In this document: one piece after another, positions 1 to 64,000 of the stretch | Position numbering within the stretch: the first letter of the stretch is position 1 | Layout: each line of letters begins with the position of its first letter | Virus record (IMG/VR): IMGVR_UViG_3300042260_000713 | Coordinates: 1 to 64,000 of that record | Origin: a virus | Length of the DNA: 64,000 nt | Strand: one strand, 5' to 3' | Translations under genes and position numbers: made by a program | Notes under the pieces: model-generated | What the model saw: only the letters and a program-made list of their open reading frames with translations | Database searches by the model: none | What the model was told of the DNA's origin: nothing

Positions 1-470
1 TGTCGCCACGGTGCCCTGGTAGCTGAAACCGGGGCCGGGGTTGCCCTGGATGCCCTGGTCGCCCTGATCACCTTTGGGGCCCTGCAGCGGGCCTGCATTC
101 ACCCAGGCGGTGCCGTTGTAAATGTGCAGATCGCCAGTGGCGACCACCAGAAACGCAAAGCCCTGCGTGCTGGGAATCGGCAGGTCGGCCACTGTCGCCA
201 CGGTGCCCTGGTAGCTGAAACCGGGGCCGGGGTTGCCCTGGATGCCCTGGTCGCCCTGATCACCTTTGGGGCCCTGCAGCGGGCCTGCATTCACCCATGC
301 CGTGCCGTTGTAGATGTGCAGATCTCCGGTGGCGACCACCAGGAAGCCAAACCCCTGCGTGCTGGGAATCGGCAGGTCGGCCACTGTCGCCACGGTGCCC
401 TGGTAGCTGAAACCGGGGCCAGGGTTGCCCTGGATGCCCTGATCGCCCTGATCACCAACAGGTCCCTTGA
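1..470. repeat. Tandem direct repeat with a 192-bp unit (copies at 1-192 and 193-384, partial copy from 385), in frame within the fibre gene
   Basis: The string tgtcgccacggtgccctggtagctgaaacc recurs at 1, 193 and 385. The copies are nearly identical over the whole unit. Confidence 0.9.
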
Positions 471-1185
471 TGTCGTCCAGCGGAACCAGTGTGATCCAGG
501 TGGGCGCACCCACCTGACGCCACTGAATCTCGGTGCTCGTCTTGCGCAGCTCCACCGATGCGCCGGCATCGCCTTTGAGATCGGCGAGCAGCACCAGCGT
601 GGTCCAGGTGGGCGCCCCTACCCGGCGCCACTGAATCTCCGTGCTGGTTTTCTGCAGCTCCACCTCGGAGCCGGGGTCGCCCTGGTCGCCCTTCGGGCCC
701 TGGATCGGCCCAGCATCAACCCATGTGGTGCCGTTGTAGACATAGAGGCGCGGCGGGGTGGTGGCAGTCACCAGATAGCCGTAGCCAAGGGTCGATGGGC
801 TCGGCAGGTCGGCCACCGTGGCCACCGTGCCCTGGAAACTCAGGCCAGCGCCCTGAGGCCCTTGATCGCCCTGGTCGCCCTTTGGGCCCAGCAGATCCAC
901 CAGCGGCACCAGATCAATCCATGCCCCTGCGCTGCCCTCCACCCGCCACTGGAGGTGGGTGGCGCTCTTCTGCAGCTCCACGGCCGGCCCGCGCTCCCCT
1001 TGGGCCCGCACCTTCCACTCGTAGAGGCCGGAAACCGGATCCCGCATCGACTCGTAGATCTGCCCGTCCTCTCCGAGAATCCGCGCGCCGGGCAGCAGCG
1101 CTGCGTCGTAGGCAAGGGGCAGCGGCATCTCCACCAATGGAGCGCTGCGGTATTGACGGCCTGAACCCAGGCGCAGGGTGTTCAT
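1..1185 (-). CDS. Tail fibre-like protein with collagen-like G-X-Y stretches and tandem 64-aa repeats (3' end runs off the window)
   Basis: ATG at 1185-1183, 3 nt after the upstream stop. The frame stays open to position 1, so it is absent from the ORF track. Hand translation gives ...YNGTAWVNAGPLQGPKGDQGDQGIQGNPGPGFSYQGTVATVADLP... repeated, plus VELQKTSTEIQWR-type repeats. Confidence 0.75.
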   Translation of the reverse strand, partial: MNTLRLGSGRQYRSAPLVEMPLPLAYDAALLPGARILGEDGQIYESMRDPVSGLYEWKVRAQGERGPAVELQKSATHLQWRVEGSAGAWIDLVPLVDLLGPKGDQGDQGPQGAGLSFQGTVATVADLPSPSTLGYGYLVTATTPPRLYVYNGTTWVDAGPIQGPKGDQGDPGSEVELQKTSTEIQWRRVGAPTWTTLVLLADLKGDAGASVELRKTSTEIQWRQVGAPTWITLVPLDDIKGPVGDQGDQGIQGNPGPGFSYQGTVATVADLPIPSTQGFGFLVVATGDLHIYNGTAWVNAGPLQGPKGDQGDQGIQGNPGPGFSYQGTVATVADLPIPSTQGFAFLVVATGDLHIYNGTAWVNAGPLQGPKGDQGDQGIQGNPGPGFSYQGTVAT

Positions 1186-1188
1186 GGA

Positions 1189-1671
1189 TCAGGCCTCCGA
1201 ATCCGGCGCATGGGTCAGCGCCTCCAGTTCGACCGCCGAACCGATGACCTTGATCGAGCTGCCATTGCTGGCCCTGATCTGCAGGCGGTCGCCATTGATG
1301 GCGGAGAAGCTGGTTTTCAGCAGCCGCAGGCCCTGGATGGGCAGGTAGACCGATTCCTTCGGGGGGATGCTGATCTGTGGTGTCACCGGCACTGCATGGT
1401 TGGACTGGGTGAGGATCTGCAGTTCCACCCACCGGGTCGTGGTGTCGGTGTTGATGCAGGTGAGCGGCGCCTCGAGGAACACCTCGCCAGGCCGCAGTTC
1501 GCGGCCGGAGTCGGCGGGATCCAACGTCACCCCGGTGTCACCGGTGCCTGGGATGGAAAAGTCCGGCGCTTCCGCCAGCGTGGTGAAGCTGTTGGGAACG
1601 AATCCGGCTGAGGGAATCAGCAGCTGCAGCGGTTTGCCGCTGGAGGGTTGGTCGGTGCGTATGCGTGCCAA
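1189..1671 (-). CDS. Hypothetical structural (fibre-associated) protein
   Basis: 160-aa ORF with non-repetitive, protein-like composition, packed tightly between fibre genes. The start is TTG at 1671 and is uncertain. Confidence 0.55.
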   Translation of the reverse strand: MARIRTDQPSSGKPLQLLIPSAGFVPNSFTTLAEAPDFSIPGTGDTGVTLDPADSGRELRPGEVFLEAPLTCINTDTTTRWVELQILTQSNHAVPVTPQISIPPKESVYLPIQGLRLLKTSFSAINGDRLQIRASNGSSIKVIGSAVELEALTHAPDSEA

Positions 1672-1673
1672 GG

Positions 1674-3278
1674 TCAGTAGCTCCTAGAGATGACACCGCG
1701 CGTCAAACGGCCGCGCAGGGCTGAGTCGAACGGCGGCCCGCCCAGCTGGCCGCTGCGGGCATCGATGGTGAGGCCACCAACGAACACCGCATTGCCGGCG
1801 TCGTCTTGGCCGCTGAACCGCACCCGGCCACCGTTTATCTGCCTGATTGATCGCTGGATCCGCCGGGCGGCACGCGCCGGCGGCACACGGTAGAACTCAA
1901 CGCCGCTCATCGGCGCCGTCCACTGATGGTTAATCGCTGTGATCAGGGAGCGCAGCTTGCGCCGCACCGGCTCCACTGGGGTTGGCGCGGGGCCCTGCCC
2001 CACCTCATACCAGTAGTTGTCCATGGTGGCCTTAAGCCGGGCCACCAGGGCCAGCACCATCGCGCCCGCGGCGGTGGTGAGCTGCCCGCCGGCGATCAGC
2101 TGGGCGGCCAGCCGATCCCAGCTCGCCTTGAAGGCGGCATGGAACGGGTAGGGGTAAACGCAGGTGCCATCGAAGCGGAACATGCCCTCGGCGAAGTTCT
2201 GCATCGGCCGCTGAAACCCATGCACCAGCGAGGCGCTGATGGCATCAAGGAACAGGCCCGCATCCTTGCGGGTGAGCTCTTCGTAATTGTCGGGCCAGTC
2301 GCAGGCGCACTCGATCGTGCCCAGGTAGGCCCATAGGTCGTTGATCAGGGCCGTGCGCGCCGCATTGATCACGGCGGCGGCATTCGCCTGGGTGGTGAGC
2401 GCCGATGCCGGCACCGTGAGCGGCTGGATCTGCTGGGTGCTGCCCTCGCTCCAGAAGCTGTAGTCGCCGAATTGGCTGCTGCTGCCGCTCACCACCATCT
2501 GCCCCCCTGAGAGGCAGACGAAGTGCTTGTGGGCGCCCACGCCGATGGCGTTGACGGGGTTGATGAAGCCCCGGTTCTTGGCCACGTAGCCCATGCCGTT
2601 GTGGCTGGAGGGCGTGAAGCCCCAGGTCATCAGGTTCGGAAACACTGAATAGGCGGAGAGCACCGCACCATCGGCCAACACGCAGCCGCCGCCCTTGGGC
2701 TGGGCAGGATTGCCGGCGGCAGCGTTCATCGGCAGCGGGGTGGGCACCTCCGTGAGGGCGGAAGTGACGACGCAGTTCTGCCCATATGGAACGCCACCCG
2801 GCAAGATCACGGCACCGGGGCGGAACACCATTGCAAACCCCTTGGTGGGGTTGCTGAAGCTGTCAATGCGCCAGCCGCTGAACTTCAGATTGACCAGGTG
2901 GCAGCCATTGCCGACCCTGAACACGTTGCGCACCTCATTGCCGGCCGAGGGGCTGACGATGGTGCGGCGCTGGAAATTGGCACCGATGATCGTCGTGCGA
3001 TCCGGCACGTCCAGCTCACCAGCTGTCGGCAGCAGGTCATCGAGGATCTTGATTGTCCAGGGCACGGGCTCGGCAAAGTCCGCCACCCGATCCAGCGCCT
3101 CCTCCACATGGCGCAGCCCCGTGCGGGCGGTGCGGCCATCGCTCTGGTTGGAGCCATCACTGCGGACGTAGAAGATCCTGGGCTCCTGGCTGTCGCCGGA
3201 TTCAGGCGGTGGGGTGACACCCGCCTGGATCAGGGTCTGAGTGATCTCCACCTGGGCAAGCACAGAGGAAAGGGTCAC
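1674..3278 (-). CDS. Tailspike/fibre-like protein, possible right-handed beta-helix
   Basis: 534-aa ORF with GTGA overlap to the upstream gene. N-terminal region ...FYVRSDGSNQSDGRTARTGLRHVEEALDRV...NVFRVGNGCHLVNLKFSGW... resembles pectate-lyase-type beta-helix tailspikes. Confidence 0.5.
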   Translation of the reverse strand: MTLSSVLAQVEITQTLIQAGVTPPPESGDSQEPRIFYVRSDGSNQSDGRTARTGLRHVEEALDRVADFAEPVPWTIKILDDLLPTAGELDVPDRTTIIGANFQRRTIVSPSAGNEVRNVFRVGNGCHLVNLKFSGWRIDSFSNPTKGFAMVFRPGAVILPGGVPYGQNCVVTSALTEVPTPLPMNAAAGNPAQPKGGGCVLADGAVLSAYSVFPNLMTWGFTPSSHNGMGYVAKNRGFINPVNAIGVGAHKHFVCLSGGQMVVSGSSSQFGDYSFWSEGSTQQIQPLTVPASALTTQANAAAVINAARTALINDLWAYLGTIECACDWPDNYEELTRKDAGLFLDAISASLVHGFQRPMQNFAEGMFRFDGTCVYPYPFHAAFKASWDRLAAQLIAGGQLTTAAGAMVLALVARLKATMDNYWYEVGQGPAPTPVEPVRRKLRSLITAINHQWTAPMSGVEFYRVPPARAARRIQRSIRQINGGRVRFSGQDDAGNAVFVGGLTIDARSGQLGGPPFDSALRGRLTRGVISRSY

Positions 3279-3628
3279 GACGGCACCCCCAGGCGCGTGA
3301 TCGTTTGCGTGCCGGCGAGAATCGGCAGCTTGCTGCCGGCCGCCAGCTGGGCCATCAGCTCGAAGTAGTAGGGCCCTGCGGGTAGCGGCAGGATCTGCGG
3401 CTCCACCCGCAGCTTGCCCTCCACCGCCGAAACGATGGTGATGCCACCGCCAACGCCGAGGGCCAGGCGTGCGGCCTTCTCCCCGACCCTTCGGTAGATC
3501 ATTTCAACGTCGGCGGCCTTGAGGTTGATCGGCCGGCCCGATTGCCGGTTGGTGAGGGTGATCAGGTTGATGCCCTCCCACGTTGCCCCCTCGTAGACCG
3601 CGGGCAGCGCAAATCCCGCTGGCGTCAC
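3275..3628 (-). CDS. Hypothetical protein
   Basis: 117-aa ORF with GTG start in a GTGA overlap with the upstream stop. Composition is plausible for a real protein. Confidence 0.5.
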   Translation of the reverse strand: MTPAGFALPAVYEGATWEGINLITLTNRQSGRPINLKAADVEMIYRRVGEKAARLALGVGGGITIVSAVEGKLRVEPQILPLPAGPYYFELMAQLAAGSKLPILAGTQTITRLGVPS

Positions 3629-3900
3629 GGCTGCTCTCCGTTGGTTGCCGGTGCAGCAGCAGCAGCAGGCGATTTCTTGCCGCGCGGCGCCGGCGCCTTG
3701 GCCAGCTCTTCGGTTTTGGCGGGGGCAGCAGCTTCAAAGGCTTGGGCAGCCGCCTTCAGGTGATCCACGGTTCCCGAGCGCAGCTGCTCTTGCAGCACCT
3801 CAAGCGCTAGGCTCATCGCCCAGACTGCTTCCCGCGGGCCCACACGCTCCAGGAAGGCCAGCAGCTGCTCGGCGGCATACAAACGGTCTGCAGTGGTCAT
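3625..3900 (-). CDS. Hypothetical protein with Ala/Pro/Lys-rich tail
   Basis: Internal ATG at 3900 (MTTADRLYAAEQLL...) of the 3625..4101 ORF. The upstream 67 codons look like non-coding read-through. Confidence 0.45.
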   Translation of the reverse strand: MTTADRLYAAEQLLAFLERVGPREAVWAMSLALEVLQEQLRSGTVDHLKAAAQAFEAAAPAKTEELAKAPAPRGKKSPAAAAAPATNGEQP

Positions 3901-3992
3901 TCCGTCGCTACGGATCGGCACCCACACCGTAGGAGCGTTGTCACTCCGATCTGACGCCAGAGCAGAACAGCTCCAGATCGCTTTCAGATCGC

Positions 3993-4358
3993 TCAGGGAT
4001 ACTGCGGGGCGACCAGGTGGACCGATCGATCCCGGTAGATCGTGTCGCGCACGATGGTAAACACCACCAGCCCCGTCACCAGGGCGACAGCGACGGCACA
4101 CAATGCGAGCACAGCCCGCTCATCGGAGCTGTTCTGGCGCCTGGTGGCTGCCCGGTCCTTCCGCTGGTGCTGATCTGGCTGGAGGTGGGTTGTCATCCGT
4201 TGCCCGCCGCTCAGGGGCTGCAGCAAGGGGGCGGGGCGGGTCTGGGGTAGCACGGGAGCGCGGCGCCGGGGAAACGATTCGGCCATTGCTGATTGGTGTT
4301 GTTGCTGGCTGGGTGCAATAGTACACAGATCCGAGAGATCCGCTACGATCTCGGACAT
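3993..4358 (-). CDS. Hypothetical membrane protein
   Basis: 121-aa ORF with one hydrophobic helix, AVLALCAVAVALVTGLVVFTIV. An alternative start at 4286 is possible. Confidence 0.4.
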   Translation of the reverse strand: MSEIVADLSDLCTIAPSQQQHQSAMAESFPRRRAPVLPQTRPAPLLQPLSGGQRMTTHLQPDQHQRKDRAATRRQNSSDERAVLALCAVAVALVTGLVVFTIVRDTIYRDRSVHLVAPQYP

Positions 4359-4386
4359 TCCCAGTCTGATCCGTACCTACCAAGCA

Positions 4387-4683
4387 ATGAGATTTCTTCA
4401 CGTTCTGGCCGCCGCAGCCGTTGGCGCCAGCGCTTGCCAGCCGCGGCCAGCCCAGGCCTACAGCCTGACCACGGCGGCTTGGGCTTCGGCAGCTTCGATC
4501 TGCCAGGTCATGGCCGCTGGCTTTTCGATGCCTGAGGCCGTTCGCATCGGCATCACCGACAACCTGATGCTGTGGTCAGCTGAAATGCAGCATCCGGCCT
4601 TTTCCCGGCTGATGGCCGCGGAGGTGGTGCGGCGATGCCCGGATCTGCTGCGCTCTGCTCCAGGCGGAGGGACGCAGCTGTGA
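4387..4683 (+). CDS. Small secreted protein or possible lipoprotein
   Basis: Begins MRFLHVLAAAAVGASAC..., which looks like a signal peptide and possible lipobox. Located in the integration module. Confidence 0.45.
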   Translation: MRFLHVLAAAAVGASACQPRPAQAYSLTTAAWASAASICQVMAAGFSMPEAVRIGITDNLMLWSAEMQHPAFSRLMAAEVVRRCPDLLRSAPGGGTQL

Positions 4684-4922
4684 TCCAGGGGAGGGCCTCA
4701 ACCGCAGCACGGCATCAGCCGCTGCTGCTGACGATCCCCCAGGCCGCTGCCGCCATGGGCTGCAGCGAGCGGCACATCAAGCGGCTGGTGGCCGAGGCCG
4801 ATGCCAACCGCCGTAGCCGCTGGCGGTGGGGCCGTGAGCTGCTCGACCTGGCGCCGGTGGGCTCAGCACGGCGAATGATTCGGATCAACGCCCAGGCGGT
4901 GGTGCCGGAGTTGAAGGCGTGA
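4680..4922 (+). CDS. Excisionase/AlpA-like HTH DNA-binding protein
   Basis: LLTIPQAAAAMGCSERHIKRLV is an excisionase-type HTH. GTG start in a GTGA overlap with the upstream stop. Adjacent to the integrase. Confidence 0.6.
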   Translation: MIQGRASTAARHQPLLLTIPQAAAAMGCSERHIKRLVAEADANRRSRWRWGRELLDLAPVGSARRMIRINAQAVVPELKA

Positions 4923-5152
4923 CTGAACGACTTCAGCCTGGCGACATCTGGCAGCACACCAGCATGGGGATGCTGTACGTGACCAGCGAAGACATAGACC
5001 TGCACCCTGGCTACTTGAAGTGCTACTGGCGGATGAGCGGCCAGAGTGGCCTGGCCACATTCATGGATCCTGCAAAGACCGAGCACCTCACCCTGATGCA
5101 GCGGCTGGGTGAACAAGGCCCGGATGGTGAGTGGCGGTTAAAGCCCACCTAA
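4919..5152 (+). CDS. Hypothetical protein
   Basis: 77-aa ORF with GTGA overlap to the previous gene. Converges on the integrase 3' end. Confidence 0.45.
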   Translation: MTERLQPGDIWQHTSMGMLYVTSEDIDLHPGYLKCYWRMSGQSGLATFMDPAKTEHLTLMQRLGEQGPDGEWRLKPT

Positions 5153-6139
5153 CGCCCGCTCTGCCGCCTCGGCCACGTGGTGGGGCTGGATGTGAGCCCG
5201 GTAGGTCTTCGAGTGCTGCTGCGGGGTGTGGCCCATCAGCCGGGCGGCGGTGTAAAGATCCAACCGACTGCCCCCCTCCCGCCACAGTCGGGCCGCGTAG
5301 GCATGCCGCAGTGCATAGGGCCGCCAGGGCAGACGTTGCCGCCGCAGTTCCTTGTGCAGCCACTTGCTCACCGCATCCGTCCGCTCGCTCTCGCGCAGCT
5401 GCGGCCGTAGCCGCTGTTCCCGCAAGCGGAAGCGCTCGACCCAGGCGCGGGGCAGGGGAACCACCGTGCGGAAGCCCGTTTTGGTGGCCTCTTGCACCTG
5501 GCAGTAATCGCGCTCGATCAACGCCGCCCCCTCGATCTCATGGGGCCGCAGACCATAGGTGGCCATCATTCCCCAGTACCACTGGACAGGTTCCGAGGCC
5601 CCCTCCACCCAGACAATGATCTCCTCATCGCTCGGCACCTCCACCAGGGCGGCCTGGCTGTAGGTGGGCACTGGCACCTCTGGGAACGGCACCGCCACCA
5701 GCCGCGCCAGGTGGCGCAGCAGATAGAAGAGCTCCTTGTAGGAGCAGCTGGCCCGGTCGTAGCGCGCGAGCGCCCGAGCCATGCTTTCTGTGGTGCAGGC
5801 CGACCCCGGCTCAATCTGCCGCAGCCGGCCCAGGTAGTTCACCTCCCAGGTGCTTTGCCCCGTGCGGCCGAGAATCACCCGGGCCCGATGCAGGCGGCTG
5901 ATCGCCTCGCGCCAGGAGATCGCCCCTGGCTCCTGATCCAGCCAGTAGTCCCAGGAGAAGGTGCCGCCCTCGAGCTGCCGCTCCAGGGTCTGCAGCTGCT
6001 TTGCTGCCATCCGGCGGTTGACCGGGGTGTCATCCAGCCTGAGGGCAATGCGGCTCTGGGCCAGGCCAGGCCGGCCGTCGCGGCGGGGCACCCGTGCGAG
6101 CAGGTAGAGCCGACCCCTTAGGGCATTGATCGAGGCCAC
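5138..6139 (-). CDS. int: Tyrosine recombinase (phage integrase family)
   Basis: C-terminal ...RPYALRHAYAARLWREGGSRLDLYTAARLMGHTPQQHSKTYRAH fits the R...HxxR...Y catalytic pattern. GTG start. Confidence 0.85.
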   Translation of the reverse strand: MASINALRGRLYLLARVPRRDGRPGLAQSRIALRLDDTPVNRRMAAKQLQTLERQLEGGTFSWDYWLDQEPGAISWREAISRLHRARVILGRTGQSTWEVNYLGRLRQIEPGSACTTESMARALARYDRASCSYKELFYLLRHLARLVAVPFPEVPVPTYSQAALVEVPSDEEIIVWVEGASEPVQWYWGMMATYGLRPHEIEGAALIERDYCQVQEATKTGFRTVVPLPRAWVERFRLREQRLRPQLRESERTDAVSKWLHKELRRQRLPWRPYALRHAYAARLWREGGSRLDLYTAARLMGHTPQQHSKTYRAHIQPHHVAEAAERALGGL

Positions 6140-6485
6140 GGCGAATACGACGTTGACGGGACGGGCGGTTGTGGCCGATGAACGGCCCGTCCATTCCTAC
6201 TGCATTTCCAGTCCCTTGCTGTCCCTTGCTGTCACCTCCGGCGTTTCGGCCCCATTGCTGAGATCCGTTGCAGCGCAAGCATCTTGCGCTCTGCGACAGG
6301 CCAGCACAGCCAGGTAGAGATCCTCATCAATGCTGCGGATGTCGTATCGCCAGCCCAGACACCGCAAGGAGTTTCAGCGGTGGTTCATCACCGGTCCATC
6401 GGTTTGTGGTAGGGTCTGCTCATCGGAAGCGCCGGGCAAGGCCCGCCACCGATCACCCCATCGCCCGGCACTGGCCGGAGAAACC
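6140..6485. other. Non-coding region next to int; candidate attP/regulatory region
   Basis: No convincing ORF. Contains an 8-bp-stem hairpin (ggacgggc...gcccgtcc, about 6161-6194), a tandem tcccttgctg x2 (about 6211-6232) and the hairpin gcgcaag-catc-cttgcgc. No tRNA fragment was recognised. Confidence 0.2.
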
Positions 6486-6866
6486 ATGGAAACCACTCGC
6501 ACCACTATCGCTGGCACCGCAGGCCGCATTGCCGGCACCACCGCCCGGGGCCTGCTCTGGCTGAACGAGCAGATCGATTGGCCTGAGGTCGGCCAGATCG
6601 TGCTCCAAGGCCTGCAGATCCTGATCGTGCTCACCCTGCTGGCCGGGCGTTACAGCCGCCGCGCCTGGGATCACCTGCCGGTGCTCAGCGCGCAGCTGGG
6701 CAGCTGGTATGCCGGCCTGCTGGTGCCGGAGCAGCACCTGCTGGCACCGATCACGGCCATAATGGCCGCGGCCCGGGAAGCGCTGGAGCGGCTTGTGCGG
6801 CGCCTCTACCCCGTGCTGGCCTTTCACACCTCCAGCCCCGCCACCTCGGCGACCATGGCGTCGTAG
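6486..6866 (+). CDS. Hypothetical membrane protein
   Basis: ATG at 6486 (METTRTTIAG...). Contains the hydrophobic segment GQIVLQGLQILIVLTLLAG. The 3' end overlaps the convergent Mu F-like gene. Confidence 0.45.
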   Translation: METTRTTIAGTAGRIAGTTARGLLWLNEQIDWPEVGQIVLQGLQILIVLTLLAGRYSRRAWDHLPVLSAQLGSWYAGLLVPEQHLLAPITAIMAAAREALERLVRRLYPVLAFHTSSPATSATMAS

Positions 6867-9031
6867 GCGTCGCGGGCGGCGGCATTGATCCAGCCCCTGG
6901 AGGGGGTCCACACCGGATCCCCCGATGGCCAGGGCCTGGCGCCACCGTTTGCCGGGTTGTTGGCCTGGTTCGGCCGGGGGGTGGTGGCCGGCAGGGCCGT
7001 GCGCTCCATCAGCGGGAAGTCGCTGGGCCCGCGGGGCTCACCGGTGCCACCGATCGGCCGCCAGGGCCTGCTGCTGGCCTCGTCGTACTTCTGCCGTGTC
7101 GCCGCGGCCAGGGCCTGCTGCTGCTCCTCCCAGCGCTCGCCGCGGCCGCTGGCCAGCTCGTTCTGAATGACCAGGGCCTCCAGGGTGATGGGAGACAGGG
7201 CACAGCGGCAGTTGTGGGTCAGAATCCCATTGGCGACATACATGCCTGAGAACGTCGTCAGGTCGTACACAAAACCGTCGTGCCACGCAGGATCAACCTT
7301 GATGTCCAGGATCTCGTCAGCCGCTACGAGGCCGGGGCAAGCCCCAACCAGCTGGCCAAGCATTTCCACATCACCCGCCGAACCGTTCATCGCCGGTTGC
7401 TCAAAGCGGGGGTCCCGCCACGCAATGCCAGCAAGGCGAACCAGCTCCGATGGGTTCAGATGACCCCCGAGCAGCGCGCTGCGCAGGTCGCCGCGGCCCA
7501 TGAGGCCTCCAAGGGCCGCGTGGAACGTGAGGAGAGCAAGGTCCAGCGCGCTCAGACCCGCTTTCAGCGGTCGCTGGGCATCAGCGGGTACGAGAGGCAG
7601 ATTGCCGAGCTGCTGCAGGCCGCCGGCCACGAGGTGGTTCATCAGCTCCCGGTCGGCCCATACAACATCGATCTGGCCCTGCCCGGCTGCTCCATCGCCG
7701 TGGAAGTGAACGGGGGCCACTGGCACGCCTACGGCCGGCATCTTGCTCGCCGCAACCGTCGCCTGAAACAGATCCTCGATGAGGGCTGGAGCTGTTGCGA
7801 GGTCTGGGTTGGCCATGACGGACTGGACCCCGGGGGCCTGGGCGAGCACCTGGTCGCCACGATTGAGCGCATGCGCAGCAACCCAGCCTCGGGTTGTCGC
7901 CACGAGATGATGACGGGTACAGGCGAGGCGACGGCCCGCCTTCGTTCGTATGGTCACGACGTCGCCCCGATAGATCATGCGAGTCGCCGCGATCAGGTGA
8001 CCGGGCAGTACCTCCGTGCCGGGTAGCACGCAGTTCGGGTGGATCGGGGTCTTCACGCTGCCGGCGTAGTAGAGGGCCCCCATCCGGGGCGCGCAGAACT
8101 CGCAGACCCGATCGTCGGCTGTGGCCACGTATCGCACGAAGCCGGCCCCCACCCGGCGGAAGGTGCGCTCGCGGGCCTCGCCGGCGGCGATGTGGGTTTC
8201 GGTGCGGGCGACGGTCTCGGCGCGGCCGCGAAAGGCGTCGTTGATGTGGGGTAGGCGCTGCTTGAGGGTGCGGGCCAGCTGGCGGCTGTCCACGCCGGTA
8301 GCCAGCTGGGTGGCGGTCTCAAACTGCACCGTGTCGCCCCAGTCGCGCCACCAGCGAAAGAAGTAGTCCTTCGAAGCGCGCACCCGCTCATCGGTTGCGG
8401 CGTTGCGCTGGCGGCGGTAGTTGGCGCTGAGGCTCTTGAAGTCGCGCTCGGCTGCGGCGATGGTGGCGCCCATGTTCAGGAGCCTGGTGAAGCTCTGGCC
8501 CTCCTGGTAGGGGCTCCCGGGGGCCGGCGCATCGGTGGGGCCTGGAGGCCCGGCAGGCGGCAGCTGGGGGTCCTGCAGGGCTGGGTGGCGGCCGGAGAGC
8601 ACGGCGGCCGGGGGGAGCATGTTGCGCGAGAGCTCGATGGCGTACTCGGTGCCGAGGTCCTGGGCGCGGTTGTAGAGCTCCGTGAGCTCACGGTTCAGGG
8701 CTGCGTTGGCGGCCCGGTCGGCCGGGAAGCGGTTGATGATCGCCTGCAGGTCCTGAACCAGCTGGCCCTGCAGGTAGAGGCTGGCCTGGTTCTTCTGCAG
8801 GGGGGTGATGGGCACGGGGCCATCGGGGGTGGATCCCAGGAAGGCGCCGGGGGTGGTGGCCGGGTCGTACTGGGGCTGGGCCTCGATCCGCTCCAGCCGA
8901 TCGGTGAGGCTGCGGATGGTGCGGCGCAGCGCCTCATCGAAGATCCCGCGCAGCTTGCGCAGCTGCCGATCCTCCAGGCCCCGCAGCTGCTGATCCAGCT
9001 CCTCGAGCAGCTCCAGGGACCGGTCAGCCAT
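6824..9031 (-). CDS. Head morphogenesis protein (Mu F / SPP1 gp7 family) interrupted by an intein
   Basis: ...GRAETVARTETHIAAGEARERT...RYVATADDRVCEFCAPRMG...TPIHPN[intein]CRCALSP. With the insert removed, the family hallmark HPNCRC is restored. Lies downstream of the portal. Confidence 0.8.
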   Translation of the reverse strand: MADRSLELLEELDQQLRGLEDRQLRKLRGIFDEALRRTIRSLTDRLERIEAQPQYDPATTPGAFLGSTPDGPVPITPLQKNQASLYLQGQLVQDLQAIINRFPADRAANAALNRELTELYNRAQDLGTEYAIELSRNMLPPAAVLSGRHPALQDPQLPPAGPPGPTDAPAPGSPYQEGQSFTRLLNMGATIAAAERDFKSLSANYRRQRNAATDERVRASKDYFFRWWRDWGDTVQFETATQLATGVDSRQLARTLKQRLPHINDAFRGRAETVARTETHIAAGEARERTFRRVGAGFVRYVATADDRVCEFCAPRMGALYYAGSVKTPIHPNCVLPGTEVLPGHLIAATRMIYRGDVVTIRTKAGRRLACTRHHLVATTRGWVAAHALNRGDQVLAQAPGVQSVMANPDLATAPALIEDLFQATVAASKMPAVGVPVAPVHFHGDGAAGQGQIDVVWADRELMNHLVAGGLQQLGNLPLVPADAQRPLKAGLSALDLALLTFHAALGGLMGRGDLRSALLGGHLNPSELVRLAGIAWRDPRFEQPAMNGSAGDVEMLGQLVGACPGLVAADEILDIKVDPAWHDGFVYDLTTFSGMYVANGILTHNCRCALSPITLEALVIQNELASGRGERWEEQQQALAAATRQKYDEASSRPWRPIGGTGEPRGPSDFPLMERTALPATTPRPNQANNPANGGARPWPSGDPVWTPSRGWINAAARDAYDAMVAEVAGLEV
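7211..8032 (-). mobile_element. Intein (274 aa) within the Mu F-like gene
   Basis: Starts with Cys1 (CVLPGTEVL). Block B-like LACTRHHLVATTRGWVAAHALNRGDQVL. C-terminal FVYDLTTFSGMYVANGILTHN followed by the +1 Cys of CRC. Confidence 0.8.
7280..8026 (+). CDS. HTH + Vsr/DUF559-like PD-(D/E)XK endonuclease (putative homing endonuclease), antisense and nested inside the intein
   Basis: 248-aa ORF. N-terminal HTH is VSRYEAGASPNQLAKHFHITRRTVHRRLLKAGV. The core is PYNIDLALPGCSIAVEVNGGHWH...RRLKQILDEGWSCCEVW, similar to the motif YRADFAWPAAQVAVEINGGLW in the 27276 gene. Third-codon positions are strongly G/C. Confidence 0.6.
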   Translation: MPRRINLDVQDLVSRYEAGASPNQLAKHFHITRRTVHRRLLKAGVPPRNASKANQLRWVQMTPEQRAAQVAAAHEASKGRVEREESKVQRAQTRFQRSLGISGYERQIAELLQAAGHEVVHQLPVGPYNIDLALPGCSIAVEVNGGHWHAYGRHLARRNRRLKQILDEGWSCCEVWVGHDGLDPGGLGEHLVATIERMRSNPASGCRHEMMTGTGEATARLRSYGHDVAPIDHASRRDQVTGQYLRAG

Positions 9032-9224
9032 TCAGGGGGGTGCAGCGCGCCCGCAGAGCATCGACCCGGGCCTGCAGTCTGTCGGTGCTTGTCTGCAGAG
9101 GTTTGCCAGTGAGCTCGCGCAGGTGTTCGTCCTGCAGCCGGTAGAAGGCTTCCAGGTCGCCACGGCCTCGGGCCTCATTCATGGCCACAAGCAGCTGGAA
9201 ACGGCGAGGGAATGGTTGCTTCAT
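9024..9224 (-). CDS. Small hypothetical protein ending in the RxDALxxxC helix motif
   Basis: 66-aa ORF with ATGA overlap to the upstream stop. The C-terminus ...DRLQARVDALRARCTPLNG resembles the helix that precedes the cysteine modules. Confidence 0.45.
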   Translation of the reverse strand: MKQPFPRRFQLLVAMNEARGRGDLEAFYRLQDEHLRELTGKPLQTSTDRLQARVDALRARCTPLNG

Positions 9225-11578
9225 GGCCGGCCCCCAAAACGACGATCGAGCTCGCGCCGCATCCGATCAAGATCACTCTGGCCGAAGATGGCATCGCGCG
9301 CTGCCGCGGCCCGGGCCAGCACTTCCGGCGTGAGCGGCGGCTCCAGGCCCACCCGGGGATCCCGCAGGGCCATGTCGTAGGGCATGCCCTCCTCTCTCTT
9401 AATCCTGTTGGCTTCCACAATCCGGCGGCGGAACTCACCCGGCTCAAACTTCACGCCCACCTGGTCTTCGTTGGTCTCCTCCCACGCGAGGTCGTGGGCT
9501 GAGATCACGCGCTTGAAGGCCAGCTCTGCATCCCTTGCCCTCTCGCGTGCAGTGGCGACGATTTCAGAGAGGCCCTTCGCCGCTGCTGGCAGCCGCTGCG
9601 CCTGGCCAGCAAGGCTGAGCAGGGGGATGAGGGCATAGCCCTCGTCGCTGGCCTTCATTGCTGCACTGCGGGTGCCCTCATTCCATGGGTTGGGGGATTC
9701 TCGAACCTGCCCCCAGTCGATCAAGGCCGGTGTGCCATCCGGGCCCACCAGGATGTTGCCGCCGTGCAGGTCCCCGTGGATCAGGCCGGAGTCGGCCTGC
9801 CGGCGGGCCAGCTGCAGCGCACCCGCCACGTACCTGGCCGCGGCCTTCGGGTCCGAGAGGGTTGCCGCCGCTTCTGGGGTCAGGTCCACCGTCTGGTGGG
9901 ACGGGGTGAGCTTCGAGCCGCGCAGCATGCGGTATGCGAGGCTCCAACGGCCATCGGGCAGGTGGACAACATCTCCGATCGGCTTGGGGCCCAGGCCGAC
10001 CGCATGGGCCCGCTGCAGGTTGCGCAGCTCACGTCGGGCCACGTTCTCTCGCTGCTCGGCCAGGCCCACCCGCGGATCATCCTCTGCGGGGTCACCCATG
10101 GTGAGGCTGTTGACCTTCACCACCACAGGGCCATCGGCGGTGTCGAACTGGTAGGTCTTGCCAAACGCCCCACTGCCCAGGCTGCGCACCGGCGGCTGCC
10201 CGCGGAATCGGGGCTCTCCGCCGTCAGCCTCGAGCGTGATCTCGCCCTTGCCGGCGGCAGCGGTGGCTGCATTTCGGGCCTTCCGCTCTGCTGCCTCCCG
10301 AACCTTGCGGGCCTGGGTTTCCTGATGCAGCTGCATCAAGCGGTTCGGCGTGGCCGCGGGTTGCACCGCAGCAGCCCCTTTGCGGCAGGTGTCGCGGGGA
10401 TCGATCCAGCCCGCACCGCAGGGTTCGCCACCTCCCGGGCCGCGGCCGCCGCTTGCACCGCCCCCGGTCAAGTCCAGCGCCATCTGGCCGGGAGCCTCTT
10501 GTCGGCGACGGGCATCAAAGCGCTGTTTCAGGGCGTCGATGCGGACCTGGAGGCTGTCCAGAGTGGTGCGATCTCCGCCGCCAAACTCAGGCAGCTGCAT
10601 TGCTGCTTCGATGAACAGGCGCTCGTCGTCATCTAATTCGCTATCCATACGCCGGCGTTTTGCGATCTTGCCTCCCTTCACAAGGGCAATCCCGTCATGC
10701 CTCTGGCCAACCGGGAATTGAAAACCTAGTGCCTCGTACATTTTCTTCCGCTCTTCACCATATCCATCACCTCCATAGGCGCTGCAGGTGAGCAGTGAAC
10801 CATCAGGCATCCCCTTCAACATCTCGGCCATCTGTCGAAACACTGCGCGAGCCACCAGGGCCCCATCAGCGGGGGAGATGTCAATTCTTTTCAGGCCAGT
10901 CATAACTTCACTGGTGCCAGTGAAGAAATTCAGATCGGTGGCCACGATTTTTGGCACACCGGGGGCGTCTTCGTCGCCTGGGACCACCAGCGGATTTACC
11001 CCTACTTCCTTGCCCAGCTCAGCAGCTCGACGGTGGATGCTGGTTGACCAGACATAACTGGCATCAGGATCTCGGAGTCTGACGTTGGTGATTTGCCCGA
11101 ACACCCCGGCGTGAATCGTTCTGGTCTCAGTGTTGCCGCCGCTGATCTCAACGGTGAATTCGCGCTGAAGCTGGTCTTTTCGCGGGCGACCGCTCCCACT
11201 ACGCGGTGGGTCCGTTGACTTGATGCTGATTTTTGCCTTTCTGCGGTCAGCTGCCTCAGCGGCAGTGGCGGCGATAGTTTGCCGGGCGGTCTTGCGCCGG
11301 TTCAGAAGCTCTTGAGCCTTGCTGCCGCGGGCGCTGCGCAACTCCTGGGCCATCTCGCCGGCCTCGCCGGCCTTGACCGTGCCGATGCCCCGCTGGTTGG
11401 AGGGACCTCCGGCCGCCAGGGCCATGAGCCGCTTCAGGCGCTCCTTGCCGATTGCCGATCCCGGCCTGGTGCGGCATTCCTTCCGCAGGCTGATGCACGT
11501 GGATCCGCAGCCGTAGCCGGTGCTGCACTTGCGCTTCAGGGCATCGATCCGTTCCTGCAGGCTCTCAGCCCGGTTCAT
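9221..11578 (-). CDS. Multidomain virion-module protein: N-terminal Cys4 module, DGYG/GF domain, protein-kinase-like domain
   Basis: ATGA overlap with the portal stop. Begins MNRAESLQERIDALKRKCSTGYGCGSTCISLRKECR. Kinase motifs are GSGAFGKTY...VVVKV...HGDLHGGNILV...LIDWG (about 9695-10192). Confidence 0.7.
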   Translation of the reverse strand: MNRAESLQERIDALKRKCSTGYGCGSTCISLRKECRTRPGSAIGKERLKRLMALAAGGPSNQRGIGTVKAGEAGEMAQELRSARGSKAQELLNRRKTARQTIAATAAEAADRRKAKISIKSTDPPRSGSGRPRKDQLQREFTVEISGGNTETRTIHAGVFGQITNVRLRDPDASYVWSTSIHRRAAELGKEVGVNPLVVPGDEDAPGVPKIVATDLNFFTGTSEVMTGLKRIDISPADGALVARAVFRQMAEMLKGMPDGSLLTCSAYGGDGYGEERKKMYEALGFQFPVGQRHDGIALVKGGKIAKRRRMDSELDDDERLFIEAAMQLPEFGGGDRTTLDSLQVRIDALKQRFDARRRQEAPGQMALDLTGGGASGGRGPGGGEPCGAGWIDPRDTCRKGAAAVQPAATPNRLMQLHQETQARKVREAAERKARNAATAAAGKGEITLEADGGEPRFRGQPPVRSLGSGAFGKTYQFDTADGPVVVKVNSLTMGDPAEDDPRVGLAEQRENVARRELRNLQRAHAVGLGPKPIGDVVHLPDGRWSLAYRMLRGSKLTPSHQTVDLTPEAAATLSDPKAAARYVAGALQLARRQADSGLIHGDLHGGNILVGPDGTPALIDWGQVRESPNPWNEGTRSAAMKASDEGYALIPLLSLAGQAQRLPAAAKGLSEIVATARERARDAELAFKRVISAHDLAWEETNEDQVGVKFEPGEFRRRIVEANRIKREEGMPYDMALRDPRVGLEPPLTPEVLARAAAARDAIFGQSDLDRMRRELDRRFGGRP
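11405..11563 (-). repeat. Cys4-module repeat, copy 1
   Basis: Encodes SLQERIDALKRKCSTGYGCGSTCISLRKECRTRPGSAIGKERLKRLMALAAGG. DNA is similar to 53149-53307, 60082-60240, 62107-62268 and 63478-63612. Confidence 0.85.
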
Positions 11579-13569
11579 GCCTCTGCCCCATCTGCAGGAA
11601 GGTAGGCATCGCACAGGGCGCCCATCGCCACCAGGTCGACGGCGTCGATCCGGCGGATGGTGGGGGTGGGGCCAACGGCATCGCGCACGCCCCGCAGGTG
11701 CTGGTGGCCCAGGGCCAGCAGGTAGGCGCCGCTGGATGCCTCGAACACCTCCCAGGCGCCGCTCAGATCCGGTCCCACCGCCACGGGATAGGGGAGGGTC
11801 TGTCCGTAGGGGCCCTGCAGGCGGCCGATGCCCGGGCCATCCATCCGCACGCTCACCCCGAGGATCTGATGGATCTGGCCGGCGGCATCGTTGCGGGGCT
11901 GCTCATCCCGGCGGCGGCGGCGGCGCGCGCGGTGCTCGGTGATCTGCTCGGCCAGGGCCTGGGCCCGCTCCTCGCAGGCGTCACAGCAGGGCTCGTCGTC
12001 GGCATCGGTGCGGGGCGGGGTCTCAGGCGGTGCGGTGCCCTCCAGGCCCTCCAGCCCGGCATCACCGCCGGCGGCCGGAGCCTCCCCGGTGGCCTGGGCC
12101 TCCCCGGGGGCCGCGGCCGGATCGCCCCCGAGGGTGCCGCCGAACTCCACCGGGGCAGGCTGCTCCGGCTGCGGGATCGAACCATCGGCCTCGCGGTTCA
12201 GCAGGGTGGTGTCGAGGGAGAACCGAGGCTTCCCGAACCGCGCCAGCGCCACCTCGTTGGGCTGCAGCACACCGCCGGTGATGTACTGGCTGTCGGCCGC
12301 GGCCACCTTCTGCCGCAGCTCCGCCTGTTCATCATCCGTTGGGGTGTAGGTGGGCCGGAAGGTGATCTCCCAGTCTTGCGGCGGGGCCTTGCCCTTCCAG
12401 GGGCCATCGGAGCAGGCCATCACCAGCTCGTAGATGCGCCGGAGGGGTTCCTTCAGGTGCTGGGCCTGCCAGTCAGCCACCTCGTTGCCGAAGGCCGCCT
12501 GCTCGCTGCGGCCATCGGCGCCCAGGCCCGAGGGGCTCTCACCCCACAGCAGGGTGTGAGGGAGGCCAGAGGCGCCGGTGATCTCCGATTTCAGGCTGGC
12601 GAGGATGTCGGCGATGCCGGCGGCGGAGCGGGTGAAGTGGGTCAGCTCCTCGTTGTCGTTCAGCAGGTAGGCGCCGATGGTGGAGCGGGCCAGGGCGTTG
12701 GCCTGCAGGCGCTGGCGCAGCTTGTCCTCTCCGCCGGCGGCGAGCATGTTGGAGAGGCCTGGGAGCTTGTGCACCACCAGGTCGAAGTCGTGGAGAATGT
12801 CGGCGGCGCTCTGCTGGCCGGTTTCGTAGCGCTTGAACACGTCCCAGACCAGATCCACCACCGACACGCCCCACCACTGCCGCTCCTGCTGGGAACGCCA
12901 GCTGCAGGGCAGACCCTCGATGCGGATCACCCGGCTGCTGTGGATCTCGATCTGGGTGGCATCGGTGAGGCCCAGGCCGGCGCTGGTGACCTGCTTGGCG
13001 CCGGCCTCCGTTTCGAGCTTCTGGAGGTCGCGATCGGCCTGGGTCCAGAACCAGTACCGCTCCGGTTCACCGATGCCCGACCAGCCGGCAGCGGGGTAGA
13101 GGCGCCAGCGATCGATTGGGTAGAGGCCGTGGATGGTGCGCAGCCGCTTGAGGTTCAGCGGCTGATCGATGGGCGTTCGGTCGTCGGCGATCACGATGAT
13201 CGCGCCGCCGCCGTAGAGGCGGCTGTAGGTGGCGGCCTGGGCCAGGGCCTGGCGAAGGTGCAGCTTCTCCGTCCAGCCCACCACGTCGTCGAGCTGCTTC
13301 TTCATGCGGCTGGAGGTTTCATCCCCCACGCTCAAATCCCAGCCGCTGCGGGTGCCCTGCTGGGGCAGCTTCTCGACGATGCGGCGGATCAGCCAGCTCT
13401 GTTCGTAGAGGGCATCGATTGCGGCCTCAGAGAGGATGCGTGATCGCTTGACGCCGATCGCTTCGTTTCGGTCCTTGGCGGTGCCCAGGCCGGTGAGCAC
13501 GTTGATCAGCGCACCATCAAGGCGATACCCGGCGCCGGGGTCATTCGACTGCAGGAAACCGATCGCCAC
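11575..13569 (-). CDS. Portal protein (DUF1073-like)
   Basis: 664 aa. N-terminus ...LDGALINVLTGLGTAKDRNEAIG...ALYEQSWLIRRIVEKLP is typical of this portal family. Lies next to the terminase and head genes. Confidence 0.75.
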   Translation of the reverse strand: MAIGFLQSNDPGAGYRLDGALINVLTGLGTAKDRNEAIGVKRSRILSEAAIDALYEQSWLIRRIVEKLPQQGTRSGWDLSVGDETSSRMKKQLDDVVGWTEKLHLRQALAQAATYSRLYGGGAIIVIADDRTPIDQPLNLKRLRTIHGLYPIDRWRLYPAAGWSGIGEPERYWFWTQADRDLQKLETEAGAKQVTSAGLGLTDATQIEIHSSRVIRIEGLPCSWRSQQERQWWGVSVVDLVWDVFKRYETGQQSAADILHDFDLVVHKLPGLSNMLAAGGEDKLRQRLQANALARSTIGAYLLNDNEELTHFTRSAAGIADILASLKSEITGASGLPHTLLWGESPSGLGADGRSEQAAFGNEVADWQAQHLKEPLRRIYELVMACSDGPWKGKAPPQDWEITFRPTYTPTDDEQAELRQKVAAADSQYITGGVLQPNEVALARFGKPRFSLDTTLLNREADGSIPQPEQPAPVEFGGTLGGDPAAAPGEAQATGEAPAAGGDAGLEGLEGTAPPETPPRTDADDEPCCDACEERAQALAEQITEHRARRRRRRDEQPRNDAAGQIHQILGVSVRMDGPGIGRLQGPYGQTLPYPVAVGPDLSGAWEVFEASSGAYLLALGHQHLRGVRDAVGPTPTIRRIDAVDLVAMGALCDAYLPADGAEA

Positions 13570-13618
13570 GGGCCGATGCGCACAGGGCCAGGGTAGGCCG
13601 CATCACACAGGGACAACC

Positions 13619-13647
13619 TTGGCCGGGGATGTTACAACCCATAGGCT
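13619..13647 (+). promoter_or_regulatory. Candidate sigma-70-type promoter for the plus-strand island
   Basis: TTGGCC (13619-13624), a 17-nt spacer, then TAGGCT (13642-13647). This is 24 nt upstream of the GTG at 13671. Confidence 0.3.
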
Positions 13648-13670
13648 GGTAGGACATCTGATCTAACCCG

Positions 13671-14657
13671 GTGAGCTCGCCGCTGGATGCGATGCTGCAG
13701 GCCTACGGGCGGCTGCCGATCCCCACTCGGGAGGAGCAGGTGTTGCTGGGCCGCAAGATTCGCGCCTGGCTGGACTGGGAGCCATCGCTGGAAGAGCAGG
13801 AGCAGGGCATCACCGAACCTCCGCAGCGGCTGCGGCGGGCGGGGATGCGGGCGCGGGAGCAACTGATCAGCAGGAACATGCTGCTGGTGGCGGACCAGGC
13901 CCGTTCGTTCTCGGTGAGCTCCACACCGGCGCTGGAGCTGCAGGATCTGATCCAGGAGGGTGCGATCGGGCTGTGCCGGGCGGCGGAGCTGTTTGATCCC
14001 GCCCTGGGCTATGCCTTCTCCACCTATGCGGTGCTGTGGATCCGGCAGAGCATGACGCGGCTGGTGCATGGCTCTGGAGCGATTCATATCCCAACGAAGC
14101 GATCGCAGGCGATGCACGGCCTGCGGAAGTGGTGCGAGGCCTTCACTGTGCGAGAGGGCAGGTTGCCCACCGATGCCGAGCAGCTGGCGGCAGGCCTCAC
14201 CGGCGTGCAACGGCCCGGTGACCTGAGGATCTTGCGGGAGGCTGCGGCCGTCTACCAGCTGCGCTCTCTCGATGTGTTGATCGGTGATGAGGATGGCGAC
14301 ACCTGGTTGAGCACCGTGGCGGCCCCGGCGGATGACCATCAGCCATCTGCCAGCGACAGGGAGTTCGATCAGGTGCTGCACTTCCTGCGGCCCTGGCCGG
14401 TGCTGCAGGAAGTGATGGAGCGACGCCTGGCGGGCCAGCCGTTCTGGGAGATCAGTGAAGCGATGGGGATGAGCGAGCGAGCAGCGATTCGCCGCGGCCG
14501 GCAAGCGCTGGCGATGGCGCAGCTGCTGGCGCGTGCGAGCGCCGAGGCCAAGGGAGAGGAGCAGCAGGAAGAGGAGCAGCAGGAGGAGCTTCCAGCGGAA
14601 CCGGCGGCGGTGGTGTACGTGCAGCCGTCTCTGCTGCCAGACCTGGTGCCTGCCTAG
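13671..14657 (+). CDS. RNA polymerase sigma factor, sigma-70 family
   Basis: Region 2: DLIQEGAIGLCRAAELFDPALGYAFSTYAVLWIRQSMTRLV. Region 4 HTH: FWEISEAMGMSERAAIRRGRQALAMAQ. Acidic C-terminal tail. Confidence 0.85.
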   Translation: MSSPLDAMLQAYGRLPIPTREEQVLLGRKIRAWLDWEPSLEEQEQGITEPPQRLRRAGMRAREQLISRNMLLVADQARSFSVSSTPALELQDLIQEGAIGLCRAAELFDPALGYAFSTYAVLWIRQSMTRLVHGSGAIHIPTKRSQAMHGLRKWCEAFTVREGRLPTDAEQLAAGLTGVQRPGDLRILREAAAVYQLRSLDVLIGDEDGDTWLSTVAAPADDHQPSASDREFDQVLHFLRPWPVLQEVMERRLAGQPFWEISEAMGMSERAAIRRGRQALAMAQLLARASAEAKGEEQQEEEQQEELPAEPAAVVYVQPSLLPDLVPA

Positions 14658-14712
14658 CACGTATGTTCCATTCCGAGGTAGAGTTGACCCGAAACAAGGC
14701 CATCGCGATTCC

Positions 14713-14985
14713 ATGCCGGCAAAGGCGCAACACTCCAGGCCCACCACGGAGACAGAGCAGGGGCTCACGGAAATGCAGCAGCGCACCCTGGATGCAGTAA
14801 GGGCCTACATCGATGCCAACGGCATCAGCCCGACCCTGAAGGATCTGCAAAAAGCGCTGGGGCTGTCATCTGTCAGCCCAGTGCAATACCACCTGAGGAA
14901 CCTGCAGGCTGCTGGGGCGATTGATCAGCGCCACGGTGTGCCTCGCAGTATTCGGGTGTTGTGGCCTCGCCCTGAGGCGGACTGA
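14713..14985 (+). CDS. LexA N-terminal DNA-binding-domain-like protein with no peptidase domain
   Basis: MQQRTLDAVRAYIDANGISPTLKDLQKALGLSSVSPVQYHLRNLQAAGAIDQRHGVPRSIRVL parallels the LexA winged-helix domain. The start is ATG 14713 or 14773. The ORF stops immediately after the domain. Confidence 0.65.
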   Translation: MPAKAQHSRPTTETEQGLTEMQQRTLDAVRAYIDANGISPTLKDLQKALGLSSVSPVQYHLRNLQAAGAIDQRHGVPRSIRVLWPRPEAD

Positions 14986-15230
14986 TGGGCTGGGGTCAGC
15001 TGCCAGAGGTGCCGGCCGAGCCTGGCCCCATTGCGCTTACAGATGCCCAGGCCTTTGAGGTGGAGCGGTTTTCCCGGGCCATTGATGCCACCTCTGATCT
15101 GGCCGATCTGCAGGGCCTGTGCAAGCAGCTGTTGCAGGCCTGGATGGCACAGAAGGCCGCGACCTGCTGGGTCATGCGCCAAAGCCTGTCAGGGCCTGGT
15201 CCAAACCACCGGCTTTCGGAGGATTCCTGA
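14985..15230 (+). CDS. NblA-like small protein, paralog 1
   Basis: ATGA overlap. IALTDAQAFEVERFSRAIDATSDLADLQGLCKQLLQAWMAQK follows the NblA pattern L-S/T-x-x-Q-x-F-x-[IV]-x-x-F...S. Shares the MGWGQ N-terminus with the next ORF. Confidence 0.45.
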   Translation: MGWGQLPEVPAEPGPIALTDAQAFEVERFSRAIDATSDLADLQGLCKQLLQAWMAQKAATCWVMRQSLSGPGPNHRLSEDS

Positions 15231-15550
15231 TGGGCTGGGGGCAATGGCGAGTGCCGGAGCTGAGCGAAGAAGATCGCTTTGCCTTGCGCGTACTGGAGCT
15301 AGAGCTTCGCAAGACATTGGACCGCCATCCCAAAAGTTTGCTTCGGATGTGCGTGGTGCTGTCAGAGCAGTGCCGGATCAGGGACAACATCATCAACAAG
15401 GCCAGCGAGCGGATTGCCGAGCTGGAGATGAGCCAGGCCATTGCAGAGCCGGCGGCACCCCAGCAGCAGCTGCGGCGGCGGCGGGGCTGGTGGAGGCGGT
15501 GGTGGTGGCGCGGGAGTGCGATTGCCCGGGCGTTGGTGCTGGGCCAATGA
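15230..15550 (+). CDS. NblA-like small protein, paralog 2
   Basis: TGATG overlap. MGWGQWRVPELSEEDRFALRVLELELRKTLDRHPKSLLRMCVVLSEQCRIRDNIINK. Basic Arg/Trp-rich tail. Confidence 0.45.
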   Translation: MGWGQWRVPELSEEDRFALRVLELELRKTLDRHPKSLLRMCVVLSEQCRIRDNIINKASERIAELEMSQAIAEPAAPQQQLRRRRGWWRRWWWRGSAIARALVLGQ

Positions 15551-16017
15551 TCGACCCTGCCTACCTCGCCCAGCTGCGGCGCACGCTGCGGGCGGAGCAC
15601 ACGATGACGCTGGTGCAGATCGAGCAGCTGGTGCCCAACTGGTGGCCCACCATCACTGAGCTGGCGGAGCAGCTCGGGACTGAACGGGCAACGCTCAATC
15701 GTTGCCTCACCAAGCTGGAGCAGCGGGCCCTGCTGCGCCGGGTGACCCGCGGCAACGGCGGCGGCACCTGGATCTGGTGGGTGAAGCGCTCTGAGCATGA
15801 TCAGCCCGACGACAGCACCGCGCCGCGCTGGGTGTTGCGTGATCTGCAATGCCGTCGCCGGCGGGAGATCATCCTGGGGCAGGAGCGGGCCTTCGCAGAA
15901 GAACAGGGGCTGTCGTACCACACTGTCCGCAACTTCCTGGCGGGTTTCCGGCCGATGCTCGCCAAGCGCTGGCAGCTGGTCAGTTCACCCCTGCAGCTGG
16001 AGGATGAGCAGGGCTGA
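15547..16017 (+). CDS. Winged-helix (MarR-like) DNA-binding protein
   Basis: ATGA overlap. ITELAEQLGTERATLNRCLTKLEQRALLRRV is an HTH plus wing. Confidence 0.55.
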   Translation: MIDPAYLAQLRRTLRAEHTMTLVQIEQLVPNWWPTITELAEQLGTERATLNRCLTKLEQRALLRRVTRGNGGGTWIWWVKRSEHDQPDDSTAPRWVLRDLQCRRRREIILGQERAFAEEQGLSYHTVRNFLAGFRPMLAKRWQLVSSPLQLEDEQG

Positions 16018-16028
16018 GCCGCACCAGT

Positions 16029-17585
16029 TCAGACCATGTGGATCCAGTCGGCAATCATCGGCCGCACCCTGGCGCCGGCTTCGCAGGCGGCAGCCAGGCT
16101 CATCACGGCGTCATCGTGGCAACCGGCCGCGGCCTCGCGGGTGCCATCGGCCCCCTGGCGGAACACGCGCATCTGTTCGCCGTAGATGCTGTGATGCGGG
16201 AAGCCCAGCTCACCCTGCTCGAGCAGCAGCAGCACCCGGTCGGTCATGGTGATCTTGCTGGCCTTGCCGGTGTGGAACTCTTCGATGGGCACCCCGGGCC
16301 GCAGGCGGGCCAGTGACTCGCCGACAGCGGCGCCGACCCCGTTCTTCTCGATCATCACCAGCTCGGGGTTGTACTGATCCATCAGGCGCGCAGTGCGCTG
16401 CAGGCCGTAGTCGCGGCTGCGGCGCGCGTCGTTGAAGTAGGCCACCACCTGCCAGGGGTTGGTGGTGACATCGAGCACGGTGGTAACCCATTCGTCGTCG
16501 CCGGAGCCGTTCGGGTCGATCCCGATCACGTAGTTATGGCCCCTGGTGGGCAGATCCACCCCGCCGATGGCCTCGGCGGCCTCGATCAGGTCGTGCGGGT
16601 AGACCTCGGCATCGGTGGCGGCGAAGTCGAGCTCGAACTCCTGCCGGTAGCGCTGCTCGGTGAGCTGGAACTTGCGCCGGGTGTTCTCCGCGTAGTTGGG
16701 GTCCTGGCTGTAGATCGGGTGCTGGCTCCAGTGGATCGCAACCTTTGCGAAGCCACCGCAGGGGCTGCAGCGGAGGATCGGAATGCCGTTGACGGTGGCC
16801 TCGCCGATCTGCTGCTCGCCGTGGTCGGTGCTCCAGTGCTCATGGAACCGGCCACTGCGGCCGTTGGGGGTGCTCACCCACACGGCGCGGGCGCGGGGGC
16901 CCAGCAGGCTGAGGGTGGGCATGGCGCCGGTCTCGATGCCCCCCAGCTTTTCGATGAAGGCACCCTCGTCAAACAGCACGAAGGATGCGGATGGGATGCC
17001 CCGGGCGGCCCGTTCGGTGGGAGGGAGGAAGTGGAGGCTGCCGCGGCCCTGAAAGACCAGTTTGCGGGCGGAGTCCTTCGGGAGGGGCGGGCAGGCGGCG
17101 CCCAAGCTGGCGGCCTGGCCCTTGATCCGTGCCGCCAGCTCGGAGGCATCTTCTCCGGTCTTGGAGAAGATGATCCCCACCCAGGCCGGCCGCTGGATGG
17201 CCTGCTGCAACATGTAGCTGATCACCGTCTCGCTCACGCCGGTCTGGCGGCTCTTGAGCACGTAGATGTTCTGGTAGGCGCGGATCGTGCGCACCAGCGC
17301 CAGCTGGTAGTCCCAGGCCCTGAACGGCAGATACTTGCCCTGGGAGGCGATGAAGGTGCGGGCGGCGAAGTCGGGCCAGCGCTTGGGTAGCTGATCCCAC
17401 AGCTGCACCGCCTGCTCCTGGGAGAACAGGCCGCGGCGGGGGAGGTACTGCAGCGCCGGCCGCACCACCTTCTTGCGGGGCAGGTGGAGGCCCGTGGCGC
17501 CCCTGCTGCGGGGCCAGGCATAGCAGGGTGTCTGGGTGCGGAGCTGGGCCTCGTAGTCGGCCCAGGCCTCGTCATCCCAGGCCAT
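16029..17585 (-). CDS. terL: Terminase large subunit
   Basis: 518 aa. Walker A-like YVLKSRQTGVSE, Walker B VLFDEGAF, and a C-terminal nuclease-like VIGIDPNGSGDDEW. Confidence 0.85.
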   Translation of the reverse strand: MAWDDEAWADYEAQLRTQTPCYAWPRSRGATGLHLPRKKVVRPALQYLPRRGLFSQEQAVQLWDQLPKRWPDFAARTFIASQGKYLPFRAWDYQLALVRTIRAYQNIYVLKSRQTGVSETVISYMLQQAIQRPAWVGIIFSKTGEDASELAARIKGQAASLGAACPPLPKDSARKLVFQGRGSLHFLPPTERAARGIPSASFVLFDEGAFIEKLGGIETGAMPTLSLLGPRARAVWVSTPNGRSGRFHEHWSTDHGEQQIGEATVNGIPILRCSPCGGFAKVAIHWSQHPIYSQDPNYAENTRRKFQLTEQRYRQEFELDFAATDAEVYPHDLIEAAEAIGGVDLPTRGHNYVIGIDPNGSGDDEWVTTVLDVTTNPWQVVAYFNDARRSRDYGLQRTARLMDQYNPELVMIEKNGVGAAVGESLARLRPGVPIEEFHTGKASKITMTDRVLLLLEQGELGFPHHSIYGEQMRVFRQGADGTREAAAGCHDDAVMSLAAACEAGARVRPMIADWIHMV

Positions 17586-18097
17586 CAGAAGTCACCTTCT
17601 CGATCCAGCGCTTCCTGCTGCTCCGGGGTGAGGGGTGTGGCACCAGCACCGCCATCGCCGAGCTCCTGCTGGGCCCGCTCGAACTTGTCGATGCTGAGGA
17701 TGAACCGGTTGATCTCGGCCAGAGTGCCGAGGGCGGTCTGCAGCTGCTTGGCCTGCAGGGATCTGCGCAGCAGCGATTCCATTCGGCTCACCTGAATGGC
17801 GCCCATCCGCAGGCGGTCGTAGAGGCTGGTGCTTTGGATGCAGAGCTCGTAGGCATCGGCCACCAGGCGGGCAGCTACGGCAGGGCTGACCTTGAAGCCC
17901 TTGGTCGCCACGGTCATCAGATCGTGAGATCCGTAGCCCTCCTTCACAGCCAGGCCCAGCAGGGCATGCACCCGGTAGTTGCGTTCGGCGGCCTTGGAGA
18001 TGCTGCGGTCCTTGGTTTTCGGCTTGGGCTTGGGTTTCCGGGGCTTGGGATTGGCGCCGGCCTTTTCGCTGCTCACGCCGGTGTGCCTCCTGCTCAA
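17585..18097 (-). CDS. Candidate terminase small subunit
   Basis: 170-aa ORF directly upstream of terL with ATGA overlap. Basic N-terminus. Start is TTG 18097 or GTG 18076. The call rests on position only. Confidence 0.4.
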   Translation of the reverse strand: MSRRHTGVSSEKAGANPKPRKPKPKPKTKDRSISKAAERNYRVHALLGLAVKEGYGSHDLMTVATKGFKVSPAVAARLVADAYELCIQSTSLYDRLRMGAIQVSRMESLLRRSLQAKQLQTALGTLAEINRFILSIDKFERAQQELGDGGAGATPLTPEQQEALDREGDF

Positions 18098-18669
18098 AAC
18101 GTAGGCGCCTCCTGCTCAACAACTTCCGCAGAGATGTGATCGGCTTCGCAGCGGCGAGCGTGGTCCTTCAGCCAGCTCCTCACCGCCCAGGTGCTGCGAT
18201 TCAGCATCAGGCCGATCGTGGCCATGTCACGGCCCTCGGCGCGCAGGCGCAGGGCCCTGGCGCCCTCTTCCGCCGTCCATCGCCGCAGGGCCACAGGCAC
18301 TCGATGCCGCCGGGCACGGATCGTCACACCAGCCTCCACCAGCAACCTTCGGATCCGCGGCGGCGACACCCCGTAGCAGCTCGCGATCGACTTGATGCTC
18401 TGCTCGGCCAGGTAGCGGTTCACCACCATCTGCACCGGCAGGGGCACTGCAGGCGGCACCAGGCCATCTCCACCGGCCTTGAGGTTGTTCACCAGGGCAC
18501 GGCGTTGCCTCACCCAGCCGCCGTTGATCCGCGCATCAGCCAGCAGCTGGTAGACAGCCCCACAAGAGCAGCCCACGGCCGCGGCGATTGCCTTCACAGG
18601 CACGCCCTGCCGGTGCAGCTCCAGCATCCGGGCATGGTGGTAACGGGTGAGCGGCAGGCCTTTGGCCAT
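18094..18669 (-). CDS. DNA-binding protein with three HTH repeats
   Basis: Three HTH units: LELHRQGVPVKAIAAAVGCSCGAVYQLL, YLAEQSIKSIASCYGVSPPRIRRLL and LRAEGRDMATIGLMLNRSTWAVRSWL. Confidence 0.6.
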   Translation of the reverse strand: MAKGLPLTRYHHARMLELHRQGVPVKAIAAAVGCSCGAVYQLLADARINGGWVRQRRALVNNLKAGGDGLVPPAVPLPVQMVVNRYLAEQSIKSIASCYGVSPPRIRRLLVEAGVTIRARRHRVPVALRRWTAEEGARALRLRAEGRDMATIGLMLNRSTWAVRSWLKDHARRCEADHISAEVVEQEAPTF

Positions 18670-18674
18670 CACCG

Positions 18675-19337
18675 TCAACGGCCCCGCTGGGCCAGCAAAG
18701 CCTCCACTGCCCGGGTGATGCGGGCTTCGGTGGTCTCCTCCTCCGGCAGTGCCGCGGCCAGCCGGCCCATCAGGGCCTGGAAGTCCGTGAGGGCATGCTG
18801 GTCGGGGAAGGTGAGCTGCACCGTCAGCCCGGGGGGGCCTGGATCGGTGGGGTCGGGTTCCGGAGGTGGCGGTGGTTCGTCAATCCCCTCCACCTGCTGC
18901 CGCCATTCCTCATCGGTGAACCAGGGGCTCATGTCGAGATCGGCGTGCTCCTCGAGCAGGTTTGCCAGGGCCGCGCCATCGAACTCGCTCAGGTCACTGG
19001 CGCGGTTGTCGGCAACGCCATATTCCGCCTTCTGCGAGGGGGAGAGGTCGGTGCGCTGCACCGCCACCAGCGTGCGGCCATCGGCGGGCACCACCAGCAC
19101 CTTCTCGATGCCGATGGCGGCGGCGGCCTCGGCGGTGCCGTTGCCGGCGAGGATCACGCCAGCCTCATCGATCACCAGACTCCGTGCGGCGCCAAACTCC
19201 TGGAGCGAGCGCTCAATCATCGCCGTGCTGCGCTGCGTGCGGCGCCGAGCGTTCTTGGGGTCCTGGGTGAGGGCCTCCAGCGTGGTCTCGGTCGGGACTG
19301 TGACCGGGGCCAGGGAAAGGCGGCGGCGTACCGGCAT
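18675..19337 (-). CDS. ParB/Srx-like nuclease-domain protein
   Basis: Internal ATG at 19337. ...LTQDPKNARRRTQRSTAMIERSLQEFGAARSLVIDEAGVILAGNGTAEAAAAIG...VADNRASDLSEFD matches the ParB N-terminal domain pattern. Confidence 0.65.
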   Translation of the reverse strand: MPVRRRLSLAPVTVPTETTLEALTQDPKNARRRTQRSTAMIERSLQEFGAARSLVIDEAGVILAGNGTAEAAAAIGIEKVLVVPADGRTLVAVQRTDLSPSQKAEYGVADNRASDLSEFDGAALANLLEEHADLDMSPWFTDEEWRQQVEGIDEPPPPPEPDPTDPGPPGLTVQLTFPDQHALTDFQALMGRLAAALPEEETTEARITRAVEALLAQRGR

Positions 19338-19412
19338 TGATCCCAATAAAGACTGATTGGTAACGTAACCGGATGAGAGCGTAGTTGTCACGGCATGAAC
19401 CGTTGAACAGGG

Positions 19413-20273
19413 ATGTCTTTGCATTCCGAGAAGCGTGCTTGCACGCTGTCTTCTGACAGGCTGGAAATGCTTCTGCAGACGGGTTTTTGCTGGACAGAAG
19501 CGGCAAGGATCAGCGGCCTCACGGCGAGCGTCCTGCGTCACTGGTGGCAACGAACAGGCTCACAGAACTGCGATCCGGTTGAAGTGGCGCAAGGGGAGCG
19601 GCTGATACACGCGAACTACCGGCAGTGCTCGCCGCAGCTGTTTGATGGCCTGATGGTCTGCGGCAAGTGCCGCGGCCGGATGAAACGGCCGGATCTGAAG
19701 GATGTCTGTGGCCGCCCGCACCGCTGGGCCTGCCCCCGCTGCCGCACCAATGGGCGCTGTGAGTGGGTGCAGGCCGCGGCCATCAAGCGGGCGGTGTTTG
19801 AAGCGCTGCAGAGCCGGCTGCCGGAGATGGCGCGGCTGTGTGAGCACCGCACCGGGTTGCAGCGCAAGCGTGAGCAGCAGTGGCTGGAGCAGCTGGAGCA
19901 GTTTCGGGCGATGGCCCAGCGGCTGCATGAGGCCGGCGTGCCGCGGTTGGGTCCCCAGCTGCTGGCGGCCCGGGTGCAGCTGGCGAAGGACCAGCTGGGA
20001 GAACCGCCCTATCTCGATCGCCACGATTGGGGTGAGACGTTCAGCACCTGGGGGGCGTGGGAGGGTGCCAGCTCACACCAGTGGCGGATGGTGTCCGTCT
20101 TCTTCTGCCGGAAGATCGTCTGGGATGGCGAGCGCCTCCAGGTGGTCCTGTTCGGGCGGCGCTTTGTCGATCCACTGCTGATGGATCGCCACGAGCACCT
20201 CGTTGATCAGCCCCTGTGGCGACCGCCCGTTCATCCGTTGGCGTTCAGCCATCCTGCTCATCGTGAAAGTTGA
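19413..20273 (+). CDS. HTH + zinc-ribbon protein resembling the C-terminal part of large serine recombinases
   Basis: FDGLMVCGKCRGRMKRPDLKDVCGRPHRWACPRCRTNGRCEWVQAAAIKRAVFEAL followed by a coiled-coil-like segment. No resolvase catalytic domain is seen. Confidence 0.45.
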   Translation: MSLHSEKRACTLSSDRLEMLLQTGFCWTEAARISGLTASVLRHWWQRTGSQNCDPVEVAQGERLIHANYRQCSPQLFDGLMVCGKCRGRMKRPDLKDVCGRPHRWACPRCRTNGRCEWVQAAAIKRAVFEALQSRLPEMARLCEHRTGLQRKREQQWLEQLEQFRAMAQRLHEAGVPRLGPQLLAARVQLAKDQLGEPPYLDRHDWGETFSTWGAWEGASSHQWRMVSVFFCRKIVWDGERLQVVLFGRRFVDPLLMDRHEHLVDQPLWRPPVHPLAFSHPAHRES

Positions 20274-20282
20274 TGCTCGGTT

Positions 20283-20519
20283 TCACTGCCCGCCCCAGCT
20301 GATGCGCTTCCAGGGGTAGGGCCGAGTCTGGTCCATGGCCACCGGCTCCAGTTTGTGGTTGATGGGCACCATGAGCATCAGGCCTTGGGATCTACAGGGC
20401 TCTGCGCGGTGCCGGCGGCCTTGCATGTCGCTCCACACGTCTCCCAGGCGGATCCGGTCGGCGGGTGGGCAAGCTGCAGTGGTGCTCAAGCAGCAACCTC
20501 CTGCCGCCGCGGCCTGCAT
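20283..20519 (-). CDS. Hypothetical protein (weak)
   Basis: 78-aa ORF at the end of the minus-strand early operon. Its start overlaps the preceding small ORF. Composition is only moderately protein-like. Confidence 0.3.
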   Translation of the reverse strand: MQAAAAGGCCLSTTAACPPADRIRLGDVWSDMQGRRHRAEPCRSQGLMLMVPINHKLEPVAMDQTRPYPWKRISWGGQ

Positions 20520-20665
20520 GCGCGATGGCGCGCCACGAACTGATCGGAGAGCTTCACCAGCTCGGTGACTGCCATCGGCAGTTCCACCTCATGGGTGTCT
20601 CCGCACTCAAGGCAGCGAAACAGCGGTGGCCGGTGGGCGTAGTCCAGGACGCAGTGGTCGTTCAT
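20486..20665 (-). CDS. Small Cys-containing protein (below the ORF-track cutoff)
   Basis: Hand-translated 59 aa, MNDHCVLDYAHRPPLFRCLECGDTHEVELPMAVTELVKLSDQF.... ATGA overlap with the upstream stop. Confidence 0.4.
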   Translation of the reverse strand: MNDHCVLDYAHRPPLFRCLECGDTHEVELPMAVTELVKLSDQFVARHRACRPRRQEVAA

Positions 20666-21009
20666 GCGGCCTCCTGCTCCATCTGAATCGCTTCAAGCAG
20701 CTGCAGCAGCTCGCCGCGCACCGGGTCGCTCTCGAAGGGGTGCATGCTGATCCGGTGCAACAGGATGGCCTGCAGCCGCCGGCGCTCTTGCTGCTCGCCT
20801 TCTGCCAGTGCCTTGCGCAGCTGGGCGTCTTCGCTCACTACGGCGGTGGCGGCCTCAAGCAGGCCGGCCACAGCGCGGTCGAGCTTCTCGCGCGCCGCGG
20901 CCAGGTGGCCCTCCAGAACAGACTCCCGCCGTAGGCGCGCAGCCGAGCTGTTGATTGCCATCCACGCTGGGGGAAGTGGTTCCGCCGGGAAGGTTGGATG
21001 TGTGTTCAT
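20662..21009 (-). CDS. Hypothetical coiled-coil protein
   Basis: The last 115 codons of the 20662..21741 ORF, starting MNTHPTFPAE. ATGA overlap with the upstream gene. Confidence 0.5.
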   Translation of the reverse strand: MNTHPTFPAEPLPPAWMAINSSAARLRRESVLEGHLAAAREKLDRAVAGLLEAATAVVSEDAQLRKALAEGEQQERRRLQAILLHRISMHPFESDPVRGELLQLLEAIQMEQEAA

Positions 21010-21785
21010 AGGGGTTTCTCCCACTGAAAGGATCGGGACATGAAGCGGTAAAGATCGAGGGCATCCACCCAGCTGCTGATGGCAACATCCACATCGATGA
21101 GCTCCACGGTGGTGTGGCCGGGGCTGCAGAACAGCACGAAGGCACGCTGCGGCCACCAGCTGTGGGTGTCGATCAACAGCGCCAGGGCTGCCCCCAGCTC
21201 GGCCGCCACCCGCTGGGGGTTGAGCTGATCCGGTGAGGCGGCCTGCACCATGCCGATGCCGATGTCGCTGCCATCGCTGAACCGCACCAGCAGGTCGGCA
21301 GATGTGGCCACGGGCAGACGCCGATGCCGGAGGGGCAGAGGCGCAGCAAGCACCTGCAGGCGCTGCCAGAAGGGATGGGCGATCAACGGCTCGATCGTGG
21401 GCAGGGCCGATGTGAACGGAGGCACGCTGGGCGCCCAGGGCCCCCTGGTGGCCGCGGCCGGGTTGTGGATGCTGTTGGCGTAGATGGTGCAGGCCCGCAC
21501 CACAACGGGATCCAGCGCAGAGATGGTGCGCCTCTGATCGTGGGGATAGATGCGATCGAGGATGTGGTGAGCCGAGAGCAGATCTTCCCCGTCCGGGCTT
21601 ACGAAACCGCCATCTGGCACCGGGAGCAGGGCCTGGCCCTCGGGTGTGGAGAACCAGGTGAATGGTTCCGGGCGGGACAGGGAGATCACCATGGCCCTCT
21701 GCGCAGATGGGGCGGCATGGCAGTGATTGAGCAGCCGGCACGTTGCCAGCGCATCTCCCAGTTGCAGGGAAGGGGGATGCGCCAC
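21006..21785 (-). CDS. Hypothetical protein
   Basis: 259-aa ORF with GTG start and a diverse, protein-like composition. Confidence 0.55.
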   Translation of the reverse strand: MAHPPSLQLGDALATCRLLNHCHAAPSAQRAMVISLSRPEPFTWFSTPEGQALLPVPDGGFVSPDGEDLLSAHHILDRIYPHDQRRTISALDPVVVRACTIYANSIHNPAAATRGPWAPSVPPFTSALPTIEPLIAHPFWQRLQVLAAPLPLRHRRLPVATSADLLVRFSDGSDIGIGMVQAASPDQLNPQRVAAELGAALALLIDTHSWWPQRAFVLFCSPGHTTVELIDVDVAISSWVDALDLYRFMSRSFQWEKPL

Positions 21786-21834
21786 CGCCGGCCGCGGCGG
21801 GACACGTCAGAGGTCTTGCAGACGATCAGCATGG

Positions 21835-22176
21835 TCACCAGTGCTCAGTGGGCTCGTCAGGGCCCACGGGTTCTGTTACTGGGATCCCAGTTACGGGTGC
21901 TGCGGCCGATGCAAATCCGTGGGCGAGCAGATGCTCGGCTTCTTCTGGAGGCAGCAGGACCGCAAAGGCCGCGGCCGTCCGCCATGCCCGGCGGCCGTTG
22001 GCCCTGAAATGGCCAACGGCCAAGTCATCGGCCACATGGAAGCGGTGCTCACCGGCGTAGAAGTAGCGGCCCAGGTGCTTCTCCACGGGCACCTGGTAGC
22101 TGACGGTGGCGCCACGGTCGAAAATCGCAAGCATCGCGCCAAGGGGCGGATGCTCGTGGGCCATTGCAACGGCCAT
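21835..22176 (-). CDS. Hypothetical protein
   Basis: 113-aa ORF with ATGA overlap to the upstream stop. Confidence 0.5.
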   Translation of the reverse strand: MAVAMAHEHPPLGAMLAIFDRGATVSYQVPVEKHLGRYFYAGEHRFHVADDLAVGHFRANGRRAWRTAAAFAVLLPPEEAEHLLAHGFASAAAPVTGIPVTEPVGPDEPTEHW

Positions 22177-22670
22177 CAGCTCTCCTCCCGCCCCATGGAA
22201 GGCAGCAGGCCGCCGATGGCGTCCCGAGAGGCCTGTAGCTGGCGCGCCTGCTCTGCAGTGGCCTGCACCGCCGAGTAGGCGCGCTGGCGACGGTTGCGGT
22301 GGATGGAGGCGATGGCCTCCTGGGGCAGCTCGATGCCGATCAGACGGGGGCCCAGGGCCGTCTCAATCCGGAGAGGGCCAGATGAATCGCGGAAGCCTCC
22401 GCCATTGCCGGCGCCGGGGTAGGCCGCAAGGCAGCAGCAGATCACGGCCGGATCAGAGCCGGCAACCAGCTCGCCGGTGGGCAACACGTCGTAGTCGCTC
22501 AGGTGGTCGTTGATGGCCCGGTCGTAGTTGGCCACGATGCCGGTGTCGAAACATGCGAAGCAGGCGTAGCTGGGCAGAACAAAAGCCGGGCCAGCGGGCG
22601 GGCGCCGCTTGTGGGGGGCAAGGTCGCAAACGGCGGCCGGCGGCGGCGCTGGCGTGATGGATGAACTCAT
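22176..22670 (-). CDS. Hypothetical Cys-rich protein
   Basis: 164-aa ORF with ATGA overlap to the initiator gene stop. Contains SYACFACFDTG...VICCC. Confidence 0.5.
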   Translation of the reverse strand: MSSSITPAPPPAAVCDLAPHKRRPPAGPAFVLPSYACFACFDTGIVANYDRAINDHLSDYDVLPTGELVAGSDPAVICCCLAAYPGAGNGGGFRDSSGPLRIETALGPRLIGIELPQEAIASIHRNRRQRAYSAVQATAEQARQLQASRDAIGGLLPSMGREES

Positions 22671-23986
22671 TGGCCGGTGATGTGACGGTGGTAGGCGAAG
22701 GGATCGGGGGCGTTGGTTTCGGGATCGATGGGAGCGACAAAGGTGGCCGCGGCCACGGCAGCAATGGGCTGGTGCTGGGGCAGGTAGGCCACAAAACGGC
22801 GTTCCTTCAGCCAGCGGGCCAGATCGGGGAAACTCGGGGCAAAACCAGTGGTGGCAAGCTGCTGGTCTTGGGCTCGAAGCTCAGCAGCGTGCGCAGCCAC
22901 CAGCGCTTCGATGGCGTGGCCCTCGGCGAGGACAGCAGCAAGCTCACGCTGGGCAGCGGGGAGAGATTGGCAGGTGGCGCGGCGGGGGCTGGCCAGGTAG
23001 ACGGCGCAGAGCTGCTCGAAAGCGGCAGAGGCGGCAGGGCCGGCGCGGAGCTGCTCGCAACGGCGGCGGTAGCCGGTGTGAAGCGACTTGCAGCCGCTGG
23101 CCGCGGCGTGCTCGAGGAAGGGCTTGAGCACCCCCAGGGCATCGGCGTGGAGGATGGCGGCTCGATCGTCGCCGCTGAGCTCGTTGGGAGCGGCTGGGTG
23201 CTTCTCGCGCCGGCGGTGCCACCACTCGACGAGCAGCTGGCGGTGGGGCTTGGCGCAATCAGGCAGGGAGCTGTGCTGGGCTGAGGGCTGCTCGGCGGGA
23301 GGGGAGCAGCAGTCGCCAGTGGCCGAGTCGGCATGACGCTGGGGAGCGGTGTTCTGGGTCGAGGTTACCACGATCTGACGATCTGTCACGACCGCGGCAG
23401 CGGTTGTGACCTGTGGTGCGGCAGCGGAGTCGGTTTCGACTCGTTGGGACATATTTATCTTTGAAGAAGTATATAACCCTTCTAAGATTTCTTCTTCTAC
23501 GTTTAAGGGTTTATTGATTGCCTCCCCCCTGGGGGGAGTCCCCCCTGGGGGGAGGGGTGCCCCTGGAGGGGACTCCCCCTGGAGGGGAGGGGTACTCCCC
23601 CTGGGGGGCCTCCCCCCTGGGGGGAGGGGTGCGGTCGTCTTCCGCACTGCTGCAACGGGTTTCGACCGTTGCTTTCTCCGCTTGCTCTCCATCCGCACCC
23701 GGTAGACATTGGTGCCCCGGGGGCCGGTGCCCGACCGGACGATCCAACCCTCTGTCAAAAGGGTGGAAATCGCTGCGCGAATGTCCCGATCTTTCATTCC
23801 ACACTCCAACGCAAGGCGGGGCACAGACGGGAAGGCGTTATCACCTTGCCCGGCGTAAAACCAGAGCCAGGCATAGACAAATATCAATCTTCTGCGGCCA
23901 ATTTCTGCGCAGCTGCTCAGCAACTCAAGCGGTATCTGAGCAAAAAGAGGGCGGTGCAGTTCAGCATTGGAAAGATCGCGGGGCAT
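22667..23986 (-). CDS. Replication initiator-like protein (HTH_36-type N-terminal winged helix)
   Basis: ATG at 23986. FAQIPLELLSS...RLIFVYAWLWFYAGQGDNAFPSVPRLALECGMKDRDIRAAISTLLTEGWIVR...NVYRV. An internal PPGG/PPRG linker carries the iteron-like repeats. Confidence 0.6.
   Translation of the reverse strand: MPRDLSNAELHRPLFAQIPLELLSSCAEIGRRRLIFVYAWLWFYAGQGDNAFPSVPRLALECGMKDRDIRAAISTLLTEGWIVRSGTGPRGTNVYRVRMESKRRKQRSKPVAAVRKTTAPLPPGGRPPRGSTPPLQGESPPGAPLPPGGTPPRGEAINKPLNVEEEILEGLYTSSKINMSQRVETDSAAAPQVTTAAAVVTDRQIVVTSTQNTAPQRHADSATGDCCSPPAEQPSAQHSSLPDCAKPHRQLLVEWWHRRREKHPAAPNELSGDDRAAILHADALGVLKPFLEHAAASGCKSLHTGYRRRCEQLRAGPAASAAFEQLCAVYLASPRRATCQSLPAAQRELAAVLAEGHAIEALVAAHAAELRAQDQQLATTGFAPSFPDLARWLKERRFVAYLPQHQPIAAVAAATFVAPIDPETNAPDPFAYHRHITGQ
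23441..23630. promoter_or_regulatory. Origin-like region: six C4-6-T-G-G-(A/G)-G4-6 inverted-repeat motifs plus an adjacent AT-rich tract
   Basis: TCCCCCCTGGGGGGA at 23523, 23539 and 23611, with variants at 23559, 23574 and 23596. 23441-23520 is strikingly AT-rich in a GC-rich genome. Lies inside the initiator gene. Confidence 0.45.
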
Positions 23987-24411
23987 GGCAGGAACTGGTG
24001 TGGTTGAATCCACTCCCCTATGCCTGCAAAGTGCGTTTGATGCCGTAGAATGACCGTATTGCGGCCATCGCATTCGCTGGGGAGCGGGTCCGGTGGTCGC
24101 AGCCCGAGAGGGCAACACTGGTTCCGCCGATTCGGCGGGGCCTTTGTTGCGTTCGGGAAACCGACCAGTGAGCTTCAACCATAGCCGGTTCGGGATGCTG
24201 CCACCTGGGGCTGTTCTCAATCTGCAGCCGACCGTCACGGCTCCCAGGGACTGATCCCCTGTTCGGCTATCCCATGCTGGGCATGGATGGGAGTGGTGGG
24301 ACAGCTGCTAGGACGTGTTCGAGATCGAAAATGCTCGTTCCCCGTCGCTAAGACGTGTGTCCGAGCCCAGACAGGCTCGTTCTCCGTCTCCTCTTCCTTG
24401 GATGGATCGCC

Positions 24412-25353
24412 ATGGCCCAGCAGCAAACCCAGGCAGACACCCCTGTAGAGGTTCAGTTGTTGACTGGATCCGAGCAGCTGGGTTGGCTCACGGCAGAGGT
24501 CGATGGTCGTGAGCGGTTGCGACAGCTGCTCCAGCAGTGGCAGAAGCGCAACGGCTGGAGCCTGGCGGTGATGTCCCGCCTGGCGGAGCTGTCGCTGCTC
24601 GCGGAAGCGAAGGTGCCGGTGCCCGATTGGCTGGCTGGCATGCCGCTTCAACCCGGCAACCTGGTGAACCATCGTGGCCATGCCTGGGAAGCCGTTGGCA
24701 ACCCGTTGAGCGAGCCGGCCGAAGGCGCCGCGGGCTGGATCGATCGTGGCCTGACCAGCCGGCTGCATGCCTCCGGCCTGAACCTCTACTTTCGCAATCA
24801 GCGGGCCTCGCTCATGGTTTCTTTTCTGCTGGAGGTGGGTCGCTTGAACGAGTGGATTGCCCGGGTGCAGGCCGGCACGGCACAGCCACCAGCGGATGAG
24901 CGACTGAACGAGCTTGTGATGGGGTCCACGGTGATTCGCGACAGCGAAGGACCCCTGGGCCCTGAAGAGTTCCTCTCGATCGCCGGTAGTCGCCTACAGC
25001 CGCCGCCCTGGCCAGATCAGCCAGCGGCACCCGCCGATGTTGCCCTGGTGCCGGCCCGCCAGTTGAGGGCCGCTGCCGCGGCCGCCGGGCTGGACATCAT
25101 CGACGACTGGGCCACCATTGCCCAGCTCTACCCCAGTAACGATCCCGATCGCCTGAAGCGGCTGCAGAAGGTCCTGCAGGGCCTGGCTCAGTGGGATGCC
25201 CAGCAGGAAGAGGATGAGCGGGTAGCAGCCCATGTCCTGCTGCACCGGCTGCAGGACACCATCGAGAGGCTCGCGGACCAGGCAGCAGACCAGCCGGCGG
25301 CCGGCGCTGTGATTCCAGCGGTGGTGCAGGAGATCAGCGGCGCCTCCAGCTGA
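24412..25353 (+). CDS. Hypothetical early protein
   Basis: ATG at 24412 (MAQQQTQADTP...), 313 aa, divergent from the initiator gene. Acidic C-terminus. Confidence 0.55.
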   Translation: MAQQQTQADTPVEVQLLTGSEQLGWLTAEVDGRERLRQLLQQWQKRNGWSLAVMSRLAELSLLAEAKVPVPDWLAGMPLQPGNLVNHRGHAWEAVGNPLSEPAEGAAGWIDRGLTSRLHASGLNLYFRNQRASLMVSFLLEVGRLNEWIARVQAGTAQPPADERLNELVMGSTVIRDSEGPLGPEEFLSIAGSRLQPPPWPDQPAAPADVALVPARQLRAAAAAAGLDIIDDWATIAQLYPSNDPDRLKRLQKVLQGLAQWDAQQEEDERVAAHVLLHRLQDTIERLADQAADQPAAGAVIPAVVQEISGASS

Positions 25354-25612
25354 CCTGACGCTCTCTCACCACTGGGCGCCGCCACTGGAGTTCCTGCGTG
25401 GCGCCATTACCCCGAGCTGGGGACAACATGATCAGTCGCAGGCTGGTGCAGCGGTGGATCTCGACAAGCTGCTGGCGGTTCTGCCAGAGCAGATCCGCCG
25501 CTGCGGCATGAAGAACTGTGACACGTAGTTCCTTGCCCAGCCGGGCCAGGGTGACCAGCGGCGGTGCGTCGGGGACTAGAACTGAGCTGGGTTCGTTGCC
25601 AGATGGGTGCAT
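25334..25612 (-). CDS. Hypothetical small protein (possible regulator)
   Basis: 92-aa ORF divergent from erf. Has a possible HTH, VTLARLGKELRVTVLHAAAADLL. Weak support. Confidence 0.35.
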   Translation of the reverse strand: MHPSGNEPSSVLVPDAPPLVTLARLGKELRVTVLHAAAADLLWQNRQQLVEIHRCTSLRLIMLSPARGNGATQELQWRRPVVRERQVSWRRR

Positions 25613-25697
25613 TACGAGTAGAACATAGGTGCTAGGGTTCGCTCGTGCTTGGCCGAGCGTAGCCAGGCAGCGCCCTCCTCAGACAGCAACGCACCTG

Positions 25698-26690
25698 ATG
25701 GAAACCAACCCGCCCCCTGGCTCGCCAGCGGAGACGGCGCAGCAGACCGAACCGGCCGATCCGCTCACCCAGAGCGTCCTCGACCTTGCCGATCGCCTCG
25801 CCGCTCTGGAAGAACACACGGCCGTGAAGCATGAAGCGGTGCGCGGCGCGTTCGCTGAGCTGCGGGCTGAAGTGCGCAAAGGCCTGGACTCTCAAGGCAA
25901 GGCCAACTCCACCATGACTGATGACCCACGCCGCCGGCTGGTGGAGTTCCTGGGGTATGAGCCCAGCACCCAGCAGCAGGTTGAGCTATTCACTGCCTAC
26001 GCAGCCTGGCATGCCACCAGTCCCAAGCTGGTAGAGAACCGCTCGGCTGAATACACAACGAAGAAGGGCCAGTTGGTGTCCTACGGCTATGCCGACCTGG
26101 CTGGCGTGATCGCCACAGCGCAGACCGCTGCGCCGTTTGGTCTCTCTGCTTTCACCAGGCAGGAGTTCGACGACAACGGCCATCCCATCGTGACCGGCTA
26201 CCTGGTGCACTCCAGCGGTGGGGCAACCAGCACGGGCCCAGTTCCACTGTTCACGGCCGATAGCGACCGCCCGGGCCAGGCACATGCCAGTGGCCTGACA
26301 ACCTGCCGGCGCCTGGCGCTGCAGATGGCGATCGGCCTGGCCGCTGAGCGCGATGACGATTTCAACGCCAGCACGGAAACCACTGCCGCCACCCGGGGGC
26401 CAGCACGGCCAGCAGCTGCGACACGCACCGGTGGCGAGCGACCGATGGCCAACCCACCGCGGCGTGTTGCAGACCCTGAGCGGGAGCAGCGCAACACAGC
26501 CGCCACCACACGGCCAGCGCCCGTTACGCGCCAGGGGCCTCCACCCGGCTGGCTGAGCAAGGAAGATCGCGAAGCGCTTGAGCAGGAGCTGATGGATCCC
26601 GCCATCACCCCGCAGCGATTCCATGAGATCGAGCAGAAGCTGATCGCCGCCAAGCAGTCGGTCACCACCTCCGGAGGTGCGGGGCAATGA
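25698..26690 (+). CDS. ERF-family single-strand annealing protein
   Basis: ATG at 25698. ...VSYGYADLAGVIATAQTAAPFGLSAFTRQEF...GYLVHSSGG...GLTTCRRLALQMAIGLAAERDDDFN fits the Erf superfamily pattern. Confidence 0.65.
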   Translation: METNPPPGSPAETAQQTEPADPLTQSVLDLADRLAALEEHTAVKHEAVRGAFAELRAEVRKGLDSQGKANSTMTDDPRRRLVEFLGYEPSTQQQVELFTAYAAWHATSPKLVENRSAEYTTKKGQLVSYGYADLAGVIATAQTAAPFGLSAFTRQEFDDNGHPIVTGYLVHSSGGATSTGPVPLFTADSDRPGQAHASGLTTCRRLALQMAIGLAAERDDDFNASTETTAATRGPARPAAATRTGGERPMANPPRRVADPEREQRNTAATTRPAPVTRQGPPPGWLSKEDREALEQELMDPAITPQRFHEIEQKLIAAKQSVTTSGGAGQ

Positions 26691-26947
26691 ACCATCACGG
26701 CAGCTGGGCATCAGCACGCAGCCCGTAGGGCTCTGTGCTGGTGCTGCAGCACATGAGACGTGTGTGATGGCCTCCCAGGGGATGCCGGCCACTGAGCGGA
26801 CGACTTGGTGGAGTCAAACCCAGCCTCTCCCCAAACACGGGCCCCGTCGAGGGATGTGGGTTCGCTCCAGGTCATGCGACCCATCAGGCCCACACCAAGG
26901 CCATCAGCAGCATTTCACCAACCATTTCTCGCCACCTCAATGCCGCC

Positions 26948-27415
26948 ATGTTTGAGCAGCACACACCCCCCTCCATCCCCATCACGGGCTTTGCTCTCTA
27001 TCCCGACCGACTGCTGTTGCAGGGAGGCAACTCTTCACGGTGCTCCTTCTCGCAACCCGATCAGCTCAGCCCAGAAGCCTACAAGCAGTTTCTCTGGCTG
27101 CTGGAGGATGCGCTCGGCGCCAATCGCAACGACCTGGCGTTGACCGATCCGACATCCATCCGTTCTCTGCTGAGGGTGATCACTCTTTGCCATGCCACCC
27201 GCCCGGTTGATCGGTTCACCGGAGCAGTTCTGGCGCTGGGGATCAAGCCCTTGTCCCCACCACCCCCTGTGATCCATGCCCAGTCATCTGGAGGAGGCCT
27301 TCGCGAATCAGTGGCTGGTCTCGTTCCCCCAACTGCCGTTCATCCGCGAGCACACGTTGCCGGCGTGGATGATCTGGGCCTGCTACCAGAAGCAGGAAGC
27401 GCTCAGGTCGCGTAA
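26948..27415 (+). CDS. Hypothetical protein
   Basis: 155-aa ORF. The last 46 or so codons overlap the next gene in another frame and look low-complexity. Confidence 0.45.
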   Translation: MFEQHTPPSIPITGFALYPDRLLLQGGNSSRCSFSQPDQLSPEAYKQFLWLLEDALGANRNDLALTDPTSIRSLLRVITLCHATRPVDRFTGAVLALGIKPLSPPPPVIHAQSSGGGLRESVAGLVPPTAVHPRAHVAGVDDLGLLPEAGSAQVA

Positions 27416-27851
27416 GCCACCGGCCTACCGCGCCGATTTCGCCTGGCCTGCTGCCCAGGTGGCCGTGGAGATCAACGGCGGCCTGTGGCGCCCAGGCGGC
27501 CATTCCACCGGCAGCGGCATCACGCGCGACATCACCAAAACCACCCTCGCCCAGCTGTCCGGCTGGGTGCTCATCCCCCTTTCCGATGCTCACATCTTCG
27601 ATGGCAGCCCCTTCTGGCTCCAGCTCATCGCCGATCTCATCATCCATCGCAGAGATCTTCTACTCAGCCGAAACACCCCAGGTGCTCCAGCTGGGGGGAG
27701 TGAGCCTGCACCCTGCGGGCCACTGCCTGATGCCCTGGATGATTCACAACTCCGAGCTCCATCCGAGCCTGCAAGCCGGCGCCGTCGCCGGGATGGAGCA
27801 CAACGGGATCGAGTGGATCTCCGTGCAGCACTCGGGCAACTACGGCAGTAG
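27276..27851 (+). CDS. PD-(D/E)XK (Vsr/DUF559-like) endonuclease
   Basis: YRADFAWPAAQVAVEINGGLWRPGGHSTGSGITRDITKTTLAQLSGWVLIPL. The tail after about aa 130 overlaps the next ORF. Confidence 0.6.
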   Translation: MPSHLEEAFANQWLVSFPQLPFIREHTLPAWMIWACYQKQEALRSRKPPAYRADFAWPAAQVAVEINGGLWRPGGHSTGSGITRDITKTTLAQLSGWVLIPLSDAHIFDGSPFWLQLIADLIIHRRDLLLSRNTPGAPAGGSEPAPCGPLPDALDDSQLRAPSEPASRRRRRDGAQRDRVDLRAALGQLRQ

Positions 27852-28341
27852 GCAGCTGCGCCTGGTTCATAACGCTCGGGGAGTGCTGTTGACGCCATGG
27901 GGCGGATACATCCAGCAGGAGGACAGCCTCAAAGAGCTGCAGATCAATGACGGCGACTTCGTGTTGCATGCGGCGCCACCGGGAATGACGATCCCTGTTG
28001 CTGGTCGCTACTTCCCGCCAGGGTCGTTGCAGATCATCGTGGATGACAATGAGCTGCAGATCACAACTCAACACACCACGCTGCCCACTCCAGTGCAGGT
28101 GGCTTCGGTGCCTTGCAGCGGCTGGTGCAAGAAACAGCACATCTACATCGATCACGGCATGACCGAAAAAGCCGTGATCTTTTTTGACAAGAACGGCTGG
28201 CCGATTGCCTGCCGTGAAAACTTATTTAGTATTGCCAATCACGTAGCAGCGCAGAATATATTTACTGAAGAGAATCGCGTAGCGGTGCGCTGGTGGCGGT
28301 ACGACTACAGCAGGCCCCTGCCCAGCGGAGAGATGGTCTGA
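27730..28341 (+). CDS. Hypothetical protein
   Basis: Part of the 27586..28341 ORF. The start is uncertain (27730 or 27793). The 3' part (about 28130-28270) is lower in GC. Confidence 0.5.
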   Translation: MPWMIHNSELHPSLQAGAVAGMEHNGIEWISVQHSGNYGSRQLRLVHNARGVLLTPWGGYIQQEDSLKELQINDGDFVLHAAPPGMTIPVAGRYFPPGSLQIIVDDNELQITTQHTTLPTPVQVASVPCSGWCKKQHIYIDHGMTEKAVIFFDKNGWPIACRENLFSIANHVAAQNIFTEENRVAVRWWRYDYSRPLPSGEMV

Positions 28342-28613
28342 TGGCCTCCGAATCCATCTACGAACATGAGCTGCGGCCTTTCCTGCCTGGTCACGCCTAC
28401 TGGCAGGTTGAGCGCCAGCCGGAGGGGGTGACCGACCCGATGGTGGTGCGCTTCCGCAAGGTCGGCAGGAACGGCACCCTGCTCGATCAGAATGCCCGTT
28501 GGACGCCCCTGGGATGGGACTGCAAACGCTGGGTGCCAGCCCCGCCGAAGGTGCCCCAGTGGCTGTTGGAGAAGGTTGTGCTTCACATGCAGACCCTCAA
28601 GCCCCAACCATGA
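28341..28613 (+). CDS. Hypothetical protein
   Basis: TGATG overlap. MASESIYEHELRPFLPGHAYWQVERQ..., 90 aa. Confidence 0.5.
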   Translation: MASESIYEHELRPFLPGHAYWQVERQPEGVTDPMVVRFRKVGRNGTLLDQNARWTPLGWDCKRWVPAPPKVPQWLLEKVVLHMQTLKPQP

Positions 28614-28795
28614 GCACAACCCTCTGCAGCCACCCCGGCTGCCAGCAAGCCCATGACAACTGGCCGGGCCCGGGCCTCATTGGAGAGCTTTGCCAAGACC
28701 ACTGGGAGGCCTACTGCGAGCGGCAGTGGTGGCAGGCATGCACCGCCATCGACGAGGCCGGCCTGATGATCTGGCCAACCCCCGCTCCAGACTGA
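28610..28795 (+). CDS. Small Cys/His-rich protein
   Basis: ATGA overlap. MSTTLCSHPGCQQAHDNWPGPGLIGELCQDHWEAYCERQWWQAC. Confidence 0.45.
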   Translation: MSTTLCSHPGCQQAHDNWPGPGLIGELCQDHWEAYCERQWWQACTAIDEAGLMIWPTPAPD

Positions 28796-28818
28796 CTCCA
28801 GGACAGACCTGAGCCACC

Positions 28819-29607
28819 ATGACCAAAGGCAGCAACACGGCGGCGTCAGCCAGCCCACAGGGCGCTGACACCAAGCCCGCCGCGGCCCCCCAGAAGCCCG
28901 TGATCTTCACGCTCCAGGCGGTGCAGAACACCTGGCTCAAGGTGTCCACCGATCCGGCAGTGGAGCTGCCCGAGGATCAGAAGGTGCTGGTGCCGGCCGG
29001 CAAGCAGCTGCCCGTGGTGGCCACCAGCGAGCTTCCGCGCAACTCCCACGAGCTGGTGGAGCTGGGCGCCAGCGCCGGCCAGTGGCACGTCTACATGCCG
29101 CACTTCCGGCGCCTGCAGGTGGCGGCACCAGCGGCCCCGCCAGCGCCGGCGCCGGCGGTGATCTTTCAGCCTGGCGTGATCGACTGGAGCAATTTCGGCG
29201 CCTTCATCACCCCCAACCTCACGGTGGGGGAGGTGCTGCAGTTCGACCCCCGGCGCCGGCCATCGGCCCAGAGTGCCGTGGTGCCTCGCATCCTGGAGAC
29301 CGCTCGCGAGTTTCAGGCAGTCCGGACGGCATGGGGCCGGCCGCTGGGAGTGACGAGCTTCTACCGGCCGGAGCCGATCAACCGCGAGGTGGGCGGTGTG
29401 CGCAACAGCTTCCACGTCTCCGGCCTGGCCGTTGACCTCTACCCGATCGGCCTGCCCCTGCAGGCCCTCTACGAGTTCCTGATCGGTCGGTGGACCGGAG
29501 GCTTTGGCGACGGCCGCAACCGGGGCTTCATTCACCTCGATCGCAGAGGCGGCGGCCGCTTTGTGCCCAGTGGCGGCGTGCGGCCGGCTGATGTCTGGCC
29601 CTACTGA
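28819..29607 (+). CDS. Peptidase M15A-like cell-wall hydrolase
   Basis: C-terminal VTSFYRPEPINREVGGVRNSFHVSGLAVDLYP...WTGGFGDGRNRGFIHLDRR fits the H-D-H zinc peptidase pattern. Confidence 0.7.
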   Translation: MTKGSNTAASASPQGADTKPAAAPQKPVIFTLQAVQNTWLKVSTDPAVELPEDQKVLVPAGKQLPVVATSELPRNSHELVELGASAGQWHVYMPHFRRLQVAAPAAPPAPAPAVIFQPGVIDWSNFGAFITPNLTVGEVLQFDPRRRPSAQSAVVPRILETAREFQAVRTAWGRPLGVTSFYRPEPINREVGGVRNSFHVSGLAVDLYPIGLPLQALYEFLIGRWTGGFGDGRNRGFIHLDRRGGGRFVPSGGVRPADVWPY

Positions 29608-30284
29608 GCGTTCCAGAGCGCCCCTTCCGCCTTGCGGCGGCGGCGCAGGCCCGCCTCGCTCGGGCCGCCTGGGTTCACGTAGAGCATCATCGCGGCCGGC
29701 ACCTTGGCCAGCTCTCGCGCATCGCTCTGCAGTCCGCGCTGCAGGGTGCGGGTGAGGGTGGCAAACCCCTCGCTGCCATACCAGTGCGGCCCGCAGTTGT
29801 AGGTGAACGAGAGCAGGGCCGCCTGCTGGTTGCTTGTCAGGTGTCCCCAGCCAGGGATGCGGCCGGACAAAACCTGCACATCGCGCTCCAGCCGCCGCGC
29901 CAGCAGCGTGTCGGCCTGCGCCTGGGTGATGCTGTCGCCGCGGCGCACCCGCCGGCCATCGGCGTGGGTGGTGCTGCCCCAGCCGATCGTCCAGGGCTGA
30001 TCGCCGGTTTCCGGATCAGGGTAGGCCGTGAGTTTGCATCCCTCGAACTCCATCACCAGTGGCATGGCGATGGTCACAGCGGTGCCAGGCCCGGAAGCTG
30101 TGGGTGCAGCAGCAGGTGGCGGCGCTGAGCTCCTCAGCCAGGTGCTGTTGCGGATGTCACCGCCCTTCTCGAGCTGCTTTCGCTGCGCGGGGGTGAGCAT
30201 GCCCTCCACCGCCGCCCAGAATTGCTCATGGCCTGGGTGACCTGCGATGGTGTGCAGGGCGTAGCGCAACAGGGAGGGGGTCAT
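29601..30284 (-). CDS. Phage lysozyme (GH24-like endolysin)
   Basis: MEFEGCKLTAYPDPETGDQPWTIGWGST...ITQAQADTLLARRLERDV...NQQAALLSFTYNCG...GLRRRRKAEGALW. Confidence 0.85.
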   Translation of the reverse strand: MTPSLLRYALHTIAGHPGHEQFWAAVEGMLTPAQRKQLEKGGDIRNSTWLRSSAPPPAAAPTASGPGTAVTIAMPLVMEFEGCKLTAYPDPETGDQPWTIGWGSTTHADGRRVRRGDSITQAQADTLLARRLERDVQVLSGRIPGWGHLTSNQQAALLSFTYNCGPHWYGSEGFATLTRTLQRGLQSDARELAKVPAAMMLYVNPGGPSEAGLRRRRKAEGALWNAQ

Positions 30285-30583
30285 GGGTTGGTGGGTGCGG
30301 TGGGTTGCTCACGACGCGCCAGGGCCGCCGGATCAAACAGCAGGGACAGGATGCGCAGCTCCAGGGCCGAGGGGTCGCGATGCACCACCCGTTGCACCGC
30401 GGTGAAGAACAGCAGCGATACCTGAGCAGCGCCGGCCGAGATCGCCCCCTGTACCTGGGTATCAATCACGGCGAACACCTCTGGCAGCCGCTTGCGCAGA
30501 TCGGCACCCAGGGCCTGCAGCAGCAGGGTGGTGAGGTGCCTGAGCATCAGGCCCAGGACGGGTTTGAACAGGAAGCCGATCAT
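30281..30583 (-). CDS. Lysis-cassette membrane protein
   Basis: 100 aa with ATGA overlaps on both sides. Hydrophobic N-terminus MIGFLFKPVLGLML. Confidence 0.45.
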   Translation of the reverse strand: MIGFLFKPVLGLMLRHLTTLLLQALGADLRKRLPEVFAVIDTQVQGAISAGAAQVSLLFFTAVQRVVHRDPSALELRILSLLFDPAALARREQPTAPTNP

Positions 30584-31002
30584 GCTGGTTCAGGGTCGTC
30601 GCCATCTTCATCATGGTCCCGCCCAGGGGCCGGCACGATGCCGATCGGACCACTGAGCAGCTGGTCACTGTCGTCTTCCGTGCGGCGGCGGTTGAGCAGA
30701 ACGCTGCCGGCCACCCCACCCATGGCGGCAGCAGCTGATTCAGCGGGACTGTGCACCACCAGGGCCAGCAGGGTGTCCGTGCTCCTGCGACCGATCTCTC
30801 CCATCTGCGACCAGGCCGGCAGGCATTCCAGCGGCCGGCGGCTGCGCATCTCGCACAGCATGGCCTGGGTGAGGCCTGCCACCAGCTGCCAGCCCACATT
30901 CGCCACCACCACCCACCCGGCGATGGTGAGCCCGGCGCCGATCACCGGTGAGACGCTGGCCATCACACTGCGCCGAGATTGCTGCTGAGACTGCGTGGTC
31001 AT
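30580..31002 (-). CDS. Holin candidate
   Basis: 140 aa. TM segments VSPVIGAGLTIAGWVVVANVGWQLVAGL. Acidic C-terminus. Upstream of the lysozyme. Confidence 0.45.
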   Translation of the reverse strand: MTTQSQQQSRRSVMASVSPVIGAGLTIAGWVVVANVGWQLVAGLTQAMLCEMRSRRPLECLPAWSQMGEIGRRSTDTLLALVVHSPAESAAAAMGGVAGSVLLNRRRTEDDSDQLLSGPIGIVPAPGRDHDEDGDDPEPA

Positions 31003-31271
31003 AGACCCCCTTTGGTGAGGCGAATCTCGTGTTGCTGCAGCTGCTCCAACACAGCCTCATAGCGCTTCTGCTGGAGGTCACTGTTCTTGATCAGAGTGCT
31101 CATCGATTCACGCATCACCGAAACGTCTTTCCACACGCCAATGCTGGCGCTGGCAGCTGCCATGAAACTGAGCGCCGTAATGGTTGCCAGCACCGGCAGC
31201 AGATAGCTGCCCACCACCTGGGGTGGCCGAGGCTCGTGGGCCCCATAGGCTGATTCCTCTGCGGCGGGCAT
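30999..31271 (-). CDS. Lysis-cassette membrane protein (holin/spanin-like)
   Basis: 90 aa. One TM helix, VVGSYLLPVLATITALSFMAAASA, followed by a coiled-coil-like tail. Confidence 0.4.
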   Translation of the reverse strand: MPAAEESAYGAHEPRPPQVVGSYLLPVLATITALSFMAAASASIGVWKDVSVMRESMSTLIKNSDLQQKRYEAVLEQLQQHEIRLTKGGL

Positions 31272-31289
31272 GGCTCAAGGGTTCGACAG

Positions 31290-31625
31290 TTAAACGCTAG
31301 GGCTGGCGGCGGTTGTATCAGCCAGCCACGGCAGAGGCCGACTTTCAACGGGCGGGAGCGCAAGCTGCTCAGCAAGCTGCGCTTGGATGACTTCCAGTTC
31401 ATCGCCAAGCGCTTGTTCAACAAAGGCAATCATTTGCTGTTCTGTGATGTCAATAAATGGCACAAAATCCCCTGGATCTGCTGGCGCAAACTGTACGGCC
31501 TGGCGGTGATACGCGGCACGGTCATCGCCGACCAATCCCAGCCGGCAGTCAACCGATACGACTACATCTGATAGCCCGCCCTGAGCAGTAACCATTAAAT
31601 TAGAGAAAGTCCATTGATAGCTCAT
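31290..31625 (-). CDS. Hypothetical protein downstream of the fibre gene (fibre accessory?)
   Basis: 111 aa with ATGA overlap to the fibre stop. Visibly lower GC than the genome. Confidence 0.5.
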   Translation of the reverse strand: MSYQWTFSNLMVTAQGGLSDVVVSVDCRLGLVGDDRAAYHRQAVQFAPADPGDFVPFIDITEQQMIAFVEQALGDELEVIQAQLAEQLALPPVESRPLPWLADTTAASPSV

Positions 31626-34600
31626 AGTGTTACTGCTGTAATGGCAGTCATTCCGTTTGAAGTGTCCACACCGCGATTAACGGTGCGAACACGGATGTTA
31701 AGTGCGTTAAAGTTGGTATAGGCTCCGACTTCGCCATCGCCCAGCCCTGAGGTGACATTTGCGGGCGTTACGCCAGAACCTGCAACACGGAAGATCGTTG
31801 TTCCTGCATCCAAGCCAAAATCAGTGATCGTCGATGTGGACAAGGATGGCGTAAATGGACTCATGCCGGTAGTGCGCGAGTTTGCCGATGAGTTAGCTGC
31901 GGTTTGATAGTTACCAAACACGCCAGAAAACCCAGGGCTGCCAACAACATTGGTTCCATACACAGGTGCGCTATTATCGCTTGTCTTGACCCAAAACTGT
32001 GACCAGTTTCTCACGGTACCAGGGGAAATGAATGTGCCAAACCTGTCATATATGCTCTCAAACGCTGGCCCTTGATTCTTCCAGTTCCCTGTATTTGGGC
32101 TATCAGTTGCGCTTGCGATGGCCGGCGGATTTTGACTGTTGAGCAATGAAACATTATTAAATGGCGCATTGTAGTTAATGCTATAAGTACCAGCATCACC
32201 TTCGGTTGAGGTCATACCATCAAACACTACAGATATTGCGGTTGCAGAAGTTGTGGGCACGAACAAACGAGTTGAGTGACCATTGACAAAGTAAGACGAC
32301 AGCGAATAAGAGCCAGTTGCTTGGCCCCCTGTACGAAGCCTGACAGCTGCAAAGTCGCCAGTATTCACCTCTGACGAAACCTTGACGTTACCAACAAGTC
32401 GCAATCCCTTAATCCGTATTAGCTTGTTGGTATTGATTCTGAAGACACCCTCGACGTTTGATGGGGATCCTAGTATATCAGAATCTGCTGGGGCCATGGC
32501 ACCAATGGCAACATTGGATAGCGTCGCTGCACTGCGAAATTCCATAACAGGCTGCTGCCTGATTCCATAAAATTGACCCGCAAAGGGCGAGGTAAGCATT
32601 GCATGAGTCCGTATAAAATAGTTCAGCGCATTATCTGGATCTGCAATGGCCAAGTTGCGCCAGTTGTTTGTGGTTGCACTTGATGCTGCAACTGTTGTGG
32701 CTGTTGTTCCAGGCCAGAACGAATCAGGAACACCCGTATTGGTGATGGTTGTCATCGGCCCCCACCATGCAACCCCAGTAACCTCAGCGTCCTGCTCAAA
32801 TATAAATTGCAATGGCTGAGGAAGTGGGAGAAAGAGCTGAGGAGTTTGTCCTATCAATGCGGTAAACCTAGTCAGAAAGACAGGCTGTTTTGTTGGGTCG
32901 TAGAAGTTGGCACTAGCAAACGGGATAGTTCCGCCATCAGCAGCATCGTTCAGGTAGCTGCCACTGCCCACATAACTCCAGGCTCTGATTTTTGTAACGC
33001 TCTTGAAGGTCAGAGCGCCAACTTCTGGATAAATGCCAGGTCCTAGTCTAAACTCAACAATCTCTTGTGATGAAAATGCTGCATTGGCGTAATTGACAGC
33101 AGCAGGAAAGCTCTTTATTCGATTCTCTGAACTTGTCGGTGGTGTCCCCAGCAATGTATTCAGATCAGTCGTATTGGCGCCATTGATTGGATCAACATAA
33201 ACCGTTTGAATGCCAGTGCGCTGTGACAGGAGCCGTTGCTCAACTCGCCAGCGGTTAAGACCAAGAAGATTAACTAGCTTATTTTTTGCCTGTGATAGTT
33301 GTTCATCGTTTGCGGCAGCAACAGTGTTGGTCAGATAATCATTGATTGACGCCAGTTGGCCAAATCCAAAATTGCTGGTGGTCATGCCAATGGCATCACC
33401 GCCTTCAAGCTCGGAGACCCCGTTTACATCGAGCGTGCCGGTAACCGTAAGGTTGTCAACCGTTAGATTATCAAGACGTGTAGGAGGCGGGGTATCACCA
33501 TCTCTGCCAACATCATCAACACCTATCACCTCGCCGGTGTCGGTGTTGATCAGCCCCTGGTTGGTGACTTCAAAGCCGTCCTTGTTGATGCCTTTAATCT
33601 CTACTCTGCCGCCCTGTTCCGGAGCAAAGTTCGCATTGAACTCGTTGCGAGCACTCATCGTGCGGCGCCAGCGGGGCAGCGCTCTGGTGTAGTTCCAAAA
33701 GCCCACACCGTTAAGATTCTGGCCCAGCAGCTGAATGAAGCTCGGCTGCCGAAACTCCAGGGCCCAGTTGGCGCGGCCACTGGCAGCACCACCACTGGGG
33801 GGGGTGGGGAAGTCTGTGGCAGAGGCAGGACTAAGCTCGCGGCTTGCTTCCGTGCGGGGCACCAGGGCGTTGTGCGCCGCCGTGCTGCTGAAGCCCAGGG
33901 CCAGCAGCAGGGCCAGGGCGCCTTGATAGTCGGTGGCGCTGCGCAGCTGATCGCGCACGCTCCCGGGGCTGCCGGCGCTGGTGTAGATGGTGGCCCAGTT
34001 GATGCCGCAGGTGGTGGTCAGCTCAGTGTCGCCGTCGGTATCGGTGTCGAAGATCAGCTGCGGCGCCTCCAGTGTGGTTGGGTCTTCGGCGTTGTAGTCC
34101 GAAGCCTGCTGCACATAGGACTCCTGCCAGCGAGCCTCATCAGGCGTGCTGCCGACGGAAACATGCGTGTCCATGGCGGTGAAGTGCTTGTCTGCATGCT
34201 TCACCGTTTGCCCCTTGCGATAGAAGCGGTTGGCGGCGTAGACCTCATCGGGACAGGAGCGGCGGATCGTGATCTCCGCCGACATCACCACCCCGGCCCC
34301 TTCCGCGGGAATCTTGGCGGTGGTGGTGACGGCCAGCACCTCAGCACCGCCGGGGGCCAGCACGCGATCGATGCCGCCTCCAGACACCCCCGGCCGGGTC
34401 TGCAGAATGCTGTTGCGCACCGGCACCCTGGAGTTGGTGGTGTTTGCCAGCCGCAGCGATACCCGTCGCTGCGCAGAGCTGCGGTTGTCCCACAACCGCC
34501 GGATGTAGACCTTCCGGCCGATCGCCAGGGAGGCGTTACCGGAACCTGTGCCAATCGGGAGGTTGGTGCCGGCTTCCAGCGCCGCACCCGTGATGTCGAT

Positions 34601-36280
34601 CTCGGTGGCAGAGGTGCTGACCCAGGCATTGGCCGCCAGAGTGGCGCGCCAATCGGGGCCGGCTGGATTCTCAATCCAGATCAGCGTGCCAGCAGGCAGG
34701 GAGTAGCCCTGAGCGGCCAGCACGGCTGGGATAGCCGGATCATCGCTGGGGGCAAGCGGCAGCTCAAGGGTGATCAGGCTGCCCGAGATGGCCGCCACGT
34801 TGCCCAGACCGATCTGGCGCACGTTGCCGGTCTGATCGGCCACGCTGCGCGCCACCTTGATGCGCCTGAGGTTCCAGTTCTGATCAAGTGGATCGCTGGT
34901 GGGGGCGTAGCCCTTGGCCACCGCCACACAGCCGCCGAAATTGCTGGTGGAGTTGCTGAACTCTAGCTGGGCGCCGCTATCGGCGAAGTGATGGCGGCCC
35001 GCACCAATGGCAAACACACTCACCATCTGCCCGAAGGCATTGTTGAGCAGGCTGACGTGTCGGCTCATCCGCTGCGGTTTCATCCGCACGTCGTCGGCCT
35101 CGCTGTCGATCAGCTCTTGGTAGGTCACGGGCGCCCGCCATGCCCCCTCCCGGTAGATCTGCCAGCAGCTGAGATCGCGCTGCAGGGAGATGCCAGTGAA
35201 CTGGGCGATCACAATGGACTTGAGGCCCGTGACGCGGGCGCCATCCCAAAACGCTCCGCCCATTCCCCACTCGGTGCGCAGCGAGCAGTTGTAGACATAA
35301 GGGCTGGCGCCCTTCACGGTGTCGGACGCTTCCGATGGGTTGGCGCCGAACGGGCCCACAATCTCGTATTCCGACAGCCTGGTGACGGCCAGGGCGTTGG
35401 AGATGTTGCCGCTGTTGCTGGCCCCGCCCATGGCGGTGCGCACCTTTGCGTAGAGCTGATCCAGGTCCGCCTGGCTGGCGGCCTGAACGCAATCGAGGAG
35501 GTGGTGGCTGGAGCTGGCGCCCAGCTGGTCACGGAATGTGAGGCCGTAGACGTAGCTGGTGTTGGTGATCTTGAGGATGGCCGAGCGGTTGCTGTAGTCG
35601 GCTGCCTCGTCTGCCGCGGCCGGCACCCAGGAGGGCCTCACCGTGCACTGCCTGAGGCTGAGCGGTGCGCTGGCGGTGGCGTAGCGGGGGAGCACAACCC
35701 CGCCGCTGTTGGGGTTGAAACCGATCAGGTGCTGCGGTGTGGGCTCAAAGCCCTCGGCCGGCCATTCGGTGATCGGAATGGCGCTGGGGCTGTTGCCAGG
35801 ATCGTTGTAGAAGATATGGGTGCCCGGGCTGAACTCCACTGCTGGGCAATCAACCTGGGCGTCTTCTGAATTGAGGGTGAAGTAGCTCTTGCTGGTGGCG
35901 AGGATGATCTCAATCGCCACCCGGTTGATGGTGCGGAACGGGCGTTGCTTGCTGTAGCCGCAGGTGAGGCGCTGATTTTCCAGGCGCCTGAGCTTGGCCT
36001 GGATCTTGGCGGCATCGCTGGCGCCGGCCGGCTCCTCAAACCAGTTGTAGGACCCACCCACGAACTGGTCAGTGCCGATGTAGGGGTTGACGTAGATCGT
36101 GAAGGGGCTGTTGAGCGGATCGGCCGGCTCGGTGTTGCCCGGGGCGATGTTGGCGTTGCCCACCAGCTGCAGCAGAGCATCCACCACCGCCGAGAGCTGG
36201 TCCTTTGCCCGCAGCTGGCCACCAGCACCCACGGCGTTGCGGATGCCGGCCAGGGCGTTCGCGATGCTGATCCGAGCCAT
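31622..36280 (-). CDS. Large tail fibre/tailspike protein (1552 aa)
   Basis: Single long ORF, Gly/Ser/Thr/Asn-rich, in the distal tail module. The C-terminal 700 or so codons are clearly lower in GC. Confidence 0.7.
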   Translation of the reverse strand: MARISIANALAGIRNAVGAGGQLRAKDQLSAVVDALLQLVGNANIAPGNTEPADPLNSPFTIYVNPYIGTDQFVGGSYNWFEEPAGASDAAKIQAKLRRLENQRLTCGYSKQRPFRTINRVAIEIILATSKSYFTLNSEDAQVDCPAVEFSPGTHIFYNDPGNSPSAIPITEWPAEGFEPTPQHLIGFNPNSGGVVLPRYATASAPLSLRQCTVRPSWVPAAADEAADYSNRSAILKITNTSYVYGLTFRDQLGASSSHHLLDCVQAASQADLDQLYAKVRTAMGGASNSGNISNALAVTRLSEYEIVGPFGANPSEASDTVKGASPYVYNCSLRTEWGMGGAFWDGARVTGLKSIVIAQFTGISLQRDLSCWQIYREGAWRAPVTYQELIDSEADDVRMKPQRMSRHVSLLNNAFGQMVSVFAIGAGRHHFADSGAQLEFSNSTSNFGGCVAVAKGYAPTSDPLDQNWNLRRIKVARSVADQTGNVRQIGLGNVAAISGSLITLELPLAPSDDPAIPAVLAAQGYSLPAGTLIWIENPAGPDWRATLAANAWVSTSATEIDITGAALEAGTNLPIGTGSGNASLAIGRKVYIRRLWDNRSSAQRRVSLRLANTTNSRVPVRNSILQTRPGVSGGGIDRVLAPGGAEVLAVTTTAKIPAEGAGVVMSAEITIRRSCPDEVYAANRFYRKGQTVKHADKHFTAMDTHVSVGSTPDEARWQESYVQQASDYNAEDPTTLEAPQLIFDTDTDGDTELTTTCGINWATIYTSAGSPGSVRDQLRSATDYQGALALLLALGFSSTAAHNALVPRTEASRELSPASATDFPTPPSGGAASGRANWALEFRQPSFIQLLGQNLNGVGFWNYTRALPRWRRTMSARNEFNANFAPEQGGRVEIKGINKDGFEVTNQGLINTDTGEVIGVDDVGRDGDTPPPTRLDNLTVDNLTVTGTLDVNGVSELEGGDAIGMTTSNFGFGQLASINDYLTNTVAAANDEQLSQAKNKLVNLLGLNRWRVEQRLLSQRTGIQTVYVDPINGANTTDLNTLLGTPPTSSENRIKSFPAAVNYANAAFSSQEIVEFRLGPGIYPEVGALTFKSVTKIRAWSYVGSGSYLNDAADGGTIPFASANFYDPTKQPVFLTRFTALIGQTPQLFLPLPQPLQFIFEQDAEVTGVAWWGPMTTITNTGVPDSFWPGTTATTVAASSATTNNWRNLAIADPDNALNYFIRTHAMLTSPFAGQFYGIRQQPVMEFRSAATLSNVAIGAMAPADSDILGSPSNVEGVFRINTNKLIRIKGLRLVGNVKVSSEVNTGDFAAVRLRTGGQATGSYSLSSYFVNGHSTRLFVPTTSATAISVVFDGMTSTEGDAGTYSINYNAPFNNVSLLNSQNPPAIASATDSPNTGNWKNQGPAFESIYDRFGTFISPGTVRNWSQFWVKTSDNSAPVYGTNVVGSPGFSGVFGNYQTAANSSANSRTTGMSPFTPSLSTSTITDFGLDAGTTIFRVAGSGVTPANVTSGLGDGEVGAYTNFNALNIRVRTVNRGVDTSNGMTAITAVTL

Positions 36281-36303
36281 CTTCCGCTGCTTCTGCCCGC
36301 AGG

Positions 36304-37386
36304 CTAGGCAGGCTCCATCTCTGACAAGGGATGAGTTCGATCAGCAATGACGAAGCGCACGTCGCCGATCGCGGCGAACTGGCCGGTGATCTTCATCGTG
36401 TCGCCGGCCTGGGCCGACAGCCGGGTTTTGAAGAGGGCGATGTCGAGCTCATAGAAGAGGCACTCCTCGCGGATGAACTCGTGGCCATTGGAGTGGCCCC
36501 GCGGGCCATCGGCCACCAGCAGGCGGATCGTGGCGGTGCTGCCGTGCCGGCTGAGCTGCTGCAGCCTGAGCATCGCGGCGCTGGAGCTGACACCAGGGCT
36601 GTAGGTGTTGCTCACCTCGCCGGAGAACGAACCAGCGCCTGAGGCCTGGCTGGCGATCACCGACCCGAAGGCCTCGCCGATCGCGCCGTGGTCAAGCATG
36701 CCGGCATCGTTCTCCAGGTCCCAGGCGGAGAGATCAGCCTGCCGTTTCCAGCCTCGCTCGTCCGCATCAGCGCCGGCCTCCTTGACCACCGCCGGCAGGG
36801 CCGGCACCAGATCGGCCAGCAGGCTCTCGGGCTCCTGCGGCCGGGGCAGGGCCAGGGCCAGGGCGAGCAGGGCCTCGGCGTAGCCGCTGCGGGTGCTGGC
36901 GACGCTGAGAATCAGCCGATCAAAGCCCACCAGCCGCAGCGGCAGCCGGCTGAGCTCACCGCCGTTCACGGCAGACACCTCCAGGCTGTAGAAGGTGCTC
37001 CGCTCCAGCGCATCGCGGTGGATGAACACCGTGGCCTGCTGGGCAAAGCCCACCGTGCCGGCATGCTCCCAGAACGTGGCATTGTCGTCAGGACCCCAGA
37101 ACGGGGCATCGGCGCCGAGCCGGTGCGCGGTGGCCGGGCCGCCGGAGGCTGCATCCCCCCAACACGTGTGGCCATCGGGGCAGTTGGCGTAGCCAGTGCC
37201 GAGCACGTCGATCGGCAGGCCCAGGGGGGCGGTGAGCAGCACCTGGTCGCCGTTGAGATAGCCGGGCTCCTCCAGCCGCAGGCGCACCACGCTGGCGGGC
37301 GCATCGATCACCGCATCGGTGAGCACCACCGCAGGCGGCCAGCTGCGGCTGAGAGTGAGGGTGCCGATCGTGCCGTCGATCGCCAT
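36304..37386 (-). CDS. Hypothetical distal tail/baseplate protein
   Basis: 360-aa ORF in the tail module. Confidence 0.55.
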   Translation of the reverse strand: MAIDGTIGTLTLSRSWPPAVVLTDAVIDAPASVVRLRLEEPGYLNGDQVLLTAPLGLPIDVLGTGYANCPDGHTCWGDAASGGPATAHRLGADAPFWGPDDNATFWEHAGTVGFAQQATVFIHRDALERSTFYSLEVSAVNGGELSRLPLRLVGFDRLILSVASTRSGYAEALLALALALPRPQEPESLLADLVPALPAVVKEAGADADERGWKRQADLSAWDLENDAGMLDHGAIGEAFGSVIASQASGAGSFSGEVSNTYSPGVSSSAAMLRLQQLSRHGSTATIRLLVADGPRGHSNGHEFIREECLFYELDIALFKTRLSAQAGDTMKITGQFAAIGDVRFVIADRTHPLSEMEPA

Positions 37387-37389
37387 CGA

Positions 37390-37788
37390 TCAGAAGCGAC
37401 CGCTCATGTCGCCGTTCACCCGCATGCTGAGGGAGCAGGCGATCAATTCCCGCACCCGCACGGGGGCACCAAGCGAGGCCGTGAGCACCTCCATCGTGAA
37501 GTCGCCACGGCTGGATCCGCGGCGGGTGACGATGCGCAGGGTGTCGAGGGCCTCGTTGTCGTCCCAGATGCTGTTGGCCATTGCGCACGCGGCGCCATTG
37601 TCCGGGTCGTAGAGGAAGGTGCAGCTCAGCTGCGTGGACCGCACCCCCTTGGCCACGGTGCCCGCGGTTTGGCCGATGCCTGTGGTTTCAAGCTCATCGC
37701 GGGAGACCGTGGGCGTCACATCCGTAATCTTCCCCACCAGCGAGCCATTCCAGTACACATCGCTCTGGGTCGTGTTCCTGACGCCCAT
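37390..37788 (-). CDS. Hypothetical tail protein
   Basis: 132-aa ORF in the tail module. Confidence 0.5.
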   Translation of the reverse strand: MGVRNTTQSDVYWNGSLVGKITDVTPTVSRDELETTGIGQTAGTVAKGVRSTQLSCTFLYDPDNGAACAMANSIWDDNEALDTLRIVTRRGSSRGDFTMEVLTASLGAPVRVRELIACSLSMRVNGDMSGRF

Positions 37789-37834
37789 TCCTGGTCGGGT
37801 TCATACCTCCTCAGGAGGCTAGGCAGGGCCGGGT

Positions 37835-38254
37835 CTATGGGCTGTTCTGCAGCCGGGCCTGCAGCTGCACCGGCAGGTTGCAGCGGCGGCGATACACCAG
37901 GCTCTGCTGCGGCGTCGGCGCATCCTGCCCCACCGGCCAGAACCACTGCAGGCCCGCACCGGTGGTGACCGACTGGATGAAGGCCCGATCGGCGCTCGAG
38001 TAGCCGGCAAACAGGATGTCGGGCAGATCCAGGGCCAGCACGCCCGAATAGCTGGCGTGGAAGCTGGCGAGGATCAAGGTGGCGGCGTCCGTGCGGATAT
38101 TGCTGAACTCCAGATCAAACACCCCTCGCACCGCCACCGTGCCCCAGAGGCGCTGGTCTTCAAAGCCGGCCTCGCTCATCGCGCTGGTCACCGGATGACG
38201 GGGCATGGTGAATCGAAAGCCCGTGGGTTCGATGGCAGGGAAGGGGATGCCCAT
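37835..38254 (-). CDS. Hypothetical tail protein
   Basis: ATG at 38254 in an ATGA overlap with the upstream stop (MGIPFPAIEP...). Confidence 0.5.
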   Translation of the reverse strand: MGIPFPAIEPTGFRFTMPRHPVTSAMSEAGFEDQRLWGTVAVRGVFDLEFSNIRTDAATLILASFHASYSGVLALDLPDILFAGYSSADRAFIQSVTTGAGLQWFWPVGQDAPTPQQSLVYRRRCNLPVQLQARLQNSP

Positions 38255-41200
38255 CAGCCGCGGATAACCCACGCACTCGGCGAATCCCAATCTAGGGAGA
38301 GCAACTGGCGGCCTTGCTCGTTGGTGGGCATGAGCACCGCCTCGATCTTCTGCCGGCCGTCATCGGTGGGTGTGACGCGCATCACCCGGAATGTCCGCAC
38401 CTGGGGAGGTGCCGTGCGGGTCCACTGGGTGCCCAGCAGGTTGCCGCGGGTGCCGCCGCCGCTCACCGTCAGCGTTTGGATGGTGGGCCCTGGCGCTGTG
38501 GTGCCATCCCAGGCCAGCACCTGGTAACTGCCGTCCTCAAGCGGTTCGGAGGCCACCAGGGTGCCATCGGGCAACACCGCGCCGTTAGACCAGAGATCGT
38601 TGAGCTCCTCGTCGTAGGCCACGGCAATGTGGTCCTCCGGAGCAATCGGCCGCAGCATCCCCGCGTAGGTGGTCTCAAAACTGATCGGGTCTCCCACCAG
38701 CCGCCGCCAGCGGATCAGCAGTTTGGCCGCGTCGATCAGGTGCCAGCGATTGGTGCAGCTGGCCTTCATATCCAGCGGCTCCACAGGGTCGCTGTCGCTG
38801 GCGGAGGCCTCGCGGATCGTGATCTCCCGCACGGTACTGAACACCCCGGGGGAGAGCAGGTCGTCATTGCTGCGCTCCTCCCGGTACAGCCCGCTCACCT
38901 GGATGGGTCGCCGCTGGTCGTCGTCGCTGGTCGTCGACTGGAAGGTGCCCTTCTTGATGTTGGCAGCGGTGAACAGGTCAACGATCGGCACCGGCTCGAA
39001 CGACAGCGCCGGCTTGAAATAGAACTGGCCATTCAGCTCATAGAAGGCGAGAAGGTGCAGGCTGGCCTGGTCTGCCGCCCACTGCCGCAGGTTCTCCGGC
39101 TCCGGCAGGGTGCCATCAAAGAAGTACCGCCGCTCGAAGCACCACTGCGCCGCGGCCAGGAAACTGGCGGTGTTGATCTGCTCGGCGCTCACGTCCTGGC
39201 CAGCGCCAAATCTCTCGCTTAAAGCCAGCCGGGAGAAGATGTCGGGCAGCAGATGGGTGGGGCCACTGCTGGCCTCGATGTAGCGGGGGCAGATGTGGCC
39301 GCCGATGATCTGGGCCGACAGCTGGCTCACGCTCTGGAACTCCAGTGCCGAGCGGATGCTCTGCCCCACCAGGGCAATGTTCTGGTAGGTGGGTGCGGTG
39401 GAGTTGGTCTGGATGATGTTCACGAAACCGATCTCGTGCTCCGGCCCCTGGCTGGCGGTGGTCTGGATCTCGTCGTAGATGAAGGCCTCCGCCAGCTTCC
39501 CCCACGGATCGGTGAGGGCCTCGCCATCGCTCCAACCCAGCCCCAGATCGGTTTTGCCGAGGATGATCGTGCCGGCCCAGTTGGTGGTGGGGCCCCTGGT
39601 CTGCGTGGCGGTGATCTCACCACTCCCCAGGCTGGTGATGGTGACGGGACTACCGCCAGCGGTGAGGCCGAGAGTGAACTCCGTCTCCGCCGTTTTGCTC
39701 ACCACCACATAGGTGGTGGAGGTGTCGAGACCCCCAGGCAGCGTGCCGGTGGTGGAGAGTTTGACTTCGGTGCCCAGTCGCGGTGGCGGCTCCCCGTCTT
39801 CAACCATCGCGAAGCGGTTGTAGTCGAGGCTGTAGGGATCGGCAGGGGCGATCTGAACTTTGAAGCTGCGCCTGGCGATCACCGGAAAAGGAGCAGAACC
39901 CCCGGGGTTGCCATTGGCCAAGGTGATCGGTTCCTCGGCCTCGTAACCGCTCCCTGGTTTGGTGACCGTGATGTGGGAGCTGTTGAAGCCACCGCCGCTC
40001 GGCACGGTGACCGTGACCCGGCCGCCCAGGTCGATGCCGCCCTGCAACACCTGCACATTGGTGTAGACGCCGGGCGTCGCCCCGACAGCCGCGGTGGTGG
40101 TGGTAACGCCGGCCAGGGAGCTGCGCAGATCCGGTTCGATCGAGCTGAGAGCAAAGCGCTGCTGGGAGCGCTCAAACGGCGCCTTGCCCAGGTAGCGCAC
40201 CGTGCAGCCGCCATCCACAACAGTCCGCAGCGTGGTCATTCGGCTGTCGAGCACAGCCAGCAGGCCCGTGGCGGTGCCGGAGCGAATCTCCCAGCCGCTG
40301 AGCGGTTCCATTCGGATCTGCGCGCAGCGTGCACCGGCGGGCAGCTCCAGCTGCAGCGCATTGGTCTGGGCCTGTTGCGTCAGCCCGCGCACGCCATAGA
40401 TGGTGGGCAACTCCACAAACGCCGCCTGGCCCTCGGGGCGATAGCTGAGGCGAACGAAGGCGTAGCGCTCCTCGGGGACATTGATGACTGCACCCTGGAA
40501 CTGGGAAACCTTGAGCTTCTCGCCCGCCTTCAGCGTTTCACCTTCTCGCTCCCCACCGGCAAGGCGGTTGATCTCCCGCAGGGTGGGGCACTTGCGCAGG
40601 TTGGCGAAGCCGCTGGCCCGGATCCCCAGGGTGCTGCGAAGACCAATCTCGATCATGCGCGCGGGTTTGGTCAGGGTGAAGTCGGCAATGGCGCAGCGAT
40701 GGAGGTGCGGGCGGCTGGTGCCCGTTTCGTAGCGGGGGCCGGAATCCATAGCGGCCCAGTCCCACTCCTGGTCAGGGCCCACCTGTTCGGGATACTGCTT
40801 GGTGCCAGTGCCGGCCGGATCAATCTTTGAGTCGGGCGTCACGTAGACGGTGCCGGCGCGCACCACCCGGAAACGGGCGGTGATGTTCTGGCCATCACCC
40901 ACCGGCTCGTTGTCGGCGTTGGAGAGGAAGCTGGCATCGGACGGTGTGCGCTGCTCCAGCACCGCCAGAGCGCTGCCGGCCTTGAACAGCTCCCCCACCC
41001 GCAGGGCATCATCAGCACTGCGCTGGCGTGCGCTGATCGCCGCGGCCACATCCGAGCAGGTTTCGGTGTGCTTGACCTTGCTGTCGGTGTTGTCTTTGTC
41101 GAACTTCAGCTTGGTGTTGGCATCGCTGCTTTTGGAGAGCAGGTAGTCGAAGGTGGCACCGACGGGCAGTGCGGCCATTCCACTGGTGACACCGGTTGAG

Positions 41201-42213
41201 GTGGCGACCACGCCGCTGCGGCCGGACCACATGCGCTTGGCCTTCCAGATCGATCCCAGTGCCACCGGATCATCGACCGGATCGATCCGCTGGTCGCCGC
41301 TGGTGCCCCGTGGTTTGGTGGTGATCTGCCGGGTGGGCTGTAGCTGGGGATTGACCCGCAGGCCAAGGCCATTGCCGATGGTGGCGTAGAGCCCGCAGGC
41401 GGTGGAGCTGCTGGGGCGAGCGGTTGCGCAGGCATCGGGGCGGATCACACCGCCAGTGCTGCGCACCTGGAAGACATCGGCGCCGCCGGCGTTCTCCATG
41501 TTGCCGCTGTCGTTGGCGGCAAGGCGGCCGGCAATGCGATCGGTGGAGCGGATCCGCCCGCCACCCAGGCGGCTGTAGATGGTGACGCGGGCGGCGGCCT
41601 CATTGGCGCCGGCGGTGCCGAGGTCGTAGGAGCGGAGGGGGTTGTTGCCGATGGCAAAGCCATCCGGATCGATCTCCGCCATCGGGCCCTCGCCCAGCAT
41701 GTAGACCCCGCGGAAGAGCTGGCCGCCGTCAACGGCGACCAGTTGGGACCAGAGGAGCTCCAGATCGACGCGGCAGCCGCCGTACCAGCCAGCAGGCCGG
41801 CCATTCAGGGCCGGCAGGTATTCGCGCCGGGCAAAGGTGATGGGAATGACGCTGCCGAGCCGCGCCACCTCCTGGGTGGAGTCGAAGCCGGGCCGTGGGG
41901 CGTAACGCGCGCCACTGGTGATGTTGTCAGCCCGGTCGGCCTTGGTGATGAACCGTCCGGGCCGCCTGGGCTTGGGTGCCAGCAGGGTGGACAGCACCGT
42001 GTAGCCCACCGAGAGGATGGTGGTGACCAGCGAGATGATCGCCATCGTGGCTGCGGGGGTTGGTCCGCAGGTGGCGAGGGGCGGGTTGCGTTCCATCTCG
42101 ATCGCCGCGGCCTGCTGCCGTTCGATCTGGTAGCGCAGCAGCTGGTCTTCGCTCCAACCGAGCAGTTCCGCCAGGTAGGCGTCGCCAGGGAGGGGTCGGG
42201 GGTGGCGCGTCAC
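38254..42213 (-). CDS. Large tail-tip protein (gpJ-like by size and position)
   Basis: About 1320 aa, directly after the NlpC/P60 gene. Proposed GTG start at 42213 in a GTGA overlap; alternatives are ATG 42096 or 42045. Confidence 0.6.
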   Translation of the reverse strand: MTRHPRPLPGDAYLAELLGWSEDQLLRYQIERQQAAAIEMERNPPLATCGPTPAATMAIISLVTTILSVGYTVLSTLLAPKPRRPGRFITKADRADNITSGARYAPRPGFDSTQEVARLGSVIPITFARREYLPALNGRPAGWYGGCRVDLELLWSQLVAVDGGQLFRGVYMLGEGPMAEIDPDGFAIGNNPLRSYDLGTAGANEAAARVTIYSRLGGGRIRSTDRIAGRLAANDSGNMENAGGADVFQVRSTGGVIRPDACATARPSSSTACGLYATIGNGLGLRVNPQLQPTRQITTKPRGTSGDQRIDPVDDPVALGSIWKAKRMWSGRSGVVATSTGVTSGMAALPVGATFDYLLSKSSDANTKLKFDKDNTDSKVKHTETCSDVAAAISARQRSADDALRVGELFKAGSALAVLEQRTPSDASFLSNADNEPVGDGQNITARFRVVRAGTVYVTPDSKIDPAGTGTKQYPEQVGPDQEWDWAAMDSGPRYETGTSRPHLHRCAIADFTLTKPARMIEIGLRSTLGIRASGFANLRKCPTLREINRLAGGEREGETLKAGEKLKVSQFQGAVINVPEERYAFVRLSYRPEGQAAFVELPTIYGVRGLTQQAQTNALQLELPAGARCAQIRMEPLSGWEIRSGTATGLLAVLDSRMTTLRTVVDGGCTVRYLGKAPFERSQQRFALSSIEPDLRSSLAGVTTTTAAVGATPGVYTNVQVLQGGIDLGGRVTVTVPSGGGFNSSHITVTKPGSGYEAEEPITLANGNPGGSAPFPVIARRSFKVQIAPADPYSLDYNRFAMVEDGEPPPRLGTEVKLSTTGTLPGGLDTSTTYVVVSKTAETEFTLGLTAGGSPVTITSLGSGEITATQTRGPTTNWAGTIILGKTDLGLGWSDGEALTDPWGKLAEAFIYDEIQTTASQGPEHEIGFVNIIQTNSTAPTYQNIALVGQSIRSALEFQSVSQLSAQIIGGHICPRYIEASSGPTHLLPDIFSRLALSERFGAGQDVSAEQINTASFLAAAQWCFERRYFFDGTLPEPENLRQWAADQASLHLLAFYELNGQFYFKPALSFEPVPIVDLFTAANIKKGTFQSTTSDDDQRRPIQVSGLYREERSNDDLLSPGVFSTVREITIREASASDSDPVEPLDMKASCTNRWHLIDAAKLLIRWRRLVGDPISFETTYAGMLRPIAPEDHIAVAYDEELNDLWSNGAVLPDGTLVASEPLEDGSYQVLAWDGTTAPGPTIQTLTVSGGGTRGNLLGTQWTRTAPPQVRTFRVMRVTPTDDGRQKIEAVLMPTNEQGRQLLSLDWDSPSAWVIRG

Positions 42214-42659
42214 AGGATCAGGATGGGCGCGGTGGTCGAGGGGGGCGGCGGCAGGAAGTGAAACCAGCGCCGCACCTGGCAGGCCGCCAACGGCCGCCAG
42301 TGCACGCCCTGGCCCTGGCAGGTGGTGAGGATTCCACCGGCCACGCACACTCCCAGCGCAATCGGTTCACCGCCAGTGAGCAGCGCCACATCGAGGTGCA
42401 TGCCGCCGGGCACCGGGGTGGAGACGGCGGCGAGCTCCTCGAGCAGTGGCCCCCAGCGGCACCGGCCAGCTGCCTGATACCACTCCCGCTTGATCAGCGG
42501 CGGGCGGGGGGCGTCATAGAGGCCCAGCACGGCGATGGTGAGGCGCAGGCAGTCGGTGGCGCCATGGCGATCGGGATCTCCACCCCAGCGGTAGGGGAGG
42601 CCCATGTACCGCACCCAGGGAGCGGTCTGTGAGGCGTTGGCTGAGGCGTTGGGCATCAT
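42210..42659 (-). CDS. NlpC/P60-family tail protein (lambda gpK-like)
   Basis: GLPYRWGGDPDRHGATDCLRL is the NlpC/P60 catalytic Cys motif. Lies between the minor tail gene and the J-like gene. Confidence 0.65.
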   Translation of the reverse strand: MMPNASANASQTAPWVRYMGLPYRWGGDPDRHGATDCLRLTIAVLGLYDAPRPPLIKREWYQAAGRCRWGPLLEELAAVSTPVPGGMHLDVALLTGGEPIALGVCVAGGILTTCQGQGVHWRPLAACQVRRWFHFLPPPPSTTAPILIL

Positions 42660-43120
42660 GCGATGAAGATGGAGCCAGTGTCTGGCAGCTGGCCCACCAG
42701 CTCTGTTGTGAGGCGGCGGCGGGGCGCATCACCACGGATGGCATCCAGCGGTGATGTGAGGGTGACCTTGATGTACTCGCGCCGCTCGATCGGGCCAAGC
42801 CGCCAGAGGTGCCGGGACAGCAGGCGGACATCGGTGCCGGCGGCCACATCGCAGAGCACCACATCGGCGCGAAGTTTCCAGCGGTTGGCGCGGGCCTCGG
42901 CGAGGACATTCAGCGCCAGCTGGTTGCGGTTCATCGCCAGCCGGCCCTCGGAGCGATCACCACCGCGGGCACCGGCCGAATCGGAGATCCGGAAACCCAT
43001 CGAGGTATGCGGCCGGCCGTCGTAGGTGCGGGTCTGGCCAGTGAAGAGGTTCTGCCAGGCGTAACCGGGCACCGGCGCGCCATTGGCCTGGAAGGAGATG
43101 TAGGCACAGATGGCGATCAT
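42656..43120 (-). CDS. Minor tail protein (position-based)
   Basis: About 154 aa. ATG at 43120 overlaps the tape-measure stop (TGATG). Confidence 0.5.
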   Translation of the reverse strand: MIAICAYISFQANGAPVPGYAWQNLFTGQTRTYDGRPHTSMGFRISDSAGARGGDRSEGRLAMNRNQLALNVLAEARANRWKLRADVVLCDVAAGTDVRLLSRHLWRLGPIERREYIKVTLTSPLDAIRGDAPRRRLTTELVGQLPDTGSIFIA

Positions 43121-46100
43121 CAACCCAGGCCCACGCTGCGCTGGATGGAGGGGTTGTTGCGCAGGTCGTTGTAGACCGCATCGCGGCTGGCTGCAGCGGC
43201 TGCGGCGGCGGCCTGGTGCACCTGCTCAACCGTGGCGTATTCCACGCCGTTGATCACCGTTGTCTCCACCTTGAGCCGCAGCGCCTTGGAGGGGGCCATG
43301 GCGCTGGGGGGGGCGCCACCAGGGCCAGACCCTGCCATGCCACCCCCGGCAGGAGATGACTTGAGGAAGGGAATCGGCGGCGCGGCTCGGCCGCCAGCAC
43401 TCTGGTTGGGCCCGGGGGCCATGAAGGGGATGCCGAGCGAATCGCCACCACCGTCCGCCACCTCAGCGCCGCCGCCTGGGCTGCGCTGGAACGGCACTCC
43501 CAACGCTTTGGTGAGCGCCCGGTTGCTGTAGACCTTGCCGCCGGCCTTGTTGAACCGCACGATCTCCGCATTTTTCTCGCCCACCAGGTAGTCGAGGCCG
43601 TACTGGATATCCCCCCCACCTGCAAAGCCCGGGGTGTAGCTCAGACCCATGCTGCCCACGTCCAGCATGGGGCCAGCAACGAAATCAGGGCCCGAAATCA
43701 CGCTGTCGAAAGCAAACCCAGAAGCCAGATCCAGGCCCCCACCGAGGCCAGCAAAGCCGCTGATCAGGCTGGGGATCTTGCTGGCCAAGGTGCCCCACAC
43801 ATTGGCGCTGTCGCCCACGGCCGCAGCGCCGGATGCACCGGCTGCCGCTGCCACCGCTGCACCAGCATTCGCCACCTGCACCGCCGCGGCCTGGTGGGCG
43901 CTTGCAGCGTTCTGGTGCGCCGCTGCGGCCATCTGCAGTGCTCTGCCCTGGATGTCGATCCCGGTGAAAGCCTTCACGATCCCGCCCTGCAGCTGGGACA
44001 GCAGCGGGTTGAGGAGTGCGTCCAGCGTGGCCTGCATCAGCGTCTGCCCCGCCTGCGCCAGCGCGCTGCTCACCGCTGCCTTCACATCACCTCCAGTGAG
44101 CAGGGCCTGCAGGGCACCGGAAATGGAGCCGCTGATGCTGCCGCTCACCGCGTCGCCGGTGGAGATCGCCAGCCGACCCTCAGGAGTTCGCATCACCTCG
44201 GCAGTGAGCTGGGCCTTTGTTCTCTCGTAGGCCAGCTGTGCGCGCTCTGCCAGCTGCTGCTCGGTGAGGTTTTCTTCCTTCACGCTGAACAGGTTGTCCA
44301 GATCCTTGATGGCCTGGGTGAGGTCTTCCATCTGCTTGCCCAGCCGCGTTTCGGCAGAATCCACGTCCTTGAGGCTCTGCTGCAGCGCTTCTGCCTGGTT
44401 GGCGGTGCTGGGTGCCACAACGCCCCCGACGGCGGCAACGGTGCTGGCAACTGAGCCAGCAGCAGGCAGGAACTTGCGGGCCTCCAGCTGGATGGCATCC
44501 GCTTGTGCCTGAGATCCCCCAGGGAGAGATGGCCAGGTTCCTTGACGCAGGATCGCGTCGGCCTGATCAAACCTGCCGGCCGCAATGTGGTCATAGGCAA
44601 CAGGGCGGTGCTTTTTGATCCATGCCGCCACGGCTTTTGCTGACTCAGCATAGTTTGCTGATCGCGAGTTCATCCCACCTGATGCAGCGGTCGCCTCTTG
44701 ATGGAAGGCATTCTTGGTTTGGAAATATCCCTGTGCGCCGCTGCCTTCTGCGTTGGGCACGTTTCTGATTCGTGTCTCCAGGTAGCTGAGTCGCTTCAAA
44801 TAGCCCGCCAGGTTTGCCTCCGCAGGCGCCGCCGGCAGGATCGGCGCAGGAGGGGCACCGACACTGGAACCACCGGCCTGGCCCTGCACCTTCCCTGTAA
44901 CCAGAAGGTCAGCACTGCGACGGGCGGCCGCTGTTTCTGCATTGCGCTGCAGAGCCCCATTTGTTCCTGGGCTATTGATGTCAACACTGTTATGTGGGCC
45001 AGACGTGCGGCCTGAAGCATCAAAGCGGCCCAGCACCTGGCCCCCGACCACTTGCTGGCCGACTTTCACTAATGCCGTCATGTGGCTATAGGTAGCCTCT
45101 AGCTTGTTGCCGAGATCGTCAATGAACTCAATAACTGTGTAGTTTCCGTTGTTGCCTGCTCTGCTTATTTCGGTCACCACGCCATTGTGGTAGCTGAAGA
45201 TTTCGTTGTTTCGCCCTACTGGCATGTCTGCCCCGTTTTGCCCGGAGGCATCCAGCCGGCCAGTGATGGAGCCCGGAAGCCGTGCAACCCCTGCCAGCGC
45301 TGGCACGCTGCTGGACCCTGCCAGCCGTGGGGCGATCTCATCCTTCATCTGGCCCAGCCTGAGCCGGCCCAGCTCTGCCGTCAGTCTCGCTCTTTCGATG
45401 GCTATATCAACCTTCTGCCGTTCCATCGCTATTTTTTCGCTTCGCAGTTTGATTTCCTCAATCTTGTGCTGCACCTCCAGCTGCTTCTGCGCCAGCTGGT
45501 GCTCGCGGGCCATCTGCTGTTCCTTGGCGTCGAACAGCCGTTGCTGCACCGCCGCCGCTGATTCCATCCCGCTCACGCCGGCCGCGGCCGCTGCGATCTG
45601 TGCCTCGATCACCGCCGCAGTGCCGCCGCCGCTGCGGGCCCGGTCCTGCAGCTCCTGCACTTCCGCAAGGCGCTCGGCGGCCTGCACCGCGGCTTTCTCG
45701 CGCGTCATGGCCAACTCGGCCTGGGCCTCCTCCAGCCGGCGCTGGCGCTCGAGGAGGGTGTTCTGCCGGTTGATCTCTTCGCTCTGGTCCTCCAGCTCTC
45801 GCCGCTTGGCGTTCTCCTTGTTGACGATCTCGTCGAGCATGTTCGAGATGTTCTGCTCCGCCTCGCTGATCTCGGCCAGCAGCTGCTGCTGCTCACGGGT
45901 GTACTGGGCCTGCTGGCCCTGGATGTCGAGCTGCTGCTCCTGCAGACCCAGGCGCTGTGCCTCCAGGCCGTTGATGGTGCCCAGCTGGCCCTCGGCCTCG
46001 AATGCCAGCTGCACGGCCCGCCGGCTGCCCTCCAGCTTGGCGTTGATGCGGGTCAGCTCGGCAGCATTGATGCTGAGCAGCTCTTGATTCTTGCCCCATT

Positions 46101-48294
46101 CCGCGCTGTAGAGGGGGGTGTTTTTCTGACTGCGCAGCAAGGCGTCGCGCTCCTTCTGCGCTTTCACCTGTTCGGCTGTAGCCTCAGCCAGCTGGATCTT
46201 GAGCTGCTCCTGCTGAATCTTGATCTGCTTCTCCTGGATCAGCATCTGCCGCTGCTGCAGCTCCCTCTCGGTCTGGAGGATCCCCCGCCGCTCGGCAATC
46301 GCTTCTTTCTCCTGCCTGAGCTTCAGGTCAGCCAGGCGGGCCTCTGCAGTGGCCTTGGCCTCCGGGCTGAAAGCCACCTGCACGCCCAGCTCGTAGCCAC
46401 GAGCCTCCAGGGCGCGGCGAGAAGCGGCAACAGCGCTCATTGCCTCGGCAACTTCCCGCTGCTTGTTCATCAGGGTGAGGCCCTGCTCCAGCGCCTTGAT
46501 TTCGTTCTGATAGGCCTTCTGCTTGATCTCTGACCACTCCTTGGAGATGTTCAACGCCCGGGTTGCCCCCGATCCAAGTCGCTGTTCTCTGGCTTCAATC
46601 CGCTCCAACACATCAGCCGGCAGTTGGAGGCTGCGCAGCTCCACTGGCTCGGCAAGGTTGGTTTGCCGGTTGAAGTTCTCTCTGAAGTTGAGCTGGGCTT
46701 CCTGAATCTCCTTCTCTGATGCACCGTCTGCCGTCATTGCGGCGCGCATCGTGAACAGTCGAAAGTTCAGCACTGCTTGCGCCCACTTCTTGTTAAAGCT
46801 GTCGATTGCTTTGCCGGCGGTTTCCGCGCCTTCTATCAGTCTGTCAAAAAATGTATTGACGCCATCAACATCAGCGTCGCCACTGGCGTTAAACAGCGCC
46901 TTGATCGGAGAGATTGCTCCACCGATTAGATTGGCGATGTTTTCCCACCCCTTGGCAATCAATTCGACAAATCTGGCGATTGTAACCAGGACCGGTTGAA
47001 GGACAAAACCCAGCGCGGCCGTGGCCACACCTACGACATCCATGATCACTCGACCGACCGATGAGGCGATGGCACCGATGGATGTCAGAACTGAGATAAC
47101 GGGGCCAAACACCTTGATGATCGGCCCAACAGCCTCGGCGATGCTCTTAAAGAACCCACTGAAGCTGCCCTGCAGATTCTTGAAGGTCACCAGGATGGTC
47201 TGCATCATGCTCGCCGTGTCTCGCTCCAGGGGTTGGCCTGCCTCGGAGGAGATTGCCTGGTTCACATCGTCAAAGTTGCTCTTCACGTTTTCGAGGCTCA
47301 GCGCCAGCACCTTCTGGCCCTCGTAGAGCTTCTCCAACTTCCCCATCAGAAAGTCGTAGTAAGTGCCCTTGGCTTGCTGCTGTCGCACGTCGTCGTTCGT
47401 GATGCCTAGCTTTTTGGCCAGCATCGCATCAGGTCCGATATTCCCCATCAGCAGAGCGTTTGCCTCCTGCCGCAGTTGGAAAGTAGGGATATTGAGAGTG
47501 TTCATACCGGCGGCCAGCCTGGTGGCCAGCTTGGCCGAGTTTTCCATGGTGCCCTTTTCCCCTAGCGCACTGACGTTCTGGAGGATGATGTTGAAGCCGT
47601 CGTAGATCTCGCTGGCGGTGGCACCGCTGATGTTGGCCACCTCCTTCTGGATACCCTGGTATTCCTTCAGGATCGCACCGCGCACCATCTGCATCTGGCG
47701 GGCGGTGCCTTCCACCAACTTCCCGTCGGGCCCGAGGATCGCAAACGACTGCGCCGCGAAGATCCCCGCCTCCGCCACCTGCTTGTTGAGCCGGCCGGCC
47801 TCAGCCGAAAGCTGCTGCAGCGGGGCCAGCACGGCGTTGACCGCGCCCTGCAGCCCCCCGAAAATCGCCTGCAAGCCAGTGGCGGCCAGGCCCAACTGGC
47901 CCAGGATCGGTATCGCCCTGCCGGCCATCCCAAGCATCCCGGCCAGGGCATTGGTCGCGCCACCAAAGCCACCGCTGCCGCCAGCTGCTGCTGCCGCCTG
48001 GCTGGCGCCGCGCAGCTGCTGCGAGAGCATGGTGAAGGCCTCGCCATCGCCCTGCACGCCGCGGCGCAAGGCCTCCATGGTTGCGGCCAGGCCTTGATAG
48101 CCGCGCTGCGTTTCCGGCGGCGGCGGCTTGGGGGCCGGGATATTTGGAGCCGGGATATTCGCGCCCCGCTTCTCCATCTCGGCGATCACCGCCCGCATGC
48201 GCGCCAGGTCGCGCTCCAGCGGCTGCATGTCGCCGCGCAGGGTCAGCGTGGCTGTGCCCAGGCTGTATTCGCCGCCGCCGCCGCTCTGCGTCAA
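43120..48294 (-). CDS. Tape measure protein with SLT-like and M23 peptidase domains
   Basis: 1724 aa with long coiled-coil and Ala/Gly-rich segments. M23: GRNNEIFSYHNGVVTEI...ATYSHMTALVKVGQQVVGGQVLGRFDASGRTSGPH. SLT-like: YLETRIRNVPNAEGSGAQGYFQ. TTG start is uncertain. Confidence 0.85.
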   Translation of the reverse strand: MTQSGGGGEYSLGTATLTLRGDMQPLERDLARMRAVIAEMEKRGANIPAPNIPAPKPPPPETQRGYQGLAATMEALRRGVQGDGEAFTMLSQQLRGASQAAAAAGGSGGFGGATNALAGMLGMAGRAIPILGQLGLAATGLQAIFGGLQGAVNAVLAPLQQLSAEAGRLNKQVAEAGIFAAQSFAILGPDGKLVEGTARQMQMVRGAILKEYQGIQKEVANISGATASEIYDGFNIILQNVSALGEKGTMENSAKLATRLAAGMNTLNIPTFQLRQEANALLMGNIGPDAMLAKKLGITNDDVRQQQAKGTYYDFLMGKLEKLYEGQKVLALSLENVKSNFDDVNQAISSEAGQPLERDTASMMQTILVTFKNLQGSFSGFFKSIAEAVGPIIKVFGPVISVLTSIGAIASSVGRVIMDVVGVATAALGFVLQPVLVTIARFVELIAKGWENIANLIGGAISPIKALFNASGDADVDGVNTFFDRLIEGAETAGKAIDSFNKKWAQAVLNFRLFTMRAAMTADGASEKEIQEAQLNFRENFNRQTNLAEPVELRSLQLPADVLERIEAREQRLGSGATRALNISKEWSEIKQKAYQNEIKALEQGLTLMNKQREVAEAMSAVAASRRALEARGYELGVQVAFSPEAKATAEARLADLKLRQEKEAIAERRGILQTERELQQRQMLIQEKQIKIQQEQLKIQLAEATAEQVKAQKERDALLRSQKNTPLYSAEWGKNQELLSINAAELTRINAKLEGSRRAVQLAFEAEGQLGTINGLEAQRLGLQEQQLDIQGQQAQYTREQQQLLAEISEAEQNISNMLDEIVNKENAKRRELEDQSEEINRQNTLLERQRRLEEAQAELAMTREKAAVQAAERLAEVQELQDRARSGGGTAAVIEAQIAAAAAGVSGMESAAAVQQRLFDAKEQQMAREHQLAQKQLEVQHKIEEIKLRSEKIAMERQKVDIAIERARLTAELGRLRLGQMKDEIAPRLAGSSSVPALAGVARLPGSITGRLDASGQNGADMPVGRNNEIFSYHNGVVTEISRAGNNGNYTVIEFIDDLGNKLEATYSHMTALVKVGQQVVGGQVLGRFDASGRTSGPHNSVDINSPGTNGALQRNAETAAARRSADLLVTGKVQGQAGGSSVGAPPAPILPAAPAEANLAGYLKRLSYLETRIRNVPNAEGSGAQGYFQTKNAFHQEATAASGGMNSRSANYAESAKAVAAWIKKHRPVAYDHIAAGRFDQADAILRQGTWPSLPGGSQAQADAIQLEARKFLPAAGSVASTVAAVGGVVAPSTANQAEALQQSLKDVDSAETRLGKQMEDLTQAIKDLDNLFSVKEENLTEQQLAERAQLAYERTKAQLTAEVMRTPEGRLAISTGDAVSGSISGSISGALQALLTGGDVKAAVSSALAQAGQTLMQATLDALLNPLLSQLQGGIVKAFTGIDIQGRALQMAAAAHQNAASAHQAAAVQVANAGAAVAAAAGASGAAAVGDSANVWGTLASKIPSLISGFAGLGGGLDLASGFAFDSVISGPDFVAGPMLDVGSMGLSYTPGFAGGGDIQYGLDYLVGEKNAEIVRFNKAGGKVYSNRALTKALGVPFQRSPGGGAEVADGGGDSLGIPFMAPGPNQSAGGRAAPPIPFLKSSPAGGGMAGSGPGGAPPSAMAPSKALRLKVETTVINGVEYATVEQVHQAAAAAAAASRDAVYNDLRNNPSIQRSVGLG

Positions 48295-48336
48295 ACCGGA
48301 TCATCACCGCTTGGCGTCAGTCTGGCGCCGGGCTGG

Positions 48337-49388
48337 TCAGTAGCCAGAGCGCTGCAGCTCCTCGTGGGCCACCACCAGCACCCTCGGCGGCATCTGGTTG
48401 TTGGTGAGCAGCCAGCGGATCGTGGCGGCCGTCTCCTGGGTGATGCGGGCGTTCTTGCCCGGGGCGTCGGTGAGCCTGAACGGCAGGAACTGCTCCTCGC
48501 TGCGGCCCTTGTTGCCCAGGCCTGGGAAGGCAGCGATCTCCACCATCGAGGCCAGCCGCGCCATGGTGGTGCTGAGCTCGTTGGTGCGCTTGGCCTTCTC
48601 CTTCAGGGCCCAGGCGTAGGCCTTGAGCACCGCATCCACCGGCTGATAGGCAAACCGCTCGGCATGCCAGCGGGGATCCTGCGTCAGCCCGCTGGTGAGG
48701 ATCAGCTGGATCTCGTCCCAGTCGGTGGGGGCAGTCTTGAGGTAGGCCTCTACGCGGGCGCGGTGCTCGTCGCGGCTGAGCTGTTCTTCCGGCCTCGGGG
48801 CTTCGGCGCCGTCTTCGGCGCCGGCGGCTTTCCCCCCGCCGTCATCGCCGCCTTCTCATCGATCAGGAACTGCTGCAGCTCGTTGATCAGATCGGCCGGC
48901 ATTTTTCTGGTGTCGTCCACGCTCCAGGTGGCCGGCTCCAGCTTCACCCAGTCCTGGGTGTCGGGGTCGAGGTAGTCGCCGCGGCCGATCAGCAGGGTGG
49001 TGACGAGGACCTTCTTCTGATCGTCCATGGTGGCCTGGGACGAGAGGAAGGTGATCAGCCGCTGCGGGTCGGAGTTGAGCAGCCCGAAGGCTTGCAGGGT
49101 GCCCTGCAGCGAATCCGGATCGTTGGGGTTGGCCACCCTGGAGAGATCTTGGATCAGCTTGTCCACCTCCTCGATGGGCATGCCGGTGTCTTTGGCGATG
49201 CCATCGGCCAGGCGGTAGAAGCTGCCGAGGGAAACGCAGCGCTCCCGGTCGTGCTGTTCCATCAGCTCCGCTTCCCCCTGGAGCACCTTGCCATAGACGG
49301 CGAGGCGGAACACACCGCCGATGATCTTGTGGCCGAGGCGGATCGACGCCAGAAGGCGACTGGCTACGGTGCCCGCTGGAACGGTCAT
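48337..49388 (-). CDS. Tail assembly chaperone -1 frameshift fusion (gpGT-like)
   Basis: After G GGG GGA (48837-48831) the -1 frame reads KAAGAEDGAEAPRPEEQLSRDEHRARVEAYLKTAPTDWDEIQLILTSGLTQDPRWHAERFAYQPVDAVLKAYAWALKEK... with no stop until 48337. Confidence 0.6.
48750..49388 (-). CDS. Tail assembly chaperone (gpG-like, frame 0 product)
   Basis: 212-aa ORF immediately upstream of the tape measure. Contains a slippery heptamer near its 3' end. Confidence 0.65.
   Translation of the reverse strand: MTVPAGTVASRLLASIRLGHKIIGGVFRLAVYGKVLQGEAELMEQHDRERCVSLGSFYRLADGIAKDTGMPIEEVDKLIQDLSRVANPNDPDSLQGTLQAFGLLNSDPQRLITFLSSQATMDDQKKVLVTTLLIGRGDYLDPDTQDWVKLEPATWSVDDTRKMPADLINELQQFLIDEKAAMTAGGKPPAPKTAPKPRGRKNSSAATSTAPA
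48831..48837 (-). promoter_or_regulatory. Candidate -1 programmed frameshift slippery heptamer G GGG GGA
   Basis: The minus strand reads ACG GCG GGG GGA AAG, an X XXY YYZ pattern in the zero frame of the chaperone gene. Confidence 0.55.
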
Positions 49389-49633
49389 GTGAGAGGCCGG
49401 ATGGCCGCACGGATCTGGAAGCCAACGTAGCGCTGGCCCTGGTTCAGGACATCCTCCGGCAGGGTCAGCCAGAACTCAGCGCCGCCCTGGGGCGGGGTGA
49501 CGAGCACCTCGGCATCAGTGGCGCCGGCCTCCACCACCAGCATGCCCACCGTGAGCTCGCTGGGGGTGTCGGGCCCCCGGCAGTCGATCGCCACCACGTT
49601 CTGCATGGGGGTGAGCAGCAGGCGGTGGAACAT
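49385..49633 (-). CDS. Hypothetical tail-module protein
   Basis: ATG at 49633 (MFHRLLLTPMQN...). ATGA overlap with the chaperone start. Confidence 0.45.
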   Translation of the reverse strand: MFHRLLLTPMQNVVAIDCRGPDTPSELTVGMLVVEAGATDAEVLVTPPQGGAEFWLTLPEDVLNQGQRYVGFQIRAAIRPLT

Positions 49634-49750
49634 GGGTCTGGGCCGGGGCAGATACAGCAAAGCCCCAGCCGAAGCCGGGGCCTGCCTGCATCATGGCGAT
49701 GACTTGGCCCGATGCCGAAACAGAGCGGGAACTGCGACAGGATACCGTGC

Positions 49751-50035
49751 TCATTCCTGCCGGCGCAGATCATCCTGAGCAGCCTCGGCCATGGCTGCTC
49801 CAAAGGCGTTGATTGCAGCGGTTGCCCGCTGGACAACAGGCATCAGGGCCTTGGCCATGGCGATCCCGGCTTGCTGGATTGCGGCAACGGCCTGGGCCAG
49901 TTGCGTTGGAGTTGGCGGCTTGTAGGGCCACCAGCGATCCCAACGAACATCGCCCCAGGTGTCTTCATCGCCGTTGCTCCAAGCGATCCGGCCGATCCGG
50001 CCGCCAGTGGGGGTGAAAGAGAAGAATGTGGTCAT
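49751..50035 (-). CDS. Hypothetical protein
   Basis: Internal ATG at 50035 (MTTFFSFTPTGGRIGRIAWSNGDEDTWGDVRWDRWW...). Confidence 0.45.
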   Translation of the reverse strand: MTTFFSFTPTGGRIGRIAWSNGDEDTWGDVRWDRWWPYKPPTPTQLAQAVAAIQQAGIAMAKALMPVVQRATAAINAFGAAMAEAAQDDLRRQE

Positions 50036-50112
50036 GGGGAGTTGCGAGGGAACGGATCGGACGGATCGGGGGGATGTGGCCCGGGACTGCCCGGGCCCTG
50101 CTGCAGGGAAGC

Positions 50113-51090
50113 TCAGAGCTTCTGGAACAGCCAGCTGGCGCAGCCCGGCGGGTAGACGCTGCACTGCTTGCCGGCGGAGAGCTTGCCGCGGCCGATGAGG
50201 CGCCAGCCGTTGCGTTCGGCACCGATCGAGCGGGCGGCGGCCCACTTGTTGATGCTGTGGGCATCGAGGCCCAGCAGGTGGGCCAGCTCGGGGCCGGTGA
50301 TCAGATCGCTGGGGCGGTAGCCGCCCTGCTGCTGCGCAGGCTGTGGGGGGCGCGCCTGGTGGTGTTGGGGCCGCGGGGCCGGGGCCGGCGTGGAGGGTGC
50401 GGGCCTCGGCGGCCGGGGCGGGGCGGCCACCGCTGCCATGGCAGCCAGACTCCGCCGACTTGGCCGCAGCGGCATGGTGGGATGCTGCCAGACGAGCTCT
50501 GTCCAGTCGCGGTTGCTGCAGGCCTGCCAGAACATGCGCAGGCTCAGGCAGTTGTGCAGCTCCGTGAGCTGCTTCCGCTGTCGCCAGAGCTGATCAGCCA
50601 CGAAGTCATGCGGCTGCGCAACGGCAGGCGCTCCCACCGGTTCGTTAGCTGGCCGGACCCTGACATGCAGCTCGGTGCCGATCCGTTCGATCGTCACCAT
50701 CGGCAGCGTGGTCGCGGGGGACGGCTCGGCGGCGATCCTGGGGGTGACGCCCTCCAGGAACCAGCCGTCCATCCACACGGCAAAGGCGGGGCTGATCCAG
50801 CGGGCCAGGTCGACGGCGATGCGGGGGTGAACCCAGGTGCCGCGCAGGTGGTTCGGGCCTGTGGTGATGGTCTGGATGGGGTTGGCTGGATTTCCAGCCG
50901 ACCCCAGAGCCTTTGTCAGCGCTGCGATGTAGGCCTGTGTGCGGTCGTTCTGGTGGTAGTTCTTCCAGAGCTTGCCGTTGGCCTTGCACATGGCCGTGGC
51001 GTTCACGTAGCCGTCGGTCGGTCGGCGCTGGATCTCCACACCGTTCCAGGTGCGCGACTCCAGCCCCAGGGGGGTGAGGGTGCTGTTCAT
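50113..51090 (-). CDS. KilA-N domain protein (possible antirepressor-like regulator)
   Basis: ATG at 51090. WNGVEIQRRPTDGYVNATAMCKANGKLWKNYHQNDRTQAYI...GTWVHPRIAVDLARWISPAFAVWMDGW is a KilA-N pattern. Confidence 0.7.
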   Translation of the reverse strand: MNSTLTPLGLESRTWNGVEIQRRPTDGYVNATAMCKANGKLWKNYHQNDRTQAYIAALTKALGSAGNPANPIQTITTGPNHLRGTWVHPRIAVDLARWISPAFAVWMDGWFLEGVTPRIAAEPSPATTLPMVTIERIGTELHVRVRPANEPVGAPAVAQPHDFVADQLWRQRKQLTELHNCLSLRMFWQACSNRDWTELVWQHPTMPLRPSRRSLAAMAAVAAPPRPPRPAPSTPAPAPRPQHHQARPPQPAQQQGGYRPSDLITGPELAHLLGLDAHSINKWAAARSIGAERNGWRLIGRGKLSAGKQCSVYPPGCASWLFQKL

Positions 51091-51627
51091 CAATGGCTCC
51101 CGCTCGAAGCGGGCTGATCGGGTGCCCAGTGCTGCCACTGGGTCCCGACAGCGTACATCAGTTCATCTGTCAAGGGGTGGCGGGTGGGGCCTCCAGTACC
51201 GAGCCCGAACGGCGCCCGATCGCACCGCTCCCGGCGCCCAGCCTTGCGGGGAGGGCCGACCCCACCCACCAGTGCAACGGTAAACGGAGCGAGGACAAGG
51301 GGGGCAGGCCTGAAGCACTGTGCTGAGCATCACAGGCCAGGCATCGTGACGTTCCGTGAACCGTCACAGCCTTTCCCATACTGTCAACCCTGCGAGGTTT
51401 ACACTATGGGCATCGGGGGGAGAGAGCCCCTGAGCAAATTCTCATCCCACCGCACCGCCCACCATGTATTTCATCATTGCTCCCGCCGCAGTCCGTCGCG
51501 GCGGCTGGCACTGGCGCCGGCAATTTGGCCCTGTTGTGTTCGGGGTTCACAGAAACGGAAATCTCAGCGCTGATGGTGCTGCCATACAGGCCTGGGTCCG
51601 GCTGCCGATCAGTTCTTGACCCCCCCC

Positions 51628-51804
51628 ATGCCCCCTACCTACACCACCTGCTGCGCCCCCAACTGCACCCGCCTGGCCCTCGGCTCCACCGCTCCCTGGT
51701 GCCACAAGTGCTGGCGCCGCCACACCGAAGAAGGCAGGCGCTGGGCGGCAGAGCAGACGGCCGCAAGCAGGGCCCGCCGCAAACGCAGCGCCGCTGCCTC
51801 ATGA
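51628..51804 (+). CDS. Small zinc-ribbon protein (copy A)
   Basis: MPPTYTTCCAPNCTRLALGSTAPWCHKCWRRHTEEGRRW... with a basic tail. The stop is in an ATGA overlap with the next gene. Confidence 0.5.
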   Translation: MPPTYTTCCAPNCTRLALGSTAPWCHKCWRRHTEEGRRWAAEQTAASRARRKRSAAAS

Positions 51805-52322
51805 AATACGGCACAGACCATTTCTTTTGTCATCTGATCATGTCAGACCCCTGCAGTCTCTATCACGGTTTCAAGCGCATTAACGAGCACGGCTGTAACG
51901 TGCAAGTCAACGGCTGTTTGTACAACGTTGACAATCCAGACGATTTTTTTGCAGTTGTCTGGGCCTGTTTTAATCTTCCCCGTCGCTTGACTCGCGGCGA
52001 ATACGAACTGCAATGTCGGACGCTTGGCGTCAGTCCTTTATCCGATAAGGACACTCAAAGGTTTTTTCATGGTTCGTGGGATCTAGGCACATACTTTGCC
52101 ACGGCTAAACTCAGAAAAAACTACGGCATACCCAATACGCTGCATCAAATTCGTGCTTATACGCTGAAAGACGAGCAAGCGCAAGTCTCTACGCCTATTG
52201 CCGAGTTTGTTGTCAAGCCGCCGGCAATGGAAGGTGAGCTGTGGGAACCCTGCGAAGTCTGCAATGAGCAGCCAGTGCACATGCCGTTGCATCTGTGCAG
52301 GGCTTGCTGGCCTACCGCCTAA
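51801..52322 (+). CDS. Hypothetical low-GC protein with C-terminal CxxC...CxxCW ribbon
   Basis: 173 aa, MKYGTDHFFCHLIMSDPCSLYHG...EPCEVCNEQPVHMPLHLCRACWPTA. Clearly AT-richer than its surroundings. Confidence 0.6.
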   Translation: MKYGTDHFFCHLIMSDPCSLYHGFKRINEHGCNVQVNGCLYNVDNPDDFFAVVWACFNLPRRLTRGEYELQCRTLGVSPLSDKDTQRFFHGSWDLGTYFATAKLRKNYGIPNTLHQIRAYTLKDEQAQVSTPIAEFVVKPPAMEGELWEPCEVCNEQPVHMPLHLCRACWPTA

Positions 52323-52328
52323 TTCTCA

Positions 52329-52516
52329 TGCCTGAGCCCGTTTTCACCACCTGCTGCGGTCCCGGCTGCACCCGCCTGGCCCTTGGCCGCCCGGCTCCCT
52401 GATGTCACAAGTGCTGGCGCCGCCACACCGAGGAGGGCCGGCATTGGGCCGCAGAGCAGACAGCCGCCAGCAGGGCCCGCCGCAAGCTCAGCGCCGCTGC
52501 TCCATTAAAATCTTAG
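52329..52516 (+). pseudogene. Second copy of the small zinc-ribbon gene (copy A') with an in-frame TGA replacing the Trp codon
   Basis: MPEPVFTTCCGPGCTRLALGRPAP*CHKCWRRHTEEGRHW.... TGA at 52401-52403 aligns with the TGG of copy A. DNA identity is about 85% by eye over about 160 nt. Confidence 0.55.
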
Positions 52517-52554
52517 TAGATGTCGGAGATGTACCGCTCGGGAGACGAAGGCTT

Positions 52555-53322
52555 TTAGCCTCTCAGGATTGCGTTAAAGTCTTCTATTGCCTCCCTCATG
52601 CTTGGGTCTTCGCCTGGGTCATAGAATCTCTGTGTGGGTGGTTTCTTGTCGAGTTCCGTTGTTTTGCGGAATGCCGCAAAGTTTTCATTGTGCTGGATGA
52701 GGTCTTTTAGGTTGCTTCGCTCTGTGTAGCCAGTGTAATAACCCAGTTTGTAGGCGTTCTGGAAGCTCGGCTGGGCTGCTGTTTGGCCTGCATACGGCTT
52801 GCCCATGGCGAGATCAAGTGCACCTTGCCCCTTGCCTAATAAATAGGGTTCTGTTGAACGGAGGAGCCTGGAAGCGTAGTCACGTTTTTTGAGGCCAAAG
52901 CTCTTGCCCAAGCGTGTTTTGTTGACATCAAACGCGGCAAGCTCCTTGGCATATTCTTCTTCGGTACGGATCCTGATTTTCTTTTTATCATTGGCGGTGA
53001 GCCTATAAACGCCTGGCACGGGAGATTCTGTGCGAACTCTGGTGCTCCGCAAACTAACCGCTTTCTGGCTGCGCCTTGCTGCGATAGCCCCGGCCATTTC
53101 CCCAGCCTCCCTGGCCTTGAGCGTGCCGATGCCCCGCTGGCTGGAGGGGCCCCCTGCGGCCAGGGCCATGAGGCGCTTCAGGCGCTCTTTCCCGATCGCC
53201 GATCCGGGACTGCTCCTGCACTCCTTTTGCAGGCTGATGCACGTTGCCCCGCACCCATAGCCAGTGGAGCACTTCCGCTTGAGGGCATCGATCCGCAGCT
53301 GCAGGCTGTCGGCTCGGTTCAT
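52555..53322 (-). CDS. Cys4-module protein with low-GC C-terminal domain
   Basis: MNRADSLQLRIDALKRKCSTGYGCGATCISLQKECRSSPGSAIGKERLKRLMALAAGG.... The C-terminal half (52555-53040) is AT-richer. Confidence 0.65.
   Translation of the reverse strand: MNRADSLQLRIDALKRKCSTGYGCGATCISLQKECRSSPGSAIGKERLKRLMALAAGGPSSQRGIGTLKAREAGEMAGAIAARRSQKAVSLRSTRVRTESPVPGVYRLTANDKKKIRIRTEEEYAKELAAFDVNKTRLGKSFGLKKRDYASRLLRSTEPYLLGKGQGALDLAMGKPYAGQTAAQPSFQNAYKLGYYTGYTERSNLKDLIQHNENFAAFRKTTELDKKPPTQRFYDPGEDPSMREAIEDFNAILRG
53149..53307 (-). repeat. Cys4-module repeat, copy 2
   Basis: DNA and protein similarity to copy 1 (11405-11563) and to the three copies in the giant ORF. Confidence 0.85.
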
Positions 53323-53397
53323 CTCTCGTCTCCTTTTGCAGAAAGGGGCCCCGCAGGGCCCCCATGGTTGCTGTCAGCCGCGGCCTGGTGATCAGGC

Positions 53398-54408
53398 TCA
53401 GGCGGTGCGGAAGGTGGTGGAGAAGCCCGCCAGCGGCCGGCGGATGCCGCCGGCATCGGCCACCAGGGAGGCGTTCACAGCCTGGGTGATTGCCCCATCG
53501 CGCACCACCAGGCGGTAGATGGTCTCGGCCGCCAGGTCGGCGGAGGGGTTGATCGTCACCACGCCGCCCGCCAGGGTCACCATCGCCGGCACGCGCACGC
53601 CGCTGGAAGCCACCTCGAGGCGGAAACCGCTGCCATCGGCCGCGCCAAGCGCCAGCTGGGTGAGCGGTGCGGTGCCATCGCTGGTGTAGGTCACGGTGAG
53701 GTTGTTGCCCACCGCCACCGCCGTGGCGTTGTCGGCCGGCACCACCGCATAGCGGCGGCTGCCGCTGTTCGGCGCCGTGCTCAGGATCACGCTCTGCACC
53801 GCACCGGTGGCCAGCGGCGCGCTGCCGGCGTTGAAACGGCCGAACACCGCCCGGCCGCGGCTCATGCCGTCGAAGGTCACGTTGATCAGATCCTCGGCGG
53901 CCTGGGGCTCCTTGTAGTTGCGCAGCGCTGCGTTGAAGCAGGCGTAGTCGTACACGTAGTCGCCGGTGTTGCCGCCGCTGCGGCCCAACTCCTTGAACAT
54001 CTCCACGAACACCTCGGAGTCGGTGTCGTAGCGGGCCTTCTCCACAATCGCGAACTCTTCGGAGTAGTCGCCGCGGAACTCGGGGCAGCCACCAGCGGCG
54101 CCCTGCACGATCAGCTTGGAGAAGAAGGTGTCAAACGAGGCGCTCACCTTGCTGCCGGTTGTCACCGCATCGCTCCAGCCGCCATCACCGATCAGGCGAA
54201 ACTCCCGATCGTTGTTGTCAACATTGAACGACACCTGCTTGACGGTCTGCAGCTCCCGGGCCCAATCGCCGGGATCGAGGGTGGGCCGGGTGATGAAGCC
54301 ACTCTCATCGCGGGTGGCGAAATACCGGCAGGGGGCGCGCAGGGGGGTCATCAGCAGCACACTGCGGTGCGCCTTGATGAAGCTCTGCCCGATCGCGGTG
54401 TCAGTCAT
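53398..54408 (-). CDS. Major tail (tube) protein with C-terminal Ig-like domain
   Basis: 336 aa, located after the head-tail connector genes. The C-terminal part ...NLTVTYTSDGTAPLTQLALGAADGSGFRLEV...VTINPSADLAAETIYRLVV looks Ig-like. Confidence 0.55.
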   Translation of the reverse strand: MTDTAIGQSFIKAHRSVLLMTPLRAPCRYFATRDESGFITRPTLDPGDWARELQTVKQVSFNVDNNDREFRLIGDGGWSDAVTTGSKVSASFDTFFSKLIVQGAAGGCPEFRGDYSEEFAIVEKARYDTDSEVFVEMFKELGRSGGNTGDYVYDYACFNAALRNYKEPQAAEDLINVTFDGMSRGRAVFGRFNAGSAPLATGAVQSVILSTAPNSGSRRYAVVPADNATAVAVGNNLTVTYTSDGTAPLTQLALGAADGSGFRLEVASSGVRVPAMVTLAGGVVTINPSADLAAETIYRLVVRDGAITQAVNASLVADAGGIRRPLAGFSTTFRTA

Positions 54409-54470
54409 GGTGGGGTCCTTGAGGAGGTCGAAGGAAGGGAGAGAGGCGGCCGCTGTGCAGCCCGTGGCTG

Positions 54471-54908
54471 TCAGCCGGAGGCTGCCAGTGAGGCGATGTA
54501 GACGGGATCGGGCAGCTCCACAATGAGCCGCTCGTAGCTGTCATCAGTTTGGGGCTGGTGACGTTGCTGGGCGGTGGGCCAGGCCCTGAAGGCCAGCAGC
54601 CGCACCGCCTCGAGGTTGCTGCTGGTGTCGAACTGGGTGAAGGTCACCGTCCAGGTGCGCATCGTGGCCATGGTGCGTGTGGGAGCACCCAGGAGCTCGC
54701 GCTCTGGGGCCTCCACCAGCACCGCCTCGATGCCGGTGGCGGTGTAGCTGGGCCGCACCTGCCCCTTGCCCACCGTCCAGAAGGCCTGGATCGGCGGGCC
54801 GCTGGGCCGCTGGTATTGGCCCAGCAGGTGGCCGAACAGCATGCGCAGCTCATCGGCCACCTGGCGCACGCTGGCGCCCAGCTCCACCTGGCAGCGTGCC
54901 TGGGTCAT
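54471..54908 (-). CDS. Head-tail joining/tail completion protein (position-based)
   Basis: 145-aa ORF with ATGA overlap to the upstream gene. Confidence 0.5.
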   Translation of the reverse strand: MTQARCQVELGASVRQVADELRMLFGHLLGQYQRPSGPPIQAFWTVGKGQVRPSYTATGIEAVLVEAPERELLGAPTRTMATMRTWTVTFTQFDTSSNLEAVRLLAFRAWPTAQQRHQPQTDDSYERLIVELPDPVYIASLAASG

Positions 54909-55384
54909 GCGGCACCTCCAGCAGGCGGCAAGGCCGATGGCCCCGCAGGAGCGGCGCCACCCCGGCGGTTGCCGCCCAATCCCCGGCGCTTGGCCGACAG
55001 GGTGAAGTGCAACTGGAAGGCACGCTGCAGCTTCACCCGCTCGCGCTGCAGCTCCCGCGTCCAGGGCCGGGCCGGCCTGGTGCGGGGCTGCCCCTCGCTG
55101 TCATTGGCCTTGTAGACGGCGCCGTCGTGTACCGCAGGGGCATAGGGGGCAGTCCAGCGGAACTTCGTCTCCATCACCCCAGGTCGGGGGTTGATGGCCA
55201 TCTCCTGCGACTTGCGCAGGTCGCCGGTGTCCACGATGTCCCGAGGGCTCTCCCCACGCGGCCAGTCCCATTTCGGCTCGGTGATGTGCCGGGTGAGCTC
55301 CGAATCCACGTACGCGGAGAAGCGCCCCCAGGCCTCACCCACCACCTCGCGCAGCAGCTGCTGATCCATCGGCTGGTCAGCCAT
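54905..55384 (-). CDS. HK97 gp10-like head-tail adaptor
   Basis: ATG at 55384. ...PRDIVDTGDLRKSQEMAINP...WTAPYAPAVHDGAVY...PARPW resembles the gp10-family pattern. Confidence 0.55.
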   Translation of the reverse strand: MADQPMDQQLLREVVGEAWGRFSAYVDSELTRHITEPKWDWPRGESPRDIVDTGDLRKSQEMAINPRPGVMETKFRWTAPYAPAVHDGAVYKANDSEGQPRTRPARPWTRELQRERVKLQRAFQLHFTLSAKRRGLGGNRRGGAAPAGPSALPPAGGAA

Positions 55385-55778
55385 TGCCGCGGCCTCCTGT
55401 AACCCTGAAGGTGCCGTTGATCTGCTGGCGCAGCAGCGGCATGGCCCCCACCGGCGCCCCCAGGTCTTCCTGCAGCTCAAAGCGGCCGCGGCGGCCGTTG
55501 ATCACCGCGGCGGCCTTGCTGCCGCTCACGATCCGTGGATCAAGAGTGGCAGGGCTCAGCAGCCGGCCAGTGCAAGGGAAGGTGCTCTCATCGACGCCCA
55601 CCTGCTTCTCCCAGCGGCCGCGGTTGAGCCGCAGCGCCGCCAGGTAGTGGATCGTCTCGGTGGCCGCCACCTGGTTGCCGGTCTCCGGATCCACCGTGAG
55701 GGCGGCGCCGGCCACCTCAAACGCCAGGGTGGCAGTGGCGAGGTTGCCGTAGGCAGTGGCGGGCTGGGGAGTGCTCAT
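55377..55778 (-). CDS. Hypothetical head-tail protein
   Basis: ATG at 55778 (MSTPQPATAYGN...). Confidence 0.5.
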   Translation of the reverse strand: MSTPQPATAYGNLATATLAFEVAGAALTVDPETGNQVAATETIHYLAALRLNRGRWEKQVGVDESTFPCTGRLLSPATLDPRIVSGSKAAAVINGRRGRFELQEDLGAPVGAMPLLRQQINGTFRVTGGRGNG

Positions 55779-55782
55779 CAGA

Positions 55783-56091
55783 TCAGACCATGAAGCCGCA
55801 GGTGAGCGGTAGACAGGCCTGCAGCTCGGCAAACTGCTGGCCGTAGTGGCTGGCCTGCAGTCCGTTGCCGGCCGATGGCGGCGCCTGGCCCACCTGGGCG
55901 CCCACCTCCCGCACCCGGCAGGCGATCAGATGGGCAGCAAACAGGCCCACCCCATCACCGTGCAGATCGCCCCACACCGCTTCGCTGCAGCGCCGGCCGG
56001 CGGTGGCCAGCGCCGCCTCCAGCTGGGCGTGCGTGTGCACCTCCAGCTCAGGGAAGCGGTCGAGCAGCTCGGAGAGGGTGGGGATCGCCAT
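55783..56091 (-). CDS. Head-tail connector-like protein (DUF4054-like)
   Basis: ATG at 56091. MAIPTLSELLDRFPELEV...AVWGDLHGDGVGLFAAHLIA. The longer 272-aa ORF upstream part is a Pro/Arg/Gly-rich wrong-frame read. Confidence 0.5.
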   Translation of the reverse strand: MAIPTLSELLDRFPELEVHTHAQLEAALATAGRRCSEAVWGDLHGDGVGLFAAHLIACRVREVGAQVGQAPPSAGNGLQASHYGQQFAELQACLPLTCGFMV

Positions 56092-56093
56092 GG

Positions 56094-56591
56094 TCAGGGC
56101 CGGCCGTCGGCGATCTCCTTGATCCGGGCGGCGAGCTTGTCGCGCACCGCCTGCCGGTCTTCCTTGCGCAGCCACTGCTCCAGCTGCTCGGTGTTGCGGC
56201 AGCCGTAGATCAGCCGGATCGCCACCACATTGGGCACGGCGGCCAGCGACACCTCGCCGTCGGCGTTGGTGGCGCCATCGGTGAGCTCGATCTCCTGGAT
56301 CAGGCCGCGGCCCATCAGCTCCTGGGTGTCGGGGCGGGCCTTGGCCTGCTCCCACAGCTCGCGGGGCACCGGGGCGTTGAGGCCCGGGGTGATCCGCAGG
56401 GTGGTGGGATTGGCCACAGGCCCGAAGGCCCAGGCGACCGCGCCGCCGCGGCAGGACTGCAGGCAGGCCTCGTTCAGCTCGGGGGTGAAGATCACCGCCA
56501 GCTCGCCGGAAACCGGCTGGCCGGAAACCGGCTGGTCCTCGGCGGGGTCGGCCTGGGCCTTGCTGATCGGCTTGGTGGGGGTAGAGGTCAT
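56094..56591 (-). CDS. Hypothetical head protein
   Basis: 165-aa ORF directly downstream of the capsid gene. Confidence 0.55.
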   Translation of the reverse strand: MTSTPTKPISKAQADPAEDQPVSGQPVSGELAVIFTPELNEACLQSCRGGAVAWAFGPVANPTTLRITPGLNAPVPRELWEQAKARPDTQELMGRGLIQEIELTDGATNADGEVSLAAVPNVVAIRLIYGCRNTEQLEQWLRKEDRQAVRDKLAARIKEIADGRP

Positions 56592-56640
56592 GGAGAACCA
56601 ATGGGGAACAGGGGTGTGGGGCGGGGCTGATCAGCAGGGA

Positions 56641-57576
56641 TCAGCCGCCGTCCTGGATGTAGAGGAACGCCAGGGGGAAATCGGGGATGAAGCCGCCGAT
56701 CTTGCTCATCGACGGCACCACGAACTTGAGATTGCGCGGCTGGGGCGGCAGGAAGGTGAGGGGCAGGGGGATGTGGAACTTGCCCTTGGTGGGATCCTTC
56801 TTGTAGAAGAGCATCCGCCGGGCGCTCAGGTTGCCGCCGCTGTTGGCTGGGTCGAGCTCGTTGATCGGCTCCACCGATTTGATGCCGGGGTTCATCTTCA
56901 GGAACAGCTCCAGCACCGTGGTGTTGTCGGTGGTGGACCGGCAGGTGGTTGAGACGATCCGGTGATCCGACTCAGCCATCAGCACGGAGTCGGGCTGCTC
57001 GATCTGCTTGCTGTTGGCACGCATCTGGGTGACGCCGAAGTTCAGCAGATCCAGCATCTGCTGGGGGGTGGTGTTGGCGTCGTTGAACCAGGCGTCGCTG
57101 TTGTTGCCCGTCACCACCACACGATCGATGGCAGGGTGGTTGAGCATGCCCCGCAGGCCGGTGCCGGCACGGCCGAACAAGCAAGTGAGGTTGTTGCGGC
57201 GCTCGTAGGCGTCGCGCACAGCATCGGCCCTCTCGGTGGTGAGGTTGACGCCGGCCATCTTCGCGGCCAGCAGCTCGCCCTGGGTGTAGTCGAACGAGCC
57301 GCCGAACTCGCGGATCTCGTTGACGATCTCACCCACCTTCACGCCGGAACGGGGCAAATCGTCGGCCGCATCGGCAATCAGATCAAAGGCGCCGGTGCGA
57401 TCCCACAGCGTGCGCTTGATCGAGGTGGCGCCGGGATTCACCTCGAAGGAAACGGGGCAGATCCGGGGGTAGACGATCTCGGCATAGGGTTTGCGCAGCA
57501 CACCGGGGATGATGTGCTGCAGCTGGTCGGCCAGGAACGCCCCACTCTGGTAGGCGTCGTCCATTCGGTGGCTCAT
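56641..57576 (-). CDS. Major capsid protein (DUF2184-like, HK97-fold class)
   Basis: 311 aa. Pattern and position match the DUF2213/DUF2184 head gene set: scaffold/protease gene, then a small gene, then the capsid gene. Confidence 0.7.
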   Translation of the reverse strand: MSHRMDDAYQSGAFLADQLQHIIPGVLRKPYAEIVYPRICPVSFEVNPGATSIKRTLWDRTGAFDLIADAADDLPRSGVKVGEIVNEIREFGGSFDYTQGELLAAKMAGVNLTTERADAVRDAYERRNNLTCLFGRAGTGLRGMLNHPAIDRVVVTGNNSDAWFNDANTTPQQMLDLLNFGVTQMRANSKQIEQPDSVLMAESDHRIVSTTCRSTTDNTTVLELFLKMNPGIKSVEPINELDPANSGGNLSARRMLFYKKDPTKGKFHIPLPLTFLPPQPRNLKFVVPSMSKIGGFIPDFPLAFLYIQDGG

Positions 57577-57628
57577 TGTTCGGGCTCCAGGAGGGGGCAG
57601 GGGAAAGAAGGGGTGGTGGTGGGGAGGA

Positions 57629-58201
57629 TCAGGTGTCGGCGGTGAAGGTCAGCGCTGCAGGGGAGTTGACCCGCAGCACCAGCAGGCCACCGGCAGCGGC
57701 GCCGCGCTCGATCTCCCAGGCGCCGGCGGCCAGGTTGAGGCTGTTGCCGGCCGAGGCCGTCTTGCCCCACTTGCCGGAATTGGGGCCGGACTTGAAGTAG
57801 CGCAGGGCCTCGCCGGGGGCGACGGCCTCGAAGACCTCGATGTAGATCGCGCCCTCCTTGAGGATGTTCACCGCATAACCGGGATGAATGCCCCCCTGGT
57901 AGGGAGTGGCGGCATCACGGTGGCTGAGCTCCTGGACATCGGTGAGCACCGAGATCCCGAGGATCGCGCCGGCGGCGGAGGCCACCTGGGCGGAGTTGGG
58001 CAGCACGCCGGAGCCGTTGCGCACCAGCGGCACCCCGAAGGGCAGCGTGCCAGTGGTTTCGTTGCTGCCGCTGATGATCCGGCTGCCGCTGATGTCGGCC
58101 AGCTCGCCGATGCGGCCAATGGCCATCTGCATCGGGTAGTCGCGGCCCACACCCACCTGGGGGGACATGCTGCCGGCGTTGTTGGTGAAGGTCTGGGCCA
58201 T
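57629..58201 (-). CDS. Head accessory/decoration-like protein
   Basis: 190-aa ORF between the scaffold/protease and capsid genes. Confidence 0.5.
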   Translation of the reverse strand: MAQTFTNNAGSMSPQVGVGRDYPMQMAIGRIGELADISGSRIISGSNETTGTLPFGVPLVRNGSGVLPNSAQVASAAGAILGISVLTDVQELSHRDAATPYQGGIHPGYAVNILKEGAIYIEVFEAVAPGEALRYFKSGPNSGKWGKTASAGNSLNLAAGAWEIERGAAAGGLLVLRVNSPAALTFTADT

Positions 58202-58240
58202 GGGAGGAATGCAGAGGGGCGAGGGGATGGATAGGGGCGA

Positions 58241-59551
58241 TCAGCTGGCGGGGGCCTGCCAGGCGTTGGCCAGCGCTTGCTGGTGCTCCGCCGCGGCCGC
58301 CGCGATGCCATCGGCGCCGTCGGTGCGGGGGGCGGTGGTGATGCCCTGCAGCTGGCGGGCCAGCAGCTGGGCGGCATCGGCCTGGTAGGGCACTTTGTCG
58401 GCGGCCTCGTAGGCGGCATCGAACCTGGCGGCGATGTACTCGTCGCTGCGGTTCTCGATGCCATCGATCCGCACCTCGGCGGCCTCCAGGGCCAGCTCCT
58501 GCACCTCGCGGTTGCTGAGGCCGTCGTGCCGCTCGCGCTTGCCGCCCATGATCAGGCTGGCCTTCTCCAGCACGTCAACCCGCTCGGCCACCAGCTGCTC
58601 AATCAGGGCCGGATCGGGCGCAGGGGCGGAATCCGCCCGCTCGGCCACCAGGGCCTCCAGCTCGCTCAGCTGCTCAGAGAGGCTATCGAAGCGCAGCTCA
58701 GCCGCGGCCAGATCATCGACGGTGGCCTTGTAGACCTCCCAGGGCACGCTGCGGCCTGGGGTGGCGGAATCGCCACGGGCCTTCTTGCCCTTGGTCATGC
58801 CGTAGCCGTCTTCCTTCTCCTGGTCGTCGTCGCCGGCCATGTTGTCGTCGCCTTCCATGTCTTCGGGATCCATCTCGTCGTTGTCCTTGGCCTTGGCGTC
58901 GGCTTTGCCGGCGGGCTTCATGTCGGCACGGTCGGTGGTTTGAGCGGGGGCGGGCATGGGGGTGGCCTCAGGAAGGGAAGGGAGGAGATCGGCGGAGACG
59001 GCGACAATCGGCGGGTCGTCGGCATCGGCGGAGTCGAAGTGCAGGCACACTTCGGATCCCGCGCGGGCCTTGCGGGTGACGGCGAGATGGTTGCCGCTGA
59101 TGTTCCGCTGCACGCCGTCGTATCGGGTGCCATCAGGGGCTGTGCCGGGGGTGGGGTCGTACTCGCAGCGGTAGCCCACGGAGAGCTCCACCGCATCGCG
59201 GCGCTTGACGGCCTCGATTGCCTCGCGATCCGTCAAGGTGACGGTGCCATGCACAAACCCGTCGGTGAACTCCACCTGGGTGCCGCTGTGGCCCCGGGTG
59301 TGTTGCCGCACAGTGTCGGGCGTGAGCAGCTGGGGCGGATGCTCCAGCGTCACCGGCAGGCCGCCCATCGACAGGAGGGAATCCGGGCGGGACACCTCCT
59401 CCGGGGGCCGATATTCGACCCGCTTTGACCCATCCGGGTTGGTGTAGGTCTGGCAGCCGCTGCGGGAGAACGTCCCACGCACGCGCACGTAGCCCTCTGG
59501 GGTTTCCAGAAAGCTGGCGGGCAGGGTGGAGCGATCGAAGCGGAATTGCAC
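58241..59551 (-). CDS. Prohead scaffold/protease-like protein (DUF2213-like)
   Basis: GGLPVTLEHPP...ELSVGYRCEYD...YDGVQRNISGNHLAVTRKARAG, then an acidic, helical scaffold-like C-terminal half. GTG start. Confidence 0.65.
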   Translation of the reverse strand: MQFRFDRSTLPASFLETPEGYVRVRGTFSRSGCQTYTNPDGSKRVEYRPPEEVSRPDSLLSMGGLPVTLEHPPQLLTPDTVRQHTRGHSGTQVEFTDGFVHGTVTLTDREAIEAVKRRDAVELSVGYRCEYDPTPGTAPDGTRYDGVQRNISGNHLAVTRKARAGSEVCLHFDSADADDPPIVAVSADLLPSLPEATPMPAPAQTTDRADMKPAGKADAKAKDNDEMDPEDMEGDDNMAGDDDQEKEDGYGMTKGKKARGDSATPGRSVPWEVYKATVDDLAAAELRFDSLSEQLSELEALVAERADSAPAPDPALIEQLVAERVDVLEKASLIMGGKRERHDGLSNREVQELALEAAEVRIDGIENRSDEYIAARFDAAYEAADKVPYQADAAQLLARQLQGITTAPRTDGADGIAAAAAEHQQALANAWQAPAS

Positions 59552-59626
59552 CGGCAGATAGCAGGAGCTGCCAGCAAGATGGGGCCGCCGGATCTACCGT
59601 GCGCCTGTTGATGCCATAAACGCACC

Positions 59627-59854
59627 GTGCCTACTCTCCTGCCAGACGCAATGGTGCGGCGCCTGTTGGGTGCACGGTTGGGCGTGATTATGGAGCAGCG
59701 GGGCGTGAGCCAGCAGCAGCTGGCGCAGCACCTGGAGGTGCACCGCAGCGCCGTGAGCCGCTGGTGCTCCGGCGAGCGGGATCCCAACCCCGGGCAGCTG
59801 CGCTCGATCTGCCTGCTGCTGGCGATCGACCCGTCCCTGCTGCTGGGGCTCTGA
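59627..59854 (+). CDS. XRE-family (Cro/CI-type) HTH regulator
   Basis: RLGVIMEQRGVSQQQLAQHLEVHRSAVSRWCSGERDPNPGQLRSICLLL. Start is GTG 59627 or ATG 59651. Confidence 0.75.
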   Translation: MPTLLPDAMVRRLLGARLGVIMEQRGVSQQQLAQHLEVHRSAVSRWCSGERDPNPGQLRSICLLLAIDPSLLLGL

Positions 59855-60019
59855 TCAGCCCTTGGCCTGGGGCTGGCCCTGGCGGGCGCTGGCCACCGGA
59901 GGCGCCTGCTGGAGGCGCAGCATCACTTCGGTCTCCACGGCCACGTTGTCCCAGTCGATGGGCTCGGCATCGGCCCGGGGGGCCTGGGGGACGGTGCTGC
60001 GGTGCTGCGGGGTGCTCAT
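59855..60019 (-). CDS. Small hypothetical protein (below the ORF-track cutoff)
   Basis: Hand-translated 54 aa, MSTPQHRSTVPQAPRADAEPIDWDNVAVETEVMLRLQQ.... ATGA overlap with the giant ORF stop. Confidence 0.3.
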   Translation of the reverse strand: MSTPQHRSTVPQAPRADAEPIDWDNVAVETEVMLRLQQAPPVASARQGQPQAKG

Positions 60020-63000
60020 CGGGCCAGGGGGATGGGGTGGTTAGCAGGTCCGTGCACCGTCAGCAGCCGGTAGATCAGGGCGCCGCCGGCCGCCAGCTGC
60101 ATGAGCCGCTTGAGCCGCTCCTTGGCGATCGCCGATCCGGGCCTGATGCGACACTCCTTCTGCAGGCTGATACAGGTGCTGCCGCAGCCGTAGCCCGTTG
60201 CGCACTTCCGCTTGAGGGCGTCGATTCGGGCATCCAGGATGTCGGCAGCGGCATCGCGGCGCTCGCTGCTGCCGAGAGTCAGGAGAGCAAAGAGCAGGCC
60301 TTCCAGATCGATCTCATCGCCTGCATCGTGGCGATCGCCGCGGGCACCTTCGATGCGGCTGAGCTTGCCGTTGCGAACCACAGCAATCCCAGTGCCACCG
60401 ATGAAGGTGAATCCTGCCCTCTTGTAGAGCGATTGGCGTTTGTCCCCATAGCCATCGTCCTGATGGGCCTTGCAGATCACGATCTGGCCCTCCTCCAGAT
60501 TCGATATCACAGCCTTCACCTGCTTTGAGACCTCCTTGGCAAACCGTTGGGCCACGTCCTTTGGCAGGGCAATCCGATCCGCACCCATGAAGGCCTCGCC
60601 ACCACCGACGCCGGTCAGCCAGGCCAACTCCAGAGCATTGTTGACCTGCCTGTTGTTCAGAGCGATGCCCTGCTCTCCCAGCTTTCTGGCTATGGGTTTG
60701 GCGTTGGCCTCATCCATTGCGACCTGGAATGAGAGCTTGTCAACCAGACGGGGCTCCTTTCCGGGTCGTGCCGACAGGCGGAGAGGTTTCTCAAGCTGCA
60801 CCTCGTATCGGGATTCGTGCCAGACGATGCCCTTGCCACCGGCGCCTGGAACCTCCTCCTTTTCCACTTGCTTCACGCCCCATTTCTGGGGTCCGCGGCT
60901 GAGGATCTCCTCTTCGCGCGCCTTCTCTTTGGCCTGCCTATCGCTTTCTTCTTGTTTGCGAGCGGCCGCCAGCTGTTGAATGCGGGCAGCGGAGGCCATC
61001 ACATCTCCCTCTGATGCCTTCTCACCACGGCCCAGCAACCGCCGTCCCAGCCGTCTGAAACCTTGTCCAACGCCGCGCGCGACGCCGGCCCGGATTCCCT
61101 GGCGGCAGTCGCCGCTGGTGCCGTAATGGCTGCCATCGGGTCGCCTGCAGCGCTGATCCATGCGAGCACGCAGCACTGTCAGACGATCGATCGCATCATC
61201 GAATCGGTCATCAGCCGCATCACGTCGACGTTTGCTGCCGCCAAGGCGCCGCCGCGGCCGGCCACCACCCAGGGTTGGATCCGCGCCGCCCTGGGCGCCA
61301 AACTGCTCCTCCGCCTGGATGCGCAGATCGATGGATTGGCGCTGCAGGTCCTCCAGCCGCTGGTCCTGAGCCTTCATGTCCTCGAGGATGCTCTTCATGG
61401 CGCCGGCGACGCTGCCGGAGGCCCCGGCACGTTGGCGCATGGCAGCGGAGTTGGCGGCAGCTTCGGGTGAGGCAGCCTGCTGTTGCATCTTCTGCATGAA
61501 CTCCACCTTGAACTGCTCGCGCGCCTGGTCTTTGCTCATGCCCCGGTAGCGGGTGCGGCGATCAATCGACCAGCCGGCCTCGAAGAGGTTCTCGGCGATC
61601 TTGCCCATCTGGCGGGCGTCGGCGGCTTTCAGCTGCTCGGTGGTCGCGCGTAGCACGTCGCTGATCTTCGGTGCCTGCTGCGGCCCGGCGGCAGCAGCAG
61701 GCTGCTGGAACAGCGGCATGGTCTGGTCGTATTCGGTGACGCCGAACAGCGAGCTCTGGCTCTGTTTGGTGGTGGCGAGGGCGTTGGCCAGTCGGTTGCG
61801 CTCCACCGTGCGCTCCTCCTTGCGCCAGGCCTGGGCGCCCTCCTGATCCCCGGCGGCCTTGGCGGCCTGCTGCTGCTGCCTGGCAAAGGCGGCCTGCTGG
61901 CTGCTGGTGGTCACGTCCTGGGCGTTGAGGCCGGGCTGTGCCGGCTTGCGGGCAGGGCCTGGGGCCTGGCGGCCTGGGTTGGTGAGCATCGGCCGGCGCA
62001 CACCCCGCAGCTCTGCTGCCCGCTGGGCCCGGCTGGCGGTGATGCCCTGGGCCATCTCGCCGGCCTCGCTGGCCTTCATGGTGCCGATGCCCCGCTGGTT
62101 GGAGCTGCCTCCGGCCGCCAGCTCCATAAGGCGCTTGAGCCGCTCCTTGCCGATCGCACTGCCCGGGGTGGTGCGGCACTCCTTCTGCAGGCTGATGCAC
62201 GTTGCCCCGCATCCGTAGCCCGTTGCGCACTTCCGCTTGAGGGCGTCGATCCGCTGCTGCAGGCTGTCGGCCCGTGGCCGCTTGCGCAGGCCCAGTGTCA
62301 CCAGCTCCTGCTCCACCGCGGCAAACACATCCCGCTCCAGCTCCTGCCGCACCTTCGCCTCGGATTCGCCGGCCTCCACCCGATCGGCAGCACGGTTGAG
62401 GGCGGAGCTGATCGGCCCGCTGGAGCTCTTCAGACGCTCGAAGACCGACAGGGCCTCGCTGGCCTCGCCGGCCACCCTGGCGCTCTGCTCCTGGTTGATC
62501 ACGTTGCCAGCCTTCTCGGCAAGGGTGGAGGCGGCCCTGGCCTTAGAGACGGTGCCGAACAGGCGCTTCTCCCTGCTGATCTTGGCCTTCAGGCCAGCGG
62601 CCAGCTTGGCCCGGGTGAACAGGTTGTCCGTGGCCTCCTGGCTCATTCCGAAGAGGTCCATCGTGGTCTGGGTGCGTTGCTCACTGGCAGCGGCATGCTC
62701 CACTAGCTCGAGCAGGGTCTGATCGGCGATGCCCTTGCGGGCCTTAACCATCTTGAACACCTCCCGCTGCTTCGCCTCATCGAGGCCGCTGCCGCCGATG
62801 ATCGCGCCGCGATTCACGCTCAGATCACCGCGCACTACTGCGCTGAACACTTCGTCGGGTAGCTTGCTGAGCTTGAGGCCCTTCTCCGCCTGGCCGCTGC
62901 GCAAGGGAAGGCCCCTGGCCTCCACGTCCGCCTGGGATCTGATGCCGGTGTCGCGGAAGAACTTGGCAGCATCCATCGGGGTGCCGGCGCCTTGGGCGAT

Positions 63001-63999
63001 GTTTTGCATGGCGCCGATCGCCCTGGCCTCAGTGGCAGTCTTTGCGTTGAGAAACCGCACGGTCACCTCTTCGGCACCAAGGCGGTTGGCCAGGTTCAAA
63101 CGGTTGTGGCCGTTCACCACGTAGACCTTGCCGTCGGCGGGATCCTTCCAGACGCTCATTACGCCGGCGAGGTTGGGGTCCCACTTGCGCACGCCCGAAA
63201 GGCTGCCCACATCGCCGGTGCCAGCGGTCGCGTTGATCTTGTACTGAAACCTGGATGGATCGAAAGCGATCTCATCGGGCTTCATGTTGCGGACGGTGCC
63301 GGGCTCCGTTGAAGCGCTGGCGGCCTCGGGCAGCTTGCCGGTGCGCAGGTACTCGGCGATCTCGGGCCGGGCCAGCAGCTTCTCCACCCGCTTGGTGGTG
63401 CGCTCCTTCTGCCGTTCTCCCGCAGCCACATCCCGAGCGGCCGACACCTGCGAAGCAGTGGCCTCGGCGGCCTTGTCGCCCCCGGCCGCCAGCTGCTGCA
63501 GTCGCCGCAGGCGGGCCTTGCCCATGGCGCTGGAGGGGCTGATCCGGCATTCCTTCTGCAGGGAGATGCAGGCCGCGCCGCAGCTGTAGCCGGTGGAGCA
63601 TTTGCGTTTCTGCCCCGCAGTGGCCCCGCTGCCCTGGCGAAAGTCCATCCGGGCGGCCGGAGCGCGGAGCTCGAGGAACGAATCGGAGCGCAGCTCCCAG
63701 CCCCTCTGCTGCACCCCCTCCCAAGCGGGCCGGTAGCCCACGCCATCACCATCCACCCGGAAGCGGTAGACAAGCCCATCGGCTGCCATCCGCCCGGCAT
63801 GGCCGACGCCATCCTGCCGCCAGTCGAGCAGCTGCGCGCCGGGCAGCACCTCCGCCAGCAGGGCCTGCAGCACCGGCGACACCGGATCGGCCGCGTCATG
63901 GCGGCGCGTGGGACGGCAACGGGGCTTGGGACCGGGACAAAGCGCCAGCTGGGCTTCGATGGCGGTGAGCCGATCCTGCAGGGCCTGGTAACGGCTCAT
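60016..63999 (-). CDS. Giant polyvalent-like protein: three Cys4 modules, ParB/Srx-like domain, DGYG/GF domain (5' end may lie beyond the window)
   Basis: At least 1327 aa. ParB-like: IAFDPSRFQYKIN...KVYVVNGHNRLNLANRLGAEEVTVRFL (about 63010-63294). Cys4 modules at aa 130-174, 578-631 and 1254-1306. VICKAHQDDGYGDKRQSLYKRAGFTF parallels the kinase-protein segment LTCSAYGGDGYGEERKKMYEALGFQF. Confidence 0.7.
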   Translation of the reverse strand: MSRYQALQDRLTAIEAQLALCPGPKPRCRPTRRHDAADPVSPVLQALLAEVLPGAQLLDWRQDGVGHAGRMAADGLVYRFRVDGDGVGYRPAWEGVQQRGWELRSDSFLELRAPAARMDFRQGSGATAGQKRKCSTGYSCGAACISLQKECRISPSSAMGKARLRRLQQLAAGGDKAAEATASQVSAARDVAAGERQKERTTKRVEKLLARPEIAEYLRTGKLPEAASASTEPGTVRNMKPDEIAFDPSRFQYKINATAGTGDVGSLSGVRKWDPNLAGVMSVWKDPADGKVYVVNGHNRLNLANRLGAEEVTVRFLNAKTATEARAIGAMQNIAQGAGTPMDAAKFFRDTGIRSQADVEARGLPLRSGQAEKGLKLSKLPDEVFSAVVRGDLSVNRGAIIGGSGLDEAKQREVFKMVKARKGIADQTLLELVEHAAASEQRTQTTMDLFGMSQEATDNLFTRAKLAAGLKAKISREKRLFGTVSKARAASTLAEKAGNVINQEQSARVAGEASEALSVFERLKSSSGPISSALNRAADRVEAGESEAKVRQELERDVFAAVEQELVTLGLRKRPRADSLQQRIDALKRKCATGYGCGATCISLQKECRTTPGSAIGKERLKRLMELAAGGSSNQRGIGTMKASEAGEMAQGITASRAQRAAELRGVRRPMLTNPGRQAPGPARKPAQPGLNAQDVTTSSQQAAFARQQQQAAKAAGDQEGAQAWRKEERTVERNRLANALATTKQSQSSLFGVTEYDQTMPLFQQPAAAAGPQQAPKISDVLRATTEQLKAADARQMGKIAENLFEAGWSIDRRTRYRGMSKDQAREQFKVEFMQKMQQQAASPEAAANSAAMRQRAGASGSVAGAMKSILEDMKAQDQRLEDLQRQSIDLRIQAEEQFGAQGGADPTLGGGRPRRRLGGSKRRRDAADDRFDDAIDRLTVLRARMDQRCRRPDGSHYGTSGDCRQGIRAGVARGVGQGFRRLGRRLLGRGEKASEGDVMASAARIQQLAAARKQEESDRQAKEKAREEEILSRGPQKWGVKQVEKEEVPGAGGKGIVWHESRYEVQLEKPLRLSARPGKEPRLVDKLSFQVAMDEANAKPIARKLGEQGIALNNRQVNNALELAWLTGVGGGEAFMGADRIALPKDVAQRFAKEVSKQVKAVISNLEEGQIVICKAHQDDGYGDKRQSLYKRAGFTFIGGTGIAVVRNGKLSRIEGARGDRHDAGDEIDLEGLLFALLTLGSSERRDAAADILDARIDALKRKCATGYGCGSTCISLQKECRIRPGSAIAKERLKRLMQLAAGGALIYRLLTVHGPANHPIPLAR
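60082..60240 (-). repeat. Cys4-module repeat, copy 5 (C-terminal copy in the giant ORF)
   Basis: Encodes ILDARIDALKRKCATGYGCGSTCISLQKECRIRPGSAIAKERLKRLMQLAAGG. Confidence 0.85.
62107..62268 (-). repeat. Cys4-module repeat, copy 4
   Basis: Encodes DSLQQRIDALKRKCATGYGCGATCISLQKECRTTPGSAIGKERLKRLMELAAGG. Confidence 0.85.
63478..63612 (-). repeat. Cys4-module repeat, copy 3 (the most divergent)
   Basis: Encodes GQKRKCSTGYSCGAACISLQKECRISPSSAMGKARLRRLQQLAAGG. Confidence 0.8.
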
Positions 64000-64000
64000 C

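Follow-up and report, generated by a model that had tools for sequence, protein, structure and literature searches.

A putative Vsr-like homing endonuclease gene nested antisense in the intein of a Mu F-type phage head gene

A contiguous intein interrupts the Mu F-like head gene in a 64,000-nt stretch of viral DNA (positions 1 to 64,000 of IMG/VR record IMGVR_UViG_3300042260_000713, hereafter the window), and an open reading frame (ORF) for a putative nuclease lies on the strand opposite. Our preferred reading, to which we assign a probability of roughly 0.8, is that this is a mobile class-1-type intein whose homing endonuclease is encoded antisense, codon-for-codon opposite the intein frame (Table 1). 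The sense strand would carry only two HINT halves and, between them, an unstructured filler some 170 residues long that would exist because the opposite strand encodes the homing endonuclease. The opposite-strand product would be a free-standing-type protein with an N-terminal helix-turn-helix (HTH) and a Vsr/DUF559/MTES_1575-like nuclease core. Behind this reading stand the anatomy of the element, homology, strand-switching selection, sporadic distribution and incongruence between intein and extein, all of which are observed directly. All coordinate and sequence statements of the initial annotation of this DNA held when checked.

Table 1. The head gene precursor, its intein and the nested antisense gene, in positions of the window
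Feature	Position	Strand	Basis
SPP1 gp7/Mu F-type head morphogenesis (minor capsid) precursor gene	6824..9031	-	PF04233, TIGR01641
N-extein, aa 1-333, ending ...KTPIHPN	8033..9031	-	Intein-less allele P0155
Intein, 274 aa, CVLPG...THN, precursor aa 334-607	7211..8032	-	Motifs, profiles, intein-less alleles
N-terminal splicing (HINT) half, intein aa ~1-65, blocks A and B	7838..8032	-	pN/pS, AF2
Intein-frame shadow linker, ~170 aa	7325..7837	-	No family, low AF2 confidence
C-terminal splicing half, intein aa 237-274, blocks F and G, ...GFVYDLTTFSGMYVANGILTHN	7211..7324	-	pN/pS, AF2
C-extein (CRCALSPITLE...) and stop codon	6824..7210	-	Junction reading, intein-less allele
Nested antisense gene, putative homing endonuclease, HTH and Vsr/DUF559/MTES_1575-type nuclease, 248 aa	7280..8026	+	Profiles, relatives, fold
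Start codon GTG	7280..7282	+	Complement of intein His codon CAC beside block F
Helix-turn-helix DNA-binding module, aa 2-43	7283..7408	+	HTH_7, HTH_23
Nuclease core, aa 104-177, YNID...AVEVNGGHWH	7589..7810	+	PF18741, alignment A2
C-terminal tail, aa 187-248, opposite intein blocks B and A	7838..8026	+	Read-through

In the ORF listing, the head gene is one minus-strand frame of 735 aa, intein included. This precursor matches PF04233 (Phage_Mu_F; E = 3e-7, 31.6 bits against a cut-off of 29.6) and TIGR01641 (E = 3.4e-7), and a portal gene (11575..13569; Phage_portal_3, E = 4.7e-65) is located upstream of it. Long antisense ORFs are common in the window, an example being 11698..13443 opposite this portal gene. 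The intein is inserted at HPN|CRC of the head gene and is class-1-like, with its splice-site residues present (Cys1 at C334, opening CVLPG; a C-terminal HN; and Cys+1 at C608) and a block B that reads T39-R-H-H42 (TxxH). TIGR01443 (intein_Cterm) scores 25.4 bits, above its cut-off of 15.6; PF14890 (Intein_splicing, E = 2.8e-5) and TIGR01445 (E = 0.13) match below theirs. Intein-less alleles at 87-94% identity have the exact HPNCRC junction. In one of them, P0155 (461 aa, 94% identical), ...KTPIHPNCRCALSPI... runs across the junction. The predicted spliced head protein equals P0155 in length, with HPNCRC exactly at the junction, so that removing the intein leaves an uninterrupted conserved host protein; pN/pS in the C-extein is 0.18 in the minus frame. 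From the intact motifs and the purifying selection on the splicing halves, we infer that the whole intein is spliced out of a precursor whose translation runs on across the filler, leaving a head protein of 461 aa.

The sense reading of the intein middle as a shadow translation, suggested in the initial annotation, is supported. The minus-frame segment 7325-7840 has no match in Pfam or PHROGs, and its few conserved motifs (FHGDG, IDVV) mirror nuclease motifs of the opposite strand. In the AF2 model of the precursor, pLDDT is 68-88 at residues 331-400 and 68-86 at residues 571-600, and mostly below 50 at residues 401-567; the models of the precursor and of the nested protein are of modest quality, with mean pLDDT of 52 and 65, respectively.

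Several lines of evidence identify the plus-strand product as the HTH and Vsr/DUF559-type nuclease that had been proposed. First, the 248-aa protein matches nuclease and HTH models, of which the opposite minus-frame middle matches none: PF18741 (REase_MTES_1575) over the core at E = 1.5e-8 (35.1 bits, slightly below the cut-off of 38.2), HTH_7 at E = 4.9e-4, HTH_23 at E = 1.4e-3 and the NCBIfam DUF559 model at E = 0.013. Second, these assignments extend across its family, in which 35 of 44 members match PF18741 (E ≤ 0.01, best E = 6e-11) and 11 of 44 match DUF559, with HTH matches as strong as E = 1e-10 (HTH_7) and 2e-8 (HTH_58); the close relatives P0001-P0003 have a precomputed PF18741 assignment. 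Third, the family profile finds, among structures in the PDB, the DUF559-like 3hrl (E = 4e-6) and I-Bth0305I (3r3p, E = 3.4e-5), and the top Foldseek matches of the AF2 model are the Vsr structures 1vsr and 1cw0 (probability 1.00, E = 3e-3 to 4e-3, TM of 0.49-0.53 on the target).

Within the nuclease core, Y128, D131 and E142 are invariant, and H149 nearly so, in the 44-sequence alignment A2. The counterpart of D131 in I-Bth0305I is Asp196, a catalytic residue that was mutated in that enzyme and is equivalent to Asp51 of Vsr. The EDxHD motif of I-Bth0305I ends in Asp222, which the HMM alignment places opposite R158, a column without a conserved acidic residue in alignment A2; the remaining EDxHD positions align. 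Beyond the core, the plus-frame family motif QYRVIRG is the codon-wise complement of the intein block B motif TPNHPILT. The pLDDT of the nested protein is 82-91 at aa 11-50 and below 50 at aa 220-248, and the nested ORF of one relative (L016) stops at about aa 207; the tail, aa 187-248, is probably dispensable.

The nested ORF, listed as 7280..8026 with a GTG start, begins 69 nt inside the 3′ boundary of the intein and stops 6 nt inside the 5′ boundary. The TAG that ends it stands opposite the intein CTA codon (Leu3) as its complement, and the in-frame stop upstream of the ORF, TGA at 7247-7249, is the complement of TCA (Ser262). Mirrored substitution counts confirm that the frames are codon-aligned, plus position 3 standing opposite minus position 1 and position 2 opposite position 2. 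In this register, both strands would stay open if TTA, CTA and TCA were avoided on either strand, and all three codons could be replaced synonymously. The initial annotation had held that GC3-richness keeps the two frames open. This suffices for the 68% GC window, where local codon usage gives a probability of about 0.37 for no antisense stop and the codon-aligned antisense frame is open in 34% of 248-codon stretches taken from genes of the window itself; taken alone, double openness here is not beyond chance. As a general cause it fails: relatives at 50-52% GC likewise have both frames open, so that selection is needed. In Salmonella phage PK2 (50% GC), the probabilities of double openness are 7e-4 and 4e-5, one per direction. 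The PK2 nested ORF belongs to the family by tblastn (E = 1e-14) and shared motifs, and has no Pfam match at E ≤ 0.001. Other antisense 'hypothetical proteins' of PK2, in its polymerase and primase/helicase genes, were considered as further nested endonucleases and rejected, having no family matches. The significance of the double frame therefore comes from homology and the low-GC relatives, not from the composition of the window.

Regional pN/pS ratios show purifying selection changing strand along the element. Across the nuclease-core partition (7580-7819), the plus frame has a pN/pS of 0.17-0.31, against 0.73-1.10 for the minus frame. The constraint lies on the minus frame in both splicing halves, with ratios of 0.23-0.38 (plus, 0.66-0.98) in the N-terminal partition, 7820-8032, and 0.16-0.37 (plus, 0.53-0.68) in the C-terminal half. 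These values come from five sequences that are closely related and form non-independent pairs, and overlapping frames confound pN/pS; a single-pair Fisher test gives P = 0.07. Over the whole overlap, raw substitution counts by codon position tell little, since position 1 of one frame mirrors position 3 of the other, and regional partitioning is required. Relatives of the nested protein at 88-94% identity are called as genes. On these comparisons, the plus ORF is a real gene rather than a high-GC shadow.

Relatives of the nested protein are numerous, with 7169 clusters at E ≤ 1e-3 and 946 at E ≤ 1e-30 (50%-identity cluster representatives). The 17 related places that were translated (L001-L004, L006-L013, L015-L018) all have the nuclease ORF open opposite an intein frame that is itself intact and open, at identities as low as 29-37%; two phage records (L020, L021) were checked only for an opposite-strand position under a minor head gene. 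Records from at least 15 phage groups have the same nuclease family on the antisense strand of Mu F-type inteins; the groups include phages of Gordonia, Rhodococcus, Salmonella, Cronobacter, Pseudomonas, Vibrio, Acinetobacter and Haemophilus/Aggregatibacter. A profile search of genome contigs (alignment A1) found one locus, in a Cyanobium MAG. The nested gene itself has no blastn match in the phage collection, and therefore no close sequenced phage.

The start of the nested gene is conserved. In L001 and L002, the His codon opposite the start is CAT, which gives ATG; L015 and L016 have Met at this position; and all 13 starts examined are codon-aligned, with ATG or GTG opposite the His codon at block F. 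Nine loci at a greater distance have as their start the complement of the HVYNL His codon, and most of these have motifs resembling a Shine–Dalgarno sequence (GGAGG, GAGG or AAGG type) a few nucleotides upstream. Because the arrangement recurs in at least 15 phage groups with a conserved translation start overprinted on block F, it looks like a widespread and stable design and not a transient intermediate; the suggestion that it is a step towards split inteins was not borne out. A bolder proposal, which we offer tentatively and at slightly less than even odds, is that the pair is an old co-adapted sense/antisense module at HPN|CRC, with ribosome-binding site and start overprinted on block F (..HVYNLQ..), which spread across phages of Actinobacteria, Proteobacteria and Cyanobacteria and did not arise by accidental backwards invasion. 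If so, with the start signals written in the complement of block F, synonymous choices in the intein would tune endonuclease expression (His CAT or CAC giving ATG or GTG; Leu CTC giving GAG), and the late head gene could also be modulated by antisense transcription.

The element also looks mobile. At P0175/L016, the extein is 55% identical to that of the window but the intein is 81% identical, which suggests that nuclease and intein were transferred together; with intein-less alleles at 94% identity, this argues for recent movement. In the proposed cycle, a separate antisense transcript would be translated into the nuclease, which would cut close to the HPN|CRC coding site where a co-infecting or resident relative has an intein-less allele, and repair of the cut would thereby copy the intein in.

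The alternative that survives best, although we consider it unlikely, is that the nested gene is here a decaying, unexpressed relic, open through high GC and the selected intein frame, in an intein that is vertically inherited. Its GTG start has no Shine–Dalgarno sequence at normal spacing (18 nt separate it from the closest AGG upstream), a scan of 6700-8400 found no sigma-70-like promoter or terminator, composition alone would leave the antisense frame open 34-37% of the time in the window, and some Vsr-like groups look vertically inherited according to a recent preprint (bioRxiv 10.1101/2025.01.02.630785); set against these points are the plus-strand constraint on the nuclease core, the intact catalytic residues D131, E142 and H149, and the recent movement argued above.

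It is quite improbable that the nested protein is expressed yet is not the homing enzyme of the head-gene intein, acting as an HTH regulator, a conflict nuclease or a selfish endonuclease with another target. Such a role would suit its weak similarity to ProA, an anti-phage protein, in the nuclease region of the latter (E = 1.7e-5) and the presence in the window of a second, free-standing distant relative, the ORF at 27276, whose shared nuclease core had been pointed out initially and is recovered by hhalign (probability 81%, 46 columns) and a common phrog_503 match. The company the nuclease keeps argues otherwise. In 118 phage records, the annotated genes under the matches are head morphogenesis, Mu F or minor capsid/head genes with few other names, and the differently named exceptions (structural protein, NAD+--asparagine ADP-ribosyltransferase) are the same 735-nt Jerseyvirus place; the remaining genes under matches are unnamed or unannotated. 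The apparent co-transfer with the intein points the same way, as does I-Bth0305I, the closest solved homing enzyme, which cuts adjacent to its own insertion site (PMC3239194). Finally, the proposals that the plus ORF is a mere high-GC shadow and that the intein-frame middle is the real domain, an undescribed endonuclease or linker, are rejected as effectively refuted: common as long antisense ORFs are in the window, and conserved as minus-frame FHGDG and IDVV are among relatives, these motifs exactly complement YNID...AVE.GG.WH of the nuclease, matches to profiles, PDB sequences and folds occur in the plus frame only, alignment to a 34%-identical relative (L004) has 6 gap positions in the plus frame versus 68 in the intein frame over the whole intein, AF2 confidence is low in the intein centre, and the plus frame stays open in low-GC relatives.

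Read as a mobile intein with an antisense homing endonuclease, the element would be a natural example of about 750 nt serving two proteins on opposite strands, with selection handed over along its length, and would mark a mobile element in the head module of a Cyanobium-associated phage or prophage. It would support the idea that a homing endonuclease comes to a splicing element as a gene of its own, and would indicate that an intein can accommodate about 170 residues of arbitrary sequence where its linker lies. Annotation pipelines either overlook the nested gene or, when contigs are short, report it and overlook the intein. Most named public phage records label the head gene only.

Among known systems, the nested protein resembles I-Bth0305I (Taylor et al. 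2011, PMC3239194; PDB 3R3P) in joining an N-terminal DNA-binding region to a C-terminal Vsr-like nuclease, with the catalytic Asp (Asp196 and D131) and an E-x-N-G...W-H stretch aligned. I-Bth0305I is encoded in a group I intron and has NUMOD motifs, whereas the nested protein is intein-borne, has a resolvase-type HTH, matches MTES_1575 and DUF559 as its best Pfam families and has Arg158 at the position of the last EDxHD Asp. As in fractured genes (Dassa et al. 2009, PMC2677866), a Vsr-related homing endonuclease sits as its own gene at the endonuclease position of an intein. Fractured genes split host gene and intein into two genes that are joined by trans-splicing; the intein frame of the window is instead continuous through the endonuclease gene, and a single-polypeptide precursor with cis-splicing is therefore predicted.

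The initial annotation had taken an antisense endonuclease in a contiguous intein to be without precedent. Such inteins have already been reported: Gosselin, Arsenault and Gogarten (bioRxiv 10.1101/2025.01.02.630785) describe antisense Vsr-like homing endonucleases in full inteins, including those of minor capsid proteins, of actinobacteriophages, and cite earlier antisense LAGLIDADG cases (Gorbalenya 1998; Gogarten 2002), which, as presented there, have the same topology of an antisense endonuclease in a contiguous intein with a different nuclease fold. The window copy is a new member of this architecture: the endonuclease ORF lies antisense between the splicing blocks and the intein frame is uninterrupted. 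It shares with the inteins described in that preprint a Vsr-like endonuclease antisense between the splicing blocks of a full intein, a SPP1 gp7/Mu F minor capsid host, an in-frame middle without recognisable structure and a sporadic distribution. The Gordonia phages Vivi2, Fosterous and Affeca have tblastn relatives of the nested protein (33-35% identity) under a MuF-like minor capsid gene. The searched text of the preprint makes no mention of a start codon or Shine–Dalgarno sequence overprinted on block F, or of the wide reach. The inteins that it covers are those of actinobacteriophages, whereas the window copy sits in a Cyanobium-associated phage element, and its relatives extend beyond that group to Salmonella Jerseyvirus, Pseudomonas, Vibrio, Acinetobacter, Cronobacter and Haemophilus phages.

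The Mu F-type gene of the window and the endonuclease ORF on its other strand share one stretch of DNA in codon register, position 2 lying opposite position 2. Profile hits of the minus-strand product include Phage_Mu_F (E = 3e-7), SPP1 gp7 (TIGR01641) and two intein models, PF14890 (E = 2.8e-5) and, above cut-off, the C-terminal splicing region model TIGR01443. Within the intein, the nested ORF starts 69 nt from the 3′ end and stops 6 nt from the 5′ end. Its TAG stop complements the CTA codon of intein Leu3, and an in-frame TGA upstream of the ORF (7247–7249) complements the TCA codon of intein Ser262.

Features of the window and of the relative with two inteins (L006)
Feature	Coordinates	Strand	Remarks
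Tyrosine integrase	5138..6139	-	window; adjoins head module
Converging ORF	6483..6866	+	window; GC3 0.87; overlaps 3′ end of Mu F gene
Mu F-type precursor gene	6824..9031	-	window; 735 aa; ORF listing
Intein	8032..7211	-	window; Cys334 (CVLPG) to Asn607 (THN), then Cys; 274 aa; block B TxxH
Nested ORF	7280..8026	+	window; 248 aa; GTG start; ORF listing
Kinase-like-domain protein	9221-11614	-	window; 797 aa; between portal and Mu F genes; APH E 5e-11, RIO1 E 3e-6
Portal gene	11575..13569	-	window
Free-standing ORF	27276-27851	+	window; 191 aa; YRADFAWPAAQVAVEINGGLW core; phrog_503 E 2e-14
Antisense Vsr-type genes	4027-4842 and 2863-3699	+	L006; opposite the two inteins of 2716-5643 (-)

Several lines of evidence identify the plus strand as the one encoding the nuclease, as the initial annotation had proposed. 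In profile searches the plus product scores 35.1 bits on REase_MTES_1575 (E = 1.5e-8; cut-off 38.2), also hits resolvase-type HTH models and has a weak DUF559 match; 35 of 44 aligned family members match MTES_1575 and 11 of the 44 match DUF559. A profile built from the window ORF and four relatives finds 7169 related clusters at E ≤ 1e-3, 946 of them at E ≤ 1e-30, in a 50% representative library. Against the PDB, the family profile hits 3hrl, a DUF559-like structure (E = 4e-6), and 3r3p, which is the homing endonuclease I-Bth0305I (E = 3e-5); the catalytic Asp196 of I-Bth0305I, equivalent to Vsr Asp51, aligns with D131 of the nested ORF. Vsr provides the top two PDB fold matches of the AF2 model (mean pLDDT 65, HTH 82–91).

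The middle of the intein frame (7325–7840), by comparison, has no match in Pfam or PHROGs, and its pLDDT is mostly below 50 where the two HINT halves, the splicing ends, reach 68–88, consistent with its earlier description as a shadow translation. Aligning the window with a 34%-identical relative (L004) requires 6 gap positions in the plus frame and 68 in the intein frame. Apart from the intein ends, the only intein-frame similarity to this relative that could be made out is in FHGDG and IDVV, which are mirror images of the nuclease motifs YNID...AVE.GG.WH.

Could base composition alone keep both frames open? The initial annotation had attributed the openness to high GC3, and for the window copy this explanation holds. 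Extein GC3 is 0.91, the combined frequency of TTA, CTA and TCA among the codons of the window's genes is 0.45%, and the codon-aligned antisense frame is open in 34% of 248-codon stretches of those genes; for the nested ORF, P(no antisense stop) is ~0.37. Double openness in the window is by itself not beyond chance expectation, so the nested ORF on its own proves nothing. Antisense shadow ORFs of 200–580 aa are frequent opposite the window's real genes, such as 11698–13443 (+) opposite the portal gene, and an antisense ORF alone therefore carries no weight in this genome. Across the family, however, the explanation fails. Given the genomic codon usage of Salmonella phage PK2 (50% GC), 6.4 antisense stops are expected for the nested ORF and 9.2 for the intein segment across from it, yet neither has any (P = 7e-4 and P = 4e-5, respectively); family-wide, both frames are thus held open by selection, not composition.

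The layout is also conserved. A nuclease ORF lies opposite an open intein frame of a Mu F-type gene in 17 translated places (L001–L004, L006–L013 and L015–L018, with protein P0175 encoded in both L016 and L017), and the intein frame is in codon register with each of the 13 nested-ORF starts examined. The one exception among the translated places was L005 (ENA ERZ781240 NODE_1514, 4896–5658), where a single frame break at the nuclease core interrupts the intein frame together with the nested ORF (159 aa); the break reflects either misassembly or decay of this copy (contig coverage 2.7x). For two further loci (L020 and L021), a strand check confirmed the match opposite the annotated gene. Among 50,697 phage records searched by tblastn, 118 have a match (Salmonella 62, Gordonia 15, Pseudomonas 15, then Escherichia, Vibrio, Acinetobacter, Haemophilus/Aggregatibacter, Rhodococcus, Cronobacter and others); in 4/4 records inspected, the match and the host gene are on opposite strands. 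Named features under the matches are nearly all head morphogenesis, Mu F or minor capsid/head proteins; the exceptions, 'structural protein' and 'NAD+--asparagine ADP-ribosyltransferase', occupy the same Jerseyvirus place, and the remaining features are unnamed or unannotated.

Two relatives deserve separate description. In the PK2 record (PV446483.1, 20917–21726), the nested ORF is annotated 'hypothetical protein' and extended at its N-terminus (MCYNSICK...); its true start is likely MPAKISF, which has GAGG ahead of it. The same record annotates several more antisense 'hypothetical proteins', none with family support. In L006 (IMG/VR UViG_3300033075_000826), two inteins interrupt a single Mu F-like gene, and each holds an antisense Vsr-type gene of its own: a zinc-ribbon and DUF559 ORF (47.5 bits, cut-off 20.6) in the first (DERV|C...HN|CPIC) and an HTH and MTES_1575-type ORF in the second (HPR|C...KN|CRC).

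Purifying selection changes strand along the element. Over five related copies (the window, L001, L002, the Cyanobium MAG locus L015, and L016), pN/pS in the splicing halves is 0.16–0.38 in the minus frame and 0.53–0.98 in the plus frame, and in the nuclease core 0.17–0.31 in the plus frame and 0.73–1.10 in the minus frame; counts are small and pairs non-independent (single-pair Fisher P = 0.07), with the same direction in every comparison. The HTH region is about equal in both frames, and the C-extein gives 0.18 in the minus frame.

Signals for the nested gene are overprinted on the intein blocks. Its start codon complements a His codon of block F (HVYNL/HVYDL) in 13/13 loci, CAC/GTG in the window versus CAT/ATG in L001 and L002, with Met also read in L015 and L016. 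In most distant relatives, Shine–Dalgarno (SD)-like motifs (GGAGG, GAGG, GAAGG, AAGG) lie a few nucleotides upstream, in the complement of N/D-L-Q codons. Three extra codons (H-D-G-F-VYDL) move the start in the window's clade, and no SD was found at normal distance from the start codon of the window's nested ORF. Towards its 3′ end, the nested gene has a plus-frame QYRVIRG that is conserved in the family and complements block B TPNHPILT codon for codon, and the L016 ORF ends at about residue 207, ahead of this segment. From these two observations, the final ~60 residues of the window product are most likely forced read-through to the first Leu/Ser codon that reads as a stop.

Alignment with Mu F homologues defines the insert. 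Intein-less alleles (461–466 aa) are 87–94% identical to the spliced extein (461 aa); the junction reads exactly ...IHPNCRCALSPI... in the relative protein P0155, and the DNA of the intein-less allele L019 has ...CCGATTCATCCGAAC|TGCCGTTGCGCGCTA.... Intein-containing 735-aa alleles with 90–95% extein identity exist beside them, and in the group at 50–58% identity the majority of alleles are without the intein and seven have it. In P0175 of L016, the extein is 55% identical and the intein 81%, compared with 46–55% for inteins of other distant alleles. Such incongruence, with the sporadic distribution, is the pattern that homing would predict.

The sole genome-collection match is an uncultured Cyanobium MAG (94% identity), which places the window head module in a picocyanobacterium phage or prophage. 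L019, a close relative without the intein, has a 922-aa LPD1-domain protein at the position of the kinase-like gene. Near the place of the tyrosine integrase it has a serine recombinase (Resolvase, 4925–6241), an indication that related elements differ in their integration modules. Read-through from the converging ORF could supply an antisense transcript for the nested gene; a terminator-like site was looked for after this ORF and none was found. The free-standing ORF, earlier noted to share the nuclease core, aligns with the nested-endonuclease profile (hhalign probability 81%, 46 columns) and has no Pfam match; it probably encodes a distant, free-standing nuclease of PD-(D/E)XK type in the same element.

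The core interpretation of the initial annotation, a nested antisense endonuclease in a contiguous intein, is thus correct, and the element is a real dual-coding one. The accompanying statement that no such intein was known is outdated: Gosselin, Arsenault and Gogarten (bioRxiv 10.1101/2025.01.02.630785) describe full inteins with antisense Vsr-like homing endonucleases, report non-canonical endonucleases in four host protein types, minor capsid proteins included, and cite antisense LAGLIDADG enzymes published in 1998 and 2002. Also proposed initially, a transient stage on the way to fractured genes (Dassa 2009) fits poorly with a layout conserved in phages of three bacterial phyla. The evidence supports placing the nested protein in the broad Vsr/DUF559/MTES_1575 superfamily; strict membership in the EDxHD family of I-Bth0305I is not established, because the last Asp of the motif aligns to Arg158. 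The window element belongs to the recently described antisense-endonuclease inteins and is not a separate kind; its expression, cleavage specificity and splicing are predicted. The Gordonia phages among our tblastn matches belong with the actinobacteriophage inteins of Gosselin et al. Beyond the searched text of that preprint, the present analysis adds a cyanobacterial host, a breadth of distribution that includes the well-studied Jerseyvirus phages, the statistics in low-GC relatives, strand-switching selection, and the overprinting of block F with start and SD signals.

Follow-up and report, generated by a model that had tools for sequence, protein, structure and literature searches.

A Strongly Basic Four-Cysteine Domain New to Domain Databases Heads Enzyme Units That Seem To Be Packaged in Particles of Cyanobacterial Viruses

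The window analyzed here is the whole 64,000-nt stretch (positions 1 to 64,000) of IMG/VR virus record IMGVR_UViG_3300042260_000713, which represents a temperate S-CBS4/PaV-LD-like cyanosiphophage. Three of its genes carry copies (A to E) of a small cysteine-rich module, and these carriers are encoded around the genes for the portal, MuF, and prohead protease. The relevant features are as follows (Φ, a hydrophobic residue).

6824..9031, minus strand: MuF-like minor head protein gene with an intein-like insert, part of the same head-cargo gene block as the portal and kinase carrier
9027..9083, minus strand: leader-like helix LQARVDALRARC at the C-terminus of a 66-aa ORF (9024-9224)
9221..11578, minus strand: kinase carrier gene, immediately 3' of the portal gene
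10295..10561, minus strand: degenerate module in the kinase carrier (aa 352-440), leader LQVRIDALKQRFDA plus two-Cys remnant CGAGWIDPRDTC
11291..11572, minus strand: module copy A in its long form (94 aa, extended tail included), N-terminal in the kinase carrier; four-Cys core at 11474-11527
11575..13569, minus strand: portal protein gene (PF06381), directly upstream of the kinase carrier
52555-53322, minus strand: gene for a 255-aa protein, downstream of an Ig-like (Big_5) tail protein gene
53038..53316, minus strand: module copy B, likewise with extended tail, N-terminal in the 255-aa protein
56641..57576, minus strand: major capsid protein gene (PF09950), N-terminus MSHRMDD
58241..59551, minus strand: fusion of a DUF2213 prohead protease with an acidic scaffold (pI 4.6), with four R-Φ-D-[ASG] motifs in the scaffold part
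60016..63999, minus strand: 1327-aa multi-unit carrier (giant ORF), pI 9.9, upstream of the prohead protease gene
60082..60246, minus strand: module copy E (giant aa 1252-1306), 21 residues from module end to stop codon
61102..61203, minus strand: degenerate leader plus two-Cys remnant (giant aa 933-966), RARMDQRC...C
61993..62274, minus strand: module copy D, likewise with extended tail, at giant aa 576-669
63478..63651, minus strand: module copy C (giant aa 117-174), divergent type, leader RMDF 11 residues before Cys1

The kinase carrier consists of a module, an unknown domain X, a degenerate module, and an APH/RIO-like kinase (aa 585 to 642). It most likely starts with the ATG at 11578 (MNRAESLQ...), and this codon overlaps the portal stop codon as ATGA (translational coupling). 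The 1327-aa carrier comprises an N-terminal domain, module C, a PHROG-21/ParB-like segment (aa 226 to 554), module D, an unknown region with domain X, and module E. The kinase was the sole domain recognized by Pfam in the window carriers; Pfam gave no significant match (E ≤ 0.01) for their separate cargo segments and no HExxH-peptidase family in any of the three carriers, and segments of the giant ORF matched PHROG 21 only. A frameshift joining the 66-aa ORF to MuF was considered and dropped, as no frame continued the module. Likewise, an internal translation start at the Met nine residues before the module was discarded, because this Met is the Φ of R-M-D. An exact-sequence look-up of the 255-aa protein matched only a 2-kb Logan contig, and megablast with 12 kb of the window found no match in phage and plasmid collections.

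The original prediction described five same-strand copies of an unrecognized module, and five in-frame copies were indeed encoded at 11405-11563 (A), 53149-53307 (B), 63478-63612 (C), 62107-62268 (D), and 60082-60240 (E). The plus-strand translation of these ranges is nonsense, whereas the minus-strand translation gives the predicted peptide; the copies thus share one strand, since all genes in the region lie on the minus strand, which the prediction had left unstated. The signature is K-R-K-C-x5-C-G-x2-C-I-x5-C...LAAGG, and the giant-ORF copies start at aa 134, 591, and 1266 of 1327. The pattern C-x5-C-x3-C-x6-C occurred exactly 5 times in the six-frame translation, compared with a mean of 0.09 (maximum of 1) in 100 shuffles. 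An alignment of the five DNA and protein copies confirmed a real domain with one divergent member: copies A, B, D, and E were 77 to 82% identical in nucleotides and 83 to 91% in amino acids (pairwise), and copy C was 60 to 64% identical to the others in nucleotides, so that the earlier estimate of 80 to 90% by eye was too high. The module has a short form of about 55 aa and a long form of about 95 aa. The copies in the kinase carrier, in the 255-aa protein, and at giant aa 576 to 669 have about 94 aa in common with 76 to 80% identity, including the tail GG(P/S)SxQRGIGTxKAxEAGEMA present in copies A, B, and D; the predicted unit of about 160 bp is therefore too short for three copies. The degenerate relatives in the kinase carrier, in the 66-aa ORF, and at giant aa 933 to 966 held up, whereas the giant N-terminus showed weak resemblance only.

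Across the family, the spacing of the cysteines varies (x4-7, x3, and x5-7). In 99 diverse copies, all four Cys were invariant, and Gly after Cys2 and Ile after Cys3 were conserved in 99% and 92%, respectively. The module is strongly basic, with a median net charge of +7 over 46 aa.

The module matched no named domain family, as had been supposed. With two module sequences, Pfam returned no family at E ≤ 10, and it gave no match for the whole giant and 255-aa proteins. NCBIfam gave only matches far below threshold (E of 0.03 to 0.14; cut-off, 30 bits), and a lanthipeptide-type precursor was dropped because the TIGR04363 match (E of 0.03) lay far under its cut-off. A PDB profile match to designed armadillo repeats contained no passing stretch and was judged compositional (the LKRL...LAAGG helix); with a broader profile, it vanished and nothing significant was found in PDB. 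Foldseek found no significant structural match in PDB and BFVD; among the weak BFVD rows was one that we take, from its accession, to be a PaV-LD protein. The giant ORF matched phrog_33618 (unknown function; E of 8.9e-24; three stretches, profile positions 15-69) and phrog_16619 (minor head protein; E of 1.2e-12; profile positions 671-743), and the 255-aa and kinase proteins matched both as well. The module forms part of PHROG 16619, a MuF family annotated as "minor head protein"; neither PHROG has an assigned mechanism.

Structure prediction by AlphaFold from a 99-row alignment of database matches gave a β-hairpin bearing Cys2 and Cys3 with helices on both flanks, at moderate confidence (pLDDT of 70 overall and 76 to 81 in the core); an input of five near-identical rows reached a pLDDT of 52. 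The four-Cys mini-domain probably holds a metal, either zinc or an Fe-S cluster. The C-x5-C-x3-C-x6-C spacing and the lack of Pfam, PDB, and Foldseek matches set it apart from classical zinc knuckles and zinc ribbons.

To find relatives, we searched contigs with a degenerate DNA pattern and surveyed 124 carrier ORFs from 71 loci plus 124 database proteins. The module was found in 66 IMG/VR loci and in three isolated phages, PaV-LD (7 genes), CL131 (8 copies), and S-CBWM1, and its carriers numbered only 124 among 1.84 billion representative proteins. Orthologous arrangements also occur on contigs of cyanobacterial MAGs, and the host bins of the relatives' contigs are of Cyanobium, Planktothrix, Aphanizomenon, and Leptolyngbya type. 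A word-indexed protein search with 5- and 45-sequence profiles matched only two short metagenomic fragments, implying that such an index is unsuited to so short a domain. The module is accessory, since S-CBS4 builds the same kind of head with no module in the scanned first 45 kb, which cover its structural region.

The idea that the module sits at unit boundaries of multidomain proteins in virion gene blocks was borne out by the survey. Carrier genes belong to blocks for head and tail morphogenesis, their products have a median pI of 9.7, and the module is located 5 to 35 aa from the N-terminus or, in giant ORFs, every 300 to 700 aa; neighboring genes each bear one copy. In one relative, a Mu-type portal is followed by two module-led units. 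The fusion partners include kinases (Pkinase/APH/ABC1), ADP-ribosyltransferases, DUF676/lipase hydrolases (several hydrolase domains in CL131 ORF048), M90/ATLF zincins, DnaJ, LRAT, LPD1, and ParB_N, which are typical head-packaged or polyvalent effectors. In CsCl-purified CL131 virions, LC-MS/MS detected all four of the four module carriers, with 123 PSMs for ORF045 and 105 peptides for ORF048 (PMC6293099, Table S5). A literature search yielded nothing usable on the virion content of PaV-LD or S-CBWM1.

In front of the cysteines lies a leader, MNRADSLQLRIDA, with R-Φ-D-A. R-x-D occurred within 22 aa before Cys1 in 129 of 150 modules (86%), compared with 7% of control windows. The same motif recurs in the head proteins. 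R[AILMFVW]D[ASG] was seen 61 times against 2.85 expected (21-fold) across the scaffold parts of 17 homologues of the protease-scaffold protein, 223 times against 33 in carriers, and 145 times against 67 in other ORFs, ratios that are not independent counts because the sequences are mutually related. In the window, the scaffold motifs lie at aa 287, 305, 361, and 376 of the protease-scaffold protein. R-x-D at the N-terminus of the capsid protein is kept in diverged homologues, and the motif lies at the N-terminal boundary where the conserved core of the capsid protein begins in the window phage, PaV-LD, CL131, S-CBS4, and an E. coli phage, with a preceding segment that varies from 3 to 44 aa; Pam3, of the same capsid family, has no motif at the MCP N-terminus. 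R-Φ-D-like strings also occur within folded domains (e.g., MCP aa 116), and the conservation of one such string in the scaffold, AARFDA, looks structural. From these sequence patterns, the R-Φ-D-A leader is probably the site that the DUF2213 prohead protease recognizes and cuts, a mimic of the scaffold repeats, or both. The DUF2184 capsid family associated with DUF2213 matched 1020 phage records, and a literature search returned nothing usable on DUF2213/DUF2184 cleavage specificity.

Leader and domain form a self-contained two-part cassette, a leader helix ending in R-Φ-D-A and a strongly basic four-Cys mini-domain, which stands N-terminally in every cargo unit of cyanophage proteins that seem to be incorporated into virions and are probably delivered to the host. 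Our preferred explanation, to which we assign a probability of roughly 50%, is that the module binds a metal, serves to load and retain head-packaged effectors, and supplies a protease site on them. During procapsid formation, the basic cassette would co-assemble with the acidic scaffold and the portal core; the protease would degrade the scaffold and cut multi-unit precursors at R-Φ-D-A sites, so that each freed enzyme unit starts with its own four-Cys domain; and the basic domain would retain the unit inside the filled head, probably bound to the DNA, so that the unit leaves with the genome at infection. Two functions offered in the original prediction, a packaging/ejection signal and a landmark of protease processing, fit best: homologous carriers are virion proteins in CL131, and the R-Φ-D-A before the cysteines is common to the scaffold and the capsid N-terminus. 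A loading signal on every unit looks redundant in portal-fused and multi-unit proteins, which points to a per-unit role after cleavage more than to loading.

The retention of a module copy by every polyprotein unit would also suit a basic, metal-stabilized nucleic-acid-binding knuckle that has no part in capsid loading or processing and brings the enzymes fused to it onto DNA or RNA, whether during replication or, once injected, in the host. The positive charge and four invariant Cys are in line with this, as are two modules in S-CBWM1 that have the Cys core and lack the R-Φ-D leader, in a phage whose structural region contains no detectable homologue of the window's head system. The S-CBWM1 comparison also favors the preferred explanation, as it suggests that the leader occurs only together with the DUF2213 protease. 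Compact Cys spacing is found in DNA-contacting Fe-S loops, such as the C-x6-C-x2-C-x5-C cluster loop of Endonuclease III/MutY, and in the CCHC knuckles of retroviruses. As in these, the module places four ligands within about 18 residues in a basic segment of the kind that contacts nucleic acid; its spacing, however, matches neither, and no homology was detected. We regard such a knuckle as unlikely, since neither sequence nor fold matched a known DNA-binding domain (Pfam, PDB, and Foldseek) and since it explains neither the tight link to an R-Φ-D-A leader common to scaffold and capsid protein nor the restriction of carriers to morphogenesis blocks and virions.

A hydrophobic, transmembrane-like segment lies within 30 to 45 aa after the module in CL131 and in several relatives from metagenomes, suggesting a membrane context. 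The module might accordingly be a cytoplasm-facing juxtamembrane or membrane-targeting element that places injected lipases and kinases on host membranes or anchors a tail or ejection protein. Its basic charge agrees with the positive-inside rule, lipase/esterase cargo is common, and related Cys motifs are present in small bacterial proteins that appear to be secreted. However, no hydrophobic segment comes after the module in any of the five window copies or in most copies of the Cyanobium type, and many cargo domains (DnaJ, ParB-like, kinase, and ART) are soluble cytoplasmic types, which makes this role rather improbable.

The original prediction also ascribed the copies to recent duplication or gene conversion and saw in them direct repeats that drive deletions and rearrangements. 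All copies are indeed direct repeats on a single strand, an exact run of 38 bp is common to copies D and E, copies B and D are slightly nearer to window copies than to copies elsewhere, and the 21 codons remaining after copy E could reflect a past deletion. Nevertheless, synonymous divergence between window copies was high (dS of 0.46 to 1.74, with dN/dS of 0.07 to 0.25), and copies A (kinase) and C (first in the giant ORF) have nearer counterparts in other phages than within the window. Besides, the same positions are filled on many independent IMG/VR contigs, where an orthologous ORF carries modules at aa ~128 and ~585. The longest exact shared runs range from 8 to 38 bp (8 to 18 bp in most pairs), making the repeats poor recombination substrates. 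The window copies are thus old paralogues, and a recent origin is very unlikely. An assembly artefact (collapsed or chimeric repeats) is of negligible probability, given that every copy is in frame inside a long ORF, that the copies differ mostly at synonymous sites, and that orthologous arrangements recur in the IMG/VR loci, the MAG contigs, and the three isolated phages.

For the preferred loading and processing role, a functional analogue is possibly the capsid targeting sequence (CTS) of phage T4, reportedly described by Mullaney and Black on the internal proteins IPI-III and Alt. The CTS is a linear stretch of about 10 aa at the N-terminus, removed by a gp21-type protease that cuts at L/I-x-E. 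In both cases, an N-terminal tag is common to otherwise unrelated proteins, and a counterpart is proposed here to the T4 system, in which the tag sends proteins into the prohead scaffold core and ends at a prohead-protease site. The T4 cargo, which is basic, injected with the DNA, and includes an ADP-ribosyltransferase, also resembles the module cargo. The two tags have no sequence similarity, however: the leader lacks an L/I-x-E consensus, the protease is of the DUF2213 family, and, unlike in T4, the putative R-Φ-D-A site lies upstream of a folded four-Cys domain of 40 to 50 aa, which would be retained on the mature cargo.

Polyvalent proteins of phages and conjugative elements are giant multidomain virion-associated effectors (Iyer et al. 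2017, PMC5512222). The module carriers resemble them in being encoded near portal and MuF genes, in their predicted proteolytic processing into units, and in an overlapping repertoire of ART, kinase, zincin peptidase, ParB, and LPD1. Multiple effector domains occur across the family, the window carriers showing the Pfam kinase only; likewise, the association with virions comes from CL131, and the window carriers are known from their genes. None of the Pfam LPD families of polyvalent proteins matches the module itself, and the survey text mentions neither cysteines nor cyanophages (PMC5512222). In that survey, the processing of polyvalent proteins is credited to zincin peptidases embedded in them rather than to a motif for a head protease (PMC5512222); no zincin was found in the three window carriers, and some relatives carry M90/ATLF.

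In the MuF-fused polymorphic toxins of temperate phages, effector domains also enter the capsid by fusion to a head-internal carrier, and PHROG 16619 joins MuF and the module. The carrier of these toxins is the MuF domain itself. Here, in contrast, many separate genes without MuF each bear a small Cys4 domain. These toxins are also summarized elsewhere (PMC9503650).

Other head systems share single traits with the cassette. Paralogous families of head-internal proteins and, with R-Φ-D-A as the putative counterpart here, a short cut consensus that is also present in scaffold-like proteins are seen in phiKZ-like phages as well, whose prohead protease gp175 cuts inner-body and head proteins at S/A/G-x-E. 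Motif and protease differ, however, phiKZ is without a Cys domain, and phiKZ-like phages are jumbo myophages, not cyanosiphophages. Encapsulin cargo-loading peptides are likewise short transferable tags that dock diverse enzymes inside an HK97-fold shell; they mostly lie at the C-terminus, lack Cys, and attach to the shell protomer itself, with no protease step and no DNA.

A bolder version of the preferred explanation, which we consider possible though somewhat doubtful, is that leader and four-Cys domain are a portable, self-sufficient tag for capsid loading, retention, and ejection that evolved in cyanophages. If so, virions would be armed with interchangeable kinases, ADP-ribosyltransferases, lipases, DnaJ proteins, and peptidases, each unit being freed by the head protease and entering the host on the DNA, by a route distinct from the T4 CTS, MuF fusion, and zincin-processed polyvalent proteins. 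Such a tag would also be usable for loading foreign proteins into phage heads, for which the small domain is a candidate.

Head-packaged effectors decide the first minutes of infection, and, to our knowledge, their selection and loading have been worked out little outside T4 and P1. The cassette provides a sequence-defined marker for the presumably injected arsenal of poorly studied freshwater and estuarine cyanophages, and R-Φ-D-A is a candidate cleavage consensus for the widespread, uncharacterized DUF2213 prohead proteases. Dozens of "hypothetical" giant ORFs become readable as strings of module-led units. Thus, this strongly basic four-Cys domain, new to domain databases, heads each enzyme unit that is seemingly packed and is probably a shared handle and cutting mark for loading enzymes into the particles of these cyanobacterial viruses.

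A domain with the spacing C-x5-C-x3-C-x6-C had been predicted at five places in the window, and the quoted peptide was recovered at each of them on the minus strand; a plus-strand reading of the same ranges was rejected, as its translation is nonsense. In a six-frame regular-expression scan of the window, the pattern occurred exactly five times, every time in minus-strand ORFs, and the mean over 100 shuffles of the window was 0.09 per shuffle. Four of the copies share pairwise identities of 77 to 82% in nucleotides and 83 to 91% in amino acids; the first copy of the giant ORF is 60 to 64% identical to the others at the nucleotide level. The copies in the kinase protein, the 255-aa protein, and giant aa 576-669 have in common a longer unit (about 94 aa; 76 to 80% identity) with a conserved tail, GG(P/S)SxQRGIGTxKAxEAGEMA. 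The degenerate relatives listed in the original prediction are also present: the kinase protein contains a leader (a helix ending in R-Φ-D-A ahead of Cys1, where Φ is a hydrophobic residue) with a two-Cys remnant, the 66-aa ORF has LQARVDALRARC at its end, and the giant ORF has RARMDQRC…C at aa 933-966. The window (G+C, 65.6%; main genes on the minus strand) is a segment of a phage genome, in which the proteins bearing the module (carriers) are surrounded by the following features.

Features of the window
5138-6139, minus strand: tyrosine integrase, weak match (PHROG 1 at E 9e-11; Pfam under its cut-off)
6824-9031, minus strand: MuF-like minor head protein with an intein-like insert (PF04233, aa 234-320)
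Among the head and packaging genes: 66-aa ORF
9221-11578, minus strand: kinase carrier, start ATG overlapping the portal stop codon as ATGA (11575-11578)
11575-13569: portal (PF06381)
16029-17585: large terminase
43120-48294, minus strand: tape-measure-like protein of 1724 aa (Peptidase_M23 domain, aa 1019-1102, E 5e-11)
50113-51138, minus strand: regulator/BstA-like protein (phrog_129, phrog_6287)
Among the head-maturation and tail genes: Ig-like tail protein, 255-aa carrier (52555-53322, minus strand), and tail fibre genes
56641-57576: major capsid protein (PF09950/DUF2184)
58241-59551: DUF2213 prohead protease-scaffold fusion
60016-63999, minus strand: 1327-aa carrier (giant ORF)

Judged by its capsid protein, Synechococcus siphophage S-CBS4 is the nearest isolate (46.8% amino-acid identity). 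The ATGA stop/start overlap implies that the cargo gene, encoding the kinase carrier, is translationally coupled to the portal gene. The MuF-like protein also matches PHROG 15127, and its insert matches Intein_splicing at aa 348-607 (E 2.8e-5, under the Pfam cut-off). The weak integrase match suggests a temperate lifestyle and, together with the BstA-like gene, a temperate phage with moron-type inserts in the structural operon. On the plus strand, an HTH gene of the XRE/Cro type (75 aa; 59627-59854; PF13560 at E 2.9e-13, PF01381) separates the giant ORF from the prohead protease; in PaV-LD and S-CBS4, too, a regulator gene lies between portal and protease. Copy E of the module, which is located just upstream of the HTH gene, is followed by only 21 codons and a stop, a short end that may reflect an insertion or deletion at the HTH locus. 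Besides the module, the giant ORF (aa 1122-1250; 60247-60635) and the kinase protein (aa 225-365; 10520-10942) share a second homologous region, domain X (30% identity, E 6e-14), with the signature DGYG-x-x-R-x-x-x-Y-x-x-x-GF, followed in both by leader and module; no Pfam match to domain X was found. The tape-measure-like protein has two RxDAS motifs, at aa 1013 (the start of its M23 domain) and at aa 1090 (inside it).

The consensus of the module is R-Φ-D-A-x-K-[RK]-[KR]-C-x-[TK]-G-Y-x-C-G-x-[TS]-C-I-[SP]-x-x-K-E-C-R…G-K-E-R-L-x-R-L-x-x-L-A, in which the four Cys are invariant, Gly follows Cys2 in 99% of copies, and Ile follows Cys3 in 92%. The expectation that this domain lacks a named family was confirmed: Pfam gave zero matches at E≤10, NCBIfam gave matches far under threshold only, PDB profile searches gave only spurious or non-significant ones, and Foldseek found no significant structural neighbour of the model in PDB and BFVD. 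Nor does the module appear in the text of the polyvalent-protein survey or the later viral ADP-ribosylation survey. Two PHROGs families contain it, 33618 (unknown function) and 16619 ('minor head protein'), the latter being a MuF-containing profile of 1440 positions. AlphaFold2, with a 99-sequence alignment, predicted (pLDDT 70 overall, 76 to 81 in the core) a helix at 2-13, a beta-hairpin at 21-23/26-28 with Cys2 and Cys3, and helices at 44-54 and 69-76.

By tblastn, GenBank phage matches were confined to cyanophages, namely, Planktothrix phage PaV-LD (one copy per gene in seven genes: ORF061R, 065R, 078R-081R, and 085R), Aphanizomenon phage CL131 (eight copies, several of them in ORF048 and the others in ORF044, 045, and 047), and Synechococcus myophage S-CBWM1 (at the N termini of gp106 and a RIO-like kinase). 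An IMG/VR scan gave 66 loci with the module, and an iterated HMM search of 71 loci (these 66, the cyanophage loci, and the window) gave 207 copies in 124 ORFs. Among 1.84 billion representative proteins, a full HMMER scan found only 124 at E≤0.001, all but 3 of which have the four-Cys pattern. When a degenerate DNA pattern was scanned over 185,579 species genomes, the only strong matches were on contigs assigned to cyanobacterial bins (Cyanobium, including a Lake Mendota bin, Trichocoleus, Jaaginema, Leptolyngbyaceae, Spirulina, and Chroococcidiopsis) and, besides these, on two assigned to a Sphingobacterium MAG.

The annotated start of the S-CBWM1 kinase (record 70464) is apparently too far downstream, and an in-frame upstream ATG adds MSKRCTKGKSCGATCISSMKAC (record 70398-70463), which is the module. 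Outside phages, weakly related Cys motifs (loci L073, L078, L099, L111, and L114 of proteobacterial and myxobacterial genomes; database proteins P0087 and P0125) take two forms: CC-R-V-C-x2-G-Y-A-C-G-x2-C-I-S-R-x3-C-H-x3-G-C-A-C in short proteobacterial/myxobacterial ORFs, and C-x2-G-K-P-C-G-D-T-C-I-x5-C-H, repeated in tandem in a protein of 74 aa whose start resembles a signal peptide. Neither Pfam nor NCBIfam has a family that matches these; the phage domain may be derived from, or have the same fold as, a small secreted Cys-rich repeat.

The carriers are virion components in at least one phage, since all four CL131 carriers are among the 23 virion proteins identified by LC-MS/MS in CsCl-purified particles (PMC6293099, Table S5): ORF044 (9 peptides, 9 PSMs, 46% coverage, pI 9.5), ORF045 (33 peptides, 123 PSMs, 56%, pI 9.7), ORF047 (14 peptides, 24 PSMs, 38%, pI 9.1), and ORF048 (105 peptides, 175 PSMs, 55%, pI 9.3), with 86 PSMs for the major capsid protein in the same data set. 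In single-unit proteins the module lies 5 to 35 residues from the N terminus, giant ORFs repeat it every 300 to 700 residues, and adjacent genes often have one copy apiece. Pfam scans of the 124 carriers identified as fusion partners DnaJ (9 members), hydrolases (DUF676, lipase, and alpha/beta-hydrolase domains), zincins (Peptidase_M90/ATLF), ADP-ribosyltransferases (ADPrib_exo_Tox, ART, and DRAT), kinases (Pkinase/APH/ABC1), and LRAT, LPD1, ParB_N, and a Mu-type portal, the set of partners already described for polyvalent or head-packaged effectors (PMC5512222, PMC9503650). Modules alternate with hydrolase domains in CL131 ORF048, an ART domain is present in PaV-LD ORF079R, the module-kinase arrangement of the window is repeated in the S-CBWM1 kinase, and in the portal-fused carrier the portal domain (aa 4-296) comes first and two module-led units follow. 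CL131 6182-11617 and related metagenomic proteins (e.g., P0086 and P0116) have the module, a hydrophobic TM-like segment within 30 to 45 residues, and then a lipase/esterase domain, an arrangement belonging to phages of filamentous cyanobacteria; virion-packaged hydrolases inserting into a membrane would be unusual.

In 129 of 150 modules, versus 7% of control windows, R-x-D occurs no more than 22 residues ahead of Cys1, the preferred leader form being R-[LIM]-D-A, five residues before that Cys. The motif R[AILMFVW]D[ASG] was observed 61 times in the scaffold part of 17 protease-scaffold homologues (expected, 2.85), 5 times in the protease domains of those proteins (1.97), 223 times in carriers (33), 104 times in carriers minus modules (27), and 145 times in other ORFs of ≥300 aa (67); the PaV-LD protease-scaffold protein has eight occurrences. 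Furthermore, R-x-D marks the N-terminal boundary of the conserved core in capsid-protein homologues that are very diverged (MSHRMDD in the window; MSHRLDN and MAIRNDA on other window-clade contigs; TTRLDAD in PaV-LD; EIRMDAP in CL131; MSEFRMDE in S-CBS4; and FRADAATG, after a 40-residue extension, in E. coli phage BUCT618), and the segment before it varies in length and sequence. Classical prohead protease substrates are the scaffold, the capsid-protein N terminus, and internal proteins. Because the motif is on these substrate types, R-Φ-D|[A/S/G] is a probable recognition site of the DUF2213 protease. Alternatively, it may be a scaffold-like docking helix. As caveats, an AARFDA occurrence is conserved as if structural, some matches lie inside folded domains, and the Pam3 capsid N terminus is devoid of the motif.

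S-CBS4 has head genes of the window type, keeps the motif in capsid protein and scaffold, and has zero four-Cys modules in the structural region scanned (its first 45 kb), making it a natural module-free comparator. S-CBWM1 modules keep the Cys core and lack the leader, starting directly with MSKRC or MSYSKRC; no homologue of the window-type head system was detected in the structural region of this phage. A split of the module into leader and core fits both S-CBS4 (motif without module) and S-CBWM1 (core without leader). At 7300-16884, S-CBS4 encodes homologous portal, DUF2213 protease, and capsid protein, and glycosyl-/methyltransferases and an HNH gene lie between portal and protease instead of four-Cys carriers.

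The module has a median net charge of +7 over 46 residues, and the carriers have a median pI of 9.7 (92% above 8.5; window carriers, 9.5 to 9.9); in the window, the scaffold-protease has a pI of 4.6, the portal 5.1, and the capsid protein 6.2. We propose that the basic cassette (leader plus four-Cys domain) would recruit each cargo unit to the acidic core that scaffold and portal form in the procapsid. The head protease would then remove the scaffold and cut the carriers at R-Φ-D sites, after which each unit would begin with its own four-Cys domain, the giant ORF giving roughly four pieces (aa 1-119, 120-585, 586-1260, and 1261-1327). The basic, probably metal-stabilised domain would keep the unit inside the DNA-filled head, in the simplest case on the DNA, and the unit kept there would be released together with the genome. 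That every unit keeps its own module copy, even when portal-fused, speaks for the Cys domain working unit by unit once cleavage has occurred, in retention or co-ejection, and not as an entry ticket alone. We consider it unlikely that the module is purely nucleic-acid-binding in the host. A membrane-proximal role, to which the hydrophobic segments after the module in CL131-type proteins would point, seems quite improbable, as such segments are absent from the window copies.

The proposal that the copies arose by recent duplication or gene conversion is contradicted by dS values of 0.46 to 1.74 between them (dN/dS, 0.07 to 0.25; Nei-Gojobori estimates), and the direct repeats, suggested as possible drivers of deletions or rearrangements, are weak recombination substrates, with longest exact runs of 8 to 38 bp. 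For the kinase copy and the first copy of the giant ORF, counterparts on other phage contigs are closer than those inside the window. From these values, the short exact runs, and the counterparts elsewhere, the copies are old paralogues under purifying selection. An assembly artefact is contradicted by the equal architecture found again on many independent contigs.

In function, this cassette most resembles the capsid targeting sequence of T4 and its protease site, polyvalent proteins, MuF-fused toxins, and phiKZ inner-body processing; the module does not fit the sequence-based definition of any of these or of classical zinc fingers. We would class it as a new domain and cassette, restricted to one lineage, that falls under the established theme of head-packaged effectors, and R-Φ-D provides a testable putative cleavage consensus for the widespread, uncharacterised DUF2213 protease family.

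What the first reader, a model, noticed from the sequence alone, without database searches (positions are those of the whole stretch)
13619..16017. Opposite-strand regulatory island (sigma factor, LexA-DBD, two NblA-like proteins, wHTH) inserted between terL and the portal gene
- The terminase and portal genes are normally adjacent. Here they are separated by about 2.4 kb of five plus-strand genes.
- The island has its own candidate promoter (TTGGCC-17-TAGGCT). Its last four genes are chained by ATGA/TGATG overlaps, while the sigma gene is separated from the next start (14713) by about 55 nt.
- The cargo combines a complete sigma-70-family factor with three small DNA-binding or host-modifying proteins.
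- It therefore looks like a self-contained host-takeover or lysogenic-conversion cassette in a very unusual location.
Basis: partly seen in the sequence, partly recalled or inferred. Interest (0 to 1): 0.7.

Follow-up and report, generated by a model that had tools for sequence, protein, structure and literature searches.

The report
Sigma-factor operon locked to phage portal gene
A five-gene regulatory operon led by a sigma factor really does sit backwards between the terminase and portal genes of this likely Cyanobium phage, but it is an old, conserved part of the phage lineage with a swappable cargo end, not a recent insertion.

Summary
Five plus-strand genes (13671-16017) lie between portal (11575-13569, minus) and terL (16029-17585, minus). 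They are a sigma-70-family factor, a 90-aa LexA DNA-binding domain without the protease domain, two small helical proteins (o3, o4) and a winged-HTH protein. The stated overlaps and the TTGGCC-17-TAGGCT promoter are correct.

All 29 distinct related contigs with terL at least 82% identical keep sigma plus LexA-DBD there, as does the 76% group.

In relatives down to 59% terL identity, sigma stays head-to-head with portal across about 60-130 bp. This holds even where terL is inverted. A 39% relative has terL directly next to portal.

The invariant unit is therefore the sigma/portal divergent pair. Its two -10 hexamers keep TAnnnT in every relative examined. The terL-proximal end is a gene-swap zone (o3, o4, wHTH, DNA methylases, DUF4326).

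"NblA-like" is unproven: Pfam gives no hit, and profile similarity is weak for o3 and moderate for o4. The o4 family also flanks the sigma gene in isolates S-CBS1, KBS-S-2A and S-LBS1.

Phage sigma factors in cyanosiphoviruses are known, so this is a new architectural variant of moderate interest.

The parts
11575..13569 (-). Portal gene, first gene of the minus-strand unit that diverges from the sigma gene
   Evidence: PF06381 E 5e-65 and phrog_146 E 9e-88. It is head-to-head with sigma in all relatives with terL 59-95% identical.
13590..13616 (-). Candidate portal promoter on the minus strand: TTGTCC (13616->13611), 15-nt spacer, TACCCT (13595->13590), 21 nt before the portal GTG
   Evidence: The -10 keeps T1, A2 and T6 in 19 of 19 close relatives (TACCCT x14, TAGCCT x3, TACTTT, TACCTT). 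TAnnnT is also at the same place in the 59-76% relatives. The same TTGTCm-N15-TAsCCT pattern recurs at 36301-36327.
13619..13647 (+). Candidate sigma-operon promoter: TTGGCC, 17-nt spacer, TAGGCT
   Evidence: The -10 is TAGGCT in 17 of 19 relatives, with TAAGCT and TAGGAT in the other two, so TAnnnT is kept. The -35 is TTGGCy or CTGGCy in most. TAnnnT is also present upstream of sigma in the distant relatives.
13628..13658 (.). Imperfect inverted repeat GATGTT...GACATC flanking the sigma -10; a weak candidate operator
   Evidence: The arms read GAYGTT / AACRTC across relatives and are perfect over 7 bp in L002. GTTC/GAAC is only about 2-fold enriched in these intergenic regions.
13671..14657 (+). 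Sigma-70-family factor (328 aa) with regions 1.2, 2, 3 and 4 and no region 1.1, related to cyanobacterial group 1/2 sigmas
   Evidence: PF04542 46.5 bits; TIGR02937 61.1 bits against a cut-off of 42.9 over model positions 2-160 of 165. TIGR02997 (cyano RpoD) scores 108 bits against a cut-off of 384.5. The best PDB match is cyanobacterial SigA, E 3e-21. It is 30-38% identical to the S-CBS1, S-CBS3, KBS-S-2A and S-LBS1 sigmas.
14713..14985 (+). Stand-alone LexA-type winged-helix DNA-binding domain (90 aa) with no S24 peptidase or dimerisation domain
   Evidence: PF01726 54 bits; TIGR00498 matches positions 2-69 of 203 only. It is present in all relatives with terL at least 76% identical and absent from the 59-64% groups.
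14985..15230 (+). o3: 81-aa helical-hairpin protein, homologue of a 57-aa chromosomal protein of picocyanobacteria; accessory cargo
   Evidence: - It is 71% identical to WP_217795625.1 of Synechococcus sp. HK05, which lies among core genes.
- A family member also occurs in an unrelated GpA-terminase phage.
- AF2 predicts helices 20-35 and 39-68 at pLDDT 76.
- It is present in only 11 of 29 close contigs.
- It is bounded by 17-nt direct repeats at 14982-14998 and 15227-15243.
15230..15550 (+). o4: 106-aa helical protein with an Arg/Trp-rich C-terminal tail; member of a small family linked to cyanosiphovirus sigma genes; possibly a remote NblA relative
   Evidence: - The family has 44 representatives at 50% identity.
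- A family member lies immediately beside the sigma gene in S-CBS1 gp26, KBS-S-2A CPKG_00010 and S-LBS1 A32 (E 3e-17, 3e-19, 5e-9).
- hhalign against NblA profiles gives probability 31-65% and P 6e-5 to 5e-4.
- The o4 HMM scores the validated S-TIP37 NblA at 14.2 bits.
15547..16017 (+). wHTH DNA-binding protein (156 aa); accessory cargo
   Evidence: GntR/MarR/replication-initiator-type wHTH hits at E about 1e-5 to 1e-6. It is 32% identical over 94% of its length to S2L_29 of cyanophage S-2L. It is present in 12 of 29 close contigs and absent from the closest (95%) relatives.
16029..17585 (-). Large terminase subunit, last gene of the ParB-HTH-g170-terL unit; it converges on the island with 11 nt between the stop codons
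   Evidence: phrog_2 E 5e-34 and Terminase_6C; coordinates.
36301..36327 (-). Second promoter of the portal type: TTGTCA, 15-nt spacer, TAGCCT, 20 nt before the ATG of the 1552-aa gene (31622-36280)
   Evidence: These are the only two exact matches to TTGTC-N16-TANCCT in the window, and both lie just upstream of minus-strand gene starts. The site is conserved in 13 distinct relatives with a constant 15-nt spacer and TAGCCT or TAACCT.

Best explanation
**Shown**
- The region is the resident transcription-control operon of a clade of uncultured siphovirus-like phages. The hosts are probably freshwater Cyanobium, and the phages probably temperate.
- Its first gene, a group-2-like sigma factor, is fixed head-to-head with the portal gene.
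- The two genes share a control region of about 100 bp with two back-to-back promoters, each with a conserved TAnnnT -10.
- The sigma-distal end, next to terL, is a plasticity zone where accessory genes are gained, lost and swapped. These are the host-derived o3, the sigma-linked o4, wHTH, DNA methyltransferases and DUF4326.

**Inferred**
- Host RNA polymerase with its primary sigma fires the host-like promoter TTGGCC-17-TAGGCT early and makes the operon mRNA.
- The phage sigma then redirects host core polymerase to phage promoters. The best candidates are the two conserved TTGTCm-15-TAsCCT promoters in front of portal and of the 1552-aa gene.
- The LexA-DBD protein acts as a small repressor or competitor, either on its own promoter or at host LexA boxes.
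- Late antisense transcription reading out of terL would help shut the operon off.
For: - **Gene identities.**
- **Real genes under purifying selection.**
- **Conservation of the arrangement.** Sigma plus LexA-DBD lies between terL and portal in 29 of 29 distinct contigs with terL at least 82% identical, and in the 76% group.
- **The sigma/portal pair is the invariant unit.** It is kept at 59-64% terL identity, including in L137-L142, where terL is inverted relative to portal. A 39% relative (L146) has terL and portal 99 nt apart and no sigma.
- **Promoter footprints.** Both -10 hexamers keep T1, A2 and T6 in 19 of 19 close relatives, and TAnnnT is present at the same places in the distant relatives.
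- **A second promoter of the portal type.** It lies at 36301-36327 and is conserved in 13 relatives with a fixed 15-nt spacer.
- **Variable cargo.** It includes D12 and N6_N4 DNA methylases and DUF4326. The island spans 1.4-5.7 kb among close relatives.
- **o3 looks like an insertion.** It is flanked by 17-nt direct repeats.
- **Mosaic history.** Island dS exceeds flank dS in L011, L017 and L023.
- **Host.** Two Cyanobium MAG contigs carry an 85% identical terL, and o3 has a homologue in Synechococcus sp. HK05.
- **Integrase.** A tyrosine integrase lies at 5138-6139.
Against: - There are no expression data, and no promoter has been mapped.
- Which polymerase holoenzyme uses which promoter is pure inference. 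All three promoters look broadly sigma-70-like, so the host sigma could serve them all.
- Pfam does not detect sigma regions 3 and 4 separately.
- The proposed operator is a weak 5-7 bp inverted repeat and is imperfect in the window itself.
- LexA-DBD is absent from the 59-64% relatives, so it is not essential to the sigma/portal unit.
- The TTGTC-N15 pattern was derived post hoc from two sites.
- The host assignment rests on MAG binning and base composition.
Confidence: 0.55

Rival explanations
1. The whole island is a recently inserted moron or lysogenic-conversion cassette. On this view it is mobile cargo dropped between two normally adjacent packaging genes and expressed from the prophage.
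For: - It lies on the opposite strand and has its own promoter.
- An integrase is present in the genome.
- The cargo end is truly variable, and o3 is flanked by 17-nt direct repeats.
- A 39% relative has terL adjacent to portal.
Against: - Sigma plus LexA-DBD is fixed at this site in 29 of 29 close contigs and in the 76% group.
- The sigma/portal pair persists to 59% terL identity and survives a terL inversion.
- No terminal repeats or mobility genes bound the island.
- GC content does not differ from the flanks.
Confidence: 0.08
2. The island is the lysis-lysogeny immunity switch of a temperate phage. The LexA-DBD and/or wHTH protein would be the prophage repressor acting on the divergent sigma/portal control region, and sigma would be the lytic activator.
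For: - A tyrosine integrase lies at 5138-6139.
- The architecture is divergent, with two back-to-back promoters and an inverted repeat over one -10.
- The LexA-DBD hits PHROG repressor families.
- Related contigs are binned with Cyanobium MAGs.
Against: - The repressor candidate sits downstream of sigma in the same operon rather than divergent from the lytic genes.
- The LexA-DBD lacks the cleavable dimerisation domain that makes such repressors inducible.
- It is missing from the 59-64% relatives, and wHTH is missing from the closest relatives.
- No prophage junction was found.
Confidence: 0.17
3. The island is mainly a host-manipulation (auxiliary gene) cassette.
- o3 and o4 would be divergent NblA-type adaptors that trigger phycobilisome breakdown.
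- Sigma and the LexA-DBD would re-programme host rather than phage genes, by mimicking a host group-2 sigma and acting as a LexA decoy.
For: - o4 gives P 6e-5 to 5e-4 against two independent NblA profiles, in the NblA register. The positive control, Pfam-type against validated viral NblA, gives P 1.7e-6.
- The o4 HMM scores S-TIP37 NblA at 14.2 bits, and the host o3 homologue scores 10.1 bits with the NblA HMM.
- Both proteins are predicted helical hairpins.
- Picocyanobacterial NblAs are known to be too divergent for Pfam (PMC12695635).
- o3 is host-derived.
- The sigma is closest to cyanobacterial RpoD-type sigmas.
Against: - No member of either family hits Pfam NblA.
- o3 against NblA reaches only P 0.005-0.04.
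- Foldseek gives no NblA hit.
- o4 carries an extra C-terminal Arg/Trp or hydrophobic tail and tracks sigma and lysozyme genes in other phages.
- The sigma/portal linkage points to phage rather than host targets.
Confidence: 0.2

Closest known systems
Group-2-like sigma factor genes ('rpsD4'/RpoD) of cyanosiphoviruses S-CBS1, S-CBS3, KBS-S-2A and S-LBS1
   Same: The sigma is homologous: 30-38% identity, and hmmsearch gives E 1e-29 to 1e-43. The hosts are picocyanobacteria. An o4-family gene lies directly beside sigma in three of the four phages.
   Different: In those phages sigma ends the early/replication operon and converges on the lysozyme end of the late operon. It is not head-to-head with portal or between terL and portal. 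No LexA-DBD partner is present. Those genomes are 30-40 kb, against about 64-69 kb here.
Phage sigma cascades (T4 gp55/gp33, SPO1 gp28 and gp33/34, phiEco32 gp36); from general knowledge
   Same: The proposed working principle is the same. A phage-encoded sigma is made early by host polymerase and redirects core polymerase to later phage promoters.
   Different: There is no sequence relationship beyond the sigma-70 superfamily. This sigma keeps group-1/2-like regions 1.2-4. Temporal use has not been tested here.
LexA repressor / stand-alone LexA-like DBD proteins of phages (e.g. mycobacteriophage Wildcat/Cosmo gp13)
   Same: It has the same N-terminal winged-helix DNA-binding domain (PF01726).
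   Different: It lacks the S24 autopeptidase and dimerisation domain that defines LexA. Its target sites are unknown.
NblA phycobilisome-degradation adaptors of cyanobacteria and cyanophages (Ma-LMM01, S-TIP37; PMC12695635)
   Same: o3 and o4 are small helical hairpins with an N-terminal L-[ST]-x-E/A-Q-x-F motif. They occur in cyanophages and hosts, and profile similarity is weak to moderate.
   Different: They fall below every curated threshold. o4 has an extra third helix or basic Trp-rich tail. The phycobiliprotein-binding positions were not checked.
Phage genome plasticity regions / morons
   Same: The terL-proximal part of the slot varies from 0 to about 4 kb among phages with more than 82% identical terL. 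It carries methylases and small accessory genes.
   Different: The slot is anchored by a conserved regulatory core (sigma with or without LexA-DBD) rather than being pure cargo.

Membership tests
Sigma-70 family RNA polymerase sigma factor | Region 2 (core binding and -10 recognition) | tested here: met
   PF04542 E 3e-12, 46.5 bits against a cut-off of 24. The motif FSTYAVLWIRQ aligns to FSTYATWWIRQ of cyanobacterial SigA.
Sigma-70 family RNA polymerase sigma factor | Region 4 (-35 recognition HTH), i.e. a full-length two-domain sigma | tested here: met
   TIGR02937 matches residues 61-282 to model positions 2-160 of 165, scoring 61.1 bits against a cut-off of 42.9. TIGR02980 covers 3-218 of 227. 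The separate Pfam r3 and r4 models gave no hit at E 0.1 or below, so region 4 is divergent.
Cyanobacterial RpoD/group-1-2 sigma subfamily (TIGR02997) | Score above the curated subfamily cut-off | tested here: not met
   It scores 108 bits against a cut-off of 384.5. It is the best-scoring model but falls far below membership.
LexA repressor | N-terminal LexA winged-helix DNA-binding domain | tested here: met
   PF01726 scores 54 bits against a cut-off of 23.7, covering residues 16-78.
LexA repressor | C-terminal S24 autopeptidase/dimerisation domain with a cleavage site | tested here: not met
   The protein is 90 aa. TIGR00498 matches model positions 2-69 of 203 only, scoring 54.6 bits against a cut-off of 110.95.
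NblA (PF04485) | Match to the curated family profile | tested here: not met
   No Pfam hit at E up to 10 for o3, o4 or ten o4-family members. The precomputed Pfam field is empty for all 48 o3 relatives.
NblA (PF04485) | Remote homology by profile-profile comparison, calibrated on a validated divergent NblA | tested here: inconclusive
   - Control: Pfam-type against T7-like cyanophage NblA gives probability 90%, P 1.7e-6.
- o4 gives probability 31-65%, P 6e-5 to 5e-4.
- o3 gives probability 1-7%, P 0.005-0.04.
- HMMER scores are 4-14 bits.
NblA (PF04485) | Helix-loop-helix of about 60 aa that forms a dimer | tested here: inconclusive
   A helical hairpin is predicted for o3 (pLDDT 76) and for o4 (pLDDT 67, plus a third helix). 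The Foldseek PDB search returned no NblA and nothing below E 4. Dimers were not modelled.
NblA (PF04485) | Binds phycobiliprotein and ClpC and triggers phycobilisome loss | not testable with these tools
   This requires expression and pull-down experiments.
Inserted mobile cassette / moron | Presence/absence polymorphism among close relatives, with boundary repeats or mobility genes | tested here: not met
   - The sigma/LexA core is present in 29 of 29 close contigs.
- No bounding repeats or mobility genes were found.
- The feature is met only for the cargo genes: o3 in 11 of 29 contigs with a 17-nt flanking repeat, wHTH in 12 of 29 and o4 in 25 of 29.

The most novel reading that the evidence does not exclude
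The phage sigma may recognise a dedicated promoter class with an unusually short spacer (TTGnCn-15-TAnCCTG). This class sits in front of portal and of the 1552-aa gene. The sigma gene would then be physically locked to its first target promoter as a self-contained late-gene switch.

The o4 family could be an unrecognised sigma-linked factor of cyanosiphoviruses. Its N-terminus MxWGxWMVPEL is conserved, its core is NblA-like, and its tail is Arg/Trp-rich. It could be a membrane-tethered divergent NblA, or an anti-sigma or appropriator acting on the host primary sigma.
Probability: 0.2. Interest if true: 0.65.

Novelty: new variant of a known kind. Interest (0 to 1): 0.42.

Why it matters
- **A transcription programme without cultures.** Phage-encoded sigma factors in cyanosiphoviruses have been annotated but not explained. 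Here comparative data tie one to a specific control region shared with the portal/structural operon, across a broad uncultured clade of freshwater picocyanobacterial phages. They also supply candidate promoters that can be tested directly.
- **A small protein family for experiment.** The o4 family travels with cyanophage sigma genes. A host-derived small protein (o3) is shared by unrelated phages. Both are candidates for the divergent NblA-like proteins recently shown to matter for oceanic photosynthesis.
- **A caution for genome scans.** An "island" between conserved genes can be ancestral.

Tried and rejected
- **Chance ORFs.** Rejected by dN/dS of 0.14-0.62 and conservation across relatives.
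- **Known RNA elements.** Rfam gave nothing at gathering thresholds over the whole window.
- **Intrinsic terminator at the convergent junction.** The terL/island junction has only a small hairpin with an insignificant z-score. The consensus scan found none there.
- **Generic sigma-70 promoter scan.** It found no sites in 11-19 kb. Promoters had to be found by phylogenetic footprinting.
- **A sigma regulon from CCATAGGCT or CAGGGTAGGCC copies.**
  - The copy at 31243 lies inside a lysis-cassette gene.
  - The copy at 30017 lies inside the endolysin gene.
  - Neither was pursued as a promoter.
- **LexA-box operator.** GAACAT and GTTC/GAAC counts are only about 2-fold enriched, and no everted pair is present in the window itself.
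- **Foldseek of the o3 model against PDB.** Uninformative for a two-helix protein.
- **tblastn of o3 and o4 against isolated phages.** No hits. The o4 homologues in isolates appeared only with a family HMM.
- **LexA-DBD near sigma in S-CBS1-type phages.** Absent.
- **Prophage junctions.** The two MAG contigs and the integrase look-up showed only phage genes.
Full report
**1. What is there**

The window is 65.6% G+C, and nearly all long genes lie on the minus strand.
- Portal is at 11575-13569(-) (PF06381, E 5e-65).
- The large terminase is at 16029-17585(-) (phrog_2, E 5e-34).

Five plus-strand ORFs lie between them.
- **Sigma, 13671-14657 (328 aa).** Sigma70_r2 scores 46.5 bits. The full-length sigma-70 superfamily model TIGR02937 passes its cut-off (61.1 against 42.9) over positions 2-160 of 165. 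The best specific model is the cyanobacterial RpoD subfamily, but it falls far below cut-off (108 against 384.5). The best solved relatives are cyanobacterial SigA proteins.
- **LexA DNA-binding domain, 14713-14985 (90 aa).** PF01726 scores 54 bits. The protein matches only positions 2-69 of the 203-position LexA model, so the protease and dimerisation half is absent.
- **o3, 14985-15230 (81 aa), and o4, 15230-15550 (106 aa).** Neither has a Pfam, PHROG, NCBIfam or PDB sequence hit.
- **wHTH, 15547-16017 (156 aa).** It carries a GntR/MarR/replication-initiator-type winged helix.

- TGATG overlaps at 14983 and 15228;
- an ATGA overlap at 15547;
- a 55-nt gap after sigma;
- TTGGCC-17-TAGGCT at 13619-13647.

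All five ORFs are under purifying selection against four relatives, with dN/dS of 0.14-0.62.

**2. Is it an insertion?**

An exact-peptide scan of IMG/VR with terL returned 36 loci with terL 82-95% identical. A GTDB scan added two contigs binned into Cyanobium MAGs. After removing duplicates, 29 distinct contigs span the terL-portal interval.
- All 29 carry sigma and the LexA-DBD gene there, on the opposite strand, with sigma always next to portal.
- The interval ranges from 1.4 kb (sigma plus lexA only) to 5.7 kb.
- o4 is present in 25 contigs, wHTH in 12 and o3 in 11.
- The extra DNA in the larger versions encodes a D12 Dam methylase, an N6_N4 methylase, DUF4326 and small unknown proteins.

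An alignment-based scan reached more distant relatives.
- **terL 76%.** The minimal island is present: terL, lexA, sigma, portal.
- **terL 59-64%.** Sigma is still head-to-head with portal, with 1.2-4.3 kb of unrelated genes towards terL. No LexA-DBD is present.
- **L137-L142, terL 59%.** terL is inverted relative to portal, yet sigma and portal remain divergent neighbours 100 nt apart.
- **L146, terL 39%.** terL and portal are 99 nt apart, with no sigma.
- **Cr-LKS4-like phages, terL 30%.** No sigma is present. One small opposite-strand gene occupies the slot in Cr-LKS4.

The conserved unit is therefore the sigma/portal divergent pair. It was acquired at or near the base of a broad clade. It is not a recent cassette.

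No repeats or mobility genes bound the island, and its G+C content matches the flanks.

The cargo end does turn over.
- o3 is flanked by a 17-nt direct repeat (14982-14998 and 15227-15243). The repeat duplicates the o4 start, MGWGQ.
- Synonymous divergence of the island genes exceeds that of terL and portal in three relatives.
- Both points indicate recombinational exchange.

**3. The control region**

I aligned the 101-nt sigma/portal spacer from 19 distinct close relatives. Two footprints stand out.
- **Plus strand.** TAGGCT at 13642-13647 is present in 17 of 19. The other two have TAAGCT and TAGGAT.
- **Minus strand.** TACCCT at 13595->13590 is present in 14 of 19. The others have TAGCCT, TACTTT or TACCTT. 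This hexamer lies 21 nt before the portal GTG.

In every sequence T1, A2 and T6 are kept while the internal bases vary, which is the signature of a -10 hexamer. The 59-76% relatives, whose spacers are otherwise unalignable, also carry TAnnnT hexamers at the corresponding places.

The plus-strand promoter has a TTGGCy/CTGGCy -35 at 17 nt. The minus-strand promoter has TTGTCC at 15 nt.

The pattern TTGTC-N16-TANCCT occurs exactly twice in the window, both times on the minus strand.
- The first is the portal site.
- The second is at 36301-36327, 20 nt before the ATG of the 1552-aa gene.
- The second site is conserved in 13 distinct relatives, with TTGnCn, an invariant 15-nt spacer and TAGCCT or TAACCT, although it is non-coding.
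- The pattern was derived post hoc. However, the TTGTC coincidence at fixed spacing was not used to pick the site.

An imperfect inverted repeat (GAYGTT...AACRTC) brackets the sigma -10. It is perfect over 7 bp in L002. Support for it as an operator is weak.

**4. The small proteins**

*o3*
- It belongs to a family of 57-80-aa proteins.
- One member is a chromosomal gene of Synechococcus sp. HK05 that lies among core genes.
- Another lies in an unrelated GpA-terminase phage.
- AF2 predicts a helical hairpin at pLDDT 76.

*o4*
- It defines a family of 44 representatives at 50% identity.
- Members share an invariant N-terminus (MxWGxWMVPEL), an RIAELE helix, and an Arg/Trp-rich or hydrophobic C-terminal tail.
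- A family HMM finds members directly beside, and convergent with, the sigma gene in S-CBS1 (gp26), KBS-S-2A (CPKG_00010) and S-LBS1 (A32). In those phages the gene lies just after the lysozyme.
- Another member follows a lysozyme in L071.
- A divergent member sits in the same sigma-LexA-o4 order in L086.

*NblA tests*
- Pfam NblA gives no hit for any member.
- I built a 120-sequence NblA profile and a profile of experimentally validated T7-like cyanophage NblAs. The second profile used S-TIP37 coordinates from PMC12695635.
- Positive control, NblA against viral NblA: probability 90%, P 1.7e-6.
- o4: probability 31-65%, P 6e-5 to 5e-4, aligned in the NblA register against both profiles.
- o3: probability 1-7%, P 0.005-0.04.
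- The o4 HMM scores S-TIP37 NblA at 14.2 bits, and the HK05 o3 homologue scores 10.1 bits with the NblA HMM.
- Foldseek is uninformative for proteins this small.

PMC12695635 reports that picocyanobacterial NblAs are too divergent for standard profiles. Remote NblA kinship therefore remains plausible for o4 (about even odds) and weaker for o3. Membership is not established.

**5. Wider context**

- The sigma is 30-38% identical to the annotated group-2-like sigmas of the cyanosiphoviruses S-CBS1, S-CBS3, KBS-S-2A and S-LBS1. In those phages sigma sits at the early/late junction, not at portal.
- The wHTH protein has one homologue among isolates, S2L_29 of cyanophage S-2L.
- The genome encodes a tyrosine integrase at 5138-6139 (phrog_1, E 9e-11), so a temperate lifestyle is likely. 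No prophage junction was found.

**6. How it most likely works**

*Shown*
- An opposite-strand operon led by a sigma gene is conserved.
- Its promoter is fused back-to-back with a portal promoter.
- A second promoter of the portal type exists.
- The distal cargo turns over.

*Inferred*
- Host polymerase fires the 17-nt-spacer promoter early.
- The phage sigma redirects core polymerase, plausibly to the 15-nt-spacer promoters that head the portal and downstream structural and lysis units.
- The LexA-DBD acts as a small repressor or competitor.
- Antisense read-through from terL may damp the operon late. Only 11 nt separate the stop codons and there is no terminator.

The rivals are an immunity switch, a host-directed auxiliary cassette and a recent moron. 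Each is scored in its own section.

**7. Verdict**

The feature is real and correctly described. It is a conserved regulatory core with a variable cargo tail, not a recent insertion. It is a new architectural variant of the known phage-sigma theme and is of moderate interest.

Noticed in passing
window 6824-9031 (-): The 735-aa Mu-F-like head-morphogenesis protein appears to carry an intein. Phage_Mu_F matches residues 234-320, followed by an Intein_splicing match at 348-607 (24.4 bits, below the cut-off of 35.8) that ends in ...THNC.
   Followed up: partly
window 5138-6139 (-) and 6140-6485: A tyrosine integrase (phrog_1, E 9e-11) is embedded among minus-strand late genes. It is followed by a 346-nt non-coding gap with a GC-rich hairpin, which is a possible attP. 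This implies a temperate lifestyle.
   Followed up: partly
window 9221-11614 (-): The 797-aa protein immediately downstream of portal has a C-terminal APH/RIO-type protein-kinase-like domain (PF01636, E 5e-11). Its middle part is very variable among relatives.
   Followed up: no
window 19413-20273 (+): This protein has only the zinc-ribbon domain of large serine recombinases (PF13408, phrog_95). It has no catalytic resolvase domain, so it is a truncated or repurposed recombinase.
   Followed up: no
window 14982-14998 and 15227-15243: A 17-nt direct repeat CTGATGGGCTGGGG(T/G)CA brackets o3, so o3 and o4 both start MGWGQ. It looks like the footprint of o3 inserting in front of o4. Relatives without o3 have lexA directly followed by o4.
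   Followed up: partly
window 31224-31251 (+): A second exact TGGCC-N17-TAGGC match shares the 11-mer CCCATAGGCTG with the sigma promoter. It lies inside, and antisense to, the 5' end of a TM plus coiled-coil lysis-cassette gene (30999-31271). It is either chance or an antisense promoter.
   Followed up: partly
window 30017-30027: An exact second copy of the portal-promoter 11-mer CAGGGTAGGCC lies inside the endolysin gene 29601-30284 (PF00959). It is unexplained.
   Followed up: partly
window-wide; TAGGCT at 3808, 13642, 27081, 31246, 53005 (5 of 6 sites listed): The hexamer TAGGCT is strongly under-represented: 6 copies against about 23 expected. Five of the six lie outside my called genes.
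   Followed up: no
window 35669-35763 (+): ARAGORN calls a 95-nt tRNA-Ser(GCT) on the strand opposite the 1552-aa ORF (31622-36280). Rfam gives no tRNA there, so it is probably a false positive.
   Followed up: no
window 51091-53397: A 2.3-kb stretch has no ORF that passes my codon-usage caller. Other gaps lie at 23390-24516 and 26691-27681.
   Followed up: no
L128 6824-7063 (-), a relative with terL 63% identical: In this lineage the gene right after sigma is another 79-aa protein with an LSFE... motif. It has weak similarity to the o3 family (9 bits). Small proteins of this kind therefore recur in sigma operons.
   Followed up: partly
L062 8001-8189; L067 6001-6174: The o3 family occurs in a lambda-like (GpA terminase) phage between primase and ParB. 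It also occurs in the Synechococcus sp. HK05 chromosome among small stress-type genes. It is a host gene captured by at least two phage lineages.
   Followed up: yes
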